Shown in pieces: positions 1 to 64,000 of a stretch of DNA of 64,000 nucleotides. The position numbers and the translations under genes are program-made. Below the pieces are notes generated by a model, which saw only the letters and a list, made by a program, of their open reading frames with translations, ran no database searches and was not told the DNA's origin. Every line of letters starts with the position of its first letter. Within the stretch, counting starts at the first letter, position 1. Source of the DNA: Psammoneis japonica (taxonomy: Eukaryota); the NCBI GenBank assembly GCA_008632985.1, contig QPGO01000192.1, positions 1 through 64,000 on the forward strand, in the 5' to 3' direction.

Positions 1-391
1 TTGTCTCCCTCCACTCCCAAACTCCAGAGAGTCAAAAACAGTTTCAAAAGTTTTTTGCTGTGCCTTGCAGAGACAGGTGTTCGAAGATTGCCAGCATGAT
101 GATGTGCCCAATGGTCCAACAACAATGCCGATTGATGTTTTGCCCACAAGCCTTGAGACGAGCAGAAAGAGCAACACTGCACTGGGGCTGGACTTGGCAA
201 CAACAATGGCCAGCTGGTTGAGAGCAACAAAGCACAGCACAATCAGAGGTGGTGTGCCAAAATGCTGAAGCAAAAGATCTGCCAAAAGCAGAGCATGGCC
301 AGACTGGCCAAAAGTCCTGTTGATGACATGAAGCTTGCTCAGCAAATCTTTTCAAAGGACAGTTGTCTCACCAACATGATGCGCCCCTTGC

Positions 392-787
392 GACGCATTC
401 CAGACGCAGGTGGGAATCCGTGTGACATCGGGCCCGTAGACTTCTGCGTGCGAGCTCTGCAGCAAAATTGCACGGCAATTAAAACGCCAATGATCGCCAA
501 CAGAAAATGAGGCAATTTTGCGAATGCACAAACTCGCACATGATTGAAGTGCATCATTTTTTGCTTGGCCAGTTGCACTCTTCAGACATTGAAGAATGCA
601 ACTGGCGCATTGTTGTTTCTGCAAATTTGTCACACAAAACGTCTGGGGCTTTGCAAAACAGCGAGTCTGGACAATTTTTTTTAAATGTCACACGTAGAAA
701 TCTACGTGCGAAATGTGCGACGGATGACAAAAATCATTGTTGTCACACGTCAGTGCTGCGAGCTCCCACCTGGGGCTGGAATGCGTC
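392..787 (+). mobile_element. MITE family A copy (GACGCGTTCCAG-type TIRs, 4-bp TSD)
   Basis: Termini GACGCATTCCAG...CTGGAATGCGTC; TSD TTGC at 388-391 and 788-791; near-identical to 34593-34988. Confidence 0.85.
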
Positions 788-1296
788 TTGCTTTGGCTCA
801 TCAAAGAAGGGTGGGTGGTGCTGGTGGACAGACCCCAGTGAAAGAGCTGTTCAACACGCAGCTGTTGTTGGACACATGCGTGGTTGTGCACGTGATTCAA
901 AACATTCACTCGCCGGGGTGCCAAATCAAAAATTTGGGGCTGCTCTCATTTCATCAAGTGCTGTGAGTCACTCGCCACAAATCGCTGTGCAAATCACCTG
1001 CAATCAACTGGCAAGGACACCTTGTGCAGCTCCAAATGATTGGCGAAGCAGATTCTTTCAGTGGAAGACCATTGCCCAATGTCAAGCATGTCTGTGCAAT
1101 CAGTTTGTGTGCTCAAGATGTGCGCCAGTGTCAAACAGGGCAGGAGACAGAGATTGTCTCTTTTCTTCATGCTTTTGCCGTGGTTTCTATTTTTTAACAC
1201 TGTGAAGCACACACGCAATCATAAAAACAGCGGAGCAAAGAATGATGAGAAAAGATCCAGCCGCGAGCCTCTTCTGAAAGGCGCGCGACGGATGAA

Positions 1297-1403
1297 GTCA
1301 GTCAGTCTTTCAGTCAGTCAGTCTTTCAGTCAGTCAGTCTTTCAGTCAGTCAGTCTTTCAGTCAGTCAGTCAGTCTTTCAGTCAGTCAGTCTTTCAGTCA
1401 GTC
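1297..1403. repeat. Compound (TCAG)n/TCTT microsatellite
   Basis: Runs of TCAG interrupted periodically by TCTT. Confidence 0.95.
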
Positions 1404-1511
1404 GTGGATGTCAGCTCGCATGAGGAGAACTTCCAAATCGCCGCTTTTCTTGACACGAATTCTCATCGCCACTATGAAAACGATAAGTGATATCTCCATT
1501 CTTTGACCGCC

Positions 1512-2504
1512 ATGATATATGTTGCTAGACTTTTTGCATACAGTTATTGTGTTTGCCTCTGGTTGGCAGGCGATGGGCCGACAGGGGCTCTCGCTTTTGT
1601 AGTTGCTCCGGTACCGACAAGTACTCTTCGACGGCAAACGAAACCAAGCCATGAATTGCTGGCTAGACCGAGAATGGCAAGTTTTCCTTATGAAACTACA
1701 AGCACTCAACTCTCCTTGTCGTTCAACGAGGACGAAGAAGGATCGAAAGAAACGGTTGATTTGGAGCAATACCGTCACACGGATTTCGTCGCACAGGTCG
1801 AGTCCGTGGAGCGATTTGAGATTGCTGAGTTTGTGGGAATAGGCATCTGGCTCACTGCTTTGAGTACATTCATCTTGCTGAATGAATTCATTGGTCCGTG
1901 GCCGGAGAACCTCATAAAGGCTGTTCCTTGGAACGTTTGGCTCGTGATGCATTATCTTGGAGGTAAGCTTGATATCGTGTCTCCTTTTGAATACTGTAGC
2001 CAACATTCTCACCTCACTACTTACACCTTCTCTCCCTCGATGGATACAGGGATGCTCTTTGCGGGCGGTATCATCATGACAACGTGCATAGAATGGCTCG
2101 TGGCTTCTGAAAAAGATGAATCCGTTCTCAAGTTTTGGTTTGGCAAAGTTCCCGTTTTGGATGCCTTTGTAGTCCTGCCTGGTTTAACCATGGCCATGAT
2201 TGCCGGAACCGGCGTATCAATTCACCATTATGGAGGATTGGGGAAGACCCCTGCTCATATTGAAACCGTCTTTTGGACCCTCGTGGTCTTTGCCTTGTGG
2301 TGGGCCTTGACCGACCTAACCACACAATCCAAAGCTGCCGTGGCCATTGAACAATGGGCCGCAGAGTCAGCTGAAAATGACGATGAGTCGGAAAGCAAGG
2401 ATGTCCCTGGGATTGTAATGTTTCGAAGGATTAGCAACGTAGTCTCCTGTATGTTCATTGTTATGCTGTATGGAATCATGACGCTCAAGCCTGGGCTGGC
2501 GTAA
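1512..2504 (+). CDS. Integral membrane protein, DUF2269-like, with N-terminal signal/plastid-targeting presequence
   Basis: ATG at 1512 and a hydrophobic leader ending ALA-F. Probable intron 1963-2049 (GTAAG...ACAG) gives HYLGGMLFAGG. Several TM helices; C-terminal MTLKPG. Confidence 0.7.
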   Translation: MIYVARLFAYSYCVCLWLAGDGPTGALAFVVAPVPTSTLRRQTKPSHELLARPRMASFPYETTSTQLSLSFNEDEEGSKETVDLEQYRHTDFVAQVESVERFEIAEFVGIGIWLTALSTFILLNEFIGPWPENLIKAVPWNVWLVMHYLGGKLDIVSPFEYCSQHSHLTTYTFSPSMDTGMLFAGGIIMTTCIEWLVASEKDESVLKFWFGKVPVLDAFVVLPGLTMAMIAGTGVSIHHYGGLGKTPAHIETVFWTLVVFALWWALTDLTTQSKAAVAIEQWAAESAENDDESESKDVPGIVMFRRISNVVSCMFIVMLYGIMTLKPGLA

Positions 2505-3041
2505 AGCATGACCAAAACCAAGGCCAGGAATCTGCAACAAAGCGTCTACACTGCAGCCTGAGGCTGTCCGTGCCTGTCGTTCCCATCACCGACTATTTGT
2601 ATGACTGAGATTCAATGAAGATTGACCAATACCGAAAAACTGTACATAAAATAGATCATTTCAAGTCCTCACGTTGCTAAATAGGTTCCTAGCATCCGAA
2701 TAATTTTGTGACCTATGTTCTCATGTTTCCGGACGAGAATAAGACCGCGTACAACAAACAAGATGATCCAATGTACACGAAGAAAAATGATGCCTGAACA
2801 TTCAACTAGGATAGCGCAGGTACCAACGGACGAAGCAACTAATCCGTACTTACACCGAGGAGGAATTGCGACCGGGAGAGATTGTCTAGATAGCACAACT
2901 TTATGCAACGACCCCGTAGCGACTTTTTACTTGGTTCCCACAGACACACCGATCCATGAGTCGCAAGTTGCATTCGCAAGACTCTAGGGAAACCTTATGG
3001 ATCGCCGATTGCCCTGTCGACTTTCCACAACATGAATCAAG

Positions 3042-4453
3042 TCAGCCGCCGGTACGGGCTGAAGTAGTGCACGCAACTACAAAGCCACCATAGTTTCCTA
3101 AAATCCCCGTTGGCTTCCCATCGAAATGTTTTGGAAGGTATCGTAGTACAAGTTCTTCTTGATCATACAAATGCTCCATCACATGAAGACCACAGGACTC
3201 AACCAACGTTTCTGGATCTGATTTCGTCATTGTGAACTTGAAGGGCTCTCCTAGTCGCGCCATGGCCCTTTTCCACATCCGTGACTCTCCCCAGTCACTG
3301 ATGTAATCAAATGCCACAACCCACGGCGACGAAGTCTTATGGCTGGCAATTGTTGATAGAGTGTCCATGACGACGTTTCGGGGAAGATACATTGTACACC
3401 CTCCCAAACAATGATTGTTGGCAAGTGTCGACGAAAACTAACGTCGTCTAAACATTCTAGCCAGCTTTCCGTTTCAAAGTTACAAGGACAAAACATTGTC
3501 CCTGAAGTATCAATCTTGGCCTCTCGCAACACTCGTTTCTTCTCGTCTTGGGTTCTTGGAGCATCGACCTCGTAAGTTTGAATGTTTTGCTCCTTTAGTG
3601 GCAATCGATAGCAACGAGTATCAAATCCTGCTCCAAGAATCACAACGTTAGCTCTTGGTTCATCAGGTTCTTTCAACTGTTTGGATGGCGGCTTATCCAG
3701 GCCTCGAACAAACGTCTCGACACAGTCGTCCAGCCAACAGGTTCGAACCTGGAGAGGTGACACGAAACCCGTCTTGAATAGGGTTAGAAGGTATGCAACT
3801 TGATCTTCAAACACGTGCCGAGTCAATCGATAATTGAATCGAGACAGCCATCCACATGCCAGTAGTATGGACTTTTGTAACCACATCGGAGAAACATTGG
3901 GGCCAAGCAACGCAGTTTGTTCTAGTAACTTTGGAGCCAAATCATCGGGACCTCCGCTCTTTTGCAGAAATGATTGAGATCGTGCCCAGAGGGCCAAAAC
4001 TGCGGTTCGACTTCCACCACGCTCAGTGGAGGAGCGATTAACAGAATCCATTTCTTTTGAATATGCGCTGTCGTCTTGCGAGTTGTTGTTCAGTTTGGAG
4101 TAAAGAATGGAAGGCGTGAGAGTCGCCACAACGAATGCTCCCACCACGACGCCCACTGCAAACGTCAAGATTGACATTGCACCAAGAAGTTTCTGTGTCA
4201 TTATATTCGTTTCCATCGTTTCTGGAACTGTCCGCGCTCGATGACGCTTTGGATCACATGCCAATGGCGCCGTGTAGGAAAGCCGCTGTTTATCGACTAC
4301 AGAATCATCGTGCTCTACAAAGATTTTGTTGTTTTGACGCGCCATTTTTCTTGGAACAAACACAGCAGAAGAAAGAAACGAAGAAGCACAGTCGAAACTA
4401 AAAAGCAGAACAATGCCTGTTATCACATACGACTGGAGGGAATAATTCACCAT
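3042..4453 (-). CDS. SAM-dependent methyltransferase, LCM/Ppm1 family, with a 1-nt frameshift near 3395
   Basis: Motifs RTCWLDD, VVILGAGFDTR and YEVD. The expected WEGVTMYL is split between two frames (GGT GT_ ACA ATG TAT CTT); VAFDY follows downstream. Confidence 0.8.
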
Positions 4454-5013
4454 CCAGAAGATGAAAGGCAGTCAACTAGTCAACCATTGTCGCTTCGAGA
4501 TCTACAGTACCGGTACCGGTATGGAGAAGTTAAGATCCGGATCTAATTTTAGCAGATTTTGAGTTGATTTTGAACTTTTTAGTTTCCAGTTTTTTGCATT
4601 TTCTTGCACACATTTGTATCTGCGAGCTCTGAGCTCTCAGAAACATCTCCCGAAATCCCACTTCGACATCCAACACAAGGAATGGACGAGAGCCTTGTGA
4701 AGAGGATGCACCGTGTCGTCACAAGCAAAACTCCTGTACAATTGTTCAAGACTGACAGTGGTTGCATGACTGGTGTTGAACAGCTGCCTTCTGTTGCCAC
4801 AGGGGCAATGTTCCAGAAAAAAGCATGCCCCACGCACACGAGCCTTCGTGGGCGCAATCTTTTCGGCAGTTTTGAGAGGAGCTGCTGTCTCTGTCATGCA
4901 GAGTTTCTGGCAGCAGCTGAATTTCCAGCCAATGTTGGAGAGCCCACAAAACACACAAGCACTGAGAAAGTGGCAGAGTCGTCAAAACTCAAAACCCCAG
5001 CACAAACGCCAGA

Positions 5014-5415
5014 GGCGTGCTCCAGCAGACGCAGGTGGGAATCCGCGTGACATTGGGCCTGCAGAATTCTGCATGCAAGCTCTGCAGTAAAACTGTCAGG
5101 CAATGAATGTGTCAATGATCGCCAACAGAAAAAGAGGCAATTTTGCGAATGCACAAACTCGTTGATGATTGAAGTGCATCTTCATTTTTTGCTCAGCCCA
5201 ATGGCGCGCTCTTCAGACATTCAAGAATGCTGTTGTTCCCACAAATGTTTCAAATAAAATGTCTGGGGCTTTGCAAAACAGGCAGTGTGGAACACATTTT
5301 TTTATGAAAAAACATGTGAAAATGAGCGTGCTGTGAAACATGTGATGGATGACAAAAAACAATTGTGCCACAAGTTGGCACTGTGAGAGCTCGTCCCACC
5401 TGGGGCTGGGACACC
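5014..5415 (+). mobile_element. MITE family A, degenerate copy
   Basis: Aligns by eye to 392-787 (GACGCAGGTGGGAATCC...CCCACCTGGGGCTGG); termini decayed. Confidence 0.75.
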
Positions 5416-6475
5416 ACGTCACCACTTTGTTGAGTGTGGTGCCACACGGGCTGGCAAGAAGGAGGGAGGAAAGAGTTGCAATTGCCAGCACTGTCAGGAA
5501 GTTTGGAAGAGATTGCACAGCACTTGACAAATCAATGTCTTGAAAGAACTTTCCTCCTCAACATGGGGGGTGGCTTCTCTGAGAGAGCCACCTGCCGCCC
5601 CACACAGAAAGCTGGTGGCACAGCCTGGGGCCTCCTCTCCCCAACAAGGGGTCTGGCAGGCACACAAAGCAGTGAAACAGCTCTCCTTTCTCAAACACAA
5701 AACAGTGCATTTTTCCATCCAGCTTTGGCTTTGGGGTGTCTCAGCTTTTTGAAGCACCCCCCATTCAGTCTCATGCAGCAGAGGTGCGCACAGAGAAGCT
5801 GTGGCTGGCTCACAATTTTTTGAGCTCCTCTGGATCTTGCTGCCCTCCTGCCCCCCAAAGTCCTGTCAGTGGTGGACAGTGCTGACAGCCAGTTGGGGCT
5901 TGCACCACTCTCTGAAGCAGACTGCAGTGGCCCTTGATGCTGCAGAAGGAAATGCTGCTCCTGCAGCTCTTGGGCTCTGAGGCCACTGCTCTGTGAAGGA
6001 CAACAAGACTTGGTCACACTATGATTCACAGATCCAAGTATTTTTCCAATTGTTGCAAAGGCACTCACTCACTTTGGTCATTGCAAAGGACTTTGAGGCT
6101 TGACTTGTGATGAGCATGATGGAAAACCACAATGTCTTCACTCTAATTTTTGTCATGCAGAACTTCTGAGATGTCGAAGCCGCCTTCATGCAACATTGCA
6201 TTGCTAATAAGACCAAGTGACTAGAGAACGAATTATCTAAAACCTTAAATTCATGCAGTGTCTTCCACTTAAATCTACCTACTGTCTTCCTCCCATGCAT
6301 CGCAAACAAAATGAATCTGCCGTGACATCTTGTTGAACGTACTTAATGTGGAATTGATATTCTGACCAGACTTGGTTCAGCAATATTTCGTGCCTAATCC
6401 AAGTGGTTTCTGTGTATAATAATCCTTGATGAGAATAGAAGTCACCTTTTGCCATGGCATGAAATACAAGTGCCT

Positions 6476-7134
6476 TTAGAGACCGTCTATTCCTTCGCAC
6501 CCATTTGCCCCACTTGAACTAAAGACAACTTGCTCAAACAGAAGATCAGGTTCGTCTCCAATGTCATCATCCGTTTCACAGTAGTCGGTGTGGGTCTTGG
6601 CGTGGTCCCCTACGTCGAGGTGCTGTCCGTGGTAAGTAAGGCAATACTCGGGGGATCCAAGAATCCGAATAGCTGCCCAGTGCTTGCTTCCAGGCGAGTA
6701 CCGCCATAATTGCCTGGAAGTATTGTCCAAACACCCCTGAAGCCTGATAGATTCTCCTCTTGATTTGGCCGAGGCTCTGACGCACAGATCGTCATCGGCG
6801 TAGGAGAAGATACGATGGTCACTCAAGTCGCAGAAATCTTCGTAGTAGAACTTCTGGTTATCCTCATCGGGATCACACGGTTCAAGCACGAGCCTATCAT
6901 TCGGGCTTGGGTTGCTGTCTATAAGCCCCAAACAAAAGCACTCCTTGTCTCCGCAGCTATGCACGGCCTCGAAATCATCAGCGTCATCGTTAATATAGCA
7001 GTCGACGGGGTTATCGTCACGCGAATCGCTCTCGTTGCTGCATGCGCATTGCTTCAGACGGAACCAAAAGGGGCGCTCGAGTTGACCACTCCAAGAAGAG
7101 TGCAGAGTATCGTGGCGGAAACAAGAAGCTTCAT
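6476..7134 (-). CDS. Secreted Cys-rich protein with ricin-B (beta-trefoil) lectin-like repeats, with a frameshift near 7079
   Basis: Signal peptide MKLLVSATILCTLLGVVNS from ATG 7134 is 1 nt out of frame with the main ORF. Repeats CLG..LEPC..NQKFYY and LCV..LQGC..RQLWRY are QxW-like. Confidence 0.65.
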
Positions 7135-8394
7135 GTTTTTTGAGGTTCGACTTTCAACAGATGTGTCCTAAACAACTGAAAACTGTCTGTTGCGAAAGTA
7201 AGGCGGAGTGGTGAGAGTGGAAAGCATCAGAAACTCAGCCATTGAGCAAACGCGATCCCTAAAATACCAAACACGATCACAAGGATCATGGCAAGAAGTG
7301 TATGTTCATGGACCGTCCGCCGCTATACTCATCAACAGTAGTGTTGCTTACCTTGACGCAAAGAGTATGTTCACTTTTGTGTTCCCTTGCAGGATAGAAT
7401 AGGGGTAAAGTATTTGGAGAGATGTGTTGCTGTGTGTTGTGTTCGATCGTGTTGTGTTTTTATGAGCGAAAACTGCATCTCCCTCCCTTTGTAACCACTT
7501 GTTCTTTGTTCCACAACACGTTCTATTTAGAGACACCCGACTCACCATCGCGCTGAACATTCCTGCTACTTATCGTTTCCCCTATGTCTCTCTACCTCGC
7601 AATTTTCTTTACATGTGTTTCGAATCGCCCAATTAACAATCGTGGCATGATCTTAACAGCTGCTACGAACGAGAACCCTGATTTTGACAAAGTACACGTG
7701 CTCCTCATGTCACATCAATCGTGTCCCCTGGACCATTGACATTTTTGCACAGTGTCTTTTGCAGTATGGTAATCGTGCAGAAGATTCTTTGCGGTCAAGA
7801 ATAATCCCCGCGAGGAGGAAGATTCTGTGGGATGGGTCCTCAGTCGTGAGGAAGTTTCCGTGGCAACTTCTGTCCATACCAGCAAAGGACGTACGAACTG
7901 ACACTCTAGGCTTCCGATTGGACGAAACTTCATGTGTGTTGTCAAGAACGAGAACCCCAATCAATCACAGATTGCCACGGCCCTGTGAGTCGCGTGTCAT
8001 TGCACTGGAGTTGTGGTGTCCAAAATCCGCTCTAGCTAGGTGCAACACCGGGCGGGGAGGCGTTGTTCTGCCAAATAAAAAACGTAACAGAGGTGCGAGG
8101 CAAGGAGTCGTCAGTCGACACAACAATCATTCCAACAACAACCAACAATGTATGGTAATGGATCACTCCCGGCTTTTGGGAGGTCTGTAATGGATGTGAT
8201 GCAGAAGACTACGGTATGTATGTAGTGGGCAGAAGGTGGGGCCGGCGGGGACTTCTGCCAGCCACCGTCTCGATGTGATCAGTCTGTCTTCTGCGTATTC
8301 TCACCGTGGATAAACTTGCGAGGATCTCCTGCACATTGCCCCCCCCCGTCCCCGCGCAGTGGGTCAGGTGCAAGCGCGCGGCGCTCGCACTTTG

Positions 8395-10194
8395 GGACTC
8401 CCACTGCTCGAGTGTGGGTGGGCCTAAGTAATTCTAAAAACCGTTAACGGCCGTTACTATGTAATTTGGTAGTATTTTGGTACTCTATATATGAGGCATT
8501 TATGTAGAAATTACGTACGTACAATTAATAGGGGAAGCGAGCGTGGAGAAGAGACGACGCGAGCGAAGCACGAGCGAAGAGACCGACAATGATGCAAGTG
8601 CCGGAGAGAGACGCAAAGACAGCAATCCAACGATGTTGCAAGAGGGCGCAAAAGAGAGAAAAGATCTATTTGAGTTAGTACCATATCTTCAATAAAAAGA
8701 ACAAAGCAAGACAACATTGGTGTGCACAAAAACTTGCACAGAGAAGCACGGCACCAGCGCCTGAAAAATGACCACATCTGTGGTGAAATGGAACAACACA
8801 AGGAGGTGAGAACATACTTTTCTACAAATACAAAGCAACAACAAGCAAACGACCAATGTAAACTCACCAGTAGGGTCAAAACTTGGGGTGCCTGGATCGT
8901 CAACGGCGGGCAGGGAGGACAGATGGAAGAGAGGCAGTCTGGTGGTTCCGCGGAGCAGGACGACAAAAGCAGGCGGCAAATCGGCATGAGGCATGAGCAA
9001 TGGCAGAAAGTCAGTGCTTGGGATTGAGTGACTCGTCCAGTCCATAAAAGTTGTGGCAGCAGCTTGGAGAACGGAGGCAGCGCCATGGTGGACGGCATGG
9101 ACCGGGGCAGAAGCAGCGCGCCATGGTGGGGTGACGGAGCCAAAAACGGTGACGGCGACGGTGTAGACCCATGGACTTCGACATCCCCATCTTCGAGTCC
9201 TGCACATCAAGATCCCCATCTTCAAGTCCTGCACATCAAGATGCGGGACAAGGAGGTTCAAGGTGAGTGCCACCGCGAATGAGAGCGGGGGAAAATGAGA
9301 CTTGATTCCACGAGAATCAGAGCTCACCACATTTTGAGTCATTCTGACCCATTCTAGAGCCGTGGCTCACTCACATGGCACGACCCAATGGCGTGCAACA
9401 CTGTCAAGCAAGGTGGGGGTCGGGAGGCGGTGTCGCACCAGTCAAACTGGCCAAAAGTGCCATTGTCGGAGGGAGCGGTGGTTGTCGATCGGCCGCTCGG
9501 AAAAATTGTGAGCCATCAACTCGACCGCGCACCGTCAGGAGTCGAACAAAATTTCTTGGCACAAAATGCACACAAATGTGCGTCAGCATAAAAATGGTGT
9601 AGAAGGGTTGCAAGTAGAGCCGTTGCTGTCTCCATGTAGACTGCAAGGATTCTGCCGTCAAACTGTGCCAACACGCACAATTCCACGTGGTCGATTTGAA
9701 TCAATCCCACCAACGTTTTTGAATTTCGATCGCAACAACGGCTTTAGGTGCTGAGATGAATGTGACACACAAGTTTGAATTAAATGTCATGCACAGTGTC
9801 AACAATTTTGAATGATTGCGCGACTGCCAGTCGGCACCAAAAACCATCGCCAACAAGCAAACCTGCAGCACAAAAGCACTCTTTGCGATGCTTTGGCACT
9901 TCACTCTTGCACATGAAAGCGCTCCCCAAGCAGTTGACGGTCGAATTACACACGTGAAATCCTCACAGCGGGAGACCCCATGCAGGCTCCCGTGTGCACT
10001 CAACGCGCCTCGGTTGGGACCTTCTCGTTGGGTCAGCCCAAACGAGAAGGCCACACGACAAGCTGTGGGTCATTCTTGCCATTGTGCAACCCGCCTCGTT
10101 GGTCTCCACCTCATTGCTTGGACCCTTCTTGTCGGGTTTGGCGGGGCCGAACCCTCCTGTCGGGCTCCACAAGTGCACAGGGCGCGCACCCACA
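8395..10194 (+). mobile_element. Repeat family C, complete 1.8 kb unit
   Basis: Starts GGACTCCCACTGCTCGAGTGTGGG and is followed head-to-tail by a second copy at 10195; third copy at 44817. Confidence 0.85.
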
Positions 10195-12285
10195 GGACTC
10201 CCACTGCTTGAGTGTGGGTGGGCCCAAGCAATTCTAAAAACCGTTGAAGGCTGTCACTGTGTAATTTGGCAGTGTTTTGGTGCTCTGTGCATGAGGCATT
10301 TATGTGGAAATTACGTGCATACAAACATTGGGGGAAACGAGCGTGGAGAAGAGACGACGTGAGTGAAGCACAAGCGAAGAGACCGACAATGATGCAAGTG
10401 CCGGAGAGAGATGCAAGGAGAGCAATCCAACGACATTGCAAGGGCACAAAAGAGAGGAAAGATCCATTTGAGTGAGCACCATGTCTTCAACAAAAAGAAC
10501 AAAGCAAGAAGACATTGGCGCGCATGAAAACTTGCACAAAGAAGCACGGCACCAGCGCCTGCAAAATGACCACATCTGCGGTGACATGGAACAACACAAG
10601 GAGGTGAGAACATGCTTTTCTGCAAATGCAATGCAACAACGAGCAAACGACCAATGGAAACTCACCAGTGGGGTCAAAACTTGGGGTGCCTGGATTGTCA
10701 ACGACGGGAGGAACGACGGATGAAAGAGAGTCTGCTGGCTCCACGGAGCAGAACAACAAAAGCAGGCAGCAGATCGGCACGAGCAATGGCAGAAAGTCAG
10801 CACTTGGGATCAAGTGACTCGTCCAGTCCACAAAAGTCGTGGCAGTGGCTTGGAGAACAGAGGCAGCGCCATGGCAGGATGGCATGGACTGGGACAGAAG
10901 CAGCGCGCCATGGTGGAGCGGCGACGGAGCCAAAAACGGCGACGGCAATGGTTTGGACCCATGGACTTCGACACCCCCATCTTCAAGTCCCACACATCAA
11001 GATGCGGGACAAGGAGGTTCAAGGTGAGCGCCATTGCAAACGAGAACGGGGGAAAACAAGACTTGATTCCGTGAGAATCAGAACTCACCACATTTTGAGT
11101 CATTCTGACCCATTCTAGAGCCACGGCTCACTCACACAGCACGACCCAATGGCGCACAACACTGTCAAGCAAGGCAGGGGTCGGGAGGCGGTGTCATGCC
11201 GGTCAAATCGGCCAAAAGCGCCATTGTCGGAGGGAGCGGTGGTTGTCGATCGGCCGCTCAGAAAAATTGTGAGCCATCAACTCGACCGCACACCATCAGG
11301 AGTCGAACAAAATTTCTCAGCGCAAAATGTGCACAAATGTGCGTCAGCATAAAAATTGTGTAGAAGGGTTGCAAGTAGAGCCGTCACTGTCTCCATGTAG
11401 ACCACAAGGATTCTGCCGTTAAACTGTGCCAATGTGTGTAATTCTACGTGGTCGATTTGAATCAATCCCACCAACGTTTTTGAATTTCGATTGTAATGAC
11501 GGCTTTAGGTGCTGAGATGAATGCAATGTGTAAGTTTGAATTAAATGTCATGTGTGGCATTGAGGCACAAACACAACGAGCGCACAGTGGGCAATGTCAG
11601 ACAGGTGACATCGTGCATTTTTTGCGATTTGTGCGACAAATTGCCGTCGACACCGACGATGACGATGACACTTTTCAGATGCTCTTGGAGGACGACTTTG
11701 CAACAGGCACTTAACATGTTAATCAACAACACCACAATGAACACATGTGCGTCAAGAAAGTCCCCCGGACGAACTCTCAATCGTGCCACAATCGAGTGCA
11801 TCAAACGATGGTCGAAAAATTGAGCTCGGCATTGGCACGATGTTTTGCTTTCAAACGGAGGCTTCTCCCGGGGACTTTCATGACTGAATGCATTCTTAAA
11901 CTTAACAAACTAAATGTCCACAATGCCCAAACAGTCGAGGACATGTCGCTGTTGTTGTTGTCGTAATGACAACGCACCATCGTCATGTCGCCGATTTTCA
12001 GCAATGATGCGTGTAGCGTGCACGAAGTTTCCAGCACAAAAAAAAATCTGGAAGTCGAATCGTCTTGTCATCTCTTGCACGGTTCTGCGATTGCCTCAAC
12101 AATTTTGAATGATTGCGCGACTGCCAGTTGGCACCAAAAACCGTCGCCAACAAGCAAACCTGCAGTGCAAAAGTGCTCTTTGCGACACTTTGGTGCTTCA
12201 GTCTTGCACATGAAAGCGCTCCCTGAGCAGTTGATGGTTGAACCATGCACACAAAATCCTCGCCAACAGAAACCCCTTCCTGTGT
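10195..12285 (+). mobile_element. Repeat family C, second (3'-truncated) unit carrying an insertion
   Basis: Colinear with 8395-9980 apart from the 11564-12095 insert. Confidence 0.8.
11564..12095. mobile_element. Small non-autonomous insertion GGCA...TGCC
   Basis: Absent from the other two C units, whose empty site reads TCAA; flanked here by TTGA and TCAA. Confidence 0.6.
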
Positions 12286-12619
12286 TGACATTTGTCTCCA
12301 AGGCCATTGTCACAATTGCCATTGTCATTCACAGCAGCATTGCTGGCAGTGGCAGCAGCAGCCAAGCAGTTCCATGAGTTGACATTTCTGCCTCCAGCAC
12401 CATTGTCGACATTGTCCTTGTCCAAAGTCCTGGGCAAGAGTGCTCTGTGAAAGAGGTTGAGCACGAGCATGTGTGCACAACAACAACAAACAACAACAAA
12501 CAGCATGATGGCAGCAGCAGCAATCCCGGTGTGTCAATGATTTTCACAATCAGTCAGCATGTTTGACTCGTGCAACAACAACATGTGGAATCAACCACAG
12601 AATGTCCACAGCAATGAAC

Positions 12620-13016
12620 GACAGGCTCCAGTCCTGGGCGGGACTCCATGTGACATTGGGCCCACAGAATTCCATGTGCAAGCTCCGCATTAAATTTGTC
12701 AAGCAATGAAAATGTCAATGATCACCAACAGAAAAACAATCACACAAACGCATCTCCTCCTTCACACTTTGAGCACATCATCAATGGTTTGCCCGGGTGT
12801 GCTCTGCAGACATGAAAGAACACACCCAGAGCATTTTCACTCTCATGAATGTCGAAAATAGAAAGCCTTTGGCTTCGCAAAATGGGGAGCATGAAACAAT
12901 TTCGTAGAATGTCACACGCAGAAATCCATGTGCACGACATGCCATGCAATCCAAAAAACTCTGATGTCGCAGTGCAGTGGTGCAAGGTCCCACCTCTGCC
13001 AGAGCTGGAACATGTC
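12620..13016 (+). mobile_element. MITE family A-related copy (subfamily of 33111-33507)
   Basis: GACAGGCTCCAG...CTGGAACATGTC; flanks GAAC/AAAC; reverse-complement match to 33111-33507. Confidence 0.75.
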
Positions 13017-15193
13017 AAACACAACAATGACGCAGTGTGCTTAAAAGGCAGATGCTCCTCCAAACACAGCAGCATCATTGTTGTTGTTGTCATCATTGTT
13101 TCGCAGTGCTGTTGATGCTGTTGATGATGTTGCATCATTGTTGTTCAAAGACAGCAAGTGTGTGATGTGTGGTTTGTGACAAATGGGCTGGCGGAGTCAC
13201 ATGACAGATGGATTTTTTGAGTTTTTGAATGAATGCAAAAAACAGGCAATCGTCCAACTGCGCAGGCAGCTCTTCATAAACTGTGCAGGAAATGCACTGG
13301 AACTTGTGCAGAATCCCACAACGACACAACTCCATTTCCACAACGACAAGCAGAAATTAAAGGTCCAATCTGGTGCAAGATGCACAACGACACAAAAGAG
13401 GGAATCCTCTTCATTTCCTTCATTCCACTCAAATGCTCCTGATTTGGCATGCTGCACCACAAGAAACGGCCGTGCACATTGCACTTTGATGCATCTCAGC
13501 ATTTTTCATGTGTGGTCTCTTTCTGTTGCTGTTGTGAAGGGGTTGACACACTGGCTTGGCTTCATGGGGGGCTTTGGTTTTGACACACGGTTCAAACAGT
13601 TGCATGCATTGACTCGTGCCTTGATCACTGCACTGCACGGGCACAACATCTGAATGGTCGAAAACATTGCTGAGGCAAGCTCTTTCCATGTTTTCTCATT
13701 TCACATTGTTTTCCCAGTCACTGAAGAACATTGTTGCTTTTTGTCACAGCTTGAAAAGTGGATGGATCGTCGCCTGTGGTTGATTGTGGTGTCTGGTTTT
13801 TTGGCATGTTTTTCAAGTCATTGGCACTGCCAGAGCATGTCCATTTAGGAGCTTTGTGCTTCACCCCACTCTGCATCCTTTGGTTCACCTGTTGCACACA
13901 TTAACATTGGACTTGTGACACTCTTGACATCCTTCTTGGGGTCTTGGTCAGCACACAATGACGGCATGTCATTTTTTGGGCATGTCAATTTCTCAAAAGC
14001 ACATGCCACAGAAACAAAACGACACGCAGGAGCCCAGGGGACACTTGTGACAGCGGCATTTGTCAGACAGACTTCACATGCTCCAAAAAAGATGATCATG
14101 TGAGTGTGTTGTGATTGATTGGGTTTTAGAGTTGTTTTGACGAAAGTTGCACACCTCACGAGCCTTTTTTTTAGCTTCTCGTTCATGCGTGAAGGTGTCC
14201 AGTCTGTGATGAGCCTTTCTTCCTGCTCTGCAATCAATTCTCTTCATTGTCTGAGACTCAATGTTGTCCATGTTGTGCAGGGAGATCTTGGCAGTGCACC
14301 AACGAGTCCAGGCTTTGCACTGGGTAAATGGAGAAGTGGAGGCCTGCCCTGACGGGCTCCTCGCCTCCCCTTGGATGCTCGGATGCCACGAACCACTGGC
14401 GGCACTTGGGGCCTTAAAACCAGGTGGGGTGTCTCAGAGCTGCCTCTGGAAGCTGTCACAGTTAAGCACACTGTGACATGTGGCCTTGCAGTGGATTGTC
14501 AGTGTGCGTGGCTCCAAAAACATTTTCATTTTGCCTGTCATTTTTTCAGCGTGGATGTCTTTGACTGCAAGGGCTTGCAGCAGCCTTTCCGCACCAATGC
14601 TCTCCATGACTTAAGTCTTTTGATGTTCTTTGTTGATGTGGGAAAATTAGATCCTGGAACTTTCTGCATCTAGATGGGTCTAGAGAGGAAATGGATGAAA
14701 TGAGGTGGAGCCGGCTGTCAAAAGTGATGGAGTTTTGGCTTGACGTGCGGCTGCATCTCAACGGCAGCATCAGCTGGCAGTGGGCGTGCAATTTTCCATG
14801 AGCAATGAAGCAGTGGATAATGCATTTAGACAGACCATGGCATGTTTCTGTTCTTTAGAGTGTTTGCTGCTAGCTAGTAGAGAGCTGCGACCAGCTAGCT
14901 ACGTTGGAAGCGCTCATCGTCTGGGCGTCGTGCGTGCGCGTTGAACGCATTGCACACACTCTAGGGCCCTACTCTACTAGTCTACGAATGCATCTCTCCC
15001 TCTCTCCTCCACCTTTTCCTCTTCTTTTTTTCATAAACTCGGAGCTACCTACGTGACCGGACATGTGCCGAAAAACACACGGCACAATGACACGAGCCAT
15101 GCCGTGCGACGCAAATGTGCGGTCTGCCAAATGAACTAAACTACAAAGATGCAGTGTGATTGACACAAAAGGATGAAATACAAAATACATTTT

Positions 15194-17752
15194 CTAATTG
15201 TCATTTACCGTGAATGCATACACCGATCCGGAAGCACTGCCATTGACATCAGCCTCGAACGTGCCAACTCCAACGACGCTTCCGTCGGCCGACAAGGACA
15301 CGGAATGTCCAAATCGATCATATTTAACCTCGCCATTTAAAGGATCTCCAACTTGTTTCCACTCGTCTGCATTGTCGTCGTACTGAAAGAATCGAACTTG
15401 ACCAGCAAAAGCCAATCCATCGACGTCATGCGAATCACTTCCGACCGCCAAGACGTTTCCATTTCCACTCAATGACACTGAGCCACCAAAATCATCACCA
15501 GACTGTTGTGTCAAGAGAGTTTGGCCACGTTGCTTCCATGTCAAAGTCGAGTGGTCGTACAAATGAACCAAAACTTTCTCGTGGCTTCCTCTAATTGCAC
15601 CCGCCGCCACGATCAAACCGCTGTCGTCAAGAGAAACCGAAACTCCAAACGAACCAGCAACAACTTGGCCATTGATTGGATCGCCCAACGGACCCCATTT
15701 TGACGAGGCAGCATTGTATTCAAACACCGACACTTGACCTGCATTGTCTCCACCCAAATCATTTTCATCTGCTCCAACGCCAACAATGGTTCCCTGTGCA
15801 TTCAAGGAAACGGAACAACCAAAACGATCATCAGCAGCTTGTCCAAAGAGTGTTTGTCCGAGTTGGTTCCAGGATGAGGAGCCGCGGTCGTATTGAAACA
15901 ATCGCACCGATCCGGAACCAGAGCCATTTTCCGTGTCATCCTCGTAAGCTCCCACGGCAAGAATGTCTCCCGCGTCCGAGAGCGACACGGAAAAACCAAA
16001 TTGATCAAAAGCGTCTTGTCCAAGAATGTCGCTGCCAAGTTGGACCCAACGATCCGATGCCGAGTTGTGTTCAAACACACGAACGTGACCGGCATTCGAT
16101 CCGCCACTGTCATTCCATGGAGCTCCAATGGCAAGATTCGTTCCATCGCCATTTATCGAAACAGACTCTCCAAAATCGTCGTAGCCGGCTTGTCCCACCA
16201 ATTCTTGGCCAAGTTGAATCCATTGTTGTGTGCTTGGATTGTATCGTTGCACAACAACATAGCCGGGATTGGAAGAAGATTGATCCGCTCCAATCGCCAT
16301 AACACTACCATCACGGGACAAGGAGACGGAATCCCCAAAATAATCACTCGCAGCTTTGCCGTGCATGACTTGACCAACGGGACTCCAAGTTCCATTTAGC
16401 GGCAAACTACCACTAGAAGGATTGGGCGTTGGAGCTTGAGTTGTGGGACGTGGAGTGGGATTGAGCGTTGAAGGTGGCGTTGGAGGCAAACTAGATGGAG
16501 TGGTGGGGGCTGTCGTGGAAGCTTGGGTAGGTCTTAAAGTGGTAGGAGCCACAGTAGATGGAGGAGTCGGGTTGACCGTGGGAGAGGGTGTTGGCTCTTT
16601 TGTGGAAGACAGAGTCGGCGTTGATGTCGGAGCTAATGTCGATGGAGGCAATGTCGGATCTTGTGTCGGTGAGTGTGTCGGAGGCGGAGACGAAGGATTT
16701 GGTGTAATCGTTCCCGTGCTAACATCAGTCAACTTGTCGAAAGCGTCCTCGCCTTGAGCCATACCCGCGTCCTGTAGGCCGCCTACATATGCCATTCTTC
16801 TGGCAGACGTTCTGAATGGTTCACTCACCATGTAATCAATAGAAACGTCCTTGTCTTCAAACGTATACGTGAATGATTGAGTGTATGTAATAAGCAGAGA
16901 GGGATCAGTGCCGTTGTTGCCACCTCTTTCGACATTTGTGTCGGTTACACCCAGTGAAGTTTTGACATTATGAATGCCGGTGGCCTGTAAAGAGCGCAAC
17001 AAGCGGCGTCGGCGACTGTTGTAAAAGTCCTCAACGTATTCCTTGGTCACGGCAGCCCATAAATCCGAGTCGTTCGCATCAAACACTGTGTCCAAACCAA
17101 TCAAACTCATGACCAATCCGGTAGCTTGTTTGATCGATTGCTCGCCGCTTGCTCCGCCATCGTCCCAGGGCTTCACTCCTACAATAACACCGACAATCGC
17201 AGCAATGACGAAAACAACAACTCCTCCGATGATGGTGTAACGGTTGCAACGTCTCTTCTTTTCCTCATCATTAGGAACGGCACTTTTCGTGTTGATCGAG
17301 GCAGTTGGGTCGGTGCTGTGTTCGGCATTGTCAGAAGCCATGAGGACAGGTTCCGCAACCTGGGCTTGAGCCAAAGGAACGGACCGGCGAAGAAGAATGT
17401 TTTCTTCTTGGAGTCGAGCCGCTTCTTCATCCGTCACTTGCGCAAGCTGAGCTTGGACAAGTAAATCGCTCGGATTGCGAGTGCTACTAGGAGCTGGAAT
17501 AGAGGGATCTATACTCTCGGGCTCGTCCGACATGAGGGTGACACAGTCGGGATTTCTTCCAGCTCTCGGTACAACGCCATCACGATTGACTGCATATGCT
17601 CCAGCTGCTACAGGAGCTTCTTCCATGTCTTGATTTACCTCTTGATCTTCTTGAACCGTCTCTTGTTTCTCCTCCTCCATGCTTCTACCGTGCCCACGGC
17701 TTTCAAGGGTGTCATCCCAAATCGTGGTCGGCGGCTTGTTGGAACGGTCCAT
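15194..17752 (-). CDS. Type II membrane protein with Pro/Thr-rich stalk and FG-GAP/integrin-alpha-like beta-propeller
   Basis: 852 aa intact ORF; TM segment IIGGVVVFVIAAIVGVIVGV; PT-rich linker; seven repeats of FGxSVSLxxxGxxxAxGA. Confidence 0.9.
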   Translation of the reverse strand: MDRSNKPPTTIWDDTLESRGHGRSMEEEKQETVQEDQEVNQDMEEAPVAAGAYAVNRDGVVPRAGRNPDCVTLMSDEPESIDPSIPAPSSTRNPSDLLVQAQLAQVTDEEAARLQEENILLRRSVPLAQAQVAEPVLMASDNAEHSTDPTASINTKSAVPNDEEKKRRCNRYTIIGGVVVFVIAAIVGVIVGVKPWDDGGASGEQSIKQATGLVMSLIGLDTVFDANDSDLWAAVTKEYVEDFYNSRRRRLLRSLQATGIHNVKTSLGVTDTNVERGGNNGTDPSLLITYTQSFTYTFEDKDVSIDYMVSEPFRTSARRMAYVGGLQDAGMAQGEDAFDKLTDVSTGTITPNPSSPPPTHSPTQDPTLPPSTLAPTSTPTLSSTKEPTPSPTVNPTPPSTVAPTTLRPTQASTTAPTTPSSLPPTPPSTLNPTPRPTTQAPTPNPSSGSLPLNGTWSPVGQVMHGKAASDYFGDSVSLSRDGSVMAIGADQSSSNPGYVVVQRYNPSTQQWIQLGQELVGQAGYDDFGESVSINGDGTNLAIGAPWNDSGGSNAGHVRVFEHNSASDRWVQLGSDILGQDAFDQFGFSVSLSDAGDILAVGAYEDDTENGSGSGSVRLFQYDRGSSSWNQLGQTLFGQAADDRFGCSVSLNAQGTIVGVGADENDLGGDNAGQVSVFEYNAASSKWGPLGDPINGQVVAGSFGVSVSLDDSGLIVAAGAIRGSHEKVLVHLYDHSTLTWKQRGQTLLTQQSGDDFGGSVSLSGNGNVLAVGSDSHDVDGLAFAGQVRFFQYDDNADEWKQVGDPLNGEVKYDRFGHSVSLSADGSVVGVGTFEADVNGSASGSVYAFTVNDN

Positions 17753-17951
17753 GTTTGCTTTTGATGGGAACGAGCGAGAAATTATTGAGTCAAATATGAG
17801 AAAAGAATGCCGTCTGTGAACAAGTGTCGCGTTTCTCAGATGAAAAAAATGAGAACGCCTTCAGGTGGTCTTTACGTCAGCGGTGTCATTCAAGCTTCGC
17901 ATCGTATTATCACACTCACGTCACATCAACCGCTACGGCATGGCGGCAGAG

Positions 17952-17991
17952 TAGGCCCTACTACTAGCTAGCTAGCTAGCTAGTAGCTAGA
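17952..17991. repeat. (CTAG)n short tandem run
   Basis: TAGGCCCTACTACTAGCTAGCTAGCTAGCTAGTAGCTAG. Confidence 0.8.
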
Positions 17992-19075
17992 CCTATTCTG
18001 TAGTATGACTACTTTGACAAGCTCATTCTGCTTTGCCTCTATCTTGTAATTGCGGCAGGTCCACCCTTTTGTGCCAAAATGCGTTTCGACAAGCGGTATA
18101 TGCTCTACCAAGAAGCGCGAAAAGCCCAGACTCAACAACTGTAGGAGGACTTATTGACGTACGTTAAGGTACAGGAATGCAAACGGAAAGAATGAAGGGC
18201 ATGTTAGAGCAGAGTGTGATGACACCAAACCATTTCCCTTCAACCATTACTCACGTTGGAAAGAAGCTGCACGTACGATACGGATCAGCAATCGCGCATA
18301 GCCCAAGTAGCATTCTGGAGTGCTTGACAACCTTGGCACTCTTCTGTGCCATCCCCCTAGAGAACTTATGAAACAAGGTGTGAAAGGCTAAGCTTGAAGC
18401 AACATATATTGTTGCACAGGAACGTCTTTTTGCAAGATGCAATCAAGCTGGAACCTGGCGGAGAAAGCATGGATCTTGTCAAATCCTTCTTCGTTGGAGC
18501 TTAAAACCATCGTATTTTGCAACACCAACACCTTCACACCATTCCATAATAGGAACGTATACAAGACACTATGAAGTTCCTGTATGGCGGTAAAGGATAA
18601 AATGGGACAAACAACATTCGTAAGAGAAGCGAGTCCGATCGCTAAATTGGTCTGAAAACATCAAACATTATATAGCTGCTTACTCTTGGCGCCTCAGCCG
18701 TCATTTTCTTCCACACTGACGCACATGCATCATTCAACACCAACGTATGAGACATGCCATGCAGTTCCTGTCTGGCGGTAACGCATAAACAGGACACACG
18801 AACGTGACAACGAACGCCATTTTCTCTTGCTTTTTATGCGTACGATGATGTGTTGAAAGTTGAAAAGGAAAAGGTTCTGAGCCAAAAGGAGGTAGGATAG
18901 CTTGGAAAGGATGGAGGGGGGATGCGCCGCAGTTCGCGTGCGTCCTGTGCGACATCGAAATGTGAAACGTGCCTGCTTCCGCTGTTCCCTTCCGCTCAGT
19001 GAAACTCGTCGATGCCATTGCCGCCTCCATGCTAATCTGTTTTGACCTTTGGTTCATTGCATGAGTTTCTCAACT

Positions 19076-19380
19076 CTAGAGAGCAGTTGATGCCCACACT
19101 TGCTTCAGCTGGCTTGTCTCTGACAACAGACCAGATTCAGCAGCATCTGACTCGAACATTTTCATGACGACTCTCATTGCCCAACAATTGACAGAGGTTT
19201 CCCATCCATGACTTGTCATCGTAGACTTCAACATGCCAGCAAAACTCCAACACGTTGGAATCTGGGCTGCTTCCAATGGAAAAAAGGGCGCCAGTGCGAT
19301 CTCATTGTTGGGAAGCCGCAAGTGCGCATGCTGACCGGGTTCACATTGAAACAAGGACGGTCATCTCAGCTGCAAAAGAG
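19076..19380 (-). pseudogene. Degenerate duplicate fragment of the ferric reductase FAD-binding region
   Basis: Homologous to about 22040-22240; FQCEPGQHAHLRLP versus FQYEPGQYAHLRFP. Confidence 0.85.
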
Positions 19381-20633
19381 TTGCGTTGTGCCATGTGAAA
19401 TGTCCCTCATTCCAATGTTCCCTTCCATTCCCTGCAGCTTGCACTGCCACCCGGTTTTTAACTTGCTTGTGTGAGCTTTGACCCTGCGTCATTGTTTGAA
19501 GATGACTGCCAAGTCCTGAGGTTGATGAAAAAAACTCCAAGGACTTTTCACTGCTTCAGTTAGAGCCTCTGTGTGGGCAGAACAAAAATGAAACTGTGGA
19601 GCCAATTCCCAGCAATTGTTAGTTAAAGTGCTGGCTTTTCAAGCAGTCTTCAAATGTGCGCTTCATCATCAAGGCAAGATGATGGAGCACTTGCTTGCCA
19701 TGTGATGACACCAGCTCATTGGATGAAGCTGGGTCATCAGGAACTCAAAACTGCAAAAAACTGTGAGTTGTCACACAGAGGGAGATGAAGAAGACTTCTT
19801 TGGCATCAGTGCAAAATGCAAAGGGGGCACAGTGCTGCCAAGCATCATGTCACCAGGCAAACATGCCCCACTGACACCAAGTGCTTGGGGGCATTTAAAG
19901 CTCTGGGCAGCAACATCAGCCCTGAACCCAGAGACACTCCCAAGAGCTCAAAATGTCAAGGGCTGGCATCTCACAGAGACAAAAGGACAACAAGGGGGTG
20001 CCATGCTCAGACATTTCAAGAAGGCAGAGGCTCAGAGTCTCACGTTGGCGCACAAAGCGCCAGTGCTGGCCCAGATGCCAAAGACCAACTTGTTGCTGCA
20101 AACATCTCATGAAACCAGCAAGTGCAGAAATTTTGCTCTCATTTGCTTTCACTGGTTGTGGCATGGTGAGAATGACTCAGGTCAATCACCCCAGTGTCCC
20201 AAACCAAAGGGAGTGTTCAAAGCAATGTTGTTAGAAAGGGACGTGTGACATGCGCAGGAAGGGACAAAAATGTCTTCAGCCACAAAGACGTCAATTGAGG
20301 ACATGGGGCCCAAACGCAGCTGTCCCTGTCAAAATGCTCTCGTGAAGATCATTGTCAACTAGCATTGGCAGCTGCCGGTGGCAGCCAAGCATTTGAACAG
20401 GCTGGCAGAAGGAACACCGGATGAGGAATGAGCACGATGCGAACAATGAAGCGACCCGGCTAGAAGCATCATCACAAATGCATCTCTAGTTCTTGTGCTT
20501 GGAAGCTCCAACGCATGAAAGCCCAGACTAAGTCAATCAATGCATGCTGAGGTAACACAGTTATAAATTATAAATGCGCAAGGCAAACTAAAACAATTCT
20601 AAAGTTGCGTGCCGTCCACGATCCTCTGTAGTC

Positions 20634-22890
20634 TCAAATGGAAATAAGGTGGTCCTCGTTGTCTTCAAAGGTGTCCGTCGTGTCCAATTCGTCTCCCGAA
20701 TGTTGCTTCTCCGTGAAACTGGGCGAATCCATAAAGACACTGTACTGTGGTGTCTGCTTTTTCGTAGACGCAGCGATTGCATCATTGCTCTTTTTGTTCG
20801 ACGACGGACGCTTGGTGTAGGCACCATAACTCTCGGACACGAAATCCATTTCATGGCACTTGTTTCCCGTAATCATTGTCGAGATATCCACAATGGTCTT
20901 GGCTTTGCTAATCACAGATGATAGCTTGGGAGATCCGCAAAAGCACAAGAGGGTAGACGAGGTGGGACGACTCTCATCATAAATGCGTTCCATGGCGTGC
21001 TCTTAGAATAGTTTAGAGATGTCAGGACGCTCATAATGGAATGCACCTTGCTTGTAAAGGGGCGTCGGACAACTCCTGCTTGAGATAGTCCACAGCGGCT
21101 TTGTCCTTGTCGGTAACGTAAATAGAAACCTGACACACCTTGACGGCATTCTCCAATCCCCACACCGCGACTAGCGCATTCCATTCTTGCATGATTGTGG
21201 GCGCAATCTTTAGGACATTGGTGGATGGACGCGTAATCCAAACAAAGTGTAGCTTGTCCAGTGCCGAACATGTGTGCTGTCGTTCCAAACTGCTCCGCAA
21301 TGAACAGTATCGTGGCTTGACGGCCGAATGCCACAAACGTGCGGTCAAGTATCCAAACAACAAGATATAATACACATGCTCGGCTGCTTCAAAGTTGGCC
21401 CACTTGTCGTACTCAAACCAATACCAATTGGCCACGGCACCAGCAATGACAATCAAAACATCAACATAAGCCAGCAAAGAGCCGCGGTCCCAATACCCAA
21501 TCGACACAACGACAAAGGCACCTTGAAACACAATAGAGCCAACAATCAACACTTCTCGCATGCCGTCGTAGAGTTCAAAAGGCATGGTATTCCACGATAA
21601 GGTCAATCCCAACATGATAACTCCCAGGACAACCAATTGCATCAAGATATTGACGCCATAAATGGGTAAAGACGCACGCTTGGCCGCCTCTCGCAAATCC
21701 TTGGCTTCCGCATCACTCGAATCAAAGATTCCCGAAATGATGCCCATTTCATGTCGCGTTGGTTGAGGTGAACACCGTAAAAAGTAGTTGAGCCACGATC
21801 CGCGTGTTTGTTCCCGCGCTCGTTCCATACGCTTGAGTTGAGAATGCATTTGGGCTTGTTCTTCAAAGTATGTTTGTGGGTCCAATCGAAGTAGCTGACA
21901 AATGTGCTTTTTGTATAGACCCAAAATGGGAACCACGCCGGAACCACTGCCAATAGCCATGGCATGAGAGTATCGATGAGTATCACCCAAGCGTGTTCCG
22001 TACGGTCCCATGACTTGCACACGAACATTCTCGTGGCTAACGTCATTACCCAACAATTGACAGAGTTTTCCAGTCCACGATTTGTCGTCATAGACTTCAA
22101 CATAAAACTCCAACACGTTGGAATCCGGACTGCTTCCAATCGAAAAGGGATGCCAATACGAATCAATGTCGGGAAACCGAAGATGCGCATACTGACCGGG
22201 TTCGTATTGAAACAAGGAGGGTCGTCTGAGCTGTAGCAAAATCATGCTGGACTTTGTATTCTTGACAATCTTCGCTTGTAAGACACGCGTCTTGTAGCGA
22301 TGATTGAGACGCATGGCAAGGCGGTCCGAAACGTAGTACAAGAGTGTCGCCGAAAACCACTTGAACGTTTGACTCCGATTCTGTCCGTCCTTTCGAACGT
22401 TGATATCGATCGTATGCAACAAGACCACAAGGTACATGGCAAATACCAAATGATGAATGCCATAAAAGACTTTGTATGGCATGTAATTCCGAAAGAATGA
22501 CGTGGACAGAATAATCAAGACAAAGGCCACAGTAATGTACCCCGTAATCATGATTTCCAAAGTAAACTTGTCACAAAAGGCTTGTTCGCCATCGGAACAA
22601 AGCAACCCAAAATAGGCAAAAAAGAAAATCGTGGCAATCACCACGATGCTCCCAAAGACATGAAACTTGACCACAAAGAAATGGGCTGCGTGCTGCGTCG
22701 TAATGTGCACTTCTACGTGTGATGGAGTAGAGGTGCAGCGGCATGTTTGAGATGAGCTTAGCAAATAATACACACAACTCAAACACAATAATTTGATGCG
22801 TTCCGCCAACAATTCATATTCGAGTTGCAGAACTTTATGTGCTTGAATCGCACTGGAAGTCCCAAAAAAAAAACGACGTGGAGAGAACAA
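20634..22890 (-). pseudogene. Ferric reductase / NADPH oxidase (FRE/NOX-like), disrupted
   Basis: Motifs FYGIHHL..LH, PGQY, WHPFSI, GPYG, GSGSGVVP and FVW. The C-terminal ERPD..FCGSP..FVSESY lies in another frame after a shift near 21060, with an in-frame TAA at 21003-21005. The 5' end is unclear. Confidence 0.75.
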
Positions 22891-23178
22891 TCAAGACAAT
22901 TGGGAGGATCTGCGTTGTTGTGACGCAAGACGCAATAAGCAGCTCTGTGCAAAACAGTAGCGACGACAGCGAGCATTCACGACGCTGTTGTTGCGAGAAT
23001 TCTTGCTGTTGTTGCACATGTATGTCACGGAGCCTTGATAGAAGTAGCAATGCAATGACAGCAGCATGGTGTCAGCAAGAGGTAAGTAAGAGGCATGCTA
23101 TTGTCCTTTGGAAGAGGAGCAGTGGCAGCAGCAACGCGTATGTCTGGTGGCACAACCGAATACAAGCGACCACAAACC

Positions 23179-26100
23179 GGCATTTTTGCACCTAGTGTGG
23201 GGAAAGCGTTTTGATTAACTCGACTCGAGCGAAGCGAGAGGAGTCATCACGCAAAAGTAACCCGGATGTTAAAGTGTTGACTCACACGCAGTTTACAGTG
23301 CGTAGACAACATCACCATGGGCGGAACCGGTAGCGGCGGCAATAGAAAGGGGTCTGGCAGGCCAGTCTCCCACATTAAAGGACAAGGAACTATTTTTGGA
23401 GCCAAGTATGATTGAAGTGAAGAATTGGCTCGAAAGCAGAATGCTCAGCCGGCGTTGACGGCTGCAGAAGCTCGGCGCAAGCGACAAGCCGAGCAGCAGA
23501 AAGCAGCAGCAGCGGAGCTGCAAGCAGCCAGAGCAAGGGAAAGACAAGAGGCTCTGGAGCAAGAACGTCTTAACAAACAGAAGAGTGATGAGGAAAAGCA
23601 AATTCAGGTGCTGGAGAGGCTCACTGCAGTGGCAGACATCGCCCCAGAACTGGGTTGGCGCGAGGACAGGAGGAAGGCGACGACGATGACGAGGCGCATT
23701 TTAGCGACGACGATGAAGACTACAATGAAGACACTGAAGATGACATCAGTGAAGCAACAAAAAAGAAGCGTGAGTCGTCTCAGTGCAAACCCCAGCCTGG
23801 CTCACTGCTGTCAAATCACTTGGAAGGAGTCAAGAATGCAGTCATGAGCTCCAGCAATGCAAGTGCATGAAAGAACAGCAAGCAGTGGTGTCCGCCTGAT
23901 TTTTCAGCTGTGTCACTTCCGACTCTTGATGATCCTTTTGATTGGGCAAAGGAGGCTGCATGGGTTTTTCATTTTGATCCATTTGGCCACAATGGGGGGT
24001 CCACGAGATTGGCTCTGAATGAGCACAAATGCATCCACTGCGGCAAGTGTGGCACTCTTGAGTCCAATGGGTGGCATCATCGGCCAATGCACCTGCATTT
24101 GATTGCTGCTTGGGTTCTTCATTGGAGAATTCATTGTAGAGGGGAGGACAGGAACAAGCAGGGGTGCGGCAGAACGTTTGCGGAGTTCCATCTGAAGCTC
24201 ATGTCGCAGTTGCCAAACGTTGTTTCGGAGCGATTTCCATTTCTTGTCACTGCCAGTGGAATCGGAGTGCATGAGTCAATGATGTGCCAGTTTCTTCACT
24301 TGTGTGTGAAGGGTGTGCTGTTTGGCACATGTTGCTCTGGCGTCAATGAGCCAAAACACACGCAGCATTGGAAGGACAACCTTGACCAACCTTTCGCATC
24401 TTGACATGCTTTCTGACAAGGTGGACGGTCGTGCGGCTTTTTCGTCCACTGCCACAGCAGCTGACACATTTGTCCCACAGTCATTCTTTCCCTTTTGCTC
24501 TGTGGGTGAACACAACTGTGTGCTGCTGAAACCACGACTCCTGAAGACGCTTTGTCCACAGGTGCACTTCTCGTCTCTGGCATCAATCGCAACTGTTGCA
24601 CTGTCATCATCATCAACTCTTTCATTTGAACTCTTTCATTTGTGCACTGCCAGGCAATGGCCACTCTAGAACCATGTTTTCAAGCTGGCCATCAATTGCA
24701 TCCAGACGAGTTGGAGACTGGCGATCATTCATTCAAGTTCGCGAAAATGACATCGGCATCGAAACGATCCGGAAAAGCATTCCTTGCAACGTGTGACTCG
24801 GTGTCGCTTGGAGGCATGGTCACCTTCAATCGTTTGACCCATGCCAAATCTGACGATGAATTGAGGCCGTTTTTTCATCAGTGCAAAAGTGTGAGAATCA
24901 ACAGCGGCGCCACTGAACTGAAAAGGGTGGAAGGTGATGGTGGTGGTGACCGTGGGTTGTGGCCAGAGGTTTTCAAAGAGCTCCTGCAGAAAGTGAAGCC
25001 GTGGAAAAGGAATTCTTACAATGCACTCCCTCGAGCTTGTCTTGCAAAAGACAAATGTGTTGTGTTCTCGACTTGCACCGAGGCTCAGAACTGGGCCCTC
25101 AGTCTTGCAGCCAAAGTCGCTTCTCTGGATGGTGAGATTGTGTGTGGCATTGATTCGGAGTGCAATCTTGATGAAACGCGATCGACAACGCGGGTGCTTC
25201 AGACATGCTTTCCACCCCAGCTCTGCAACAAAGTCACAATTCTTGACTTGACGGAAATGGGTCTTTTTGATGCATCTGATGTGCCGCCAGCTTTGAAGCG
25301 CCTTTTGGAAAACAAAAAGCTTGTTCCCACTGCTGTGAATGTCTCATTTGATGTTGGTGGATGCCACGCTCTTGGAATCAATGTGCCGCGAGCAATTGAA
25401 ATGATGGAGTTAGCAAAACAACTGGAGCCCAATCATCTGGAGGGATGCGGCATGCAGAAGCCCTGCGCTCGACTTCTTGAGGTGTGCGTTGACAAGTTCG
25501 GCCAGAATGCAGACTGGAGAATCATGAAAATCTGCGAGGACTCAAAGGAGCATGCAGCATTGGATCCCCATCCACATTTGCGGCTTTGCATTGTTTTGAA
25601 GGCCCAAATTGCAAATGCAAGGCGTGCGGGAAAGATTCCAGTGTCTGAGTTGTCGGATGGCAAGAATGTGCACCTGATGCACCGCAATCAAGTTTGTGCC
25701 ACGGGTGAGCTTGTCTTTGTCGGTGGCACAGGGGGTGAGATTCGCAAGCGGGCCAAATGACCATCAGGAGAAAGAGCAGTGTCATGAAAGTCAAACGTGT
25801 GCTCATGCGAAGTGTCCGTCCAGCATTTAGCTGCAATGTTGCTGCAGAGGAGCGCGCAGCCGGTGTCACAGGTTGGAACCATTCAAAAGTTCTTTTGCAC
25901 GAGGAATTTGAGAAACGCCAAACCTTTGACGGCATGGCAGTTGCATGACCGACCAATCGCATCCGTGCACAGTTGGAGCCAGCTGCAATTGGGAGCGACA
26001 ATGTGGGTGACATGGTGGATGACAGCTTTGGACGTGATGCTGCGACGGAAGATTCAATGGAAGAATCGGCAGAGGGTGTCGACTCGGGAGCACCGACTGC

Positions 26101-28342
26101 AGATGTGACGGAAGAATCAATGGAAGAATCGGCCGAGGGTGTCGACTTGGGAGCACCGACTGCAGCAGCCAACATGGCAGAGATTGGTGACTTGGGAGCA
26201 CCAACTGTGGCAGCCAACTCACCGGAGAGCAGTGACTCGGAAGCTGTTGTGGTGGATGACGCAAATTCTGGTGAGTGGCTCTGCAATGCTGGGGACTTTG
26301 ACGATGAGAACGACACGATCAACCTCCCGAGAACTCGTCAATCAATGGATCGGTTTCACGCATTGACGACATTCCATCCCCGTCCAATCCCAAAACAAAA
26401 AACATGACAAAGTTGGTTCGTCAGTTGGTGATTCAAGCTGCCACTGAGTTTGATGCAGACGGTTGGGACGACATGACAAGATTCCTTGCCAACCGTTGTG
26501 GCACTGCCTCTGTGGAGGATGCCCTCAACCACTTCTGCTTCAACCAAGAATTTTGGTGTCAGCGAGTCCAGATGTGCCCCCCCCCCCAGCAAACAAAGGA
26601 GCTGACAACACATTCGTGCTGTCCGCAATGTGGTCCAGTCTAATCCTGTGTGAAAGAGTGCTGGAGCACCAAGCTCCAACAATGCTTTGACCGTTTGGAA
26701 GAAATGTGCAAGCAAGGTCAACTCAAGGATTCTCGAGATGCAGTGATGCATCAGTGGGATGGCAAGGACAAGAATGGATTGAATCTTTGGCTCCGTTGAC
26801 GGGGATCAAATTGGTCGGAGAATTTGCATCAGAAAATGCGGGTGGCATTTGGACCCCATGGTGTTGGTGCAGAGGTGGGGCACTTCTTGCTTCTCCTTGT
26901 CACATGTCGACACAACACAAATGCTGGGATGCAACGCAGTGGTTGCCATGATTTTGGCATGCCACATCACGACATCATTGATCGAATGCAACTTCAAATG
27001 CTCAAGTTGTTTGGCTGTGATCCATTTCCCCAACACACCAATCAGTCCTTGTTCAAACCAGCAGATGATTTTGTTGCGGTTGGCGTGGGGCCATCAAATC
27101 ATGATGAAAAGTTTGTTGAGCACCAAGACACACTGGAGATCCCAAGCTCACAGGCGACTTGAAGTTTCTTGCTGGTGAGTCCTGCATGCCGTGTGTTGGC
27201 ACTCGATGCAATGTTGACATGCAAAATCTCACGCAAGTGACTCTTCTTGCTTTTTCGCAAGAATGCATGAAACTGAGAGGCCCCCGTTGCACATTAGCCA
27301 TCCAAACAAAAAGTGGATTTACAATGATTTTCTTGAGGATCATCCAAAACCCACCTGGAAAACTTGGGTTGAATTGGCAAGATTGTTCAAACTAAAAGCA
27401 GGCTGTGTCACGATTTTTCCCAAGCTCCCTTCCATGCTCAGAAGCTGACACAGGAGTTGGTGATGCTCAAGGACACCACAGGAGTGGACTGCTGCGGCCT
27501 GTTGGAAAAATTTGCAAGGCCAGGTCGGGAAGAACAGAACAAGAATCCGGCCGCGGCTTTTCAAAACCGTTCCAGCAAGCCTCCCTTGGAGCTGGCGGAA
27601 GTGGAGTTGGAGCAGACTGCCACAGAGGCTGCATTTGACAAATGCTGATGACATTTCAACCAACCCATTGCCAGTGGCACCATTGGTTGCTCCCACTCAA
27701 GCTGCCCACATTGTCAGCGCCGACAGGGACAGACGCGGGGCAGATCGACAACGGTGCAGCGCCGCTCCTTTTGGATGCCCCAACCTTGCCAAGGACTGTT
27801 CACGGTGGGGATGGCAACATTGCTCATTGGTTAAACGCAAGAGTGCTCCAGTGAACGCACCTGACTCAGAAGGTGAACGGAAAAGGTTGAAATGTGAGTG
27901 CGACAAATGACAGTCTTCCGAGAGAATGGCAGAACTCAGAAAGAAGAAAAAGGGAGCAGAAAACAACAAGCAAGCATCAATGGCAACACTTCTGTTGCAC
28001 CACAGTGTCGTGACATTTTATCCAAGCAATGTGTTGATGCCCTTGTTTTGCCATTGCTCTCATCACACCGCAGCCAAAGGTCGATCTTTGGACAGCCGAT
28101 TTAGAAAGTGCGTGAATTGAACAATTTGATTCAAATCTCACATTGAAATGACTGCACCCAAGTGTGATGCAACCTGGACCACATGTGCGGCACAAGCTGA
28201 TGACTCTTGAATGTCATCGAGGCCTCATGTGCGGTGCAAATTTTGTGCCGCACACAAGGGCACCACATTTAAGGAACGACCTTCCATGTCAGTGTGGTCC
28301 TTGTGTGCGTTTGCCCACACCATCTGACGACCTGCCCACACA
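23179..28342 (+). mobile_element. Dada-like DDE DNA transposon, copy 1 (about 5.16 kb, degenerate transposase with DnaQ/WRN exonuclease)
   Basis: ATG at 23317. CxxC..C..CG..F and QLP..FPF block, then GDHSFK, exonuclease GIDSE...HAALD, DRFH (DxxH) and RGSNxxENLH. No long TIRs. Acidic 63-bp internal repeat at about 26044-26170. Confidence 0.75.
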
Positions 28343-28733
28343 GGCATTTTTGCACCTGGTGTGGGCAAAGCGTTTTGATCAACTCAACTCGAGCGAAGCG
28401 AGAGTCATCACGCAAAAGTGACCCGGATGTCAAAGTGTTGACTCGCACGCAGTTTGCAGTGCGCAGACAACATCACCATGGGCGGAACCAGTGGCAGTGG
28501 CAACAGAAAGGGGTCTGGCAGGCCAGTCTCCCATGTCAAAGGACAAGGAACTGTTTTTGGAGCCAAGTGTGATCAAAGCAAAGAATTGGCTTGAAAGCAG
28601 AATGCTCAGCCGGCATTGACGGTTGCAGAAGCTCGGCACAAGCAACAAGCCAAGCAGCAGAAAGCAGCAGCAGTGGAGCTGCAAGCAGCCAGAGCAAGGG
28701 AAAGACAAGAGGCTCTGGAGCAAGAACGTCTTA

Positions 28734-29261
28734 ACACAGGATCCGCGGATGCACCAGGGGAATCTGCGAAATGCGGGATGAAAGGGGAAAGGGGCAAATG
28801 TGAATGGTGGAAAAGCGACATGCCATTGTTTTACCTTGAGGGACCCTTTAGTCAGCCAAACATGCTCATTGCCGATTTGACCCTCGCAGGTCCGTCCTTT
28901 CGGGGTTGTTAAATTGTGAGAGCAGACGCGGTCTCGAGAAATGATTTTGCACATTTTGTTGGACCATTGATGTCACATAAATCTGAAAACGACACACATG
29001 AAAAAAGTGAATTTTCAACTTTGTGCAACCTTCATGGCCACACATGTTGTGTGACGATCAATCCTCAAGACGCGTCCCGTCTCACAACATTTTGACACCC
29101 CCCATGAGACGGACCTGTGATGGTCAGATGAGAAAGATGCATGTTCCGCTCACCAAAGGGACCCTTGAGGCACAATGACAGCTCCTCACTTTCCCGCCAT
29201 TCCCATTTGCCCCTTTCCCCTTTCATCCCGCAATTCCCGGGTGCACCCGTGGATCCCGTGT
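28734..29261. mobile_element. MITE family B (long imperfect TIRs, inserted at a TA site)
   Basis: ACACAGGATCCGCGGATGCACC...GGTGCACCCGTGGATCCCGTGT; the empty site in copy 1 reads CTTAACAAAC; flanks TA/TG. Confidence 0.8.
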
Positions 29262-31537
29262 TGACAAACAGAAGAGTGATGAGGAACAGCAAATTCAGGC
29301 GCTGGAGAGGCTCACTGCAGTGGCAGACATCGCCAGAACTGGGTTGGCATGAGGACAGGAGGAAGGCAACGACAATGACAAGGCACATTTCAGCAACGAC
29401 GATGAAGACTGCGATGAAGACACTGAAGATGACATCAGTGAAGCAACAAAAAAGAAGTGTGAGTCGTCTCAGTGCAAACCCCAGCCTGGCTCACTGCTGT
29501 CAAATCACTTGGAAGGAGTCAAGAATGCAATCATGAGCTCCAGCAATGCAAGTGCACGAAAGAACAGCAAGCAGTGGTGTCTGCCTGATTTTTCAGCTGT
29601 GTCACTTCCGACTCTTGATCCTTTTGATTGGGCAAAGGAGGCTGCATGGGTTTTTCATTTTGATCCATTTGGCCACAATGGGAAATCCATGAGATTGGCT
29701 CTGAATGAGCACAAATGCATCCACTGCAGCAAGTGTGGCACTCTTGAGTCCAATGGGTGGCATTGTCAGCCAATGCACCTGCATTTGATTGCTGCTTGGG
29801 TTCTTCATCGGAGAATTCATTGTAGAGGGGAGGACAGGAACAAGCAGGGGTGCGGCAGAACGTTTGCGGAGTTCCATCCGAAGTTCATGTCGCAGTTGCC
29901 AAACGTTGTTTCGGAGCGATTTCCATTTCTTGTCACTGCCAGTGGAATCAGAACACAAGAGTCAACAATGTGCCAGTTTCTTCACTTGTGTGTGAAGGGC
30001 ACACTGTTTGGCACACATTGCTCTAGCATCAATGAACCAAAACACACGCAGCATTGGAAGGACAACCTTTCGCATCTTGACATGCTTTCCGACAAGGTGG
30101 ACGGTCGTGCAGCTTTTTCGTCAGCTGCTGCAGCAACTGACACATTTGTCCCACAGCCATTCTTTCCCTTTCACTCTGTGGGTGAATGTTGTGGTGTGCT
30201 GCTGAAACCACGACTCCTGAAGACGCTTTGTCTGCAGGTGCGTTTCTTGTCTCTGGCATCAATCGCAACCGTTGCACTGTCATTCTTGTCAACTCTTTCA
30301 TTTGAACTCTTTCATTTGTGTGTTGCCAGGCAATGGCCACTCTAGAACCATGTTTTCAAGCTGGCCATCAATTGCATCCAGACGAGTCGGAGAGCAGTGA
30401 TTGTTCATTCAAGTTCGCGAAAATGATGTCGGCATCGAAACGATCCGGAAAAGCATTCCTTGCAACGTGTGACTCGGCATTGCTCAGAGGCATGGTCACC
30501 TTCAATCGTTTGACCCACACCAAATCTGACAGTGAATTGAGGCCGTTTTTTCATCAGCACAAAAGTGTGAGAATCAACAGCGGCGCTGCTGAACTGAAAA
30601 GGGTGGAAGGTGATGGTGGTGGCAACTGTGGGTTGTGGCCAGAGGTTTTCAAAGAGCTCCTGCAGAAAGTGAAGCCGTGGAAAAGGAATTCTTGCAATGG
30701 ACTCCCTCGAGCTTGTCTTGCAAAAGACAAATGTGTTGTGTTCTCGACTTGCACCGAGGCTCAGAACTGGGCCCTCAGTCTTGCAGCCAAAGTCGCTTCT
30801 CTGGATGGCAAGATTGTGTGTGGCATTGACTCGGAGTGCAATCTTGATGAAACGTGATCGACAACGCGGGTGCTTCAGATGTGCTTTCCACCCCAGCTCT
30901 GCGATAAAGTCGCAATTCTTGACTTGACGGAAATGGGTCTTTTTGATGCATCTGATGTGCCGCCAGCTTTGAAGCGCCTTTTGGAAAACAAAAAGCTTGT
31001 TCCCACTGCCGTGAATGTCTCATTTGATGTTGGTGGATGCCACGCTCTTGGAATCAATGTGCCGCGAGCAATTAAAATGATGGAGTTAGCAAAACAACTG
31101 GAGCCCAATCATCCGGAGGGATGCAGCATGCAGAAGCTCTGCACTCGACTTCTTGAGGTGTGCGTTGACAAGTTCGGCCAGAATGCAGACTGGAGAATCA
31201 TGAAAATCTGCGAGGACTTAAAGGAGCATGCGGTGTTGGATCCCCATCTGCATTTGCGGCTTTGCAGTGTTTTGAAGGCCCAAATTGCAAATGCAAGGCA
31301 TGCGGGAAAGATTCCAGTGTCTGAGTTGTCGGATGGCAAGAACGTGCACCTGATGCACCACAATCAAGTTTGTGCCACGGGTGAGCTTGTCTTTGTCGGT
31401 GGCACAGGGGGCGAGATTTGCAAGCGGGGCCAAATGACCGTCAGGAGAAAGAGCAGTGTCGTGAAAGTCAAACGTGTGCTCATGCAAAGTGTCTGTCCAG
31501 CATTTAGCTGCAATGTTGCTGCAGAGGAGTGCGCAGC

Positions 31538-31723
31538 NNNNNNNNNNNNNNNNNNNNNNNNNNNNNNNNNNNNNNNNNNNNNNNNNNNNNNNNNNNNNNN
31601 NNNNNNNNNNNNNNNNNNNNNNNNNNNNNNNNNNNNNNNNNNNNNNNNNNNNNNNNNNNNNNNNNNNNNNNNNNNNNNNNNNNNNNNNNNNNNNNNNNNN
31701 NNNNNNNNNNNNNNNNNNNNNNN
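31538..31723. other. Assembly gap (N run)
   Basis: Run of n inside Dada-like copy 2. Confidence 1.
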
Positions 31724-33110
31724 GGAAGATTCAATGGAAGAATCGGCAGAGGGTGTCGACTCGGGAGCACCGACTGCAGATGTGACGGAAGAATCAATGG
31801 AAGAATCGGCCGAGGGTGTCAACTTGGGAGCACTGACTGCAGCAGCCAACATGGCAGAGAGTGGTGACTCGGGAGCACCAACTGTGGCATCCAATTCACT
31901 GGAGAGCAGTGACTCGGAAGCTGTTGTGATGGATGATGCAAATTCTGGTGAGTGGCTCTGCAATGCTGGGGACTTTTACGATGAGAAGGATGCAATCGAC
32001 CTCCCGAGAACTCGTCAATCAATGGATCGGTTTCACACATTTGACGACATTCCATCCCTGTCCAATCCCAAAACAAAAAACGTGATAAAGTTGGTTTGTT
32101 GGTTGGTGATTCAAGCTGCCATTGAGTTTGATGCAGATGGTTGGGACGACATGACAAGATTCCTTGCCGACCGTCGTGGCATTGCCTCTGTGGAGGATGT
32201 CCTCGACCACTTCTGCTTCAACCAAGAATTTTGGTGTCATCGAGTCCAGATGTGCCCCCCCCCAACAAACAAAGGAGCTGACAACACATTCGTGCTGTCC
32301 GCAATGTGGTCCAGTCCAATCCTGTGTGGAAAGAGTGCTGGAGCACCAAGCTCCAACAATGCTTTGACAGTTTGGAAGAAATGTGCAAGCAAGGTCAACT
32401 CGAGGAATCTCGAGATGCAGTGATGCATCAGTGGGATGGCAAGGACAAGAATGGATTGAATCTTTGGCTCCGTCAATGGGGATCAAATCGGTCGGAGGAT
32501 TTGCATCAGAAAATGTGGGTGGCATTTGGACCCCATGGTGTTGGTGCAGAGGTGGGGCACTTCTTGCTTCTCCTTGTCACATGTTGACACAACATAAATG
32601 CTGGGATGCAACGCAGTGGTTGCCATGACTTTGGCATGCCACATCACGATGTCATTGATCGAACGCAACTTCAAATGCTCAAGTTGTTTGGCTGCGATCC
32701 ATTTCCCCAACACACCAATCAGCCCTTGTTTAAACCAGCAGATGATTTTGTTGCGGTTGGCGTGGGGCCATCAAATCATGATGAAAAGTTTGTTGAGCAC
32801 CAAGACACACCAGAGATCCCAAGCTCACAGGCGACTTGAAGTTTCTTGCTGGTGAGTCCTGCATGCCGTGTGTTGGCACTCGATGTGATGTTGACATGCA
32901 AAATCTCACACAAGGGACTCTTCTTGCTTTTTTGCAAGAATGCATGAAACTGAGAGGCCCCCCGTTGCACATTGGCCATCCAAACGAAAAGCGGGTTTAC
33001 AATGATTTTCTCAAGGATCATCCAAAACCCACCTGGAAAACTTGGGTTGAATTGGCAAGATTGTTCAAACCAAAAGCGGACCATGTCACGATTTTTCCCA
33101 AGCTCCCTTC

Positions 33111-33507
33111 GACGCGTTCCAGCTCCAGGTGGGACCTCGTGCTGCTGCACTGTGACATCAACAGTTTTTTTGATCGCGTCGCATGTCGCGCGCGCACATT
33201 TCTGCGTGTCACATTCTACGAAATTGTTTCATGCTCCCTGTTTTGTGAAGCCAAAGGCTTTCTATTTTCAACATTCATGAGAACAAAAATGTGCTGGGTG
33301 CATTCTTTAATGTCTGAAGAACACACCCGGGCAAACCATCAGTGATGTGCTGCAAGCATGAAGGAGGAGACACGTTCGTAAAATTGCCTCTTTTTCTGTT
33401 GGCGATCATTCACATTTTCATTGCAGCACAAATTTGCTGCGGAGCTCGCACGCAGAATTCTGCAGGCCCAATGTCACACGGAGTTCCACATGGGACTGGA
33501 ACCCGTC
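33111..33507 (-). mobile_element. MITE family A-related copy
   Basis: GACGCGTTCCAG...CTGGAACCCGTC; TSD CTTC; empty site present in the other Dada-like copies. Confidence 0.9.
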
Positions 33508-33899
33508 CTTCCATGCTCAGAAGCTGCTGCAACAAGTGGAAAGTGACACAGGAGTTGGCGATGCTCAAGGACACAACAGGAGTGGACTGCTGCGGCCTGT
33601 TGGAAAAATTTGCAAGGCCAGGTCGGGAAGAACAGAGCAAGAACCCGGCTGCGGCTTTTCAAAACCGTTCCAGCAAGCCTCTCTTGGAGCTGGCGGAAGT
33701 GGAGTTGGAGCAGACTGCTGCAGAGGCTGCATTTGACAAATGCTGATGACATTTCAACCAACCCATTGCCAGTGGCACCATTGGTTGCTCCCACTCAAGC
33801 TGCCCACATTGTCAGTGCCGACAGGGACGGACACGGGGCAGACAGACGACGGTGCAGCGCCGCTCCTTTTGGATGCCCCAACCTTGCCAAGGACTGTTC

Positions 33900-34261
33900 G
33901 ACGCGTTCCAGACGTAGGTGGGAATCCGTGTGACATTGGGCCCGTAGACTTCTACGTGCGAGCTCCGTAGTAAAATTATACGGTAATTAAAATGTCAATG
34001 ATCGCCAACAGAAAATGAGGCAATTTTGCGAACGCACAAACTCGCACATGATTTAAGTACATCTGAAGAATGTAACTGGCTTATTATTGTTTCTATAAAT
34101 TTGTTATATAAAACGTCTGGGGCTTCGCAAAACAGCGAGTCTGGACAATTTTTTTTAAATATCACACGTAGAAATCTACGTGCGAAACATACGACGGATG
34201 ATAAAAATTATTGTTGTCACACGTCAGTACTACGAGCTCCCACCTAGGGCTGGAACGCGTC
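33900..34261 (+). mobile_element. MITE family A copy, TpA-rich (little mutated)
   Basis: Perfect 12-bp TIR; TSD GTTC. Confidence 0.9.
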
Positions 34262-34592
34262 GTTCACGGCGGGGATGGCAACATTGCTCATTGGTTAAAT
34301 GCAAGAGTGCTCCAGTGAATGCACCTGACTCAGAAGGTGAACGGAAAAGGTTGAAATGTGAGTGCAACAAAAAACAGTCTTCCGAGAGAATGGCAGAACT
34401 CAGAAAGAAGAAAAAGGGAGCAGAAAACAACAAGCAAGCACCAATGGCAACACTTCTGTTGCACCACAGTGTCGTGACATTTTGTCCAAGCAATGTGTCG
34501 ATGCCCTTGTTTCGCCATTGCTCTCATCGCACTGCAGCCAAAGGTCGATCTTTGGACCGCCGATTTAGAAAGTGCGTGAATTGACCAATTTG

Positions 34593-34988
34593 GACGCGTT
34601 CCAGACGCAGGTGGGAATCCGTGTGACATTGGGCCCGCAGACTTCTACGTGCGAGCTCAGCAGTGAAATCACAAGGCAATTAAAATGTCAATGATCGCCA
34701 ACAGAAAATGAGGCAATTTTGCAAATGCACAAACTCGCACATGATTGAAGTGCATCATTTTTTACTTGGCCAGTTACATTCTTCTGACATTGAAGAATGC
34801 AGCTGGCGCATTGTTGTTTCTGTGAATTTGTTGTGTGAAACGTCTGGGGCTTCGCAAAACAGCGAGTCTGGACAATTTTTTTTAAATGTCACACGCAGAA
34901 ATCTACGTGCGAAACATGCGACGGATGACAAAAATTGTTGTTGTCACACGTCAGTGCTGCGAGCTCCCACCTGGGGCTGGAACGCGTC
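34593..34988 (+). mobile_element. MITE family A copy
   Basis: Perfect 12-bp TIR; TSD TTTG. Confidence 0.9.
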
Positions 34989-35575
34989 TTTGATTCAGGT
35001 CTCACATTGAAATGACTGCACCCAAGTGTGGTGCAACCTGGACCACATGTGCGGCACAAACCAATGACTCTTGAATGTCATCAAGGCCTCATGTGCGGTG
35101 CAAATTTTGTGCTGCACACAAGGGCACCACATTTGAGGAATGACCTTCCACGTCAGTGTGGTCCTTGTGTGTGTTTGCCCACACCATCTGATGACCTGCC
35201 CACACAGGCATTTTTGCACCTGGTGTGGGCAAAGCATTTTGATTAACTCAACTCGAGCGAAGCAAGAGTCATCACGCAAAAGTGACCCGGATGTCAAAGT
35301 GTTGACTCACACGCAGTTTGCAGTGCGCAGACAACATCACCATGGGCGGAGCCGGTGGCAGCGGCAACAGAAAGGGGTCTGGCAGGCCAGTCTCCCATGT
35401 CAAAGGACAAGGAGCTGTTTTTTGAGCCAAGTGTGATCGAAGCAAAGAGTTGGCTCAAAAGCAGAATGCTCAGCTGGCATTGACGGTTGCAGAAGCTCGG
35501 CACAAGCGACAAGCCGAGCAGCAGAAAGCAGCAGCAGTGGAGCTGCAAGCAGCCAGAGCAAGGGAAAGACAAGAG

Positions 35576-36131
35576 GACGTGTTCCAGTCCCCAGGTGACG
35601 CACAAAACGACAATCGGATTTTGAACATAATTTATGCATGTTTAAGTGCACAGAGCATTTTAATAAAAACACTTAGACGGATTGACTTTTACAGGCTTCT
35701 AGAGCATGCACATTTAAACAGTTTTTTGTGGGGTGTTCAAATCCTCATGGGATGTGCATCACAAACTTCCTCAGTAGACTCAATGCTGATTGTACGTCAG
35801 CAGATTTATGCTGAGATTTTTTTGTAGGTAGAAAACCTGCCAAGTAGCATCGTAGAAAGATGTGTTTAGGTGACATCCAAATGACGGCAACATTTTCGCC
35901 GAAAATCATCCGTTGTGTTACGAATCTTTTAACGCAATGAAAAACATAGATGGCACAATGACAATGACATTGCAACACTCACACGAGTCTTGTTGGTGTT
36001 GCAAAACACACATGTTTGTATAAATCTGTGCTTTTGGTGGTGAAAGTTCGATCGTAAGTTAGGGACCGCGCAAAAATCGCGCAAATGTCGTTTTTGTGCA
36101 CGATTTGGTTCACGTGCGGCTGGAACACGTC
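35576..36131. mobile_element. MITE with family-A-type TIRs and a different interior
   Basis: GACGTGTTCCAG...CTGGAACACGTC; TSD AGAG. Confidence 0.85.
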
Positions 36132-36216
36132 AGAGGCTCTGGAGCAAGAACGTCTCAACACAGGATCCGCGGATGCACCAGGGGAATCTGCGAAATGCAG
36201 GATGAAAGGGGAAAGG

Positions 36217-36663
36217 TGCAGTGTGCATGCAGACAAAAGGTTGTTTTTGTCATGCCCTTTGTGACATTTAAAGGCTGCAACACGTTGCCGTGATTCATTG
36301 ACTCTCATCAGTGGCTGCATGTTGCACTCCTCCCCATGCATCACGCATCCATGCGGCTCTTTGCTGACGTGTGCTGACACTGCACGGTTTTGGCGGAGCA
36401 GTGTGGGCATGTGCGAAGGAACACACAGAACTGCACAGAGTTTTGCGCGTTTGACAGTGATCAACGTTGCTGCAGACAACTCCCACTCAGGGTTTCGAAC
36501 CCCTGGCCTCCTGCCCAATGGTTGCGATGAACCACTCCGCTGTGAATTCACAGTGCAGTGTGCATGCAGACAAAAGGTTGTTTTTGTCACACCCTTTGTG
36601 ACATTTAAAGGCTGCAACACGTCGCCGTGACACATTGACTCTTGTCAGCAGCTGTGTGTTGCA
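36217..36663 (-). mobile_element. TRIM-like mini LTR element (about 110-bp TG...CA terminal repeats)
   Basis: Direct repeats at 36217-36327 and 36554-36663; AAGG duplicated at the flanks; CTCCTCCCC next to the left repeat is a polypurine tract on the minus strand. Confidence 0.7.
36481..36549 (-). ncRNA. tRNA-derived (tRNA-Glu-like) degenerate sequence inside the TRIM-like element
   Basis: Minus strand CAGCGGAGTGG (A-box-like) and CAGGGGTTCGAAACCCTG (B box/T arm), ending AGTGGGA; anticodon and acceptor stems do not pair well. Confidence 0.5.
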
Positions 36664-36869
36664 AAGGGGCAAATGTGAATGGTGGAAAAGTGACACGCCA
36701 TTGTTTTACCTTGAGGGACCCTTTGGTCAGCCAAACACGCTCATTGCCGATTTGACCCTCGCAGGTCCATCCTTTCGGAGTTGTCAAATTGTGAGAGCAG
36801 ACGCAGTCTCAAGAAATGATTTCACACATTTTGTTGGACCATTGATGTCACAATGAGTGTGCTGGCCTG

Positions 36870-37287
36870 TGCAGTGTGCATGCAGGCAAAAGGTTGTTTT
36901 GTCACGCCCTTTGTGACATTTAAAGGCTGCAACACGTCGCCGTGACACATTGACTCTTGTTGGCAGCTGTGTGTTGCACTCCTCCCCATGCATCACGCGT
37001 CCATGCGGCTCTTTGCTAACGTGTGCTGACACTGCACGGTTTTGGCGGAACAGTGTGGGCACGTGCGAAGGAACATGCAGAACTGCACAGAGTTTTGCGC
37101 GTTCGACAGTGATCAACGTTGCTGCAGACAACTCCCACTCAGGGTTTCGAACCCCTGGCCTCCTGCCCAATGGTTGCGATGAACCACTCCGCTGTGAATT
37201 CACAGTGCAGTGTGCATGCAGACAAAAGGTAAAGGCTGCAACACGTCGCTGTGACACATTGACTCTTGTCAGCAGCTGTGTGTTGCA
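36870..37287 (-). mobile_element. Second copy of the TRIM-like element (part of a local duplication)
   Basis: Near-identical to 36217-36663 and followed by the same MITE B flank. Confidence 0.7.
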
Positions 37288-37937
37288 AAGGGGCAAATGT
37301 GAATGGTGGAAAAGTGACACGCCATTGTTTTACCTTGAGGGACCCTTTGGTCAGCCAAACACGCTCATTGCCGATTTGACCCTCGCAGGTCCATCCTTTC
37401 AGAGTTGTCAAATTGTGAGAGCAGACGCAGTCTCGAGAAATGATTTCACACATTTTGTTGGACCATTGATGTCACATAAATCTGAAAACGACACACATGA
37501 AAAAAGTGAATTTTCAACTTTGTGCAACCTTCACAGCCACACATGTCATGCGACGATTGATCCTCAAGACGCGTCCTGTCTCACAACATTTTGACACCCC
37601 CCATGAGACGGGCCTGTGATGGTCAGATGAGAAAGATGCATGTTCGGCTCACCAAAGGGACCCTTGAGGCACAATGACAGCCCCTCACTTTCCCACCATT
37701 CCCATTTGCCCCTTTCCCCTTTCATCCCACAATTCCCGGGTGCACCCGTGGATCCCGTGTTGACAAACAGGAGAGTGATGAGGAAAAGCAAATTCAGGTG
37801 CTGGAGAGGCTCACTGCAGCGGCAGACATTGCCAGAGCTGGGTTGGCGTGAGGACAGGAGGAGGGCGACGACGATGAAAGCTGTGATGAAGACACTGAAG
37901 ATGACATCAGTGAAGCAACAAAAAAGAAGCGTGAGTC

Positions 37938-39084
37938 CATGCGCACAACATCCCATGGAAACCATTCCATGATCAACTTTCACACAGATTTTAAAAAGAC
38001 AAAAAATTTGGTGTTCGCAAGAACTTGACTGGTTCGACTGCAGGGTGCGCCTTGCACTGAAACACGAGAGAAGCCGACAAACGATGACGGAAATGAGCCG
38101 ATGCGGCCCCGTTCTTGAAAACCACCAGTCAGCAGCCAAATTAATTTTGCAGACTTGTTGACAATGCTGCAATTGTGCACATGTCAAAATCAATTTAGCT
38201 GCAGGAAGAAATTGAAGAAGATGTTGTCGCGAACAGCTGCAGGTGCAAATTTCTCCAGAATTTGTCAGAGGCAAATCAACCTTGCTCAGTTCTGCTCATT
38301 CCTTTGAAAGGGGGCACCAGGTGAAACCCTCAAATGAACGTCATTGCACCCACCCGTTGATGTTGAAAGGACGGTTTTGATCATTCTGCAGCAACACGTG
38401 TCAGCAGCAAATGCGGTTGGACACGAAGAATTGGCCCAGCGACGAGAGCAAATTCAAGATGCGCGTTGCTGTCAATGTCAGAGAACACAAGAGAACAAAC
38501 AAGTGATGCAAAGGTTGGTGAGATCATTGAAAACTGGGACAAGGAGAAAGCGCCGAATTCACTTCAACTGAGAAGAGGCAAACTCACCGCCGCGACATCT
38601 TGGACATTGTTCTTGTTTGTTCTTGTTGCCCTCTCGGTCTCAAAGTCAGCATGAAACGTTTGGAGCAATGGATGGTTGTGTGTGGCATCCCCGACTTTGT
38701 CATGATGCCCAACACTGCAAAAGACCATGCCATTCTGAAGAAACACGAGAGCGAGCGGCACGAGAGTTGGGTTGACGACGAGCTTCCCCGGGTCTTCCTC
38801 ACTTTGGTCAGCTTAAACTCACCTCCAATGTTCAGTGAAAAGGGTCACAGCATTCCCAGTTGGCTTTACATTGACACCAACAAATGTTTCCTGAAACAGT
38901 CGTCATCAGTTCCGGACAACGTCTTTGACACTGTTTTGACATTGAGACGGCGAGTGGCGTGGGTGCGATGTTGATGTGTGGTGCATTTTTCTGAAATTGT
39001 TTGTGGTTTATCTTCTGTGTTCATGTTGCAGACAAATGAATGTTGTGCGAACACCACCATCGCTCGTGCGATGTTGTGCCCACA
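37938..39084. mobile_element. Non-autonomous DNA element with about 15-bp TIRs and 5-bp TSD
   Basis: CATGCGCACAACATC...GATGTTGTGCCCACA; TSD GAGTC; empty site present in the other Dada-like copies. Confidence 0.8.
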
Positions 39085-39657
39085 GAGTCGTCTCAGTGCA
39101 AACCCCAGCCTGGCTCACTGCTGTCAAATCACTTGGAAGGAGTCAAGAATGCAATCATGAGCTCCAGCAATGCAAGTGCATGAAAGAACAGCAAGCAGTG
39201 GTGTCCGCCTGATTTTTCAGCTGTGTCACTTCCGACTCTTGATGATCCTTTTGATTGGGCAAAGGAGGCTGCATGGGTTTTTCATTTTGATCCATTTGGC
39301 CACAATGGGGGGTCCACGAGATTGGCTCTGAATGAGCACAAATGCATCCACTGCGGCAAGTGTGGCACTCTTGAGTCCAATGGGTGGCATCATCGGCCAA
39401 TGCATCTGCATTTGATTGCTGCTTGGGTTCTTCATCGGAGAATTCATTGTAGAGGGGAGGACAGGAACAAGCAGGGGTGCGGCAGAACATTTGCGGAGTT
39501 CCATCCGAAGTTCATGTCGCAGTTGCCAAACGTTGTTTCGGAGCGATTTCCATTTCTTGTCACTGCCAGTGGAATCAGAACACATGAGTCAATGATGTGC
39601 CAGTTTCTTCACTTGTGTGTGAAGGGCACACTGTTTGGCACACATTGCTCTGGCATC

Positions 39658-42600
39658 AGAGAGCAGACGCGGTCTCGAGAAATGATTTTGCACATTGTGT
39701 TGGACCATTGATGTCACATAAATCTGAAAACGACACACATGAAAAAAGTGAATTTTCAACTTTATGCAACCTTCATGGCCACACATGTTGTGTGATGATC
39801 AATCCTCAAGACGCGTCCCGTCTCACAACATTTTGACACCCCCCATGAGACGGACCTGTGATGGTCAGATGAGAAAGATGCATGTTCCGCTCACCAAAGG
39901 GACCCTTGAGGCACAATGACAGCTCCTCACTTTCCCGCCATTCCCATTTGCCCCTTTCCCCTTTCATCCCACAATTCCCGGGTGCACCCGTGGATCCCGT
40001 GTTGACAAACAGAAGAGTGATGAGGAACAGCAAATTCAGGCGCTGGAGAGGCTCACTTCAGTGGCAGACATCGCCAGAACTGGGTTGGCATGAGGACAGG
40101 AGGAAGGCAACGACAATGACAAGGCGCATTTCAGCAACGACGATGAAGACTGCGATGAAGACACTGAAGATGACATCAGTGAAGCAACAAAAAAGAAGCG
40201 TGAGTCGTCTCAGTGCAAACCCCAGCCTGGCTCACTGCTGTCAAATCACTTGGAAGGAGTCAAGAATGCAATCATGAGCTCCAGCAATGCAAGTGCACGA
40301 AAGAACAGCAAGCAGTGGTGTCTGCCTGATTTTTCAGCTGTGTCACTTCCGACTCTTGATCCTTTTGATTGGGCAAAGGAGGGCTGCATGGGTTTTTCAT
40401 TTTGATCCATTTGGCCACAATGGGAAATCCATGAGATTGGCTCTGAATGAGCACAAATGCATCCACTGCAGCAAGTGTGGCACTCTTGAGTCCAATGGGT
40501 GGCATTGTCGGCCAATGCACCTGCATTTGATTGCTGCTTGGGTTCTTCATCGGAGAATTCATTGTAGAGGGGAGGACAGGAACAAGCAGGGGTGCGGCAG
40601 AACGTTTGCGGAGTTCCATCCGAAGTTCATGTCGCAGTTGCCAAACGTTGTTTTGGAGCGATTTCCATTTCTTGTCACTGCCAGTGGAATCAGAACACAT
40701 GAGTCAATGATGTGCCACTTCTTCACTTGTGTGTGAAGGGCACACTGTTTGGCACACATTGCTCTAGCATCAATGAACCAAAACACACGCAGCATTGGAA
40801 GGACAACCTTTCGCATCTTGACATGCTTTCCGACAAGGTGGACGGTCGTGCAGGCTTTTTCGTCCGCTGCTGCAGCAACTGACACATTTGTCCCACAGCC
40901 ATTCTTTCCCTTTCACTCTGTGGGTGAATGTTGTGGTGTGCTGCTGAAACCACGACTCCTGAAGACGCTTTGTCCACAGGTGCACTTCTCGTCTCTGGCA
41001 TCAATTGCAGCCGCTGCACTGTCATTCTTGTCAACTCTTTCATTTGAACTCTTTCATTTGTGTGTTGCCAGGCAATGGCCACTCTAGAACCATGTTTTCA
41101 AGCTGGCCATCAATTGCATCCAGACGAGTCGGAGAGCAGTGATCGTTCATTCAAGTTCGCGAAAATGATGTCGGCATCGAAACGATCCGGAAAAGCATTC
41201 CTTGCAACGTGTGACTCGGCATTGCTCAGAGGCATGGTCACCTTCAATCATTTGACCCACACCAAATCTGACAGTGAATTGAGGCCGTTTTTTCATCAGC
41301 ACAAAAGTGTGAGAATCAACAGCGGCGCTGCTGAACTGAAAAGGGTGGAAGGTGATGGTGGTGGTGACCGTGGGTTGTGGCCAGAGGTTTTCAAAGAGCT
41401 CCTGCAGAAAGTGAAGCTGTGGAAAAGGAATTCTTGCAATGGACTCCCTCGAGCTTGTCTTGCAAAAGACAAATGTGTTGTGTTCTCGACTTGCACCGAG
41501 GCTCAGAACTGGGCCCTCAGTCTTGCAGCCAAAGTCGCTTCTCTGGATGGCGAGATTGTGTGTGGCATTCACTCGGAGTGCAATCTTGATGAAACGTGAT
41601 CGACAACGCGGGTGCTTCAGATGTGCTTTCCACCCCAGCTCTGCAACAAAGTCGCAATTCTTGACTTGACAGAAATGGGTCTTTTTGATGCATCTGATGT
41701 GCCGCCAGCTTTGAAGCGCCTTTTGGAAAACAAAAAGCTTGTTCCCACTGCTGTGAATGTCTCATTTGATGTTGGTGGATGCCACGCTCTTGGAATCAAT
41801 GTGTGCGAGCAATTAAAATGATGGAGTTAGCAAAACAACTGGAGCCCAATCATCCAGAGGGATGCAGCATGCAGAAGCTCTGTGCTCGACTTCTTGAGGT
41901 GTGCGTTGACAAGTTCGGCCAGAATGCAGACTGGAGAATCATGAAAATCTGCAAGGACTTAAAGGAGCATGCGGCGTTGGATCCCCATCTACATTTGCGG
42001 CTTTGCAGTGTTTTGAAGGCCCAAATTGCAAATGCAAGGCGTGCGGGAAAGATCTCCAGTGTCTGAGTTGTCGGATGGCAAGAATGTGCACCTGATGCAC
42101 CGCAATCAAGTTTGTGCCACGGGTGAGCTTGTCTTTGTCGGTGGCACAGGGGGCGAGATTCGCAAGCGGGGCCAAATGACCATCGGGAGAAACAGCAGTG
42201 TCGTGAAAGTCAAACGTGTGCTCATGTGAAGTGTCCGTCCGGCATTTAGCTGCAATGTTGCTGCAGAGGAGTGCGCAGCCGGTGTCACAGGTTGGAACCA
42301 TTCAAAAGTTCTTTTGCACAAGGAATTTGAGAAACGCCAAACCTTTGACGGCATGGCAGTTGCATGGCCGACCGATTGCATCCGTGCACAGTTGGAGCCA
42401 GCTGCAATTGGGAGCGACAATGTGGGTGACATGGTGGATGATGGCTTTGGACGTGATGCTGCGACGGAAGATTCAATGGAAGAATCGGCAGAGGGTGTCG
42501 ACTCGGGAGCACCGACTGCAGATGTGACGGAAGAATCAATGGAAGAATCGGCCGAGGGTGTCAACTCGGGAGCACCGACTGCAGCAGCCAACATGGCAGA

Positions 42601-44772
42601 GAGTGGTGACTCGGGAGCACCAACTGTGGCAGCCAATTCACCGGAGAGCAGTGACTCGGAAGCTGTTGTGGTGGATGATGCAAATTCTGGTGAGTGGCTC
42701 TGCAATGCTGGGGACTTTGACGATGAGAACAACACGATCGACCACTCCGAGAACTCGTCAATCAATGGATTGGTTTCACGCATTTGACGACATTCCATCC
42801 CCGTCCAATCCCAAAACAAAAAACGTGACAAAGTTGGTTCGTCGGTTGGTGATTCAAGCTGCCATTGAGTTTGATGCAGACGGTTGGGACGACATGACAA
42901 GATTCCTTGCCGACCATTGTGGCATGCCTCTGTGGAGGATGTCCTCGACCACTTCTGCTTCAACCAAGAATTTTGGTGTCAGCGAGTCCAGATGTGCCCC
43001 CCCCAGCAAACAAAGGAGCTGACAACATTTGTGCTGTCCGCAATGTGGTCCAGTCTAATCCTGTGCTGAAAGAGTGCTGGAGCACCAAGCTCCAACAATG
43101 CTTTGACAGTTTGGAAGAAATGTGCAAGCAAGGTCAACTCGAGGAATCTCGAGATGCAGTGATGCATCAGTGGGATGGCAAGGACAAGAATGGATTGAAT
43201 CTTTGGCTCCGTTGACGGGGATCAAATCGGTTGGAGAATTTGCATCAGAAAATGCGGGTGGCATTTGGACCCCATGGTGTTGGTGCAGAGGTGGGGCACT
43301 TCTTGCTTCTCCTTGTCACATGTTGACACAACATAAATGCTGGGATGCAACGCAGTGGTTGCCATGACTTTGGCATGCCACATCACGATGTCATTGATCA
43401 AACGCAACTTCAAATGATCAAGTTGTTTGGCTGCGATCCATTTCCCCACACACCAATCAGTCCTTGTTTAAACCAGCAGATGATTTTGTTGCGGTTGGTG
43501 TGGGGCCATTAACTTGTGATGAAAAGTTTGTTGAGCACCAAGACACACTAGATCCCAAGCTCACAGGTGACTTGAAGTTTCTTGCTGGTGAGTCCTGCAT
43601 GCCGTGTGTTGGCACTCGATGCAATGTTGACATGCAAAATCTCACGCAAGTGACTCTTCTTGCTTTTTTGCAAGAACGCATGAAACTGAGAGGCCCCCGT
43701 TGCACATTAGCCATCCAAACAAAAAGCGGATTTACAATGATTTTCTTGAGGATCATCCAAAACCCACCTGGAAAACTTGGGTTGAATTGGCAAGATTGTT
43801 CAAACTAAAAGCAGGCTGTGTCACGATTTTTCCCAAGCTCCCTTCCATGCTCAGAAGCTGCTGCAACAAGTGGAAAGTGACACAGGAGTTGGTGATGCTC
43901 AAGGACACCACAGGAGTGGACTGCTGCGGCCTGTTGGAAAAATTTGCAAGGCCAGGTCGGGAAGAACAGAGCAAGAATCCGGCTGCGGCTTTTCAAAACC
44001 GTTCCAGCAAGCCTCCCTTGGAGCTGGCGGAAGTGGAGTTGGAGCAGACTGCCACAGAGGCTGCATTTGACAATGCTGGTGACATTTCAACCAACCCATT
44101 GCCAGCAGCACCATTGGTTGCTCCCACTCAAGCTGCCTGCATTGTCAGCGCCGACAGGGGCAGACGTGGGGCAGACAGACGACGGTGCAGCGCCGCTCCT
44201 TTTGGGTGCCCCAACCTTGCCAAGGACTGTTCATGGTGGGGATGGCAACATTGCTCATTGGTCAAATGCAAGAGTGCTCTGGCGAATGTGCCTGACTCAG
44301 AAGGTGAATGGAAAAGGTTGAAACGTGAGCACGACAAAAAACAGTCTTCCAAGAGAATGGCAGAACTCAGAAAGAAGAAAAAGGGAGCAGAAAACAACAA
44401 GCAAGCATCAATGACAACACTTCTGTTGCACCACAGTGTCGTGATGTTTTATGCAAGTGATGTGTCGATGCCCTCTTTTGCCATTGCTCTCATTGCACCG
44501 CAGCCAAAGGAAGATCTTTGGACCGCCGATTTAGAAAGCACGTGAATTGACCAATTTGATTCAAATCTCACATTGAAATGACTGCACCCAAGTGTGATGC
44601 AACCTGGACCGCATGTGAAGCACAAACTGATGACTCTTGAATGTCATCGAGGCCTTGTGTGCGGCACAAATTTTGTGCCACACACAAGGGCACCACATTT
44701 AAGGAATGACCTTCCACATCAGTGTGGTCCTTGTGTGCGTTTGCCCACACTACATGACGACCTGCCCACACA
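39658..44772 (+). mobile_element. Dada-like transposon, copy 4 (5'-truncated, begins inside MITE B)
   Basis: Colinear with copy 2 from about 28917 onward but without the three family A MITEs; ends CCTGCCCACACA. Confidence 0.8.
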
Positions 44773-47700
44773 AACCGCATCACAAAAATCGTTCGTTGGT
44801 TGCATCCTGTGCACTCGGAGTCCCGCTGCTCGAGTGTGGGTGGGCCCAAGCAATTCTAAAAACCGTTGAAGGCTGTCACTGTGTAATTTGGCAGTGTTTT
44901 GGTGCTCTGTGCATGAGGCATTTATGTGGAAATTACGTGCACACAAACATTGGGGGAAACGAGCGTGGAGAAGAGACGACGCGAGCAAAGCACAAGCGAA
45001 GAGACCGACAATGATGCAAGTGCCGGAGAGAGATGCAAGGAGAGCAATCCAACGACATTGCAAGGGCACAAAAGAGAGGAAAGATCCATTTGAGTGAGCA
45101 CCATGTCTTCAACAAAAAGAACAAAGCAAGAAGACATTGGCGCGCATGAAAACTTGCACAAAGAAGCACGGCACCAGTGCCTGCAAAATGACCACATCTG
45201 CGGTGACATGGAACAACACAAGGAGGTGAGAACATGCTTTTCTGCAAATGCAATGCAAGAACGAGCAAACGACCAATGGAAACTCACCAGTGGGGTCAAA
45301 ACTTGGGGTGCCTGGATTGTCAACGACGGGAGGAACGACGGATGAAAGAGAGTCTGGTGGTTCCGCGGAGCAGGACGACAAAAGCAGGTGGCAGATCGGC
45401 ATGAGCAATGGCAGAAAGTCGGTGCTTGGGCTCGAGTAGAACTTGTCCAGTCCATGCAAGTCGTGGCAGCAGCTTGGAGAACAGAGGCAGCGCCACAGCA
45501 GGACGGCATGGACCGGGGCAGAAGCAGCGAGCCATGGTGGAATGGCGACGGAGCCAAAAATGGTGATGGCGACGGCGCAGACCCATGGACCTGGATGTCC
45601 CCATCTTCGAGTCACACACATCAAGATGCGGAACAACGATGTTCAAGGTGAGCGCCATTGCGAACGAGAACGGGGAAAAAGACGTGTGATTCCACGAGAA
45701 TCAGAACTCACCACATTTTGAGTCATTCTGACCCATTCTAGAGCCAGGACTCACTCACATGGCACGACCCAATGGTGTGTGACACTGGCAAGCAAGGCAG
45801 GGGTCGGTGGGTGGTGTCGCACCGGTCAAATTGGCCAAAAGCGCCATTGTCGGAGGGAGCGGTGGTTGTCGATTGGCCGCTCGGAAAAATCATGAGCCAT
45901 CAACTCGACCGCGCACCGTTCGGAGTCGCACAAAATTTCTCGGCACAAAATGCACACAAATGCACATCAGCGTGAGAATCATGTAGAAGGGTTGCAAGTG
46001 GAACCTTTGCTGTCTCTGTGCAGACTGCAAGGATTCTGCCGTTAAACTGCACCAACATGTGCAATTCCACGTGATCGATTTGAGTCAATCCCACAAACGT
46101 TTTTAAATTTCGATCGCACCAACGGTTTTGGGTGGTGAGATGAATGCATGTGCAAGTTTGAATTGAATGTCACATGTGTCGTCAACAATTTTTGAATGAT
46201 TGCGCGACTGCCAGTCAGCACCAAAAACCGTCGCCAAAAGTGCACAAACCTGCAGCATGTGCAAAAGCACTCTTTGCAACACTTTGGTGCTTCAGTCTTG
46301 CACATGAAAGTGCTCCCCAAGCATTTGACGGTCGAACTGCACATGTGAAATCCTCGCAGCGGGAGACCCCACACACGCTCCCATGTGCACTCAACACGCC
46401 TCGGTTGCGACCTTCTCGTTGGGTTGCACAATGGCGAGAACAACCCCAGCAAGGAGGGTGGACGATGGACGACGAGGAGGGTCATTCTCGCCATTGTGCA
46501 ACCCGCCTCGTTGGTCTCCACCTCATTGCTTGGACCCTTCTCGTCGGGTTCGGCGGTCCTCGTTGGGCTCCACATGACAGGATTTGAACAGGATTTGGGT
46601 GCGCGCGAAACATCGCGCGCTGTTTAGTTTACCGCACACAGTTTTGTGTGCTTTAGATCCACGCGTTCGCGCACGATGTAGTTTGCTTTCGAGCCACAAG
46701 GCTCACAAGAATGACAACAGCAGCCCGATTGTGCTGACTTGCACGTCTTTCGGCTCCTGCAACGGTCTCTGAGCGGAGACTCATCTGCCATTTAGACAGC
46801 AGCAAGGAGTTGTTGTTTGAATTCTTGCCATTTGCCTTCAATTCTGTCAGATTGACAGTCTTGCTCATTGTCAATCCATTGAGCAACCGCCATCATCGTC
46901 GTTGATTTGCCGACGATGCTGTTTCAATTCTGCGTGGACCTCCGTGTGTGTTCTACACACATCGGCAAGTCTACGCGCGTTCAATGCCAGGCATCGGCAG
47001 GAATTTAACGTCACCGTCAAGTCTCCTTGCCGCTGGACATCTGGATTGATTGCACTGCCTTTTGTCGCTGAAGACATGCATTCAACGGTCATGTCCAAGT
47101 CTGTCCTTGATCCTCATCCCTTGACACACCCATTCATCGGTTAACGGTCAAGAACCCTGCATGTTCAAGGACCTTCGTCGCTGAAGTCATGTGCACACAC
47201 ATGTCTTCACAGCAAAGAACTTGTGCCCACTCTTCGGATTGCGGTTTTGCCACCACTCTACAAGCACACCGAGTCCATTGCACCTGATCTACCCCGGACT
47301 GCTGGTGCTCTGCAGTTCTGCCAGTTCCACGAGGACGACTGTGAGAGCAAGCAGCCGTGATTGCAGCCCATGTTGGGGCGAGGGTGTTTTTCCCGCGTTT
47401 GTTCGTTCGTCCACAGCGCCTGACGCCTGCGTCAACTGGCCAGCCTGATCGGGAAATCCAACCGATGTAAAATGAGAACGGTTCGGGGGTCTTGTCCACC
47501 TCTGGTCAGCTTGCCTGCAGGGGTTTACAACCCGCTGCTCCGCTCGTAAGCAACCCAAAGCGCCACCAGCTGCGGGTTCGGACGTGCCGGCACAACTCTG
47601 CGGACCGGAAGGGAAGTTTGGCACTTGACAACGAACGGGACAGCACAACCCGGCGACTTCTGATTTTAAGACAGTCCAAGATTTCAAGTCAAGTCTAGCT

Positions 47701-47803
47701 CAAGTCAAGTCTTTTTCAAGCCAAGTTCCAAGTCAAAACTCCGAGTCAAGATCGCGCTCTAGATTGGATCCTGTCTTTTGTTTCTACTGCACCGTCCTCT
47801 GTC

Positions 47804-49417
47804 ATGGTTCTCACGCGACAGCAACAAACCAAAAGCTTCAAATACATTCTAGGCACTGTGCTCAATCAAGACAATGACAGCCCTCTTCGTTCTGCCCTGT
47901 CCATCAACGGGATTGAATCGTGCAAGGAATTGTTCACGTTCTCACCCACCCAAATTGACGCCCTCACTCACAGAGACGGTGCCAATCTAGTGCCTTTGCC
48001 ACGGACCCACAGAAACCTCCTAGCAGCTTTGATCAGCTTCTACTTTGTCAAAGTTTGCAACGGTGATGATGTGACCAATGAACCCCAGTTGCTCACACCC
48101 GAGGAATTTCGCAACTGCCGCCTTGGTCCGGACTGCTTGACCTCTCTAGCCACTGGCGCAGCACCCTCCGCACCGGTGCCGAGTCCCTTGCCATCCAAAC
48201 CAGGTGAACCCAGTGCCATTTTGACACCAGCCTTGCACTGTGCCACCACTCAGGTGTCCCCTAGAAGTGGTGTCAGTCGTGCCCCGCATGTCTTGACCAA
48301 CCCGCCTGCAAGCAACCTCGGCCCAGTGCAGGATTGCAGCCCTTGCACAGACCCGCACTTCGAGACCAGTTGGGACACTCCACCCATGGCTTCCAAAGCT
48401 ACAGCCTTTGCACCCCGCAAACCACTTGCTGCCAACCTCCACGTGTCGACCGCTGTCACCCTTCACAGCCTTCGTTTGGGAGGTGATGGAGATGACAACT
48501 TGCTTCTCGCATCTCCTGATGGGGAGCCTCCTTTTCCCGTCATTGAATCTGTTCACAACAGTTCAACCGGTTCATCAGATGGGGAGTTCAGGACATCCAA
48601 GCAGCTTGTTGTCTTCGGATCCTCCAAGCATCGCACCATGAGACCAGGCCTCCTGATTGGATGCCTCAAGTCTCGCACCTCGAGACTGGGCCTCCTGATT
48701 GGATGCCTCAAGTCTCGTGCCTTGAGACCAGGCCTCCTGACTGGATGCTCCAAGTCTCGTACCTCGAGACCAGGCCTCCTGATTGGATGCCTCAAGTCTC
48801 GTGCCTCGAGACCAGGCCTCCTGATTGGATGCCTCAAGTCTCGTGCCTCGAGACTGGGCCTCCTGGTTGGATCCCCCAAGTCTCGTACCTTGAGACCAGG
48901 CCTCCTGATTGGATGCCCCAAGTCTCGTACCTCGAGACCAGGTCTCCTGATTGGATGTCCCAAGTCTCGCACCTCGAGACTGGGCCTCCTGATTGGATGC
49001 CTCAAGTCTCGTGCCTCGAGACTGGGCCTCCTGATTGGATGCCCCAAGTGTCGTACATCGAGACTGGGCCTCCTGATCGGATGCCCCAAGTCTCGTGCCT
49101 TGAGACCAGGCCTCCCAACTGGACTCTCCACGTCTCGTGCCTCAAGACTGGGCCTCCCAATTGGATCCTCCACGTCTCACACCTCAAGACTCGGCCTCCG
49201 GATTGGATCCCTCAAGTCTTGTGCCACGAGACTCGGCCTCCTGATTGGATTCCCCAAGTCTCGCACCTCAAGACTTGGCCTCCTGATTGGATCCCCGAAG
49301 ACTCGTGTCACAAGACTGGCAAGTCCTTTTGGATCCCAGAAGTCTTGCAGCACGGGACTGGTTGCCCCAAGCAGACATCTGCAGCCTTGCACCACAAGAT
49401 GTCTTGCTCCAATCTGA
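47804..49417 (+). CDS. Gag-like N-terminus fused to a 13-aa repeat tract
   Basis: FKYILGTVL..DSPLRSAL..GI..IDAL resembles the diatom CoDi gag N-terminus as I recall it; the ORF reads through the minisatellite. Confidence 0.6.
   Translation: MVLTRQQQTKSFKYILGTVLNQDNDSPLRSALSINGIESCKELFTFSPTQIDALTHRDGANLVPLPRTHRNLLAALISFYFVKVCNGDDVTNEPQLLTPEEFRNCRLGPDCLTSLATGAAPSAPVPSPLPSKPGEPSAILTPALHCATTQVSPRSGVSRAPHVLTNPPASNLGPVQDCSPCTDPHFETSWDTPPMASKATAFAPRKPLAANLHVSTAVTLHSLRLGGDGDDNLLLASPDGEPPFPVIESVHNSSTGSSDGEFRTSKQLVVFGSSKHRTMRPGLLIGCLKSRTSRLGLLIGCLKSRALRPGLLTGCSKSRTSRPGLLIGCLKSRASRPGLLIGCLKSRASRLGLLVGSPKSRTLRPGLLIGCPKSRTSRPGLLIGCPKSRTSRLGLLIGCLKSRASRLGLLIGCPKCRTSRLGLLIGCPKSRALRPGLPTGLSTSRASRLGLPIGSSTSHTSRLGLRIGSLKSCATRLGLLIGFPKSRTSRLGLLIGSPKTRVTRLASPFGSQKSCSTGLVAPSRHLQPCTTRCLAPI
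48630..49340. repeat. 39-bp minisatellite, roughly 18 units
   Basis: Unit CCTCGAGACTGGGCCTCCTGATTGGATGCCTCAAGTCTCGT-like. Confidence 0.95.
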
Positions 49418-50921
49418 TCCCTGAAGGCTTGCACCTTGAGACTCGTTTCTCCAATTGGATCAGTCTCTCAGGAGATGCAGCTGAGCTTGCAATCAGATTG
49501 GTGGAACACAAGACCACCGCTTGTGCCTTTGAACTCATGCTTGCTCTGTTCCCGAGTCGTGCAAACGCCATGCCGCCTGCAATGTTGCCCCGCCGTTCAA
49601 CATTGTCAACCAGACCAAGCTTTGCTCCTTCCATTGCAAGTGTGGATGTGGAATCCCACAAGATCCCAAGTGTGCCTTGAGCTTTGAAAAGCACAACGGC
49701 ATCTGCAATTGGGGAGACGCAGCTCATCTCAAGATGACCCACTTGGAGAATGCAACGTTGCTCTTGGATCTTGATCCTTTCTTGTCTCCTCATGTTTTGG
49801 TGCTTTGACTCCAAAGTTCTTCAGTCAATCTGAAGTCGAATCTGTTTCTGTGACTCCTCAAGCAAACTGGGGAGTGACAGGATTTGAACAGGATTCAGGT
49901 GCGCGCGAAACATCGCGCGCTGTTCAGTTTGCCGCGCACAGTTTTGTGTGCTTTAGTTCCGCGTTCGCGCGTGATGCAGTTTGCTTTCGAGCCACAAGGC
50001 TCACAAGAACAATGACAGTGGCCCGATTGCACCGACTTGCACGTCTTTCGGCTCCTGTGACGGTCTCTGAGCGGAGACTCATCTGCCATTTAGACAGCAG
50101 CAAGGAGTTGTTGTTTGAATTCTTGCCATTTGCCTTCAATTTCTGTCACCATGAGTGCACAGGGTGCGCACCTGCAGAACTTGGCTTCGCCGGATGATCT
50201 GCCGGTGTCATTGACCACTCAGTGGTTGGTGATTGCAGACTTTTTCGTGTCGGTCCGGCAGTCGGGCAGTCGGGCAGTCGGGTTGTCCGTCTGAATTTGA
50301 AAGTGTGTCCCTCGGATTTTGGAACGGGATGGGTTGTTTAGTACAGATGAATTCTTCGGATTCGTAGAATGATCATTGAGGACATGAGAGGTCGTGGGGA
50401 CATCCTAAAAAATCGATAAATTCCCTACGACGGGTACGTGGCACGGTTTTTCAGGAGAGCTCGAAAGTGCTGTAAAATTGGGATTGCCGGCGTGGCATGT
50501 TCAAAAATGTATTCAGTTATAAACAAGATAATTAATCGTGAATTCTACACGAAACAGTCATATTTGGGAAAACATATCGAACAATAAGTGAGTTTGTGCG
50601 ATGCGCTATTATGGCGATAAATTGGAAAAAAAAGAGTGTCCGTGCACCTCGCTACAGCCCCAAAAATGGCATGAGACATCAAATATAACGGTCATCCGCG
50701 TCACCGGTGCGGTGGCCACGCCACTCAGCCGCCACAATACCGGCCCCGGCGGTAGGGCCCTACGTACGTACAGACAATACAGCATGCAACGGCACACACC
50801 CACCCACAAAAGCGAAAGACAAGTGGTCAATGCTCCCCGCAGGCCTGGTATTCTTGAGACAGAAAAATGGCGGCGCTCGGCGCTGCATTTCCACGCCACT
50901 ACTTGTCCTGAACCAGACGCA

Positions 50922-51818
50922 ATGGAAAGGGAGGGCATCTTGTACTTTCAGGACGCTGTTCCTGTCGACAGAGCTACCTCTGCGTTGCATATGAACGAAG
51001 AATCAGGCGATGATGCGTTCTCGCTGGCCTTTTTCAATCTGGCGAATGCCAAGCACGTTGGCTATCGGCTCGACCAAACAAAAACAAGAAAGAAGAATCA
51101 GAAAGTCAGAATTGTTGTCAAACAAGATACGGGAGCTTGTGGCAATCATACAGGAGGTATCGTGTGGGAAACTTCATATCTGCTGCTAGAATATCTCTTG
51201 TCGCGGAGAAAGAAGCTCGGACGACTTTTGGAGGTGGGAGCCGGGTGTGGAATGTTGGGATTGGTACTTGCCGGTTCTGGTTGGTGCAAGCGAGTGGTGT
51301 TGACGGAAACAACAGAGGTAATGGAAAATTTAAAAGAAAACACCAATAAAAATGAGAGTGTCTTGCTGAAAAAGAATAAGAAGCATGTTGCGGTTGCAAG
51401 AAGGCTTCGGTGGGACCATTGCAAAGAAGACGTTGCGTCTCATCCAAAAGATCTGTGTCCACATTCTTTCGATACAATTGTAGGAACAGACGTGGTCTTT
51501 ACTCCGAAGCTAGTGGAGCCTCTACTCAACGCACTCCAACTTATGGCTCATGAGAAAACAGTTGTGTATCTATGCTTACAGGTACGATGTCCTGACTCAC
51601 ATGGGCTCCTGCTCGAGAAAGCACGAGAATATCGATTCCAGGTCACTGAAATAACATCTGACTTGGCATCGATACCAACCTGTACATGGGGGTTAGACAT
51701 GGAGTGTCGTCTCTTGCGCTTGACGGTTATATCGAAGATCGAGAAGGCGTCAAGAAAACTGGAAAGCAAGGAAGCTACTGAGAGCCGGACGAAGAAACAT
51801 AAGAAGCAAAGAAATTGA
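50922..51818 (+). CDS. Protein-lysine methyltransferase, METTL21/Methyltransf_16 family
   Basis: TGGIVWETS, LLEVGAGCG, LRW and DTIVGTDVVF. Start uncertain, since the ORF is open from 50601. Confidence 0.85.
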   Translation: MEREGILYFQDAVPVDRATSALHMNEESGDDAFSLAFFNLANAKHVGYRLDQTKTRKKNQKVRIVVKQDTGACGNHTGGIVWETSYLLLEYLLSRRKKLGRLLEVGAGCGMLGLVLAGSGWCKRVVLTETTEVMENLKENTNKNESVLLKKNKKHVAVARRLRWDHCKEDVASHPKDLCPHSFDTIVGTDVVFTPKLVEPLLNALQLMAHEKTVVYLCLQVRCPDSHGLLLEKAREYRFQVTEITSDLASIPTCTWGLDMECRLLRLTVISKIEKASRKLESKEATESRTKKHKKQRN

Positions 51819-51936
51819 TTGACACATAAATCGCACAAGACATTTTAAAATATAGTTAATTCAAAAAATAAAACGTGAAACAACCATGTGTACCCCGACA
51901 GATTTCCCAAAATGCGCATAGATTCTCAAGAATGCA

Positions 51937-53544
51937 TTACTCTCCTACTCCCCCACTGTTGGCTTCCTTCAGGAGTGCTTGTAATTCGGCCGTCTGTCTC
52001 TTGACTTCATCCCTCATGCCCTGCCGTTCCCGCTCCAAGACACGAAGCATGGCTTCCTTCATTCGTTTCAATTCTTCTCGGGCTCGGTCCCGCTCTGCCC
52101 GAACCGCGCGTTCCAGCATTTGCTCTGTATCACGCAGCTGGGCCTTGAGATAGCTTGTCGTGGATGCCTGTGCCGACAAGTCACTCTGGACTTCTTGTAA
52201 CTACAAGATCATACGACACATGCGAGTAAGTAAGAGTACATACTACCTGCAACACGTTGCAGCAACACATATGCACACAATTACATACCTGCCAACTGGA
52301 TTTTTCGTATTCACGTTCCATATTGTCCCGTTCCCTTTCGGCCCGTTGCACCCGCACCAAGAGCGAATCCCGTTCTTCTAAGAGCTGCTTCGCCGATGGA
52401 ATCTTGGCGCGATTCCCACCACTCGGCACCATTTGGACAATTCGTTCCAAAAACTCGGGACGACGGAATTTCGGCACGGAGGACGACGAGGAGAATCGAA
52501 TCCATCGCTCTCGACGTAATCATCACTGTCGAGTGCTTCGTCATAACTGGATTCACCAAACAGAGCGTCGTCAACGTCCTGCATTGTGTCTTTGGAAAGA
52601 CCTTTTTGTGGAGCAATAACGATTTGATCAATATTGCAATTCCGAGAAACTGTACCGGAGGGTGGAGGTGATAAAGGTTCGAACCTTTGGAAAGATTGGA
52701 AGCAAAACAGCCATGGGTGCAGAAAAGGAATCTCGTACTTGTTGTCGCATCAGACGTGCCTGTTGTTGTCGTTCCAATCTCCGTTCTGCCAGGGCTTGAG
52801 CCTTTTGTTCCCGTTGCAACTTTTTAGCAGCAATACGTTCTGCTACAGCTGCAGCCTTTTTCGCTTGCTCCGCCTTTTTCGCAGCCATCCTTTCCGCCGC
52901 CTGTTGAGCGCGTTGTGCCTTTTTCTCTTCTTCCGCCTTTTTTGCAGCTAGCCTATCAGCCGCCTTTTGGGCTCGTTCAGCCTCGGCTCGTTCTTTTGCA
53001 GCCATCTTTGCGGCTTGTGCTTCTGCGGCCATCTTTTCGGCACGTTCTTTTGCGGCAATTTCCATGGCTCGTTTCTCGGCAGCCATTTTTTCGGCTCGTT
53101 CATTTGCAACGACATCTTCTCTAGATTCGGTCGGTACCTCAGGCTCTGGCGTTAAATCCAGTTCTGGCGATAGTAATTCCAAGTCTGAATCATAATCTGT
53201 TTCAAGTCGCTCTGTACAGCATCAGAATACTCTTCTTCTTCGTCTTCTTCAAATTGCGCCAGCGGATCCTTCCACCAATTGTCCTTTTCTCTCCACGCTG
53301 CATCGTCATTGTCGTTTTGTGTTGCCGGCTGAGCTGCTGGTGGTGGTGGTGCTACAATAGAGTCATCGAGAAAGAGGCTCTCGTCGAGTTCTTCAATATC
53401 CTCCAACTGCAAATCATCATAGTTCTGTGGTGATACCGCAGAAGCAATCAATTTTGCTGTACTTCTGGCAGCTTCTCCTCCCAGAGCTGACGTACCAACC
53501 ATGCTTGCCGTCAACAAGGGACGGACCCATTGTAACGCAGGCAT
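51937..53544 (-). CDS. Acidic/Ala-Lys-Glu-rich coiled-coil protein of unknown function, with an intron and apparent frameshifts
   Basis: Consecutive coding-like segments in different frames; intron 52201-52288 (GTATGT...TGTAG). Confidence 0.55.
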
Positions 53545-54264
53545 TCTGGGTTGTCAAATACTAGCTCAACACAATTTTCAGATTCTGAAAAATATCCTCT
53601 GGAATCTCTGATTGACGAAAACTTCTTATAAAACAACACCTGCTTTTCTGCTTTCCACACCAATCCAATATACACGATGTTGTCTGTAGCGGCACTGTCA
53701 AGACGCAAAACACGACAGAGGTTCGGGATAGGGAGTGATGGTTGGCTACATAAACAGCACAAAGTCACTTCAACTGTTGCGTTGGAGGGATGCGATGTTT
53801 TGGCGCGCTGCCAATTTTCTACAGCGATTTTGTACCAGAGCTTGCGTGGTCCTGGATAAGAAAGTGGATAGCAATGCATGAAATGAAATACATCAAAAAT
53901 GTATACATTTTATTCTCATCACTTTTTGCGAAATTTCGAAATCCCGTGTATGTGTTTCTTTATTCAACTATGCATTTATGTAGCAATTAGTAAATAAGGC
54001 GGTCTAAGAACTTTATTGATTTATCTCCGACCACAAAGGACAAATATTTGGTTATAATATAACATCTGTTGATAATAATTTTAATGTTTTAGTTGTCTTA
54101 CTCCGCGTGGCAGTTGAGAGCTCAACGGACAGCCAAGCGCCCGGACGACGGTCGAGCGAAAGAAACTAATAGTCGAATTAGTCGTCATGGGATGTTTTTG
54201 GCGAGAAAAATCTGTCGGCGGTCGGCGGCGGCGATGTGACATGTTGTGACAATTTGCCATCACC

Positions 54265-56125
54265 ATGAGATTCTTTGCCGTTATGCGGTCCTTGGCGCTC
54301 GCCATTACACTATCAGTGGCAGTGGCCTTCCAGCCATATAGTCTTAAACGAACGCGTCTTGCTCTGAGTCGCAGCAGGTGAGTTTCAAGCGCAAAAAGCA
54401 TCATCGGAACAAATTGTTCTTTTTGAAAACCTCACATACTGTATGTTTCTTTCTCACTACTATTCCTTTTTTTTAAGACCAACACTCCATTCATACAATG
54501 ACAATTACACTCCTGTAGAACCGCCACCATCCCAGATTGAATCGATTCGCGAAAACGCCAAGCTCCTTCTTCCCATCAAAAAGGGCGAAACCGTGTCAAG
54601 TGTGAGCGAAAAGCTCATGAGAGCGACACTGGCAGGCATGGCGGTGGCTCTCGCCATGATTCCCGAAGGCGTGGCGTTTTCATTCTTGGCAGGAGTTGAC
54701 CCCCTGAAGGGACTGTGGACCACTGTCTTTTTGGGTTTTATAGCAGCTTCGTTTGGTGCACGGCCAGGGATCTGTTCGTCCTGCTCTGGGGCTGTTTCCG
54801 TTGTGATTGCCAGTCTTTGTCGTCGACACGGGCCTGCGTACTTGTCGGCGTGTGCCATTTTGGCGGGACTATTACAAATTGCATTTGGTACTGCGGGTTT
54901 GGGACGATTCATCAAGCTCGTGCCACATCCCGTCATGCTGGGATTTGTCAACGGGCTTGCGATATTAATGACCAGATCACAGCTGGCGGCATTTTCGGGG
55001 ATTGCATGGAATTCACCAGAGGGTATTGCTGCATATGGGCTCTGTGGATTTACCATGGCACTTGTCAAGCTCATACCGAAAATGAAAAAGAAATTACCAC
55101 CGACACTGACGGCTGTAGCGATAGCAACCTTGGTAAGTCGGTGTCTAGAGTTGCCCGTCATGACACTGGCACACCTTGCAGGAGCGGATACCTTTGTGGG
55201 TGGAAGAGCAGTCTTGCCAAAGTTTGGTCTCCCCGACGTGCCACTGTCGGCGCATACAATAAGCATTGTCATGCCGTATGCTGTGACTGTTGCATTGGTC
55301 GGATGTCTAGAGAGTTTACTCACAAAGCAATTGTTAGAGGGTATTTTGGACAGTGACGGAAAGACAGGATCCAATGGGCTCGAGTGCAGTGCTCAGGGAG
55401 CAGGGAATATTTTGAGTGGTTTGTTTGGAGGTATTGGAGGGTGCGCACTCTTGGGACAATCGATTATCAATGTTGAAAATGGTGGAGGCGAAAGTCGATG
55501 GTCTGGCATGAGCATGGCGCTGTTTCTTGCGACTGGGATTATTGCGTTTGCGCCGGCGCTCGGAGCTGTACCACTTGTAAGCTTGGTCGGAGTCATGCTG
55601 CTTGTTTGCTATTCCACCTTTTCGTGGTCATCGTTGCGTATGATTAACAAGATTCCAAAACTGGACGCGGCAATCATTGCGCTGGTGTCGTTTGTGACTG
55701 TGCAAAAGGACCTGGCGAGTGCGGTGTTTGCCGGCACGATTGCGAGTGCGCTAGGATTTGCCTGGAAGCAATCCACAAGTCTCGTTGCGTCGTACGTCGA
55801 AGTGGATAACCGAAAAATGTACAAATTGACAGGTCCACTCTTTTTTGGCAGCAGCGGAAAATTCGCACAATTGTTCGACCCAAAGGGGGATCCAAACAAT
55901 ATTATTGTAGACTTTGCTGACTCGCGTGTCATGGATCATTCTGCGCTGGAAGCAATAAATAACCTTGCCAGCGATTATGGAAGTCTGGGGAAAACGGTTT
56001 ATCTGACACACTTGTCGGATGACTGCAGCTCACGTCTCGTGAAACTCTTCCCAAACTCTGAACTACCACCCCATCAAGTAATCTGGGACGACCCTTCGAC
56101 AGATCCTGTCTATCAAGTTGCATAA
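54265..56125 (+). CDS. SulP/SLC26 anion transporter with STAS domain, probably plastid-targeted
   Basis: Exon 1 (54265-54377) is a signal peptide ending AVA-F; intron 54378-54477 restores the frame. Motifs ALAMIPEGVAF, PHPVMLGFVNG, GPLFFGS and DHSAL. Confidence 0.92.
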
Positions 56126-56684
56126 AATAGGAAGAGTCGCCGTGAGGATGTGCTTGAGGCGTCATGGGGCAACAGTTGTTGTTGTCGCTATGTCTACCTT
56201 CTTTTCCATGTTTATTTATAAGAAGTAGCTATTTGGTGAACTGTGTAGAGAGTGTACCTAGAGACTATTGGACAGTAAAATAATGGTTTGCGATGCTACA
56301 GTAGCTACTGTAGAGACTCCTCCTCTCTAAAGCAAGATGCAGTAGTACGATGTAGGGCCCTAGGGCCCTATGTACTCAGTACGCGCACTTTAAAATTAGT
56401 CGAAGGGTTCGAACCGAAGGCCACGTCATTCATATCATCGGAAGATCTGCATGCAAGATAAAAAATGCTATTGCCCTTCATTCGTGTAGAATCTTAGTAA
56501 GACAGTAGTACTATGACGTATGCATGTGTGATGATGCGATTTCGTTTTTTGGACCACATCTTCATCTGACCACCGCATTTTCTGCACACGTTGTGGAGCG
56601 TTCGGAACGGCGGTCAGCTGCCATCGTATCCTCACAATTCTGTGGTTAGCACTGGTTGTCTTAGCTTTTTTTTTTATAAAAACA

Positions 56685-58377
56685 ATGGTGAAATACTCAA
56701 TCACAGCTTTCTTGGCAACAGCCGCACTGTCACAGGCATTCCAAACCTTGTCGACTCCCAGCAGGACAAGAAGTATAGGCGCGAGTCCGCGTCTGCAAGC
56801 TGTCGCTATCGGTGATGATGTAACAACGACAAGCCCTGTGATTAGTACTCCTACTACTGAAGAGGGTCGCACTGGAGCAATGATGGATTTGACTGGTATT
56901 GCCATGTCTGTGAGTTTTTGTGAACGTCGTCTCTAGTTGTAGTGGACCTGGAAGACAATGATTTTCTGAATTCTGATGCATTTGTTCTTTAAAAAAGTTC
57001 TGATGAATTTGTTCTTTCACTGACGATGCACGATTCTGCCAATTGTTATTTCGTATGTTTTGCACACTCATTTTCAATTCGTTAACATTACTGTACGTCT
57101 CAGGGTCTTAAAGGCAAAGCGCTTTCACTGACAAATGATGACTTCCCGATGGCCAACGAAGTGCGTAGTGTGATTCCAAAAGATTGTTTTGAACCGGAAA
57201 CAGCTAAATCGTTGGGTTACCTTAGTGTCTCTGTCGTTGGAACTGCGTTGTGTACTGCTTTCGGAGTTGGCATGCTGGGCGTACTAAATCCAGCCAACCC
57301 CTTGACGTGGCCAGTGTGGGCTGCATACTCGGCTGTCACTGGTACGGTCGCAATGGGACTTTGGGTTCTAGCACATGAATGCGGCCACGGAGCCTTCTCC
57401 AAGAACAAGACTCTGCAGGATGCTGTTGGTTACATTATTCATTCTGCAATGTTGGTTCCCTACTACTCGTGGCAGCGCTCACACGCGGTTCATCATAAAT
57501 ATACTAACCACATGGAGCTGGGTGAAACACACGTTCCTGAACCTCTCCAAGCTAAAGATGAAGGATCGTACGCATTGCGCACAAAGTTTGTCGACGCTCT
57601 TGGAAAAGAAAATGGTATGAAATTGTGGGGTGCCTATCAGGCGTTTATGCACCTTGTCGTTGGATGGCCCGCATACCTACTTATTGGGGCCACCGGGGGA
57701 TCTGCAAGGGGCATGACCAACCACTTTTACCCCGACCCACTCACTACCCCCGATATGCCAAAGAAAGAATTGTTCCCTGGCAACTGGAAGGAGAAAGTAT
57801 ACCAGAGCGATATTGGTATTGCTGCCGTCATTGGAGGATTGGCCGCATGGATGGCATGTGATGGACTTCCCGAAGTTATGGCAATGTACGGCGGCCCATT
57901 GTTGGTTATTAATGCCTGGCTCGTTCTCTACACTTGGTAAGCAAGTCTGCGCCTGCTGAATATCTTTGTTATGAAGAATTATTTCTCATTCTCTCTTTGT
58001 GACGTTAATAATTGGTAAGGTTGCAACACACGGACGTTGATGTGCCACATTTTTCAATCGACGACCACAACTATGTCAAGGGGGCTTTGCACACTATTGA
58101 CCGCCCTTACGACAAGCTTGACCCTTGGGGTGCAATTGACTTTTTGCATCACAAGATTGGATCGACACATGTGGCGCACCACTTTGATTCGTCAATGCCG
58201 CACTACAAAGCACAAGCTGCAACGGATGCCATCAAGGAAAACTTCCCTGAGTTGTACTTGTATGACCCTACCCCTATTCCGGAGGCTCTGTGGAGAGTGT
58301 GCAAGGGATGCACCTCTGTTGAGAAGCGAGGAGATTCATGGATTTGGAACAATGAGGGCCTTGAGGATCAGTTGTAA
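56685..58377 (+). CDS. FAD6: Plastidial omega-6 (delta-12) fatty acid desaturase
   Basis: Exons 56685-56909, 57104-57936 and 58020-58377 splice in frame. His boxes HECGH, HAVHH and HVAHH; leader SQA-F. The segment MMDLTGIAMSGLKG...VIPKDCFEP resembles diatom FAD6. Confidence 0.9.
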
Positions 58378-58938
58378 GCAACTCGACACGATAAGGGAAT
58401 GCGATCTTTTCTACAAATCAATTTTGCTTTAATAATGTAAAACAATAAAATGCTCTAAAAGAAACTTCGAGGAGACTCATGTTAGTTTATCGTAAGGCGA
58501 TGCGAGCTGCTGACGAATCCTTTGCCGCTGGTAAACACATACCCGTAACTATGAAATATCCGTCGGCTCCACACAGGTACATTGTGCCGACCGAACCGTG
58601 CATTGCGGTTTTAGCTATTTTCGGCACGTTTCTTGATCAGGCCTTTCGACGGAGAGACCTTTTCATCCAATGCATGCTGCTTCTTTGCTTGGGCAATAAT
58701 TCATCATAGTGTATTGAGCAAACCCGCCAAGAAGCTGATGACCACCATTAATCTACTCTTTGCTGTGCAAACTCAACAATAGAACGCAAATGACTTCTCA
58801 CGTCTTCTCAGATGTTGCAATTTTGGCGTTCATTAGTACATGCGCAGGAGGGCTCGATCCATGTCTAAAACATTATCTAGGTGCGTGCACAACGTGAGAT
58901 CCCAACCAAATCATTGGCATTGTCTCGTCGTCTACCTT

Positions 58939-59200
58939 TTAATACAGATGACTGACAAAGTTGCCACCAAGAATGATCAGAACTGCAAACACTAGCGCCA
59001 TTTGAATGGCATTACCACCAGATGGCGTGCCATTGCCGGTGCCGCCATTGTCCACGACCGGTGGCATAGTTGGCAAAGGTGCCGAGATTGCATCCGTGAT
59101 GGCGACAATCGCCTCGCCAAAGAGAGACTGTATGACAGTATTATTCAAGTTGTACGTTGGTAATCCTTGGTCCAGTCGAGTCTCAAAGTCGTTGGGAATG
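58939..59200 (-). pseudogene. C-terminal remnant of a membrane/GPI-anchored protein gene running into degenerate DNA
   Basis: Low-complexity linker plus hydrophobic tail and stop; upstream sequence is TpA-depleted and duplicated. Confidence 0.4.
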
Positions 59201-59644
59201 TGAAAAATCATGTGTGTGCAACTCACATGACTAAATCTTTCACAGTGACGTGTGCCAACTCAGAAGCAGTTTTTGAAATTGTCAACAACAGCAATCTGTG
59301 AACTCAGTCAAATGATGCAAATTGACCATGGCGCCTGCTTCAAAGAAGCTGGCAAGTGAACGGAATCCACTGACAAGCTCCATGGTTGAAAGTGTTGTTC
59401 AAGTTGTACGTTGGTAATCCTTGGTCCAGTCGAGTCTCAAAGTCGTTGGGAATGTGAAAAATCATGTGTGTGCAACTCACATGACTAAATCTTTCACAGT
59501 GACGTGTGCCAACTCAGAAGCAGTTTTTGAAATTGTCAACAACAGCAATCTGTGAACTCAGTCAAATGATGCAAATTGACCATGGCGCCTGCTTCAAAGA
59601 AGCTGGCAAGTGAACGGAATCCACTGACAAGCTCCATGGTTGAA
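59137..59644. repeat. 254-bp tandem duplication
   Basis: 59137-59390 and 59391-59644 are nearly identical. Confidence 0.95.
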
Positions 59645-62140
59645 TGATCAATCATGCCAGATGACCAGGAATGCAGTGCAGTTGTTTTCAGCTCAGAACA
59701 CAAAATTGGATGAGGGCAACACATGGAGCAGCGTGCTCTCAGCAGCCTGCATGAGCTGCAGCATGACACACTGCTGCTCAAGCAAGCCCAGTGCAGCCAG
59801 TGTTTGGCAGAGATGCTACGATGCAAAATGTCCCCCCTCCCACCACTTCAAGTGAAGGAAGACTTGGGTTGCAGAAAGCACAGGCTTGCACACATTGACA
59901 ACAAGAGTGAGAACTCCAAGTGTGCAGAGAGGAGTGCCAACCTGCAGCAGTGCAGCTGGCACTTGTTGAGCAGCAGGAGCACAAGAGACAACAAAATGTG
60001 AGACTGACCATTGCACCAGCCCTGCTTGAGTTGTCAATGTGAACAACAATGGCGCTCTTCATGCACAAGATGGAGCATTGATGAACATGCACAACCCACA
60101 GCAGACAGCACCTGGTCATCAGCAAGACATCCGGTGCTCCACACGGCCCTTGTCATGGGAGAGCATGTGCTGCACTGACTGACAACAGGCAGATGCTAGC
60201 ACATGTCCTTTGATGCAACCTTCTCAGAGACAGTCAGGCACAGATGCATGTGTTGCACCAGTCACAAGCGCGAACACAACTTGCACTTGCTCTGCTGAGC
60301 AGACATGTTGGGATCATGGTCAGCACCAGCTGTGAGCAAATCTTTGTTGTGATGAGGTTGCACACTTGACAACTGCCCCCCAAAGTTGTGCTGAGTGAAG
60401 GAAGACTGCACCTGCAAAGCTGCATGTCCTGTGATGTGCAGCCCTTGCTGAGCACCAAGATGAGCTTGGAGTGGGGCTCTTTGTTGAAGAAGCTCATTGC
60501 ACATGCACACACAGTTTGTGTGACTGAACAACTCCCAGCAAAATGTGCCAACTCAGAACCATTTCTTGTTGGGTGGGCTGCCCCCCATCAAGCCATCCAC
60601 CCAATTTGATGCACTGGAGTGCAACGCAAATGTTTCAAAAATGGTGACCTCCTGGTTTGCTGCTGACTGCTCCTTTGAACTTGGAAGTCAAATGCAATAA
60701 ATTGTCCACTTTGCTGGCATCAGCTGCCTTCTTTGATGATTTTTTTTGTGTTTGTGTGTGTGCTCTTAAGTTCAACACTCTTTTGACAACAGCCAAGGCT
60801 CAGCTGCTCTTCGCACTGTGTTTTTGCACAACAATGCACCAGAAAAGATCTTCTGAGACTCTCAGTGTGTGATGGGGGTTTCATCAGCACAGAACTCACT
60901 TTTTGCAACATCACAGACCCAGTGCAAAATTTTTGTGCAGGTTTTTGCACTGCAAGAAAAATTGTTTCAAAAGCAATTTTTGAACAACATTTGACACACA
61001 GAGCAAAAGTTGAAAAAATTGCAGGATGAGTTGTGCCTCCAGCACACTCTTTGGTTGCTGCAAACTGCAGCTGAGGACCTTTGCCATGTTGACGTGCACT
61101 CATTGTGCCAACAACTGATGTGCTTCAAAGCCTCTCCACATGTTGTTGTTGTTGGGCTGCATGTTGTAAAATGATGCTGCAGCGCGGCCATTTTTGCTTG
61201 CAAATGACTTCCCAAAAGTTCACTGGGAAATGGCATGACTTTGCAACAAACAGGGCTTGTTGGACTTGCAAAAAATTTTGGTGGAGTCAAGCACAAATGA
61301 AAATGTGGGCAGCCATGACAACGGCGGCCATGATGCAAAGATGCGTGCTCACAGACCACAAGAAGACATCCAAGGCACCACCACCTCACTTTGGTGCAAC
61401 AGCAATGACACACAGATTGTTTGCACTGACAAATGCCCCAAATGCACAGATGGACAGAATTTGTTCTAACAGCAGCTGTGTGAGGCCAAACCCTTGAGCA
61501 GAGGCAGGCTCACATGGCCAGATCATTGTGAAATGATTTTCATCTGAAAACCAGAGCTGGCAACTCAGCTTCTGTTGTGCCTTGATGAAACTCATGCATC
61601 ACCATTCATGCTGTGAATTTTGGTGAGGCCTTGTGCATTTGTGCCCTTTTGACTCACATGTGCGCTGTCTTCCCCCTTCTTGCTCCTCCTCGTTTGTTCT
61701 GTGTGTGGGGTCTCCCTCTTGCCGCGAGCTGTCATCCCTCTGGGACTGACTTCCTCAACAATTTTTTTCTTCTGCAGCAAAAGGGCCATGGCAATCCAAC
61801 AACAAGGCCAAGTGATGGGCACAGCATCGGCGCCAGTTCACAATGAATGTGGTGACTTGGAGCTGTCATTTTGTCGACACTCTGAAGCTGGACAAGCTCT
61901 CAAGGCACAGATTTGTCATCAAGTGATTTTGGCACAAATTTTGCATGCCTCTTGAAGGTGATGCGGAGTTTGATTTGACTGACCAAAGCACCATGGCAGC
62001 TCTGAAGGTCTGGGTTGACTCTTCTGGCTCCCTTTCAGTTTGTGGCCTGGAAAAAATGGGGGTTTTGGAATTACACGTGGAAGCACGGCGTTAGCAGCTG
62101 GCCAGACACATTGAACATCTCGAGACTCATTAGACACTGA
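59645..62140. other. TpA-depleted degenerate repeat/TE-derived block, family unassigned
   Basis: Almost no TA and an excess of TG/CA. The same texture occurs at 1-1260, 4600-6200, 12290-14860 and 19380-20560. Confidence 0.6.
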
Positions 62141-62251
62141 CACGGCAATGGACAACTTGCCGTACAGTATGCCGTTCCTTCTTTAACTTCTTTTACGGCG
62201 TCGTTCCCCGAATACTGCATTAGCTTGTCGCTGCATTTGTTAGTCATCAAA

Positions 62252-62797
62252 ATGCCTCCACAAAGAAACCAGTCAAGCAACGAAAAAATCGTTTTGCCGG
62301 AGCGAGAATACGGCTACGCAACAAAACCTTACGAATGGAGCGAATTGATTGACATTATTGAACGACAACAAAATCTAGCAAAACTTGCAAGGAGCGTGAA
62401 GCAAGAAGAAGAATACCAGCTTTACCGACGGCAGATCCATAAAGAATGGAAATCGATGTTTGATCACGTTTTGCATTCCAAATTCTCATTTGAGAAACGC
62501 CGAACCCAACAAGACGTGTGGGAGGCCTTTCCGCCGCTATCACAAGTCACGGCAATACGAAAAATACTTGTTCCAAACGATTTCCCATACTATAATTCTC
62601 CAGGCATTGAGCACTGGGTACTATGGCAAATCAATCAGGATATTCGGAAGGAGGATATTATTCAGGCCAAGGCCGATTTACGTAAAATGCTCGGAGATGT
62701 GAAGGACCTGCTTCATTGGGTCAATCCGCCTCATTTAAAGAGCTTGCCAGAGATTGATCATGTTCACATTCTGTGCCTGCGAAGTGATTCAGAATAG
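62252..62797 (+). CDS. DUF3605 / GIG1-like protein (HIT-like fold)
   Basis: NDFPY, GIEHWVLW and WVNPPHLKSLPEIDHVH. Confidence 0.8.
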   Translation: MPPQRNQSSNEKIVLPEREYGYATKPYEWSELIDIIERQQNLAKLARSVKQEEEYQLYRRQIHKEWKSMFDHVLHSKFSFEKRRTQQDVWEAFPPLSQVTAIRKILVPNDFPYYNSPGIEHWVLWQINQDIRKEDIIQAKADLRKMLGDVKDLLHWVNPPHLKSLPEIDHVHILCLRSDSE

Positions 62798-62880
62798 GCT
62801 CTCTATTGTGCTTGAGATTAAAGGAAGACGAAAGTAGTAGCATATTGTAAAGACGCAAGTCTGCCGTGCGTAGCTTGTCC

Positions 62881-64000
62881 TTACGCGTCGATTGGCACTC
62901 TTGCACCACTAGCACCGGCTTGCATTGGTGACGCCGAACCATTTCTAAGAAACTCTTTGGCGATGATTGTAGGTACTGATTCGACAAGTCCACAACAAGA
63001 TTCTGCAATCTGCGCGAGAAATGAGCCTTCCATATCCAGAGCCGTTGCCAACACTTGATCAGTCTCGTCGTCACCGTCGTTGGGCCAAAGAAGTGCACGG
63101 GTCAAGGCCGCACATGCTAGCCGCTTTCGGCTGACTGTTCTGCCTTTTATCCCTAGCCGCTCTTTAAGCCAAGAGACGAGCCAAGGCGTTCCGGAGTGAG
63201 ACTCATCGAGGCGGAGCCAAGTCCGGAAACACGACCGAGCTGCAAACACAGGATCCACCCTTCCACGCTTGTGGGAACTGTCGAATTCGCCATACGTTTT
63301 GACACTCAGGACATGCTCATCCAAAAGCCAGAGAATGTGACGGTGGCCATCCTTTAAAGTGAAACCGTCTTGAGCTTCCTTGCCGTTTGAGGAGTTCAGC
63401 GTTGTACTAGAATCAGACGACAGCCGGTGGCCCAAAAGGAAGGCTTCAGCATCGTCCATGTTCATACCCGCTCCCTTGATTAACACATCGCAACACTTTA
63501 GCACCAATCCATCGCGCCCTCCAATTAAATTTGCTCCCGCTGACACGTTGCCAGACACGACGCAAAGCCTCATTATTGTCTTGCCATCAAATGCAAAAAC
63601 AGGCTCCTCCGCTTCCTTTCGTCCTGCCAGATAGCATGCAGCATCCAGTAAGGACTGGGAGGAAACGCGAGAATCATCTCGCCATGCTTCGTTTCTCTGT
63701 TTCAAAAGGAGTAGCGAAGAAATGAACAAATCGTAATCGAGCCCCCCGCGTTCTGGTTCCGCGATAAGCGCTCCTTGGAGATTTCGGACTTCCTCCAAAT
63801 GCTTCTGGACGCCATCACTGTCGTTAGCAACTATTGTCGAGTCTGCATGAAACCCTTCCATTTGACAGCCTGTATTGTCCAGGCAAGCAGTACAAAGCTG
63901 CTTTAAGAAGAGAGTAGGAACCGCTACAGTCGATCCTTGAGCCTCGATAGAGTGGCGAACGCATTTTAATATCCAAGAGCGCACTTCAGCCTCCCGTATT
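62881..64000 (-). CDS. 3' part of a large protein of unknown function (runs off the window)
   Basis: Open frame of at least 367 aa with normal composition, continuing to the window edge. Confidence 0.75.
   Translation of the reverse strand, partial: IREAEVRSWILKCVRHSIEAQGSTVAVPTLFLKQLCTACLDNTGCQMEGFHADSTIVANDSDGVQKHLEEVRNLQGALIAEPERGGLDYDLFISSLLLLKQRNEAWRDDSRVSSQSLLDAACYLAGRKEAEEPVFAFDGKTIMRLCVVSGNVSAGANLIGGRDGLVLKCCDVLIKGAGMNMDDAEAFLLGHRLSSDSSTTLNSSNGKEAQDGFTLKDGHRHILWLLDEHVLSVKTYGEFDSSHKRGRVDPVFAARSCFRTWLRLDESHSGTPWLVSWLKERLGIKGRTVSRKRLACAALTRALLWPNDGDDETDQVLATALDMEGSFLAQIAESCCGLVESVPTIIAKEFLRNGSASPMQAGASGARVPIDA

Follow-up and report, generated by a model that had tools for sequence, protein, structure and literature searches.

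Near-complete loss of TpA from repeats in a diatom genome window points to TpA-to-TpG/CpA hypermutation

Introduction

RIP in filamentous fungi is triggered by repeat pairing before meiosis and involves the RID methyltransferase. The target of TadA/ADAT is U33-A34, and early TadA-derived base editors prefer YAC. As described with RIPCAL, RIP changes C:G to T:A, mostly at CpA, creating TpA. The closest described counterpart of the process reported here comes from Bigelowiella natans, whose integrated NCLDV and virophage DNA undergoes TpA>TpG/CpA hypermutation (Mettrop et al., bioRxiv, 10.64898/2026.01.13.699255). According to the preprint, the signature was seen directly, arising de novo in mutation-accumulation lines; A>G or T>C made up 230 of the 231 mutations found in two viral regions, all of them at TpA.

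Here we analysed a window of 64 kb from the diatom Psammoneis japonica (contig QPGO01000192.1, positions 1 to 64,000), for which the initial annotation had proposed a repeat-restricted loss of TpA. Its remark that no such process had been described is out of date, as this 2026 preprint reports the same signature; a literature search found nothing equivalent for diatoms. On the evidence of one assembly and one sample, repeat and mobile DNA of this diatom has very probably undergone TpA-to-TpG/CpA hypermutation, which would be enzymatic and act on DNA in place.

Results

Composition and extent of the erased blocks

Across the whole window, observed/expected ratios were 0.30 for TA, 1.48 for TG, 1.46 for CA and 0.73 for CG, with TA as low as 0.02-0.08 in the lowest single 1-kb bins. 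Blocks with sharp limits, in which TpA stands at 0.05-0.13 and TG/CA at 1.5-2.0, make up about 38.8 of the 64 kb, against a TpA ratio of ~0.55-0.66 in host genes and unique intergenic DNA. When trimmed by hand, the erased blocks (36,323 bp) held 177 TA (0.08), with TG at 1.65, CA at 1.63 and CG at 0.57; gene-bearing blocks (22,465 bp) held 907 TA (0.58), with TG at 1.24, CA at 1.20 and CG at 0.96. The initial annotation had described repeats as nearly TA-free and TG/CA-rich and host genes as normal in TA, which was confirmed by 1-kb bin, by block and by segment of a two-state HMM that divided off nine erased segments. TpA depletion of the repeat blocks is real and strong, and its restriction to repeats is based on the 64 kb and on contig depth across 20 kb (summed depth of 150-750 to 10^5 over the largest erased block versus ~55-65 in the unique part). 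The HMM also flagged two short low-TA stretches within host genes, 15345-16153 and 52850-53120; the former was rejected as erased, having retained Tyr codons and normal TG/CA. The features are as follows, with strand where one was assigned.

1-1466: erased block with a MITE copy (392-789) inside (HMM: TA 0.08, CG 0.61; MITE alignment)
4557-6202: erased block (HMM: TA 0.08, CG 0.30) with an old MITE copy inside (5026-5412; TA 0.10, CG 0.52)
8395-8871: left part of repeat copy A, spared and with TA intact, adjoining host DNA (TA 0.85, CG 0.98; alignment)
8876-11344: erased right part of copy A, and copy B (10195-11556) (HMM: TA 0.13)
11546-14647: erased block with an old MITE copy (12610-13019) inside (HMM: TA 0.10, CG 0.53)
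18902-20355: erased block with a 223-bp ferric-reductase gene copy (19150-19372; host gene part 22019-22233) (HMM and alignment)
23173-23575: spared copy of a 400-bp terminal piece (TA 0.58), with erased copies at 28337-28736 and 35201-35576 (TA 0.05 each)
23726-33907: erased block with element copies c1 and c2, the latter containing an N gap (31538-31723) and an erased MITE (33111-33508) (HMM: TA 0.06, CG 0.61; repeat map)
24657-27952, plus strand: decayed repeat coding region of c1, exonuclease domain and unknown C-terminal part (tblastn; Pfam DNA_pol_A_exo1)
30333-33897, plus strand: same coding region in c2, broken by the N gap and MITE insertions (tblastn; in-frame stop)
33897-34264: TA-intact young MITE inserted into erased c2 (29 TA; TA 0.93, CG 1.70)
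34300-35622: erased block with a MITE copy (34593-34990) inside (HMM: TA 0.10)
36077-50338: largest erased block, with element copy c3 (CDS 41075-44383), repeat copy C (44817-46556) and high-copy repeats (HMM: TA 0.09, CG 0.65)
48640-49306: 42-bp tandem array, 15.9 units (TRF)
50339-59161: spared host region, genes and the intergenic DNA between them (HMM: TA 0.59-0.65, CG 0.89-1.03; Pfam)
50592-51818: Lys-methyltransferase in the spared host region (Pfam)
54368-56125: sulfate permease in the spared host region (Pfam)
57086-57940: fatty-acid desaturase in the spared host region (Pfam)
59164-62071: erased block with the strongest CpG decay (TA 0.05, CG 0.21, TG 1.98, CA 1.81)

The affected DNA includes the exonuclease-encoding repeat and MITEs, the array of 42-bp units, further high-copy repeats and a fragment captured from a host gene. 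Block edges are abrupt, with the transition completed within ~10-50 bp, and in the border profile the block at 59164-62071 stops 70 bp short of a host gene; for blocks that have no intact counterpart, such as this one, polarity comes from composition only. Some of these edges fall inside single repeat copies (8873, 23723), for which no targeting model accounts. Read from the sequence, the process was nearly complete and its borders base-pair sharp, sparing adjacent genes and unique intergenic DNA.

Direction of change

Transposase frames lacking Tyr and full of Cys and His had been proposed for the repeats. The residue composition was found as described, with 1 Tyr, 18 Cys and 13 His in the 376-aa ORF at 24630-25757; the transposase identity was not, as the only recognisable domain in the repeat ORFs is a WRN/RNase D-type 3'-5' exonuclease (Pfam DNA_pol_A_exo1), matched in only 1 of the 145 ORFs of at least 100 aa within erased blocks. 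A fold search gave no match beyond the exonuclease domain, and no viral genes were recognised among the erased targets. The ExoIII Y-x3-D motif, aligned to EYAASD of NanoRNase C, does read HAALD, HAVLD and HAALD in the three copies, so that the catalytic Tyr present in 73 of 82 homologues is replaced by His.

Intact relatives (P0124, P0125, P0128 and P0129; homologues of ~1,050 aa) were used for tblastn, and conserved-Tyr copy-sites were those at which two or more of the intact relatives in the alignment, and no fewer than half of them, carry Tyr. At the 87 such sites in the three copies there was no Tyr at all; Cys stood at 40, His at 20, Phe at 11, Trp at 6 and other residues at 10, with Cys and His encoded by TGC (22), TGT (18), CAC (11) and CAT (9). 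Control residues were retained at 133 of 193 (Phe), 39 of 47 (Trp), 34 of 41 (Cys) and 50 of 73 (His) aligned sites. One Tyr site is TGC in c1 and CAC in c2 and c3, and the outcome is common to all three at five of six Tyr sites. Judged from these alignments, erasure destroyed coding capacity by turning Tyr into Cys or His, the exonuclease catalytic Tyr included, and removed TAA and TAG stops.

DNA copies likewise polarise TA as ancestral. The young MITE at 33897-34264 is bounded by terminal inverted repeats of ~24 bp and flanked by a target duplication of 3 bp, with empty sites in c1 (27798-27801) and c3 (44229-44232). When its 29 TA sites were compared with two erased copies, 15 were altered concordantly and 7 discordantly (TG versus CA), so that 7 of the 22 sites altered in both disagree; of the rest, three were retained in both, three in one, and one was GA in both. 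The copy at 34593-34990 is altered at 24 of the 29. An intact MITE within an erased block indicates a process that does not act continuously and is not set by region alone. Within the 42-bp array, unit position 36 is TA in 4 units, TG in 8 and CA in 4, and position 5 is CA in 7, TG in 6 and TA in none; the units were apparently erased one by one. From the ferric-reductase gene to its fragment there are four TA>TG and three TA>CA changes and no reverse change. Of the 32 TA sites in copy A (8395-9300), 25 are TG or CA in both B and C, and at 10 of 12 TA sites of the spared 400-bp terminal piece its two erased copies agree on TG or on CA.

The strings that the initial annotation had set against each other lie at 8469 and 10269 (also 44891) and at 34225 and 751 (also 34952). 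CA/TG doublets, of which this pair has 21, set A apart from B where both are erased, so each was erased separately; 17 pair alignments together gave 158 CA/TG doublets and no CG/TA pairs. Outcomes are mostly common to c1, c2 and c3 and to B and C, which argues that much of the erasure predates copy divergence and that erased DNA kept duplicating. Protein outgroups, together with MITE, array and gene fragment, show the direction of change to be TA>TG/CA, as do the context rates and the dinucleotide balance given below.

Sequence context and CpG decay

Per strand, A>G change was found at 117 of 290 TpA (0.403), 9 of 471 ApA (0.019), 6 of 310 GpA (0.019) and 27 of 362 CpA (0.075), and C>T at CpG in the same comparisons was 0.152; these counts, like those at TA sites and Tyr sites, share reference copies and ancestry and are not independent. 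Rates are thus far from equal across contexts, at 40% for TpA versus 1.9% for ApA and GpA. From normal to erased blocks, TA fell by 0.0355 and CG by 0.0182 and TG+CA rose by 0.0524, the gain in TG+CA being equal to the TA loss plus the CpG loss; the sum of TA, TG, CA and CG was 0.2452 in erased and 0.2465 in normal blocks. The products are symmetric between strands (TG 3692, CA 3747 in erased blocks).

Residual TA, in erased relative to normal blocks, ran from 0.62 at TTAA and 0.31 at CTAA/TTAG down to 0.009 at ATAC/GTAT and 0 at ATAT. By the base 3' on the mutated strand, 42 of 82 TA-C and 38 of 68 TA-T were changed versus 22 of 74 TA-A and 17 of 54 TA-G. This 3'-pyrimidine preference was not borne out at purine-preceded Tyr codons, where both strands offer TA-Y, yet 28 Cys and 13 His were found.

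The CpG decay that had been noted beside the TpA loss was borne out by CG ratios per HMM segment, which are 0.21-0.78 in erased segments versus 0.89-1.5 elsewhere. The MITE series passes from TA 0.93 and CG 1.70 through TA 0.18-0.21 and CG 1.03 to TA 0.10 and CG 0.5. Within the same blocks, TpA erasure was by this comparison much faster than CpG decay.

Discussion

The core of the initial annotation, a context-specific A:T>G:C change at TpA in repeats that reverses the direction of RIP and comes on top of CpG decay, is supported, and none of three tested ways of overturning it (equal rates across contexts, an assembly artefact, ancestral TG/CA) was borne out. At TpA, A is changed to G on one strand or the other; we propose that an enzyme makes the change directly on DNA and not via RNA, with each TpA struck independently on either strand. 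The likeliest chemistry, to which we give somewhat less than an even chance, would be deamination of adenine to hypoxanthine, which pairs as G; the agent would likely be a DNA-acting deaminase, of TadA/ADAT type or another, that requires T on the 5' side and possibly favours a pyrimidine on the 3' side. Targeting may follow silenced, 5mC-marked or repeated chromatin, with episodic activity, and the effect would be a genome defence analogous to RIP and chemically opposite to it.

The erasure could instead be a by-product of a modification or repair pathway that works only in methylated heterochromatin and is mutagenic at TpA, and not an evolved defence. CpG decay in every erased segment and in no intact one is in keeping with this, as is the continued duplication of erased copies. 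We nonetheless consider it unlikely, since the rate far exceeds CpG decay and is ~20-fold that in other A contexts, edges are base-pair sharp and sometimes lie within one repeat copy, and activity in B. natans is, according to the preprint, episodic and line-specific, which suggests regulation (10.64898/2026.01.13.699255).

Slightly less likely again is a chemistry of thymine, in which a TET/JBP-type dioxygenase or other modifier would turn T at TpA into 5-hydroxymethyl- or 5-formyl-uracil or a further derivative; T>C would then result from mispairing of that base with G or from faulty repair. Dinoflagellate DNA carries 5-hydroxymethyluracil in place of T, preferentially at TpA, and 5-formyluracil can pair wrongly with G; TpA is moreover self-reverse-complementary, so A>G and T>C look identical in sequence. 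Nothing in the window favours thymine chemistry, however, and the B. natans authors prefer adenine deamination, with an ADAT2-like candidate found, according to the preprint (10.64898/2026.01.13.699255).

A-to-I editing of repeat transcripts by an ADAR- or TAD-like enzyme, fixed by reverse transcription, would fit the preference of ADAR for U before the edited A, as the preprint's discussion notes (10.64898/2026.01.13.699255), but is very improbable. Its targets would have to include MITEs with terminal inverted repeats and 3-bp target duplications, a tandem array and a gene fragment; the strands are equally affected, with outcomes interleaved, the specificity for T is near-absolute (0.403 versus 0.019), and no reverse transcriptase was found among the 145 ORFs.

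Equally hard to sustain is a sequencing or assembly artefact, such as a modified base at TpA miscalled in repeats. All four public runs come from one sample, probably the assembly's own, and their platform is not on record. Contigs built independently from these runs nevertheless show no more than one difference (0-1; records 2, 4 and 5) from erased stretches that they match, differences between genomic copies in the contigs are of the same classes (TA/TG, TA/CA, CA/TG doublets and CpG changes), and indels, MITE insertions and stops set the erased copies apart from one another.

We give almost no weight to the reading that TG/CA is ancestral, with TA-rich copies made by a RIP-like CpA>TpA change and CA/TG doublets by CpG decay only: that decay is real and also yields such doublets (CG/TG differences 203, CG/CA 164 in the pair alignments), but Tyr stands at none of the 87 conserved sites and Cys or His at 60, erased MITE copies are discordant, a selected host gene carries TA where its fragment has TG/CA, and one pair holds 34 CA/TG doublets versus ~7 from a simple, hand-fitted CpG-decay model. 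GC-biased gene conversion or a general heterochromatic AT>GC bias, suggested by slightly higher GC in erased blocks (0.501 versus 0.474), has as little to recommend it, since the four YR dinucleotides taken together are as frequent as in normal blocks and the gap between TpA and ApA/GpA rates excludes such conversion.

Comparison with known systems

Like APOBEC3/AID, the enzymatic hypermutation proposed here would act against mobile or viral DNA; unlike it, APOBEC3/AID change C to U, usually in single-stranded intermediates and in strand-coordinated runs, which were absent from all six diatom comparisons. TadA/ADAT2-3, ADAR and fungal TAD share A>G change with U/T directly 5' of the target A, but their natural substrate is RNA, whereas in the diatom it is DNA that is changed, on both strands and virtually only at TpA. 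Deamination of 5-methylcytosine affects the same blocks and gives the same TG and CA products; it cannot remove TpA, and is slower here (15% of CpG versus 40% of TpA strands changed). RIP resembles the diatom process in its dinucleotide-context transitions in repeats, sharp edges, action on both strands and inactivation of coding sequence, and runs in the opposite direction, the diatom process destroying TpA and raising GC.

The B. natans system is closest. As the preprint presents it, the two share an exclusive A:T>G:C change at TpA with TpG and CpA products, a limitation to foreign or silent DNA (the rest of the B. natans genome mutates normally) and a long-term footprint of TpA-depleted, CpA- and TpG-enriched clusters; low-TpA CDS in B. 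natans are also enriched in transposon domains. They differ in host (a diatom, Stramenopila, versus a chlorarachniophyte, Rhizaria), in targets (MITEs, exonuclease repeat, tandem array and gene fragment versus integrated viral DNA) and in evidence, events in B. natans having been caught de novo and the diatom case being known from sequence comparison in one assembly. Coincident CpG decay and a flanking-base effect are visible in the diatom, and depletion reaches 0.05-0.13 observed/expected over ~60% of the window, versus a Rho of 0.45 reported for the B. natans NCLDV region. The diatom locus thus adds a second lineage, with a new and far more complete instance of a process whose kind is already known. 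With the same rare signature in an unrelated alga, TpA erasure may be a widespread way to disable invading DNA.

TpA depletion and its borders

Across the window, TpA occurs at an observed/expected ratio of 0.30, as compared to 1.48 for TG and 1.46 for CA, and the lowest 1-kb bins of the window scan reach TpA ratios of 0.02-0.08. A two-state HMM on P(A|T) called nine erased segments, meaning DNA in which TpA is nearly gone and TG and CA are enriched, summing to 38,812 bp, a total that leaves out two short low-TA calls in host genes (15345-16153 and 52850-53120). TA ratios are 0.05-0.13 in the erased segments (CG 0.21-0.78) and 0.55-0.90 in the remaining ones (CG 0.77-1.5), with host genes and intergenic DNA of the 64-kb window at 0.55-0.66. 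The initial annotation, which had described repeat blocks nearly free of TA beside normal host genes, is confirmed, and the copy-comparison strings, the Tyr, Cys and His counts, and the HAALD and HAVLD motifs that it quoted were all found as given. The call at 15345-16153, in an FG-GAP gene, was rejected as erasure: its Tyr codons are retained and its TG and CA are normal, which is ordinary coding composition.

At block borders, TA density switches within ~10-50 bp. The 400 bp to the left of 62071 contain no TA as compared to 18 on the right, and across 33910 the counts are 0 and 30. All nine erased segments in the window are repeated, as judged by in-window copies or contig depth. Summed contig depth is 150-750 and up to 10^5 on repeats versus ~55-65 on the unique part; the four public runs behind these contigs share a single study and a single sample, from which the assembly was probably made. 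Two small islands within erased blocks, 35628-36060 and 11350-11542, have moderate TpA (0.55-0.59), and the first, which is rich in AT, has a high copy number judging from contig depth. At 59133-59644, on the edge of the erased block with the strongest CpG depletion, 258 bp are directly duplicated in tandem with 98.8% identity.

Separately assembled run contigs differ from the erased stretches at 0-1 positions. The 40 best-supported variant rows include five CA/TG doublets, five cases of other copies with TA, one TA>TG change and many CpG differences, and the variant classes among contigs are those seen between copies inside the window. The concern raised in the initial annotation, that raw reads might show TA where the assembly does not, is answered in part: the contigs carry the erased sequence, but they come from one sample and are not themselves raw reads.

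Repeated elements and host genes

The repeats and related features are as follows:

24657-27952, tblastn span in copy c1 of a ~5-kb exonuclease-bearing unit (repeat map)
30333-33897, tblastn span in copy c2 of the same unit
41075-44383, tblastn span in copy c3 of the same unit
31538-31723, assembly gap of 186 N within copy c2
392-789, MITE (~400 bp; six copies in all)
5026-5412, MITE
12610-13019, MITE
33111-33508, MITE
33897-34264, MITE
34593-34990, MITE
48640-49306, 42-bp tandem array of 15.9 units, a 14-residue repeat
Copies A, B and C of a 1.4-1.75-kb repeat (repeat map)

The MITEs have ~24-bp terminal inverted repeats (TIRs) and 3-bp target duplications (TSDs; TTC or TTG), and c2 by itself carries three of the insertions. 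A 572-codon open frame (47699-49417) crosses the 42-bp array. Host genes identified with Pfam encode an LCM methyltransferase, a ricin-B lectin, an FG-GAP protein, a ferric reductase, a Lys-methyltransferase, a SulP permease, a fatty-acid desaturase and a DUF3605 protein. The top named relatives of the SulP permease are all from diatoms (Seminavis, Fragilaria, Cylindrotheca, Nitzschia and others) at ~60% identity, and one further relative reaches 72%. Judged by this one gene, the window comes from a diatom for which the database contains no closely related sequenced species.

The ~5-kb unit is a decayed gene, over which tblastn with ~1,050-aa intact relatives gives the spans listed for c1-c3. 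A WRN/RNase D-like exonuclease is the sole recognisable domain of its protein in Pfam, PDB sequence search, AlphaFold and Foldseek, the AlphaFold model having been made for the intact relative P0124 (mean pLDDT 74.7). The family spans ~1,050-1,600 aa (relatives P0124, P0125, P0128, P0129 and P0133) and has strongly conserved motifs beyond the exonuclease domain, a part for which neither Pfam nor whole-model Foldseek gave a match; some relatives also carry a Ulp1 protease or DUF6729. The protein looks like an unclassified mobile-element protein, and the "transposase" frames of the initial annotation are better termed mobile-element-like repeats, which is as far as the evidence reaches. In c1, c2 and c3 the ExoIII motif reads H-A-A/V-L-D, failing the Y-x3-D pattern of DEDDy enzymes; the catalytic Tyr is present in 73 of 82 homologues and is His in the window copies. 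Judged by their sequence, c1-c3 are dead descendants of a DEDDy exonuclease gene.

None of 18 metagenomic loci encoding distant exonuclease relatives is erased (TA 0.39-0.82). Among the database homologues, P0199, P0255 and P0262 are Tyr-free fragments rich in Cys and His, and P0122 is partly erased, with an ExoIII motif of HCCALD; these four may be erased copies from this or other organisms. In the erased DNA, long open frames occur in all six frames (e.g. 23726-33907 and 36077-50338) because TAA and TAG are gone, leaving TGA as the sole stop. Of 145 ORFs of at least 100 aa in ~36 kb, 144 have no Pfam match.

TA as the ancestral state

Four independent lines of comparison, based on Tyr sites, the MITE, the tandem array and a gene fragment, agree that TA is ancestral and TG/CA derived, the reverse of the polarity by which the initial annotation had said its proposal would fall. 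Tyr sites were defined as positions where a minimum of two, and no fewer than half, of the aligned intact relatives have Tyr, giving 87 copy-sites in c1-c3. At these sites the window copies have no Tyr, with Cys at 40, His at 20, Phe at 11, Trp at 6 and other residues at 10; the codons include TGC (22), TGT (18), CAC (11) and CAT (9). Control residues are largely retained (Phe 133/193, Trp 39/47, Cys 34/41, His 50/73). One Tyr site reads TGC in c1 and CAC in both c2 and c3.

The MITE at 33897-34264 is intact, with 29 TA (observed/expected 0.93), and c1 and c3 lack an insertion at the corresponding position; by these comparisons it is a young insertion. At its 29 TA sites, the copies at 392-789 and 34593-34990 both have TG in eight cases and both CA in seven, are discordant between TG and CA in seven, both keep TA in three, keep it in one copy only in three, and both have GA in one. 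Such TG/CA discordance is expected if an ancestral TA was hit independently in each copy. The same intact-versus-erased pattern is seen in the left 477 bp of copy A and in a 400-bp piece at 23173-23575, both of them spared. Within the 42-bp array, one unit position reads TA in 4, TG in 8 and CA in 4 of 16 units, and a second reads CA in 7, TG in 6, TC in 2 and TT in 1.

A 223-bp ferric-reductase fragment (19150-19372) lies in an erased block ~2.6 kb from its source in the gene (22019-22233), to which it is 80% identical. TA in the gene, which is under selection, became TG at four sites and CA at three in the fragment, with no change in the reverse direction, so host-derived sequence is also erased once inside an erased block. 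The fragment could have arisen by gene-fragment capture or local duplication. A RIP-like CpA>TpA origin of the TA-rich copies was rejected, since the Tyr sites, the intact copies and this fragment all give TA>TG/CA.

Specificity for TpA and relation to CpG decay

Seven polarised comparisons were pooled; they have reference copies and ancestry in common, so that their counts are not independent. A>G changes per strand were found at 117 of 290 TpA sites (~81% of TA dinucleotides altered) versus 9/471 at ApA, 6/310 at GpA and 27/362 at CpA, the last reflecting CpG decay in the reference copy. GC-biased conversion, which would act at equal rates across contexts, is excluded by this concentration at TpA and near-absence at ApA and GpA. 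Selection against TA and horizontal acquisition of TA-poor DNA were also rejected as readings. The central proposal of the initial annotation, a TpA-specific A:T>G:C process in repeats opposite to RIP, holds in both direction and specificity.

The CpG decay that had also been noted in the repeats was confirmed by the CG ratios of the erased segments and by C>T changes at 48 of 316 CpG sites, as compared to 0.4-3.5% in other contexts. The summed frequency of the four pyrimidine-purine dinucleotides is 0.2452 in erased DNA and 0.2465 in normal DNA; between the two, TA changes by -0.0355, CG by -0.0182 and TG+CA by +0.0524. In 17 pair alignments there are 158 CA/TG doublets, the next most frequent double change occurs 28 times, and CG/TA pairs are absent. 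The MITEs form a series in which TA/CG ratios pass from 0.93/1.70 to 0.18-0.21/1.03, 0.15/0.89 and 0.10/0.5, which places TpA loss as essentially complete before CpG decay is noticeable. CpG loss is found in every erased and in no intact HMM segment, and this co-location points to methylated, silenced chromatin. Transposon methylation in diatoms is known from Phaeodactylum, according to the available text of the source.

Strands, targeting and flanking bases

The erased blocks contain 3692 TG and 3747 CA, and in six of six comparisons the two outcomes are interleaved as in a shuffled order, with no sign in these comparisons of processive single-strand action or restriction to a sense strand. 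Strand symmetry and the TIR/TSD structure of the MITEs argue against an RNA intermediate, and no reverse-transcriptase domain was found by Pfam among the 145 ORFs of the erased blocks. RNA editing followed by retrotransposition was rejected, as the changes are strand-symmetric and have hit MITEs with TIRs and TSDs, the 42-bp array and the ferric-reductase fragment.

In copy A and in the piece at 23173-23575, the side towards host genes is spared and the sparing ends at an abrupt border within the copy, and the intact MITE at 33897-34264 is flanked by erased neighbours. Targeting is neither simply by element nor simply by region; it probably depends on chromatin or on repeats. The activity was probably episodic, with which the presence of a young, intact MITE within erased DNA is compatible. 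Many TG/CA outcomes are common to c1-c3, and to B and C, so erased DNA kept being duplicated, at least locally.

Residual TA, expressed as the erased/normal ratio, is highest in TTAA (0.62), followed by CTAA/TTAG (0.31), CTAG (0.18), GTAA/TTAC (0.14), CTAC/GTAG (0.14), ATAA/TTAT (0.08), GTAC (0.05), ATAG/CTAT (0.026), ATAC/GTAT (0.009) and ATAT (0). A hand-fitted additive model, in which 5' and 3' effects are inseparable, matches these ratios. Counted on the mutated strand, polarised sites show a preference for a 3' pyrimidine, with 42/82 TA-C and 38/68 TA-T sites changed versus 22/74 TA-A and 17/54 TA-G sites. A 3'-pyrimidine rule is tentative, because Tyr codons after a purine, which present TA-Y on both strands, still give a Cys:His ratio of 28:13 (40:20 for Tyr codons overall). 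Trinucleotide gains in erased versus normal DNA were dropped as a flanking test, since ancestral composition confounds them.

Discussion

The sequence itself shows which way the changes went, that they are specific to one dinucleotide, symmetric between strands and, within the window, limited to repeats, that they precede CpG decay and that coding capacity is lost. The changes may tentatively be ascribed to enzymatic adenine deamination on DNA; chemistry on the thymine side of the pair could take its place, although we consider this improbable. A role in defence may be proposed. It is conceivable, if somewhat doubtful, that diatoms and chlorarachniophytes have in common a dedicated TpA-erasing DNA-editing defence, which would then be old or widespread in the SAR supergroup. 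Under such a shared defence, a DNA-acting adenine deaminase requiring a 5' T (perhaps T-A-Y) would edit in place, on both strands, inside sharply delimited silenced domains; TpA would be erased faster than CpG decays, and mobile elements would be killed through Tyr to Cys or His changes. If so, no known example would be more extreme than this diatom, and the enzyme and its trigger could be approached through its natural "age series".

To date, a single preprint on one alga has reported A:T>G:C hypermutation specific to TpA. Near-complete erasure in a diatom, a member of a distant and ecologically dominant lineage, means that the process may be widespread, and the internal calibrations (intact and erased MITEs, tandem array, gene fragment, sharp borders and flanking-base preference) constrain its mechanism. 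For annotation, stop loss yields long false ORFs that mislead gene callers, true element proteins become hard to recognise, and repeat dating by divergence is badly inflated in erased DNA. For base-editing technology, too, a naturally occurring DNA adenine editor that works in a defined context would be of interest.

Comparison with known systems

To our knowledge, the only repeat-directed point-mutation defence described before 2026 was fungal RIP, along with animal cytosine deaminases. RIP makes C:G>T:A changes at CpA and thereby creates TpA, the opposite direction to that in the window. RIP is set off by duplication of a sequence and stays within the duplicated segment; in the window the erased DNA is repeated, but some repeat copies are partly spared beyond abrupt borders inside them and one MITE copy is intact throughout. 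ADAR-type hyperediting acts on a retroelement or RNA target with sense-strand changes, neither of which is seen in the window. Decay by 5mC deamination accounts for the loss of CpG with gain of TpG and CpA, but cannot explain the loss of TpA. The open-access literature and bioRxiv gave no other account of TpA-directed hypermutation, diatoms included, and the corresponding terms are absent from the available text of a 2025 preprint on diatom transposable elements and of the Cyclotella cryptica genome paper. A Phaeodactylum mutation-accumulation paper, in its available part, gives a GC>AT bias with CG, CC and TG as mutable contexts.

The initial annotation knew of no description of such a process, and one has since appeared for Bigelowiella natans (Mettrop et al., bioRxiv 10.64898/2026.01.13.699255). 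According to the available text of that preprint, 231 of 302 nuclear mutations in mutation-accumulation lines fell in one NCLDV and one virophage region, both integrated; of these, 230 were A>G or T>C, all on TpA. The rate, ~6x10^-7 per site per generation in some lines only, is ~1000 times background and episodic. The genome has 124 clusters depleted of TpA and enriched in CpA and TpG, and DDE and reverse-transcriptase domains are over-represented among its low-TpA coding sequences. Adenine deamination is the mechanism that the authors propose, with an ADAT2-like candidate; the same text does not mention diatoms or flanking context and only speculates on a methylation link. The window shares with B. 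natans A:T>G:C change confined to TpA, TpG and CpA products from either strand (mixed outcomes at polarised sites), and a restriction to foreign, repeated or silent DNA that leaves host genes untouched, here on repeats and within 64 kb. The process is thus not categorically new, having been described once before in a distant alga. Whereas the B. natans case, as far as the available text goes, concerns two viral inserts and a modest long-term footprint, the window adds a new instance that goes much further, with near-complete erasure on the transposon-like repeats of a diatom.

Follow-up and report, generated by a model that had tools for sequence, protein, structure and literature searches.

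A Ferric Reductase Relic in a TA-Erased Repeat Block and the TpA Hypermutation Signature of the Psammoneis japonica Genome

Features of the Locus

The window analyzed here comprises 64,000 bp of Psammoneis japonica DNA (contig QPGO01000192.1 of assembly GCA_008632985.1, positions 1 to 64,000), in which gene islands alternate with blocks of repeats from which the dinucleotide TA has been nearly erased. A ferric reductase copy lies in one of the islands and a short relic of a related FAD-binding exon lies in a neighboring block (Table 1). Measured against its relatives in a tandem array, the window reductase retains 71 of 87 TAs, in agreement with the sequence-only reading of this region, which had the gene-island copy keeping its TAs. 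Its TA changes are symmetric (7 versus 11) despite a 216-bp coding deletion at 22659 that is spanned by contigs of both X1 and X2; a further 2-bp loss at 21066 has no support from the listed contigs, and this copy is probably a pseudogene. The array reductases number seven in the assembly (96–99.97% alike), with X1 depth suggesting about three to four, and may be too young to be informative. Named protein homologues are mostly from diatoms, with best identities of 51–53%, in keeping with a diatom source.

Table 1. Features of the window discussed in the text.
Feature	Position	Strand	Remarks
Older TA-erased MITE copy	392..789	+	26 TA→TG/CA; same MITE as 33899..34262
Repeat copy	8380..10150	+	TAs kept in first ~600 bp by gene island, erased further in
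TA-erased block with relic	18899..20460	.	6.4 TA/kb and 26 CG/kb, versus about 41 and 55 in flanking islands
Dispersed coding remnant fused to relic 3′ end	19009..19145	-	71–84% identical to two unlinked TA-erased loci (L010, L011)
Ferric reductase/NADPH-oxidase FAD-binding exon relic	19150..19377	-	premature stop, frameshifting insertions, 7/8 gene TAs lost
Motif FQCEPGQH	19327..19348	-	two Tyr codons lost (TA→TG, TA→CA) and one CpG transition
Ferric reductase copy	21031..22890	-	FAD_binding_8, E 5.5e-14; TAs kept
Relic-homologous part of reductase gene	22019..22241	-	8 TAs
Repeat end upstream of reductase	23173..23575	+	11/12 TAs are TG/CA in copy at 28337
TA-intact MITE copy inside erased block	33899..34262	+	

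Positions 12500–23200 (L012–L023) form a diverged copy of a tandem unit of ~15 kb found on other contigs (C233, C387, C438, C487, and C2), which contains the reductase, a Copia remnant, a kinase ORF, and a neighboring TM/FG-GAP ORF; the kinase part is absent from the window copy. This kinase ORF has a weak MLKL_N match (E 3.6e-5, below cut-off), and its pairing with the TM/FG-GAP ORF is immune-like. Elsewhere in the window are a large multi-copy repeat (23566–28342, 28918–33110, and 39998–44772) with a 3′-5′ exonuclease domain (PF01612, E 2e-8), a palindromic CTAG-rich simple repeat (17947–18000), and a run of N (31538–31723).

A contig of run X1 spans 18794–20614 unbroken and differs from the window by two substitutions and two one-base gaps. 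The two substitutions within the block are a TA→CA change at 19620 and a CG→TG change at 20049, possibly segregating products of two mutators. This agreement excludes an error in the present assembly as the source of the block, with the proviso that X1 may come from the same sample; run X2 gives no cover over the block, a gap that carries no weight. A sequencing or base-calling artefact as the source of the TA-poor sequence deserves next to no credence given the match to X1 bar those two substitutions and the coexistence of intact and erased copies of one MITE. The remainder of the block (19378–20460) gave no match, with no Pfam domain found in the eight block ORFs. The block was considered as an ortholog of the one behind the array reductase and rejected, the latter being a Copia remnant of which only the first ~70 bases align.

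The Reductase Relic

The relic and the homologous part of the neighboring gene are paired by local alignment over their full intervals in Table 1 and lie in the same orientation (blastn 79.8% over 223 columns, E 1.4e-49). Reductase homology had originally been assigned to the whole of 19076–19380; it is upheld for 19150–19377, whereas 19076–19149 belongs to the dispersed remnant fused to the relic. That remnant is perhaps a transposase, a weak lead drawn from a best Atlas score of 0.84 and a DDE_Tnp_IS1595 match on 16% of one cluster.

The relic is 78–80% identical to every close in-genome copy, whereas the window gene is 92–93% identical to seven others, so the relic is older than the split of its neighbor from them. 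Differences between relic and gene fall on codon positions 3, 1, and 2 in the proportion 24/8/5, a skew with p = 0.049 against the 50% expected under constraint on the living gene alone. Together with the equidistance, this marks it as an old paralogue relic rather than a recent copy of the neighbor, one that, judging from its codon pattern, was probably functional for some time. No closer parent was found among 13 protein matches.

Six gene TAs align cleanly in the relic, where they now read TG (three), CA (one), GA (one), and TA (one); two further gene TAs fall at indels and are missing, one of which is a TA→TG change in another alignment, and no new TA has arisen. TA survival (1/6) is thus below that of the other non-CG dinucleotides (141/194; Fisher p = 0.008), and counting the indel sites it is 1/8 (p = 0.001). 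Seven of the 15 CpGs are now TG or CA, one of them within the motif FQCEPGQH. The 37 substitutions divide into four clean TA→TG/CA changes, seven CG→TG/CA changes, and 26 of neither class. By itself the relic proves little about the process, since clean TA changes make up only four of its 37 substitutions and a repeat remnant adjoins it.

Direction of the TA Changes

The two 22-mers on which the earlier interpretation rested are present at 22188–22209 (gene) and 19327–19348 (relic), and their minus-strand translations bear out its statement that FQYEPGQY has become FQCEPGQH. Across 115 homologues, the tyrosine of PGQY is conserved in 99 and replaced by His in 2, and the FQY position is Phe in 109, Tyr in 4, and Cys in none, while a third lost tyrosine (EFY) is Tyr in 106. 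Tyrosine occupies both sites in all eight close in-genome copies, none of which (0/8) has Cys or His there, and a distant paralogue reads FRYEPGQY. These conserved Tyr codons set the direction as TA→TG/CA, so that the claim of TA as the ancestral state was well founded, as was its expectation of biased TA loss (p = 0.008, above). The exception is the SYW site, where homologues have His in 55 cases and Tyr in 7 and the TA change is not polarised.

Mutation Spectrum in a MITE Age Series

A MITE of 397 bp, bounded by 12-bp TIRs and flanked by 4-bp target duplications, has over 1,200 candidate copies and underwent a recent burst (L029–L087). Two sets were drawn from it as the best 30 of the >1,200 candidates for each of two queries, and picking by similarity biases both. 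The young set comprises 29 copies (98.9% alike) and shows conversion at 29 of 898 TAs and 1 of 754 CGs, with zero to three converted sites in each copy. In the older set, of 30 copies, conversion has reached 688 of 927 TAs (CA 348, TG 340; 4 transversion-type) along with 98 of 779 CGs; against a real-copy reference with two near-duplicates removed, the TA count is 668/896. Both TG and CA occur among the copies at 26 of the 31 MITE TA sites, from which TA is ancestral without recourse to an outgroup.

The hazard per A depends on the following base, at 1.15 for TAC, 1.05 for TAT, 0.40 for TAG, and 0.26 for TAA; among 4-mers of the window, TA survival declines from TTAA (0.51) to ATAT (0). A→G changes outside TA form a faint tail (VAY 30/2343 versus VAR 4/2453), non-CpG C/G transitions amount to 6/2986, and transversions to 22 per 10,152 sites. 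No strand-coordinated bursts or tracts were seen in the series (p = 0.38), the two strands being struck independently.

Displaced Copies of Host Genes

Erased DNA contains 154 ORFs of at least 150 aa, of which 143 were scanned (omitting five that overlap a methyltransferase copy and the six shortest); six have retrotransposon domains, three have host domains (ankyrin, GST, and FGGY kinase), and 134 have no match. The FGGY kinase, which we take to be glycerol-kinase-like, is found intact on contigs C214 and C58 and as an erased, full-length copy on C47. In the latter, 40 of 46 TAs are lost with 2 reverse changes, and tyrosines read Cys or His at 10 of 11 positions, while the intact C58 gene retains 29 of its 33 silent TAs; five more kinase copies, partial or more degraded, are likewise erased. 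A GST gene (C194) has three erased copies with TA losses of 31/36, 28/33, and 31/36 (reverse changes 0, 0, and 1), in which 35 of 40 aligned Tyr cells are now Cys or His. Situated inside blocks, these full-length duplicates of the kinase and GST genes have therefore lost 85–87% of their TAs, in pairs of 0.95–1.7 kb that are about 90% identical.

A C5 DNA methyltransferase is likewise represented by four or more TA-erased copies (L119–L121, L124–L130), with no close intact parent among the fetched loci; four of them on C297/C301 have His, His, Cys, and Cys at a tyrosine kept in 17 of 17 intact homologues. They may derive from a host gene or from element cargo, and DNA_methylase matches in the genome number 27. 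The ankyrin-repeat ORF (L221:7589-8398) lies within an erased block.

The kinase and GST losses show that the process is not confined to TE sequence. The same had been claimed from the relic, where the argument fails because the relic is fused to a dispersed remnant of erased loci; as regards sequence, the claim stands on the kinase and GST genes. Every erased host-gene copy examined sits in an erased block, so the process may nonetheless depend on TE context.

Position and Time Determine Which Copies Are Erased

Across 19 stretches positioned on large contigs, about 42% of the sampled DNA (78,947 of 190,000 bases) was called erased by an HMM that slightly over-calls, and Rho(TA) is bimodal in 380 windows. 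One HMM call in the window (15382–16153) was rejected as false, showing few changes against array copies. CpG loss goes with TA loss in the blocks, and changes between island paralogues are symmetric. Some erased stretches retain 46–53 CG/kb, which makes CpG decay a loose marker.

A single element copy (8380 in Table 1) crosses from one state to the other, with 20, 5, and 5 TAs kept in its first three 200-bp bins and an independently erased interior; 15–16 of its first 20 TAs are TG or CA in the copies at 10195 and 44817. The copy at 23173 shows the same behavior. Of the 29 young TA-intact MITE copies, 21 have both flanks erased, so position alone is insufficient, and from the edge gradient and the intact young MITEs together, fate is set by position and time.

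These observations bear on a RIP-like alternative with inverted chemistry, in which pairing of homologous copies would lead to both partners being struck and selection would purge the mutated alleles of the working gene. It would account for the fact that all erased host genes found are duplicates, and a burst followed by purging is compatible with sequence. However, the intact partners have 19–22 silent TAs per kb, inside the range of 14–32 of eight comparison ORFs that are themselves possibly multi-copy, and the window reductase, with its 216-bp deletion, still keeps 71/87 TAs with symmetric changes (7 versus 11). One element copy is intact at its edge and erased inside, and young MITE copies carry zero to three changes, not bursts. 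In Bigelowiella natans, moreover, an NCLDV target of comparable mutation is single-copy (Mettrop et al., bioRxiv 10.64898/2026.01.13.699255). Pairing of this kind is accordingly the least credible of the biological alternatives considered here.

The sequence-only reading also proposed that the copy in the repeat block mutates rather than both partners, unlike RIP. This is carried by the kinase and GST pairs and by the gradient within one element; the relic cannot serve, as its pair with the gene (about 225 bp, 79.8%) lies under the RIP thresholds and is unable to test the matter.

It is very likely, therefore, that a mutator works site by site on either strand, converting TpA to TpG or CpA, preferably at TAC and TAT, in any sequence of a block, with changes that accumulate over time while the partner outside is spared; this activity fades toward the gene islands across a few hundred bases. 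Its address is probably silenced, CpG-methylated chromatin rather than homology pairing or foreign sequence, since transposons of diatoms carry DNMT5-dependent CpG methylation (PMC9998398) and CpG decays in the same blocks. Any sequence within a transposon-rich block, of whatever origin, would then be a target. For the relic, this gives an old reductase paralogue in a transposon-derived block that was mutated as a bystander, and we place the probability of that whole chain of explanation, including the adenine deamination considered below, at roughly 0.55.

Candidate Chemistry and Enzymes

The purity of the transitions and the strict 5′ T suggest adenine deamination in DNA by an enzyme of the TadA/ADAT/ADAR type, a chemistry to which we lean by a modest margin. 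Adenine in block DNA would be converted to inosine and copied as G, yielding TpG or CpA from TpA, and as most Tyr codons are removed the proteins of transposons and duplicate genes would be killed. These enzymes have A→G chemistry in common with the process described here, and their natural substrates are RNA. TadA-derived editors may have a comparable preference for a 5′ T and a 3′ pyrimidine, for which the literature consulted offered no confirmation. ADAR favors U upstream of the edited A (10.64898/2026.01.13.699255).

On sequence grounds, A→G is indistinguishable from T→C on the opposite strand, and T→C at RTA mirrors A→G at TAY. A thymine lesion with the same targeting is thus an alternative, in which TET/JBP-type oxidation of T in RTA (to 5hmU or beyond) would cause mispairing with G; in dinoflagellates, 5hmU is found on repeats with TA and TC preferred (PMC11572971). 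In the MITE series, however, T is nearly spared at TC (ATC 0/270, CTC 0/210, TTC 0/450, GTC 6/387), which makes thymine oxidation unlikely, though it is the strongest of the competing explanations. A search of genome G000 for Tet_JBP gave no match, but the control was equally silent, and such a gene may nonetheless be present.

TA and CpG loss share the same blocks, which would also be expected if T:G mismatches from 5mC deamination were handled by mismatch repair with Pol-eta-like miscopying of A at WA, the pathway that in B cells yields A→C/G at WA motifs (PMC4686820). The Pol-eta/non-canonical AID signature, with A→C/G at both TA and AA, is not what the MITE series displays: AA contexts are nearly spared (AAA 1/930, AAT 13/710, versus 180/218 at TAT), transversions are as rare as given above (22/10,152), and strand-coordinated tracts are lacking. 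TA events also exceed CpG events 7:1 in old copies and 29:1 in young ones. Error-prone patch repair is accordingly improbable, on a level barely above that of homology pairing.

A third possibility dispenses with a targeted mutator, and attributes passive A→G change to a repeat-associated adenine modification (e.g., 6mA) or to hypoxanthine left unrepaired in compact chromatin. The events are indeed gradual, independent, and on both strands, and the deaminase family is not expanded. Against this, the hazard per TA base (0.69) is ~10 times that of CpG (0.068) and more than 300 times the non-CpG transition frequency (0.002), and ApT outside TAT is barely changed (GAT 0/216). Such passive decay is therefore doubtful, ranking just behind thymine oxidation.

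Returning to adenine deamination, no dedicated DNA-acting enzyme was found in G000, whose deaminases comprise one ADAT2, one TadA-like gene, two A_deamin genes, and apparent metabolic deaminases. The ADAT2 (L093; C26) has the HxE-PCxxC motif and the Asn discussed in the B. natans preprint, a residue also present in two aligned solved ADAT2/TAD2 chains. The two A_deamin genes (ADAT1/ADAR-type) are separate (L110 on C40; L111–L112 on C79). A 491-aa ORF (L092:313-1785, minus strand) fuses a zinc deaminase domain with a DIOX_N/2OG-Fe(II) oxygenase.

Comparison with Known Systems

The closest parallel is the chlorarachniophyte B. natans, for which Mettrop et al. (bioRxiv 10.64898/2026.01.13.699255) describe region-confined T/A→C/G transitions at TpA and long-term TpA depletion in an organism where ADAT2 is present. 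The signature was measured directly there, and the authors propose an A-deaminase; the process is active now, at about a 1000-fold rate, only in some lines. Two integrated viral regions and 124 clusters that pass a mild cut-off (Rho ≤0.43) are reported, TEs are only "potentially" targets, and the phenomenon is framed as anti-foreign defense. TpA transitions on both strands and regional confinement are likewise found in P. japonica, where the targets seen are transposon blocks and their passengers. The differences are that the host here is a stramenopile, that about 42% of the sampled DNA is near-completely erased, and that TEs and copies of host genes are both struck; a TAY preference, a small VAY tail, CpG co-decay, and an edge gradient also set the present case apart. 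The text of the preprint contains no diatom, CpG, or trinucleotide analysis. As for present activity in P. japonica, the young MITE copies and the single TA→CA difference in X1 provide only hints.

Fungal RIP converts CpA to TpA in both copies of pairs longer than 400 bp and more than ~80% identical, between mating and meiosis (PMC2621366). Like the present process, it hypermutates repeats through transitions at a particular dinucleotide and thereby disables both transposons and duplicated genes. The chemistry is the reverse, RIP creating TA where here it is destroyed (CA/TG→TA 1/1470 versus TA→TG/CA 688/927 in the older MITE copies). In place of damage to both copies, the intact kinase, GST, and reductase copies keep their silent TAs while the block copies are erased, and the kinase and GST pairs, unlike the relic pair, are within the size and identity range of RIP. 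A RID/DNMT4-type methyltransferase is a further mark of RIP. DNMT5-dependent methylation occupies the same target compartment, with CpG decay beside TA loss, but accounts only for CG→TG/CA, which is here about 10 times slower than TA conversion.

No report of TpA hypermutation in a diatom was found in the open-access literature. An unnamed Copia protein from ENA (P0254), 59% identical, has Cys or His at 12 of 15 conserved tyrosines and is the one erased-like sequence among 120 relatives, a hint that the same process possibly operates in a second source. None of 77 metagenome Copia loci was erased (Rho 0.43–0.86 versus 0.11 here), these being best matches to an intact query from assemblies that collapse repeats, so that the negative carries little weight.

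Biological Significance

The process in P. japonica matches the TpA hypermutation of B. natans, not RIP, and is RIP-like in effect. A more far-reaching proposal, offered tentatively, is a diatom "inverse RIP" in which a heterochromatin-guided DNA adenine deaminase would rewrite TAY in silenced DNA, as an old SAR defense shared with chlorarachniophytes. Elsewhere the signature was found only in the preprint on that one rhizarian alga, which was unable to say whether TEs or host DNA are targeted; here the targeting rule is legible from the sequence as one of position, rather than origin or pairing. TA decay provides a repeat clock running about 10 times faster than CpG decay, and the long Tyr-free false ORFs that it leaves are a warning for annotation. 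Gene duplicates landing in repeat blocks are predicted to die fast through tyrosine loss. The signature also points to a putative TAY-preferring enzyme that would change A to G directly in the genome. If the proposal is true, inverse RIP would break the symmetry of gene duplicates by position, and its enzyme would represent a naturally occurring A-to-G editor of genomes.
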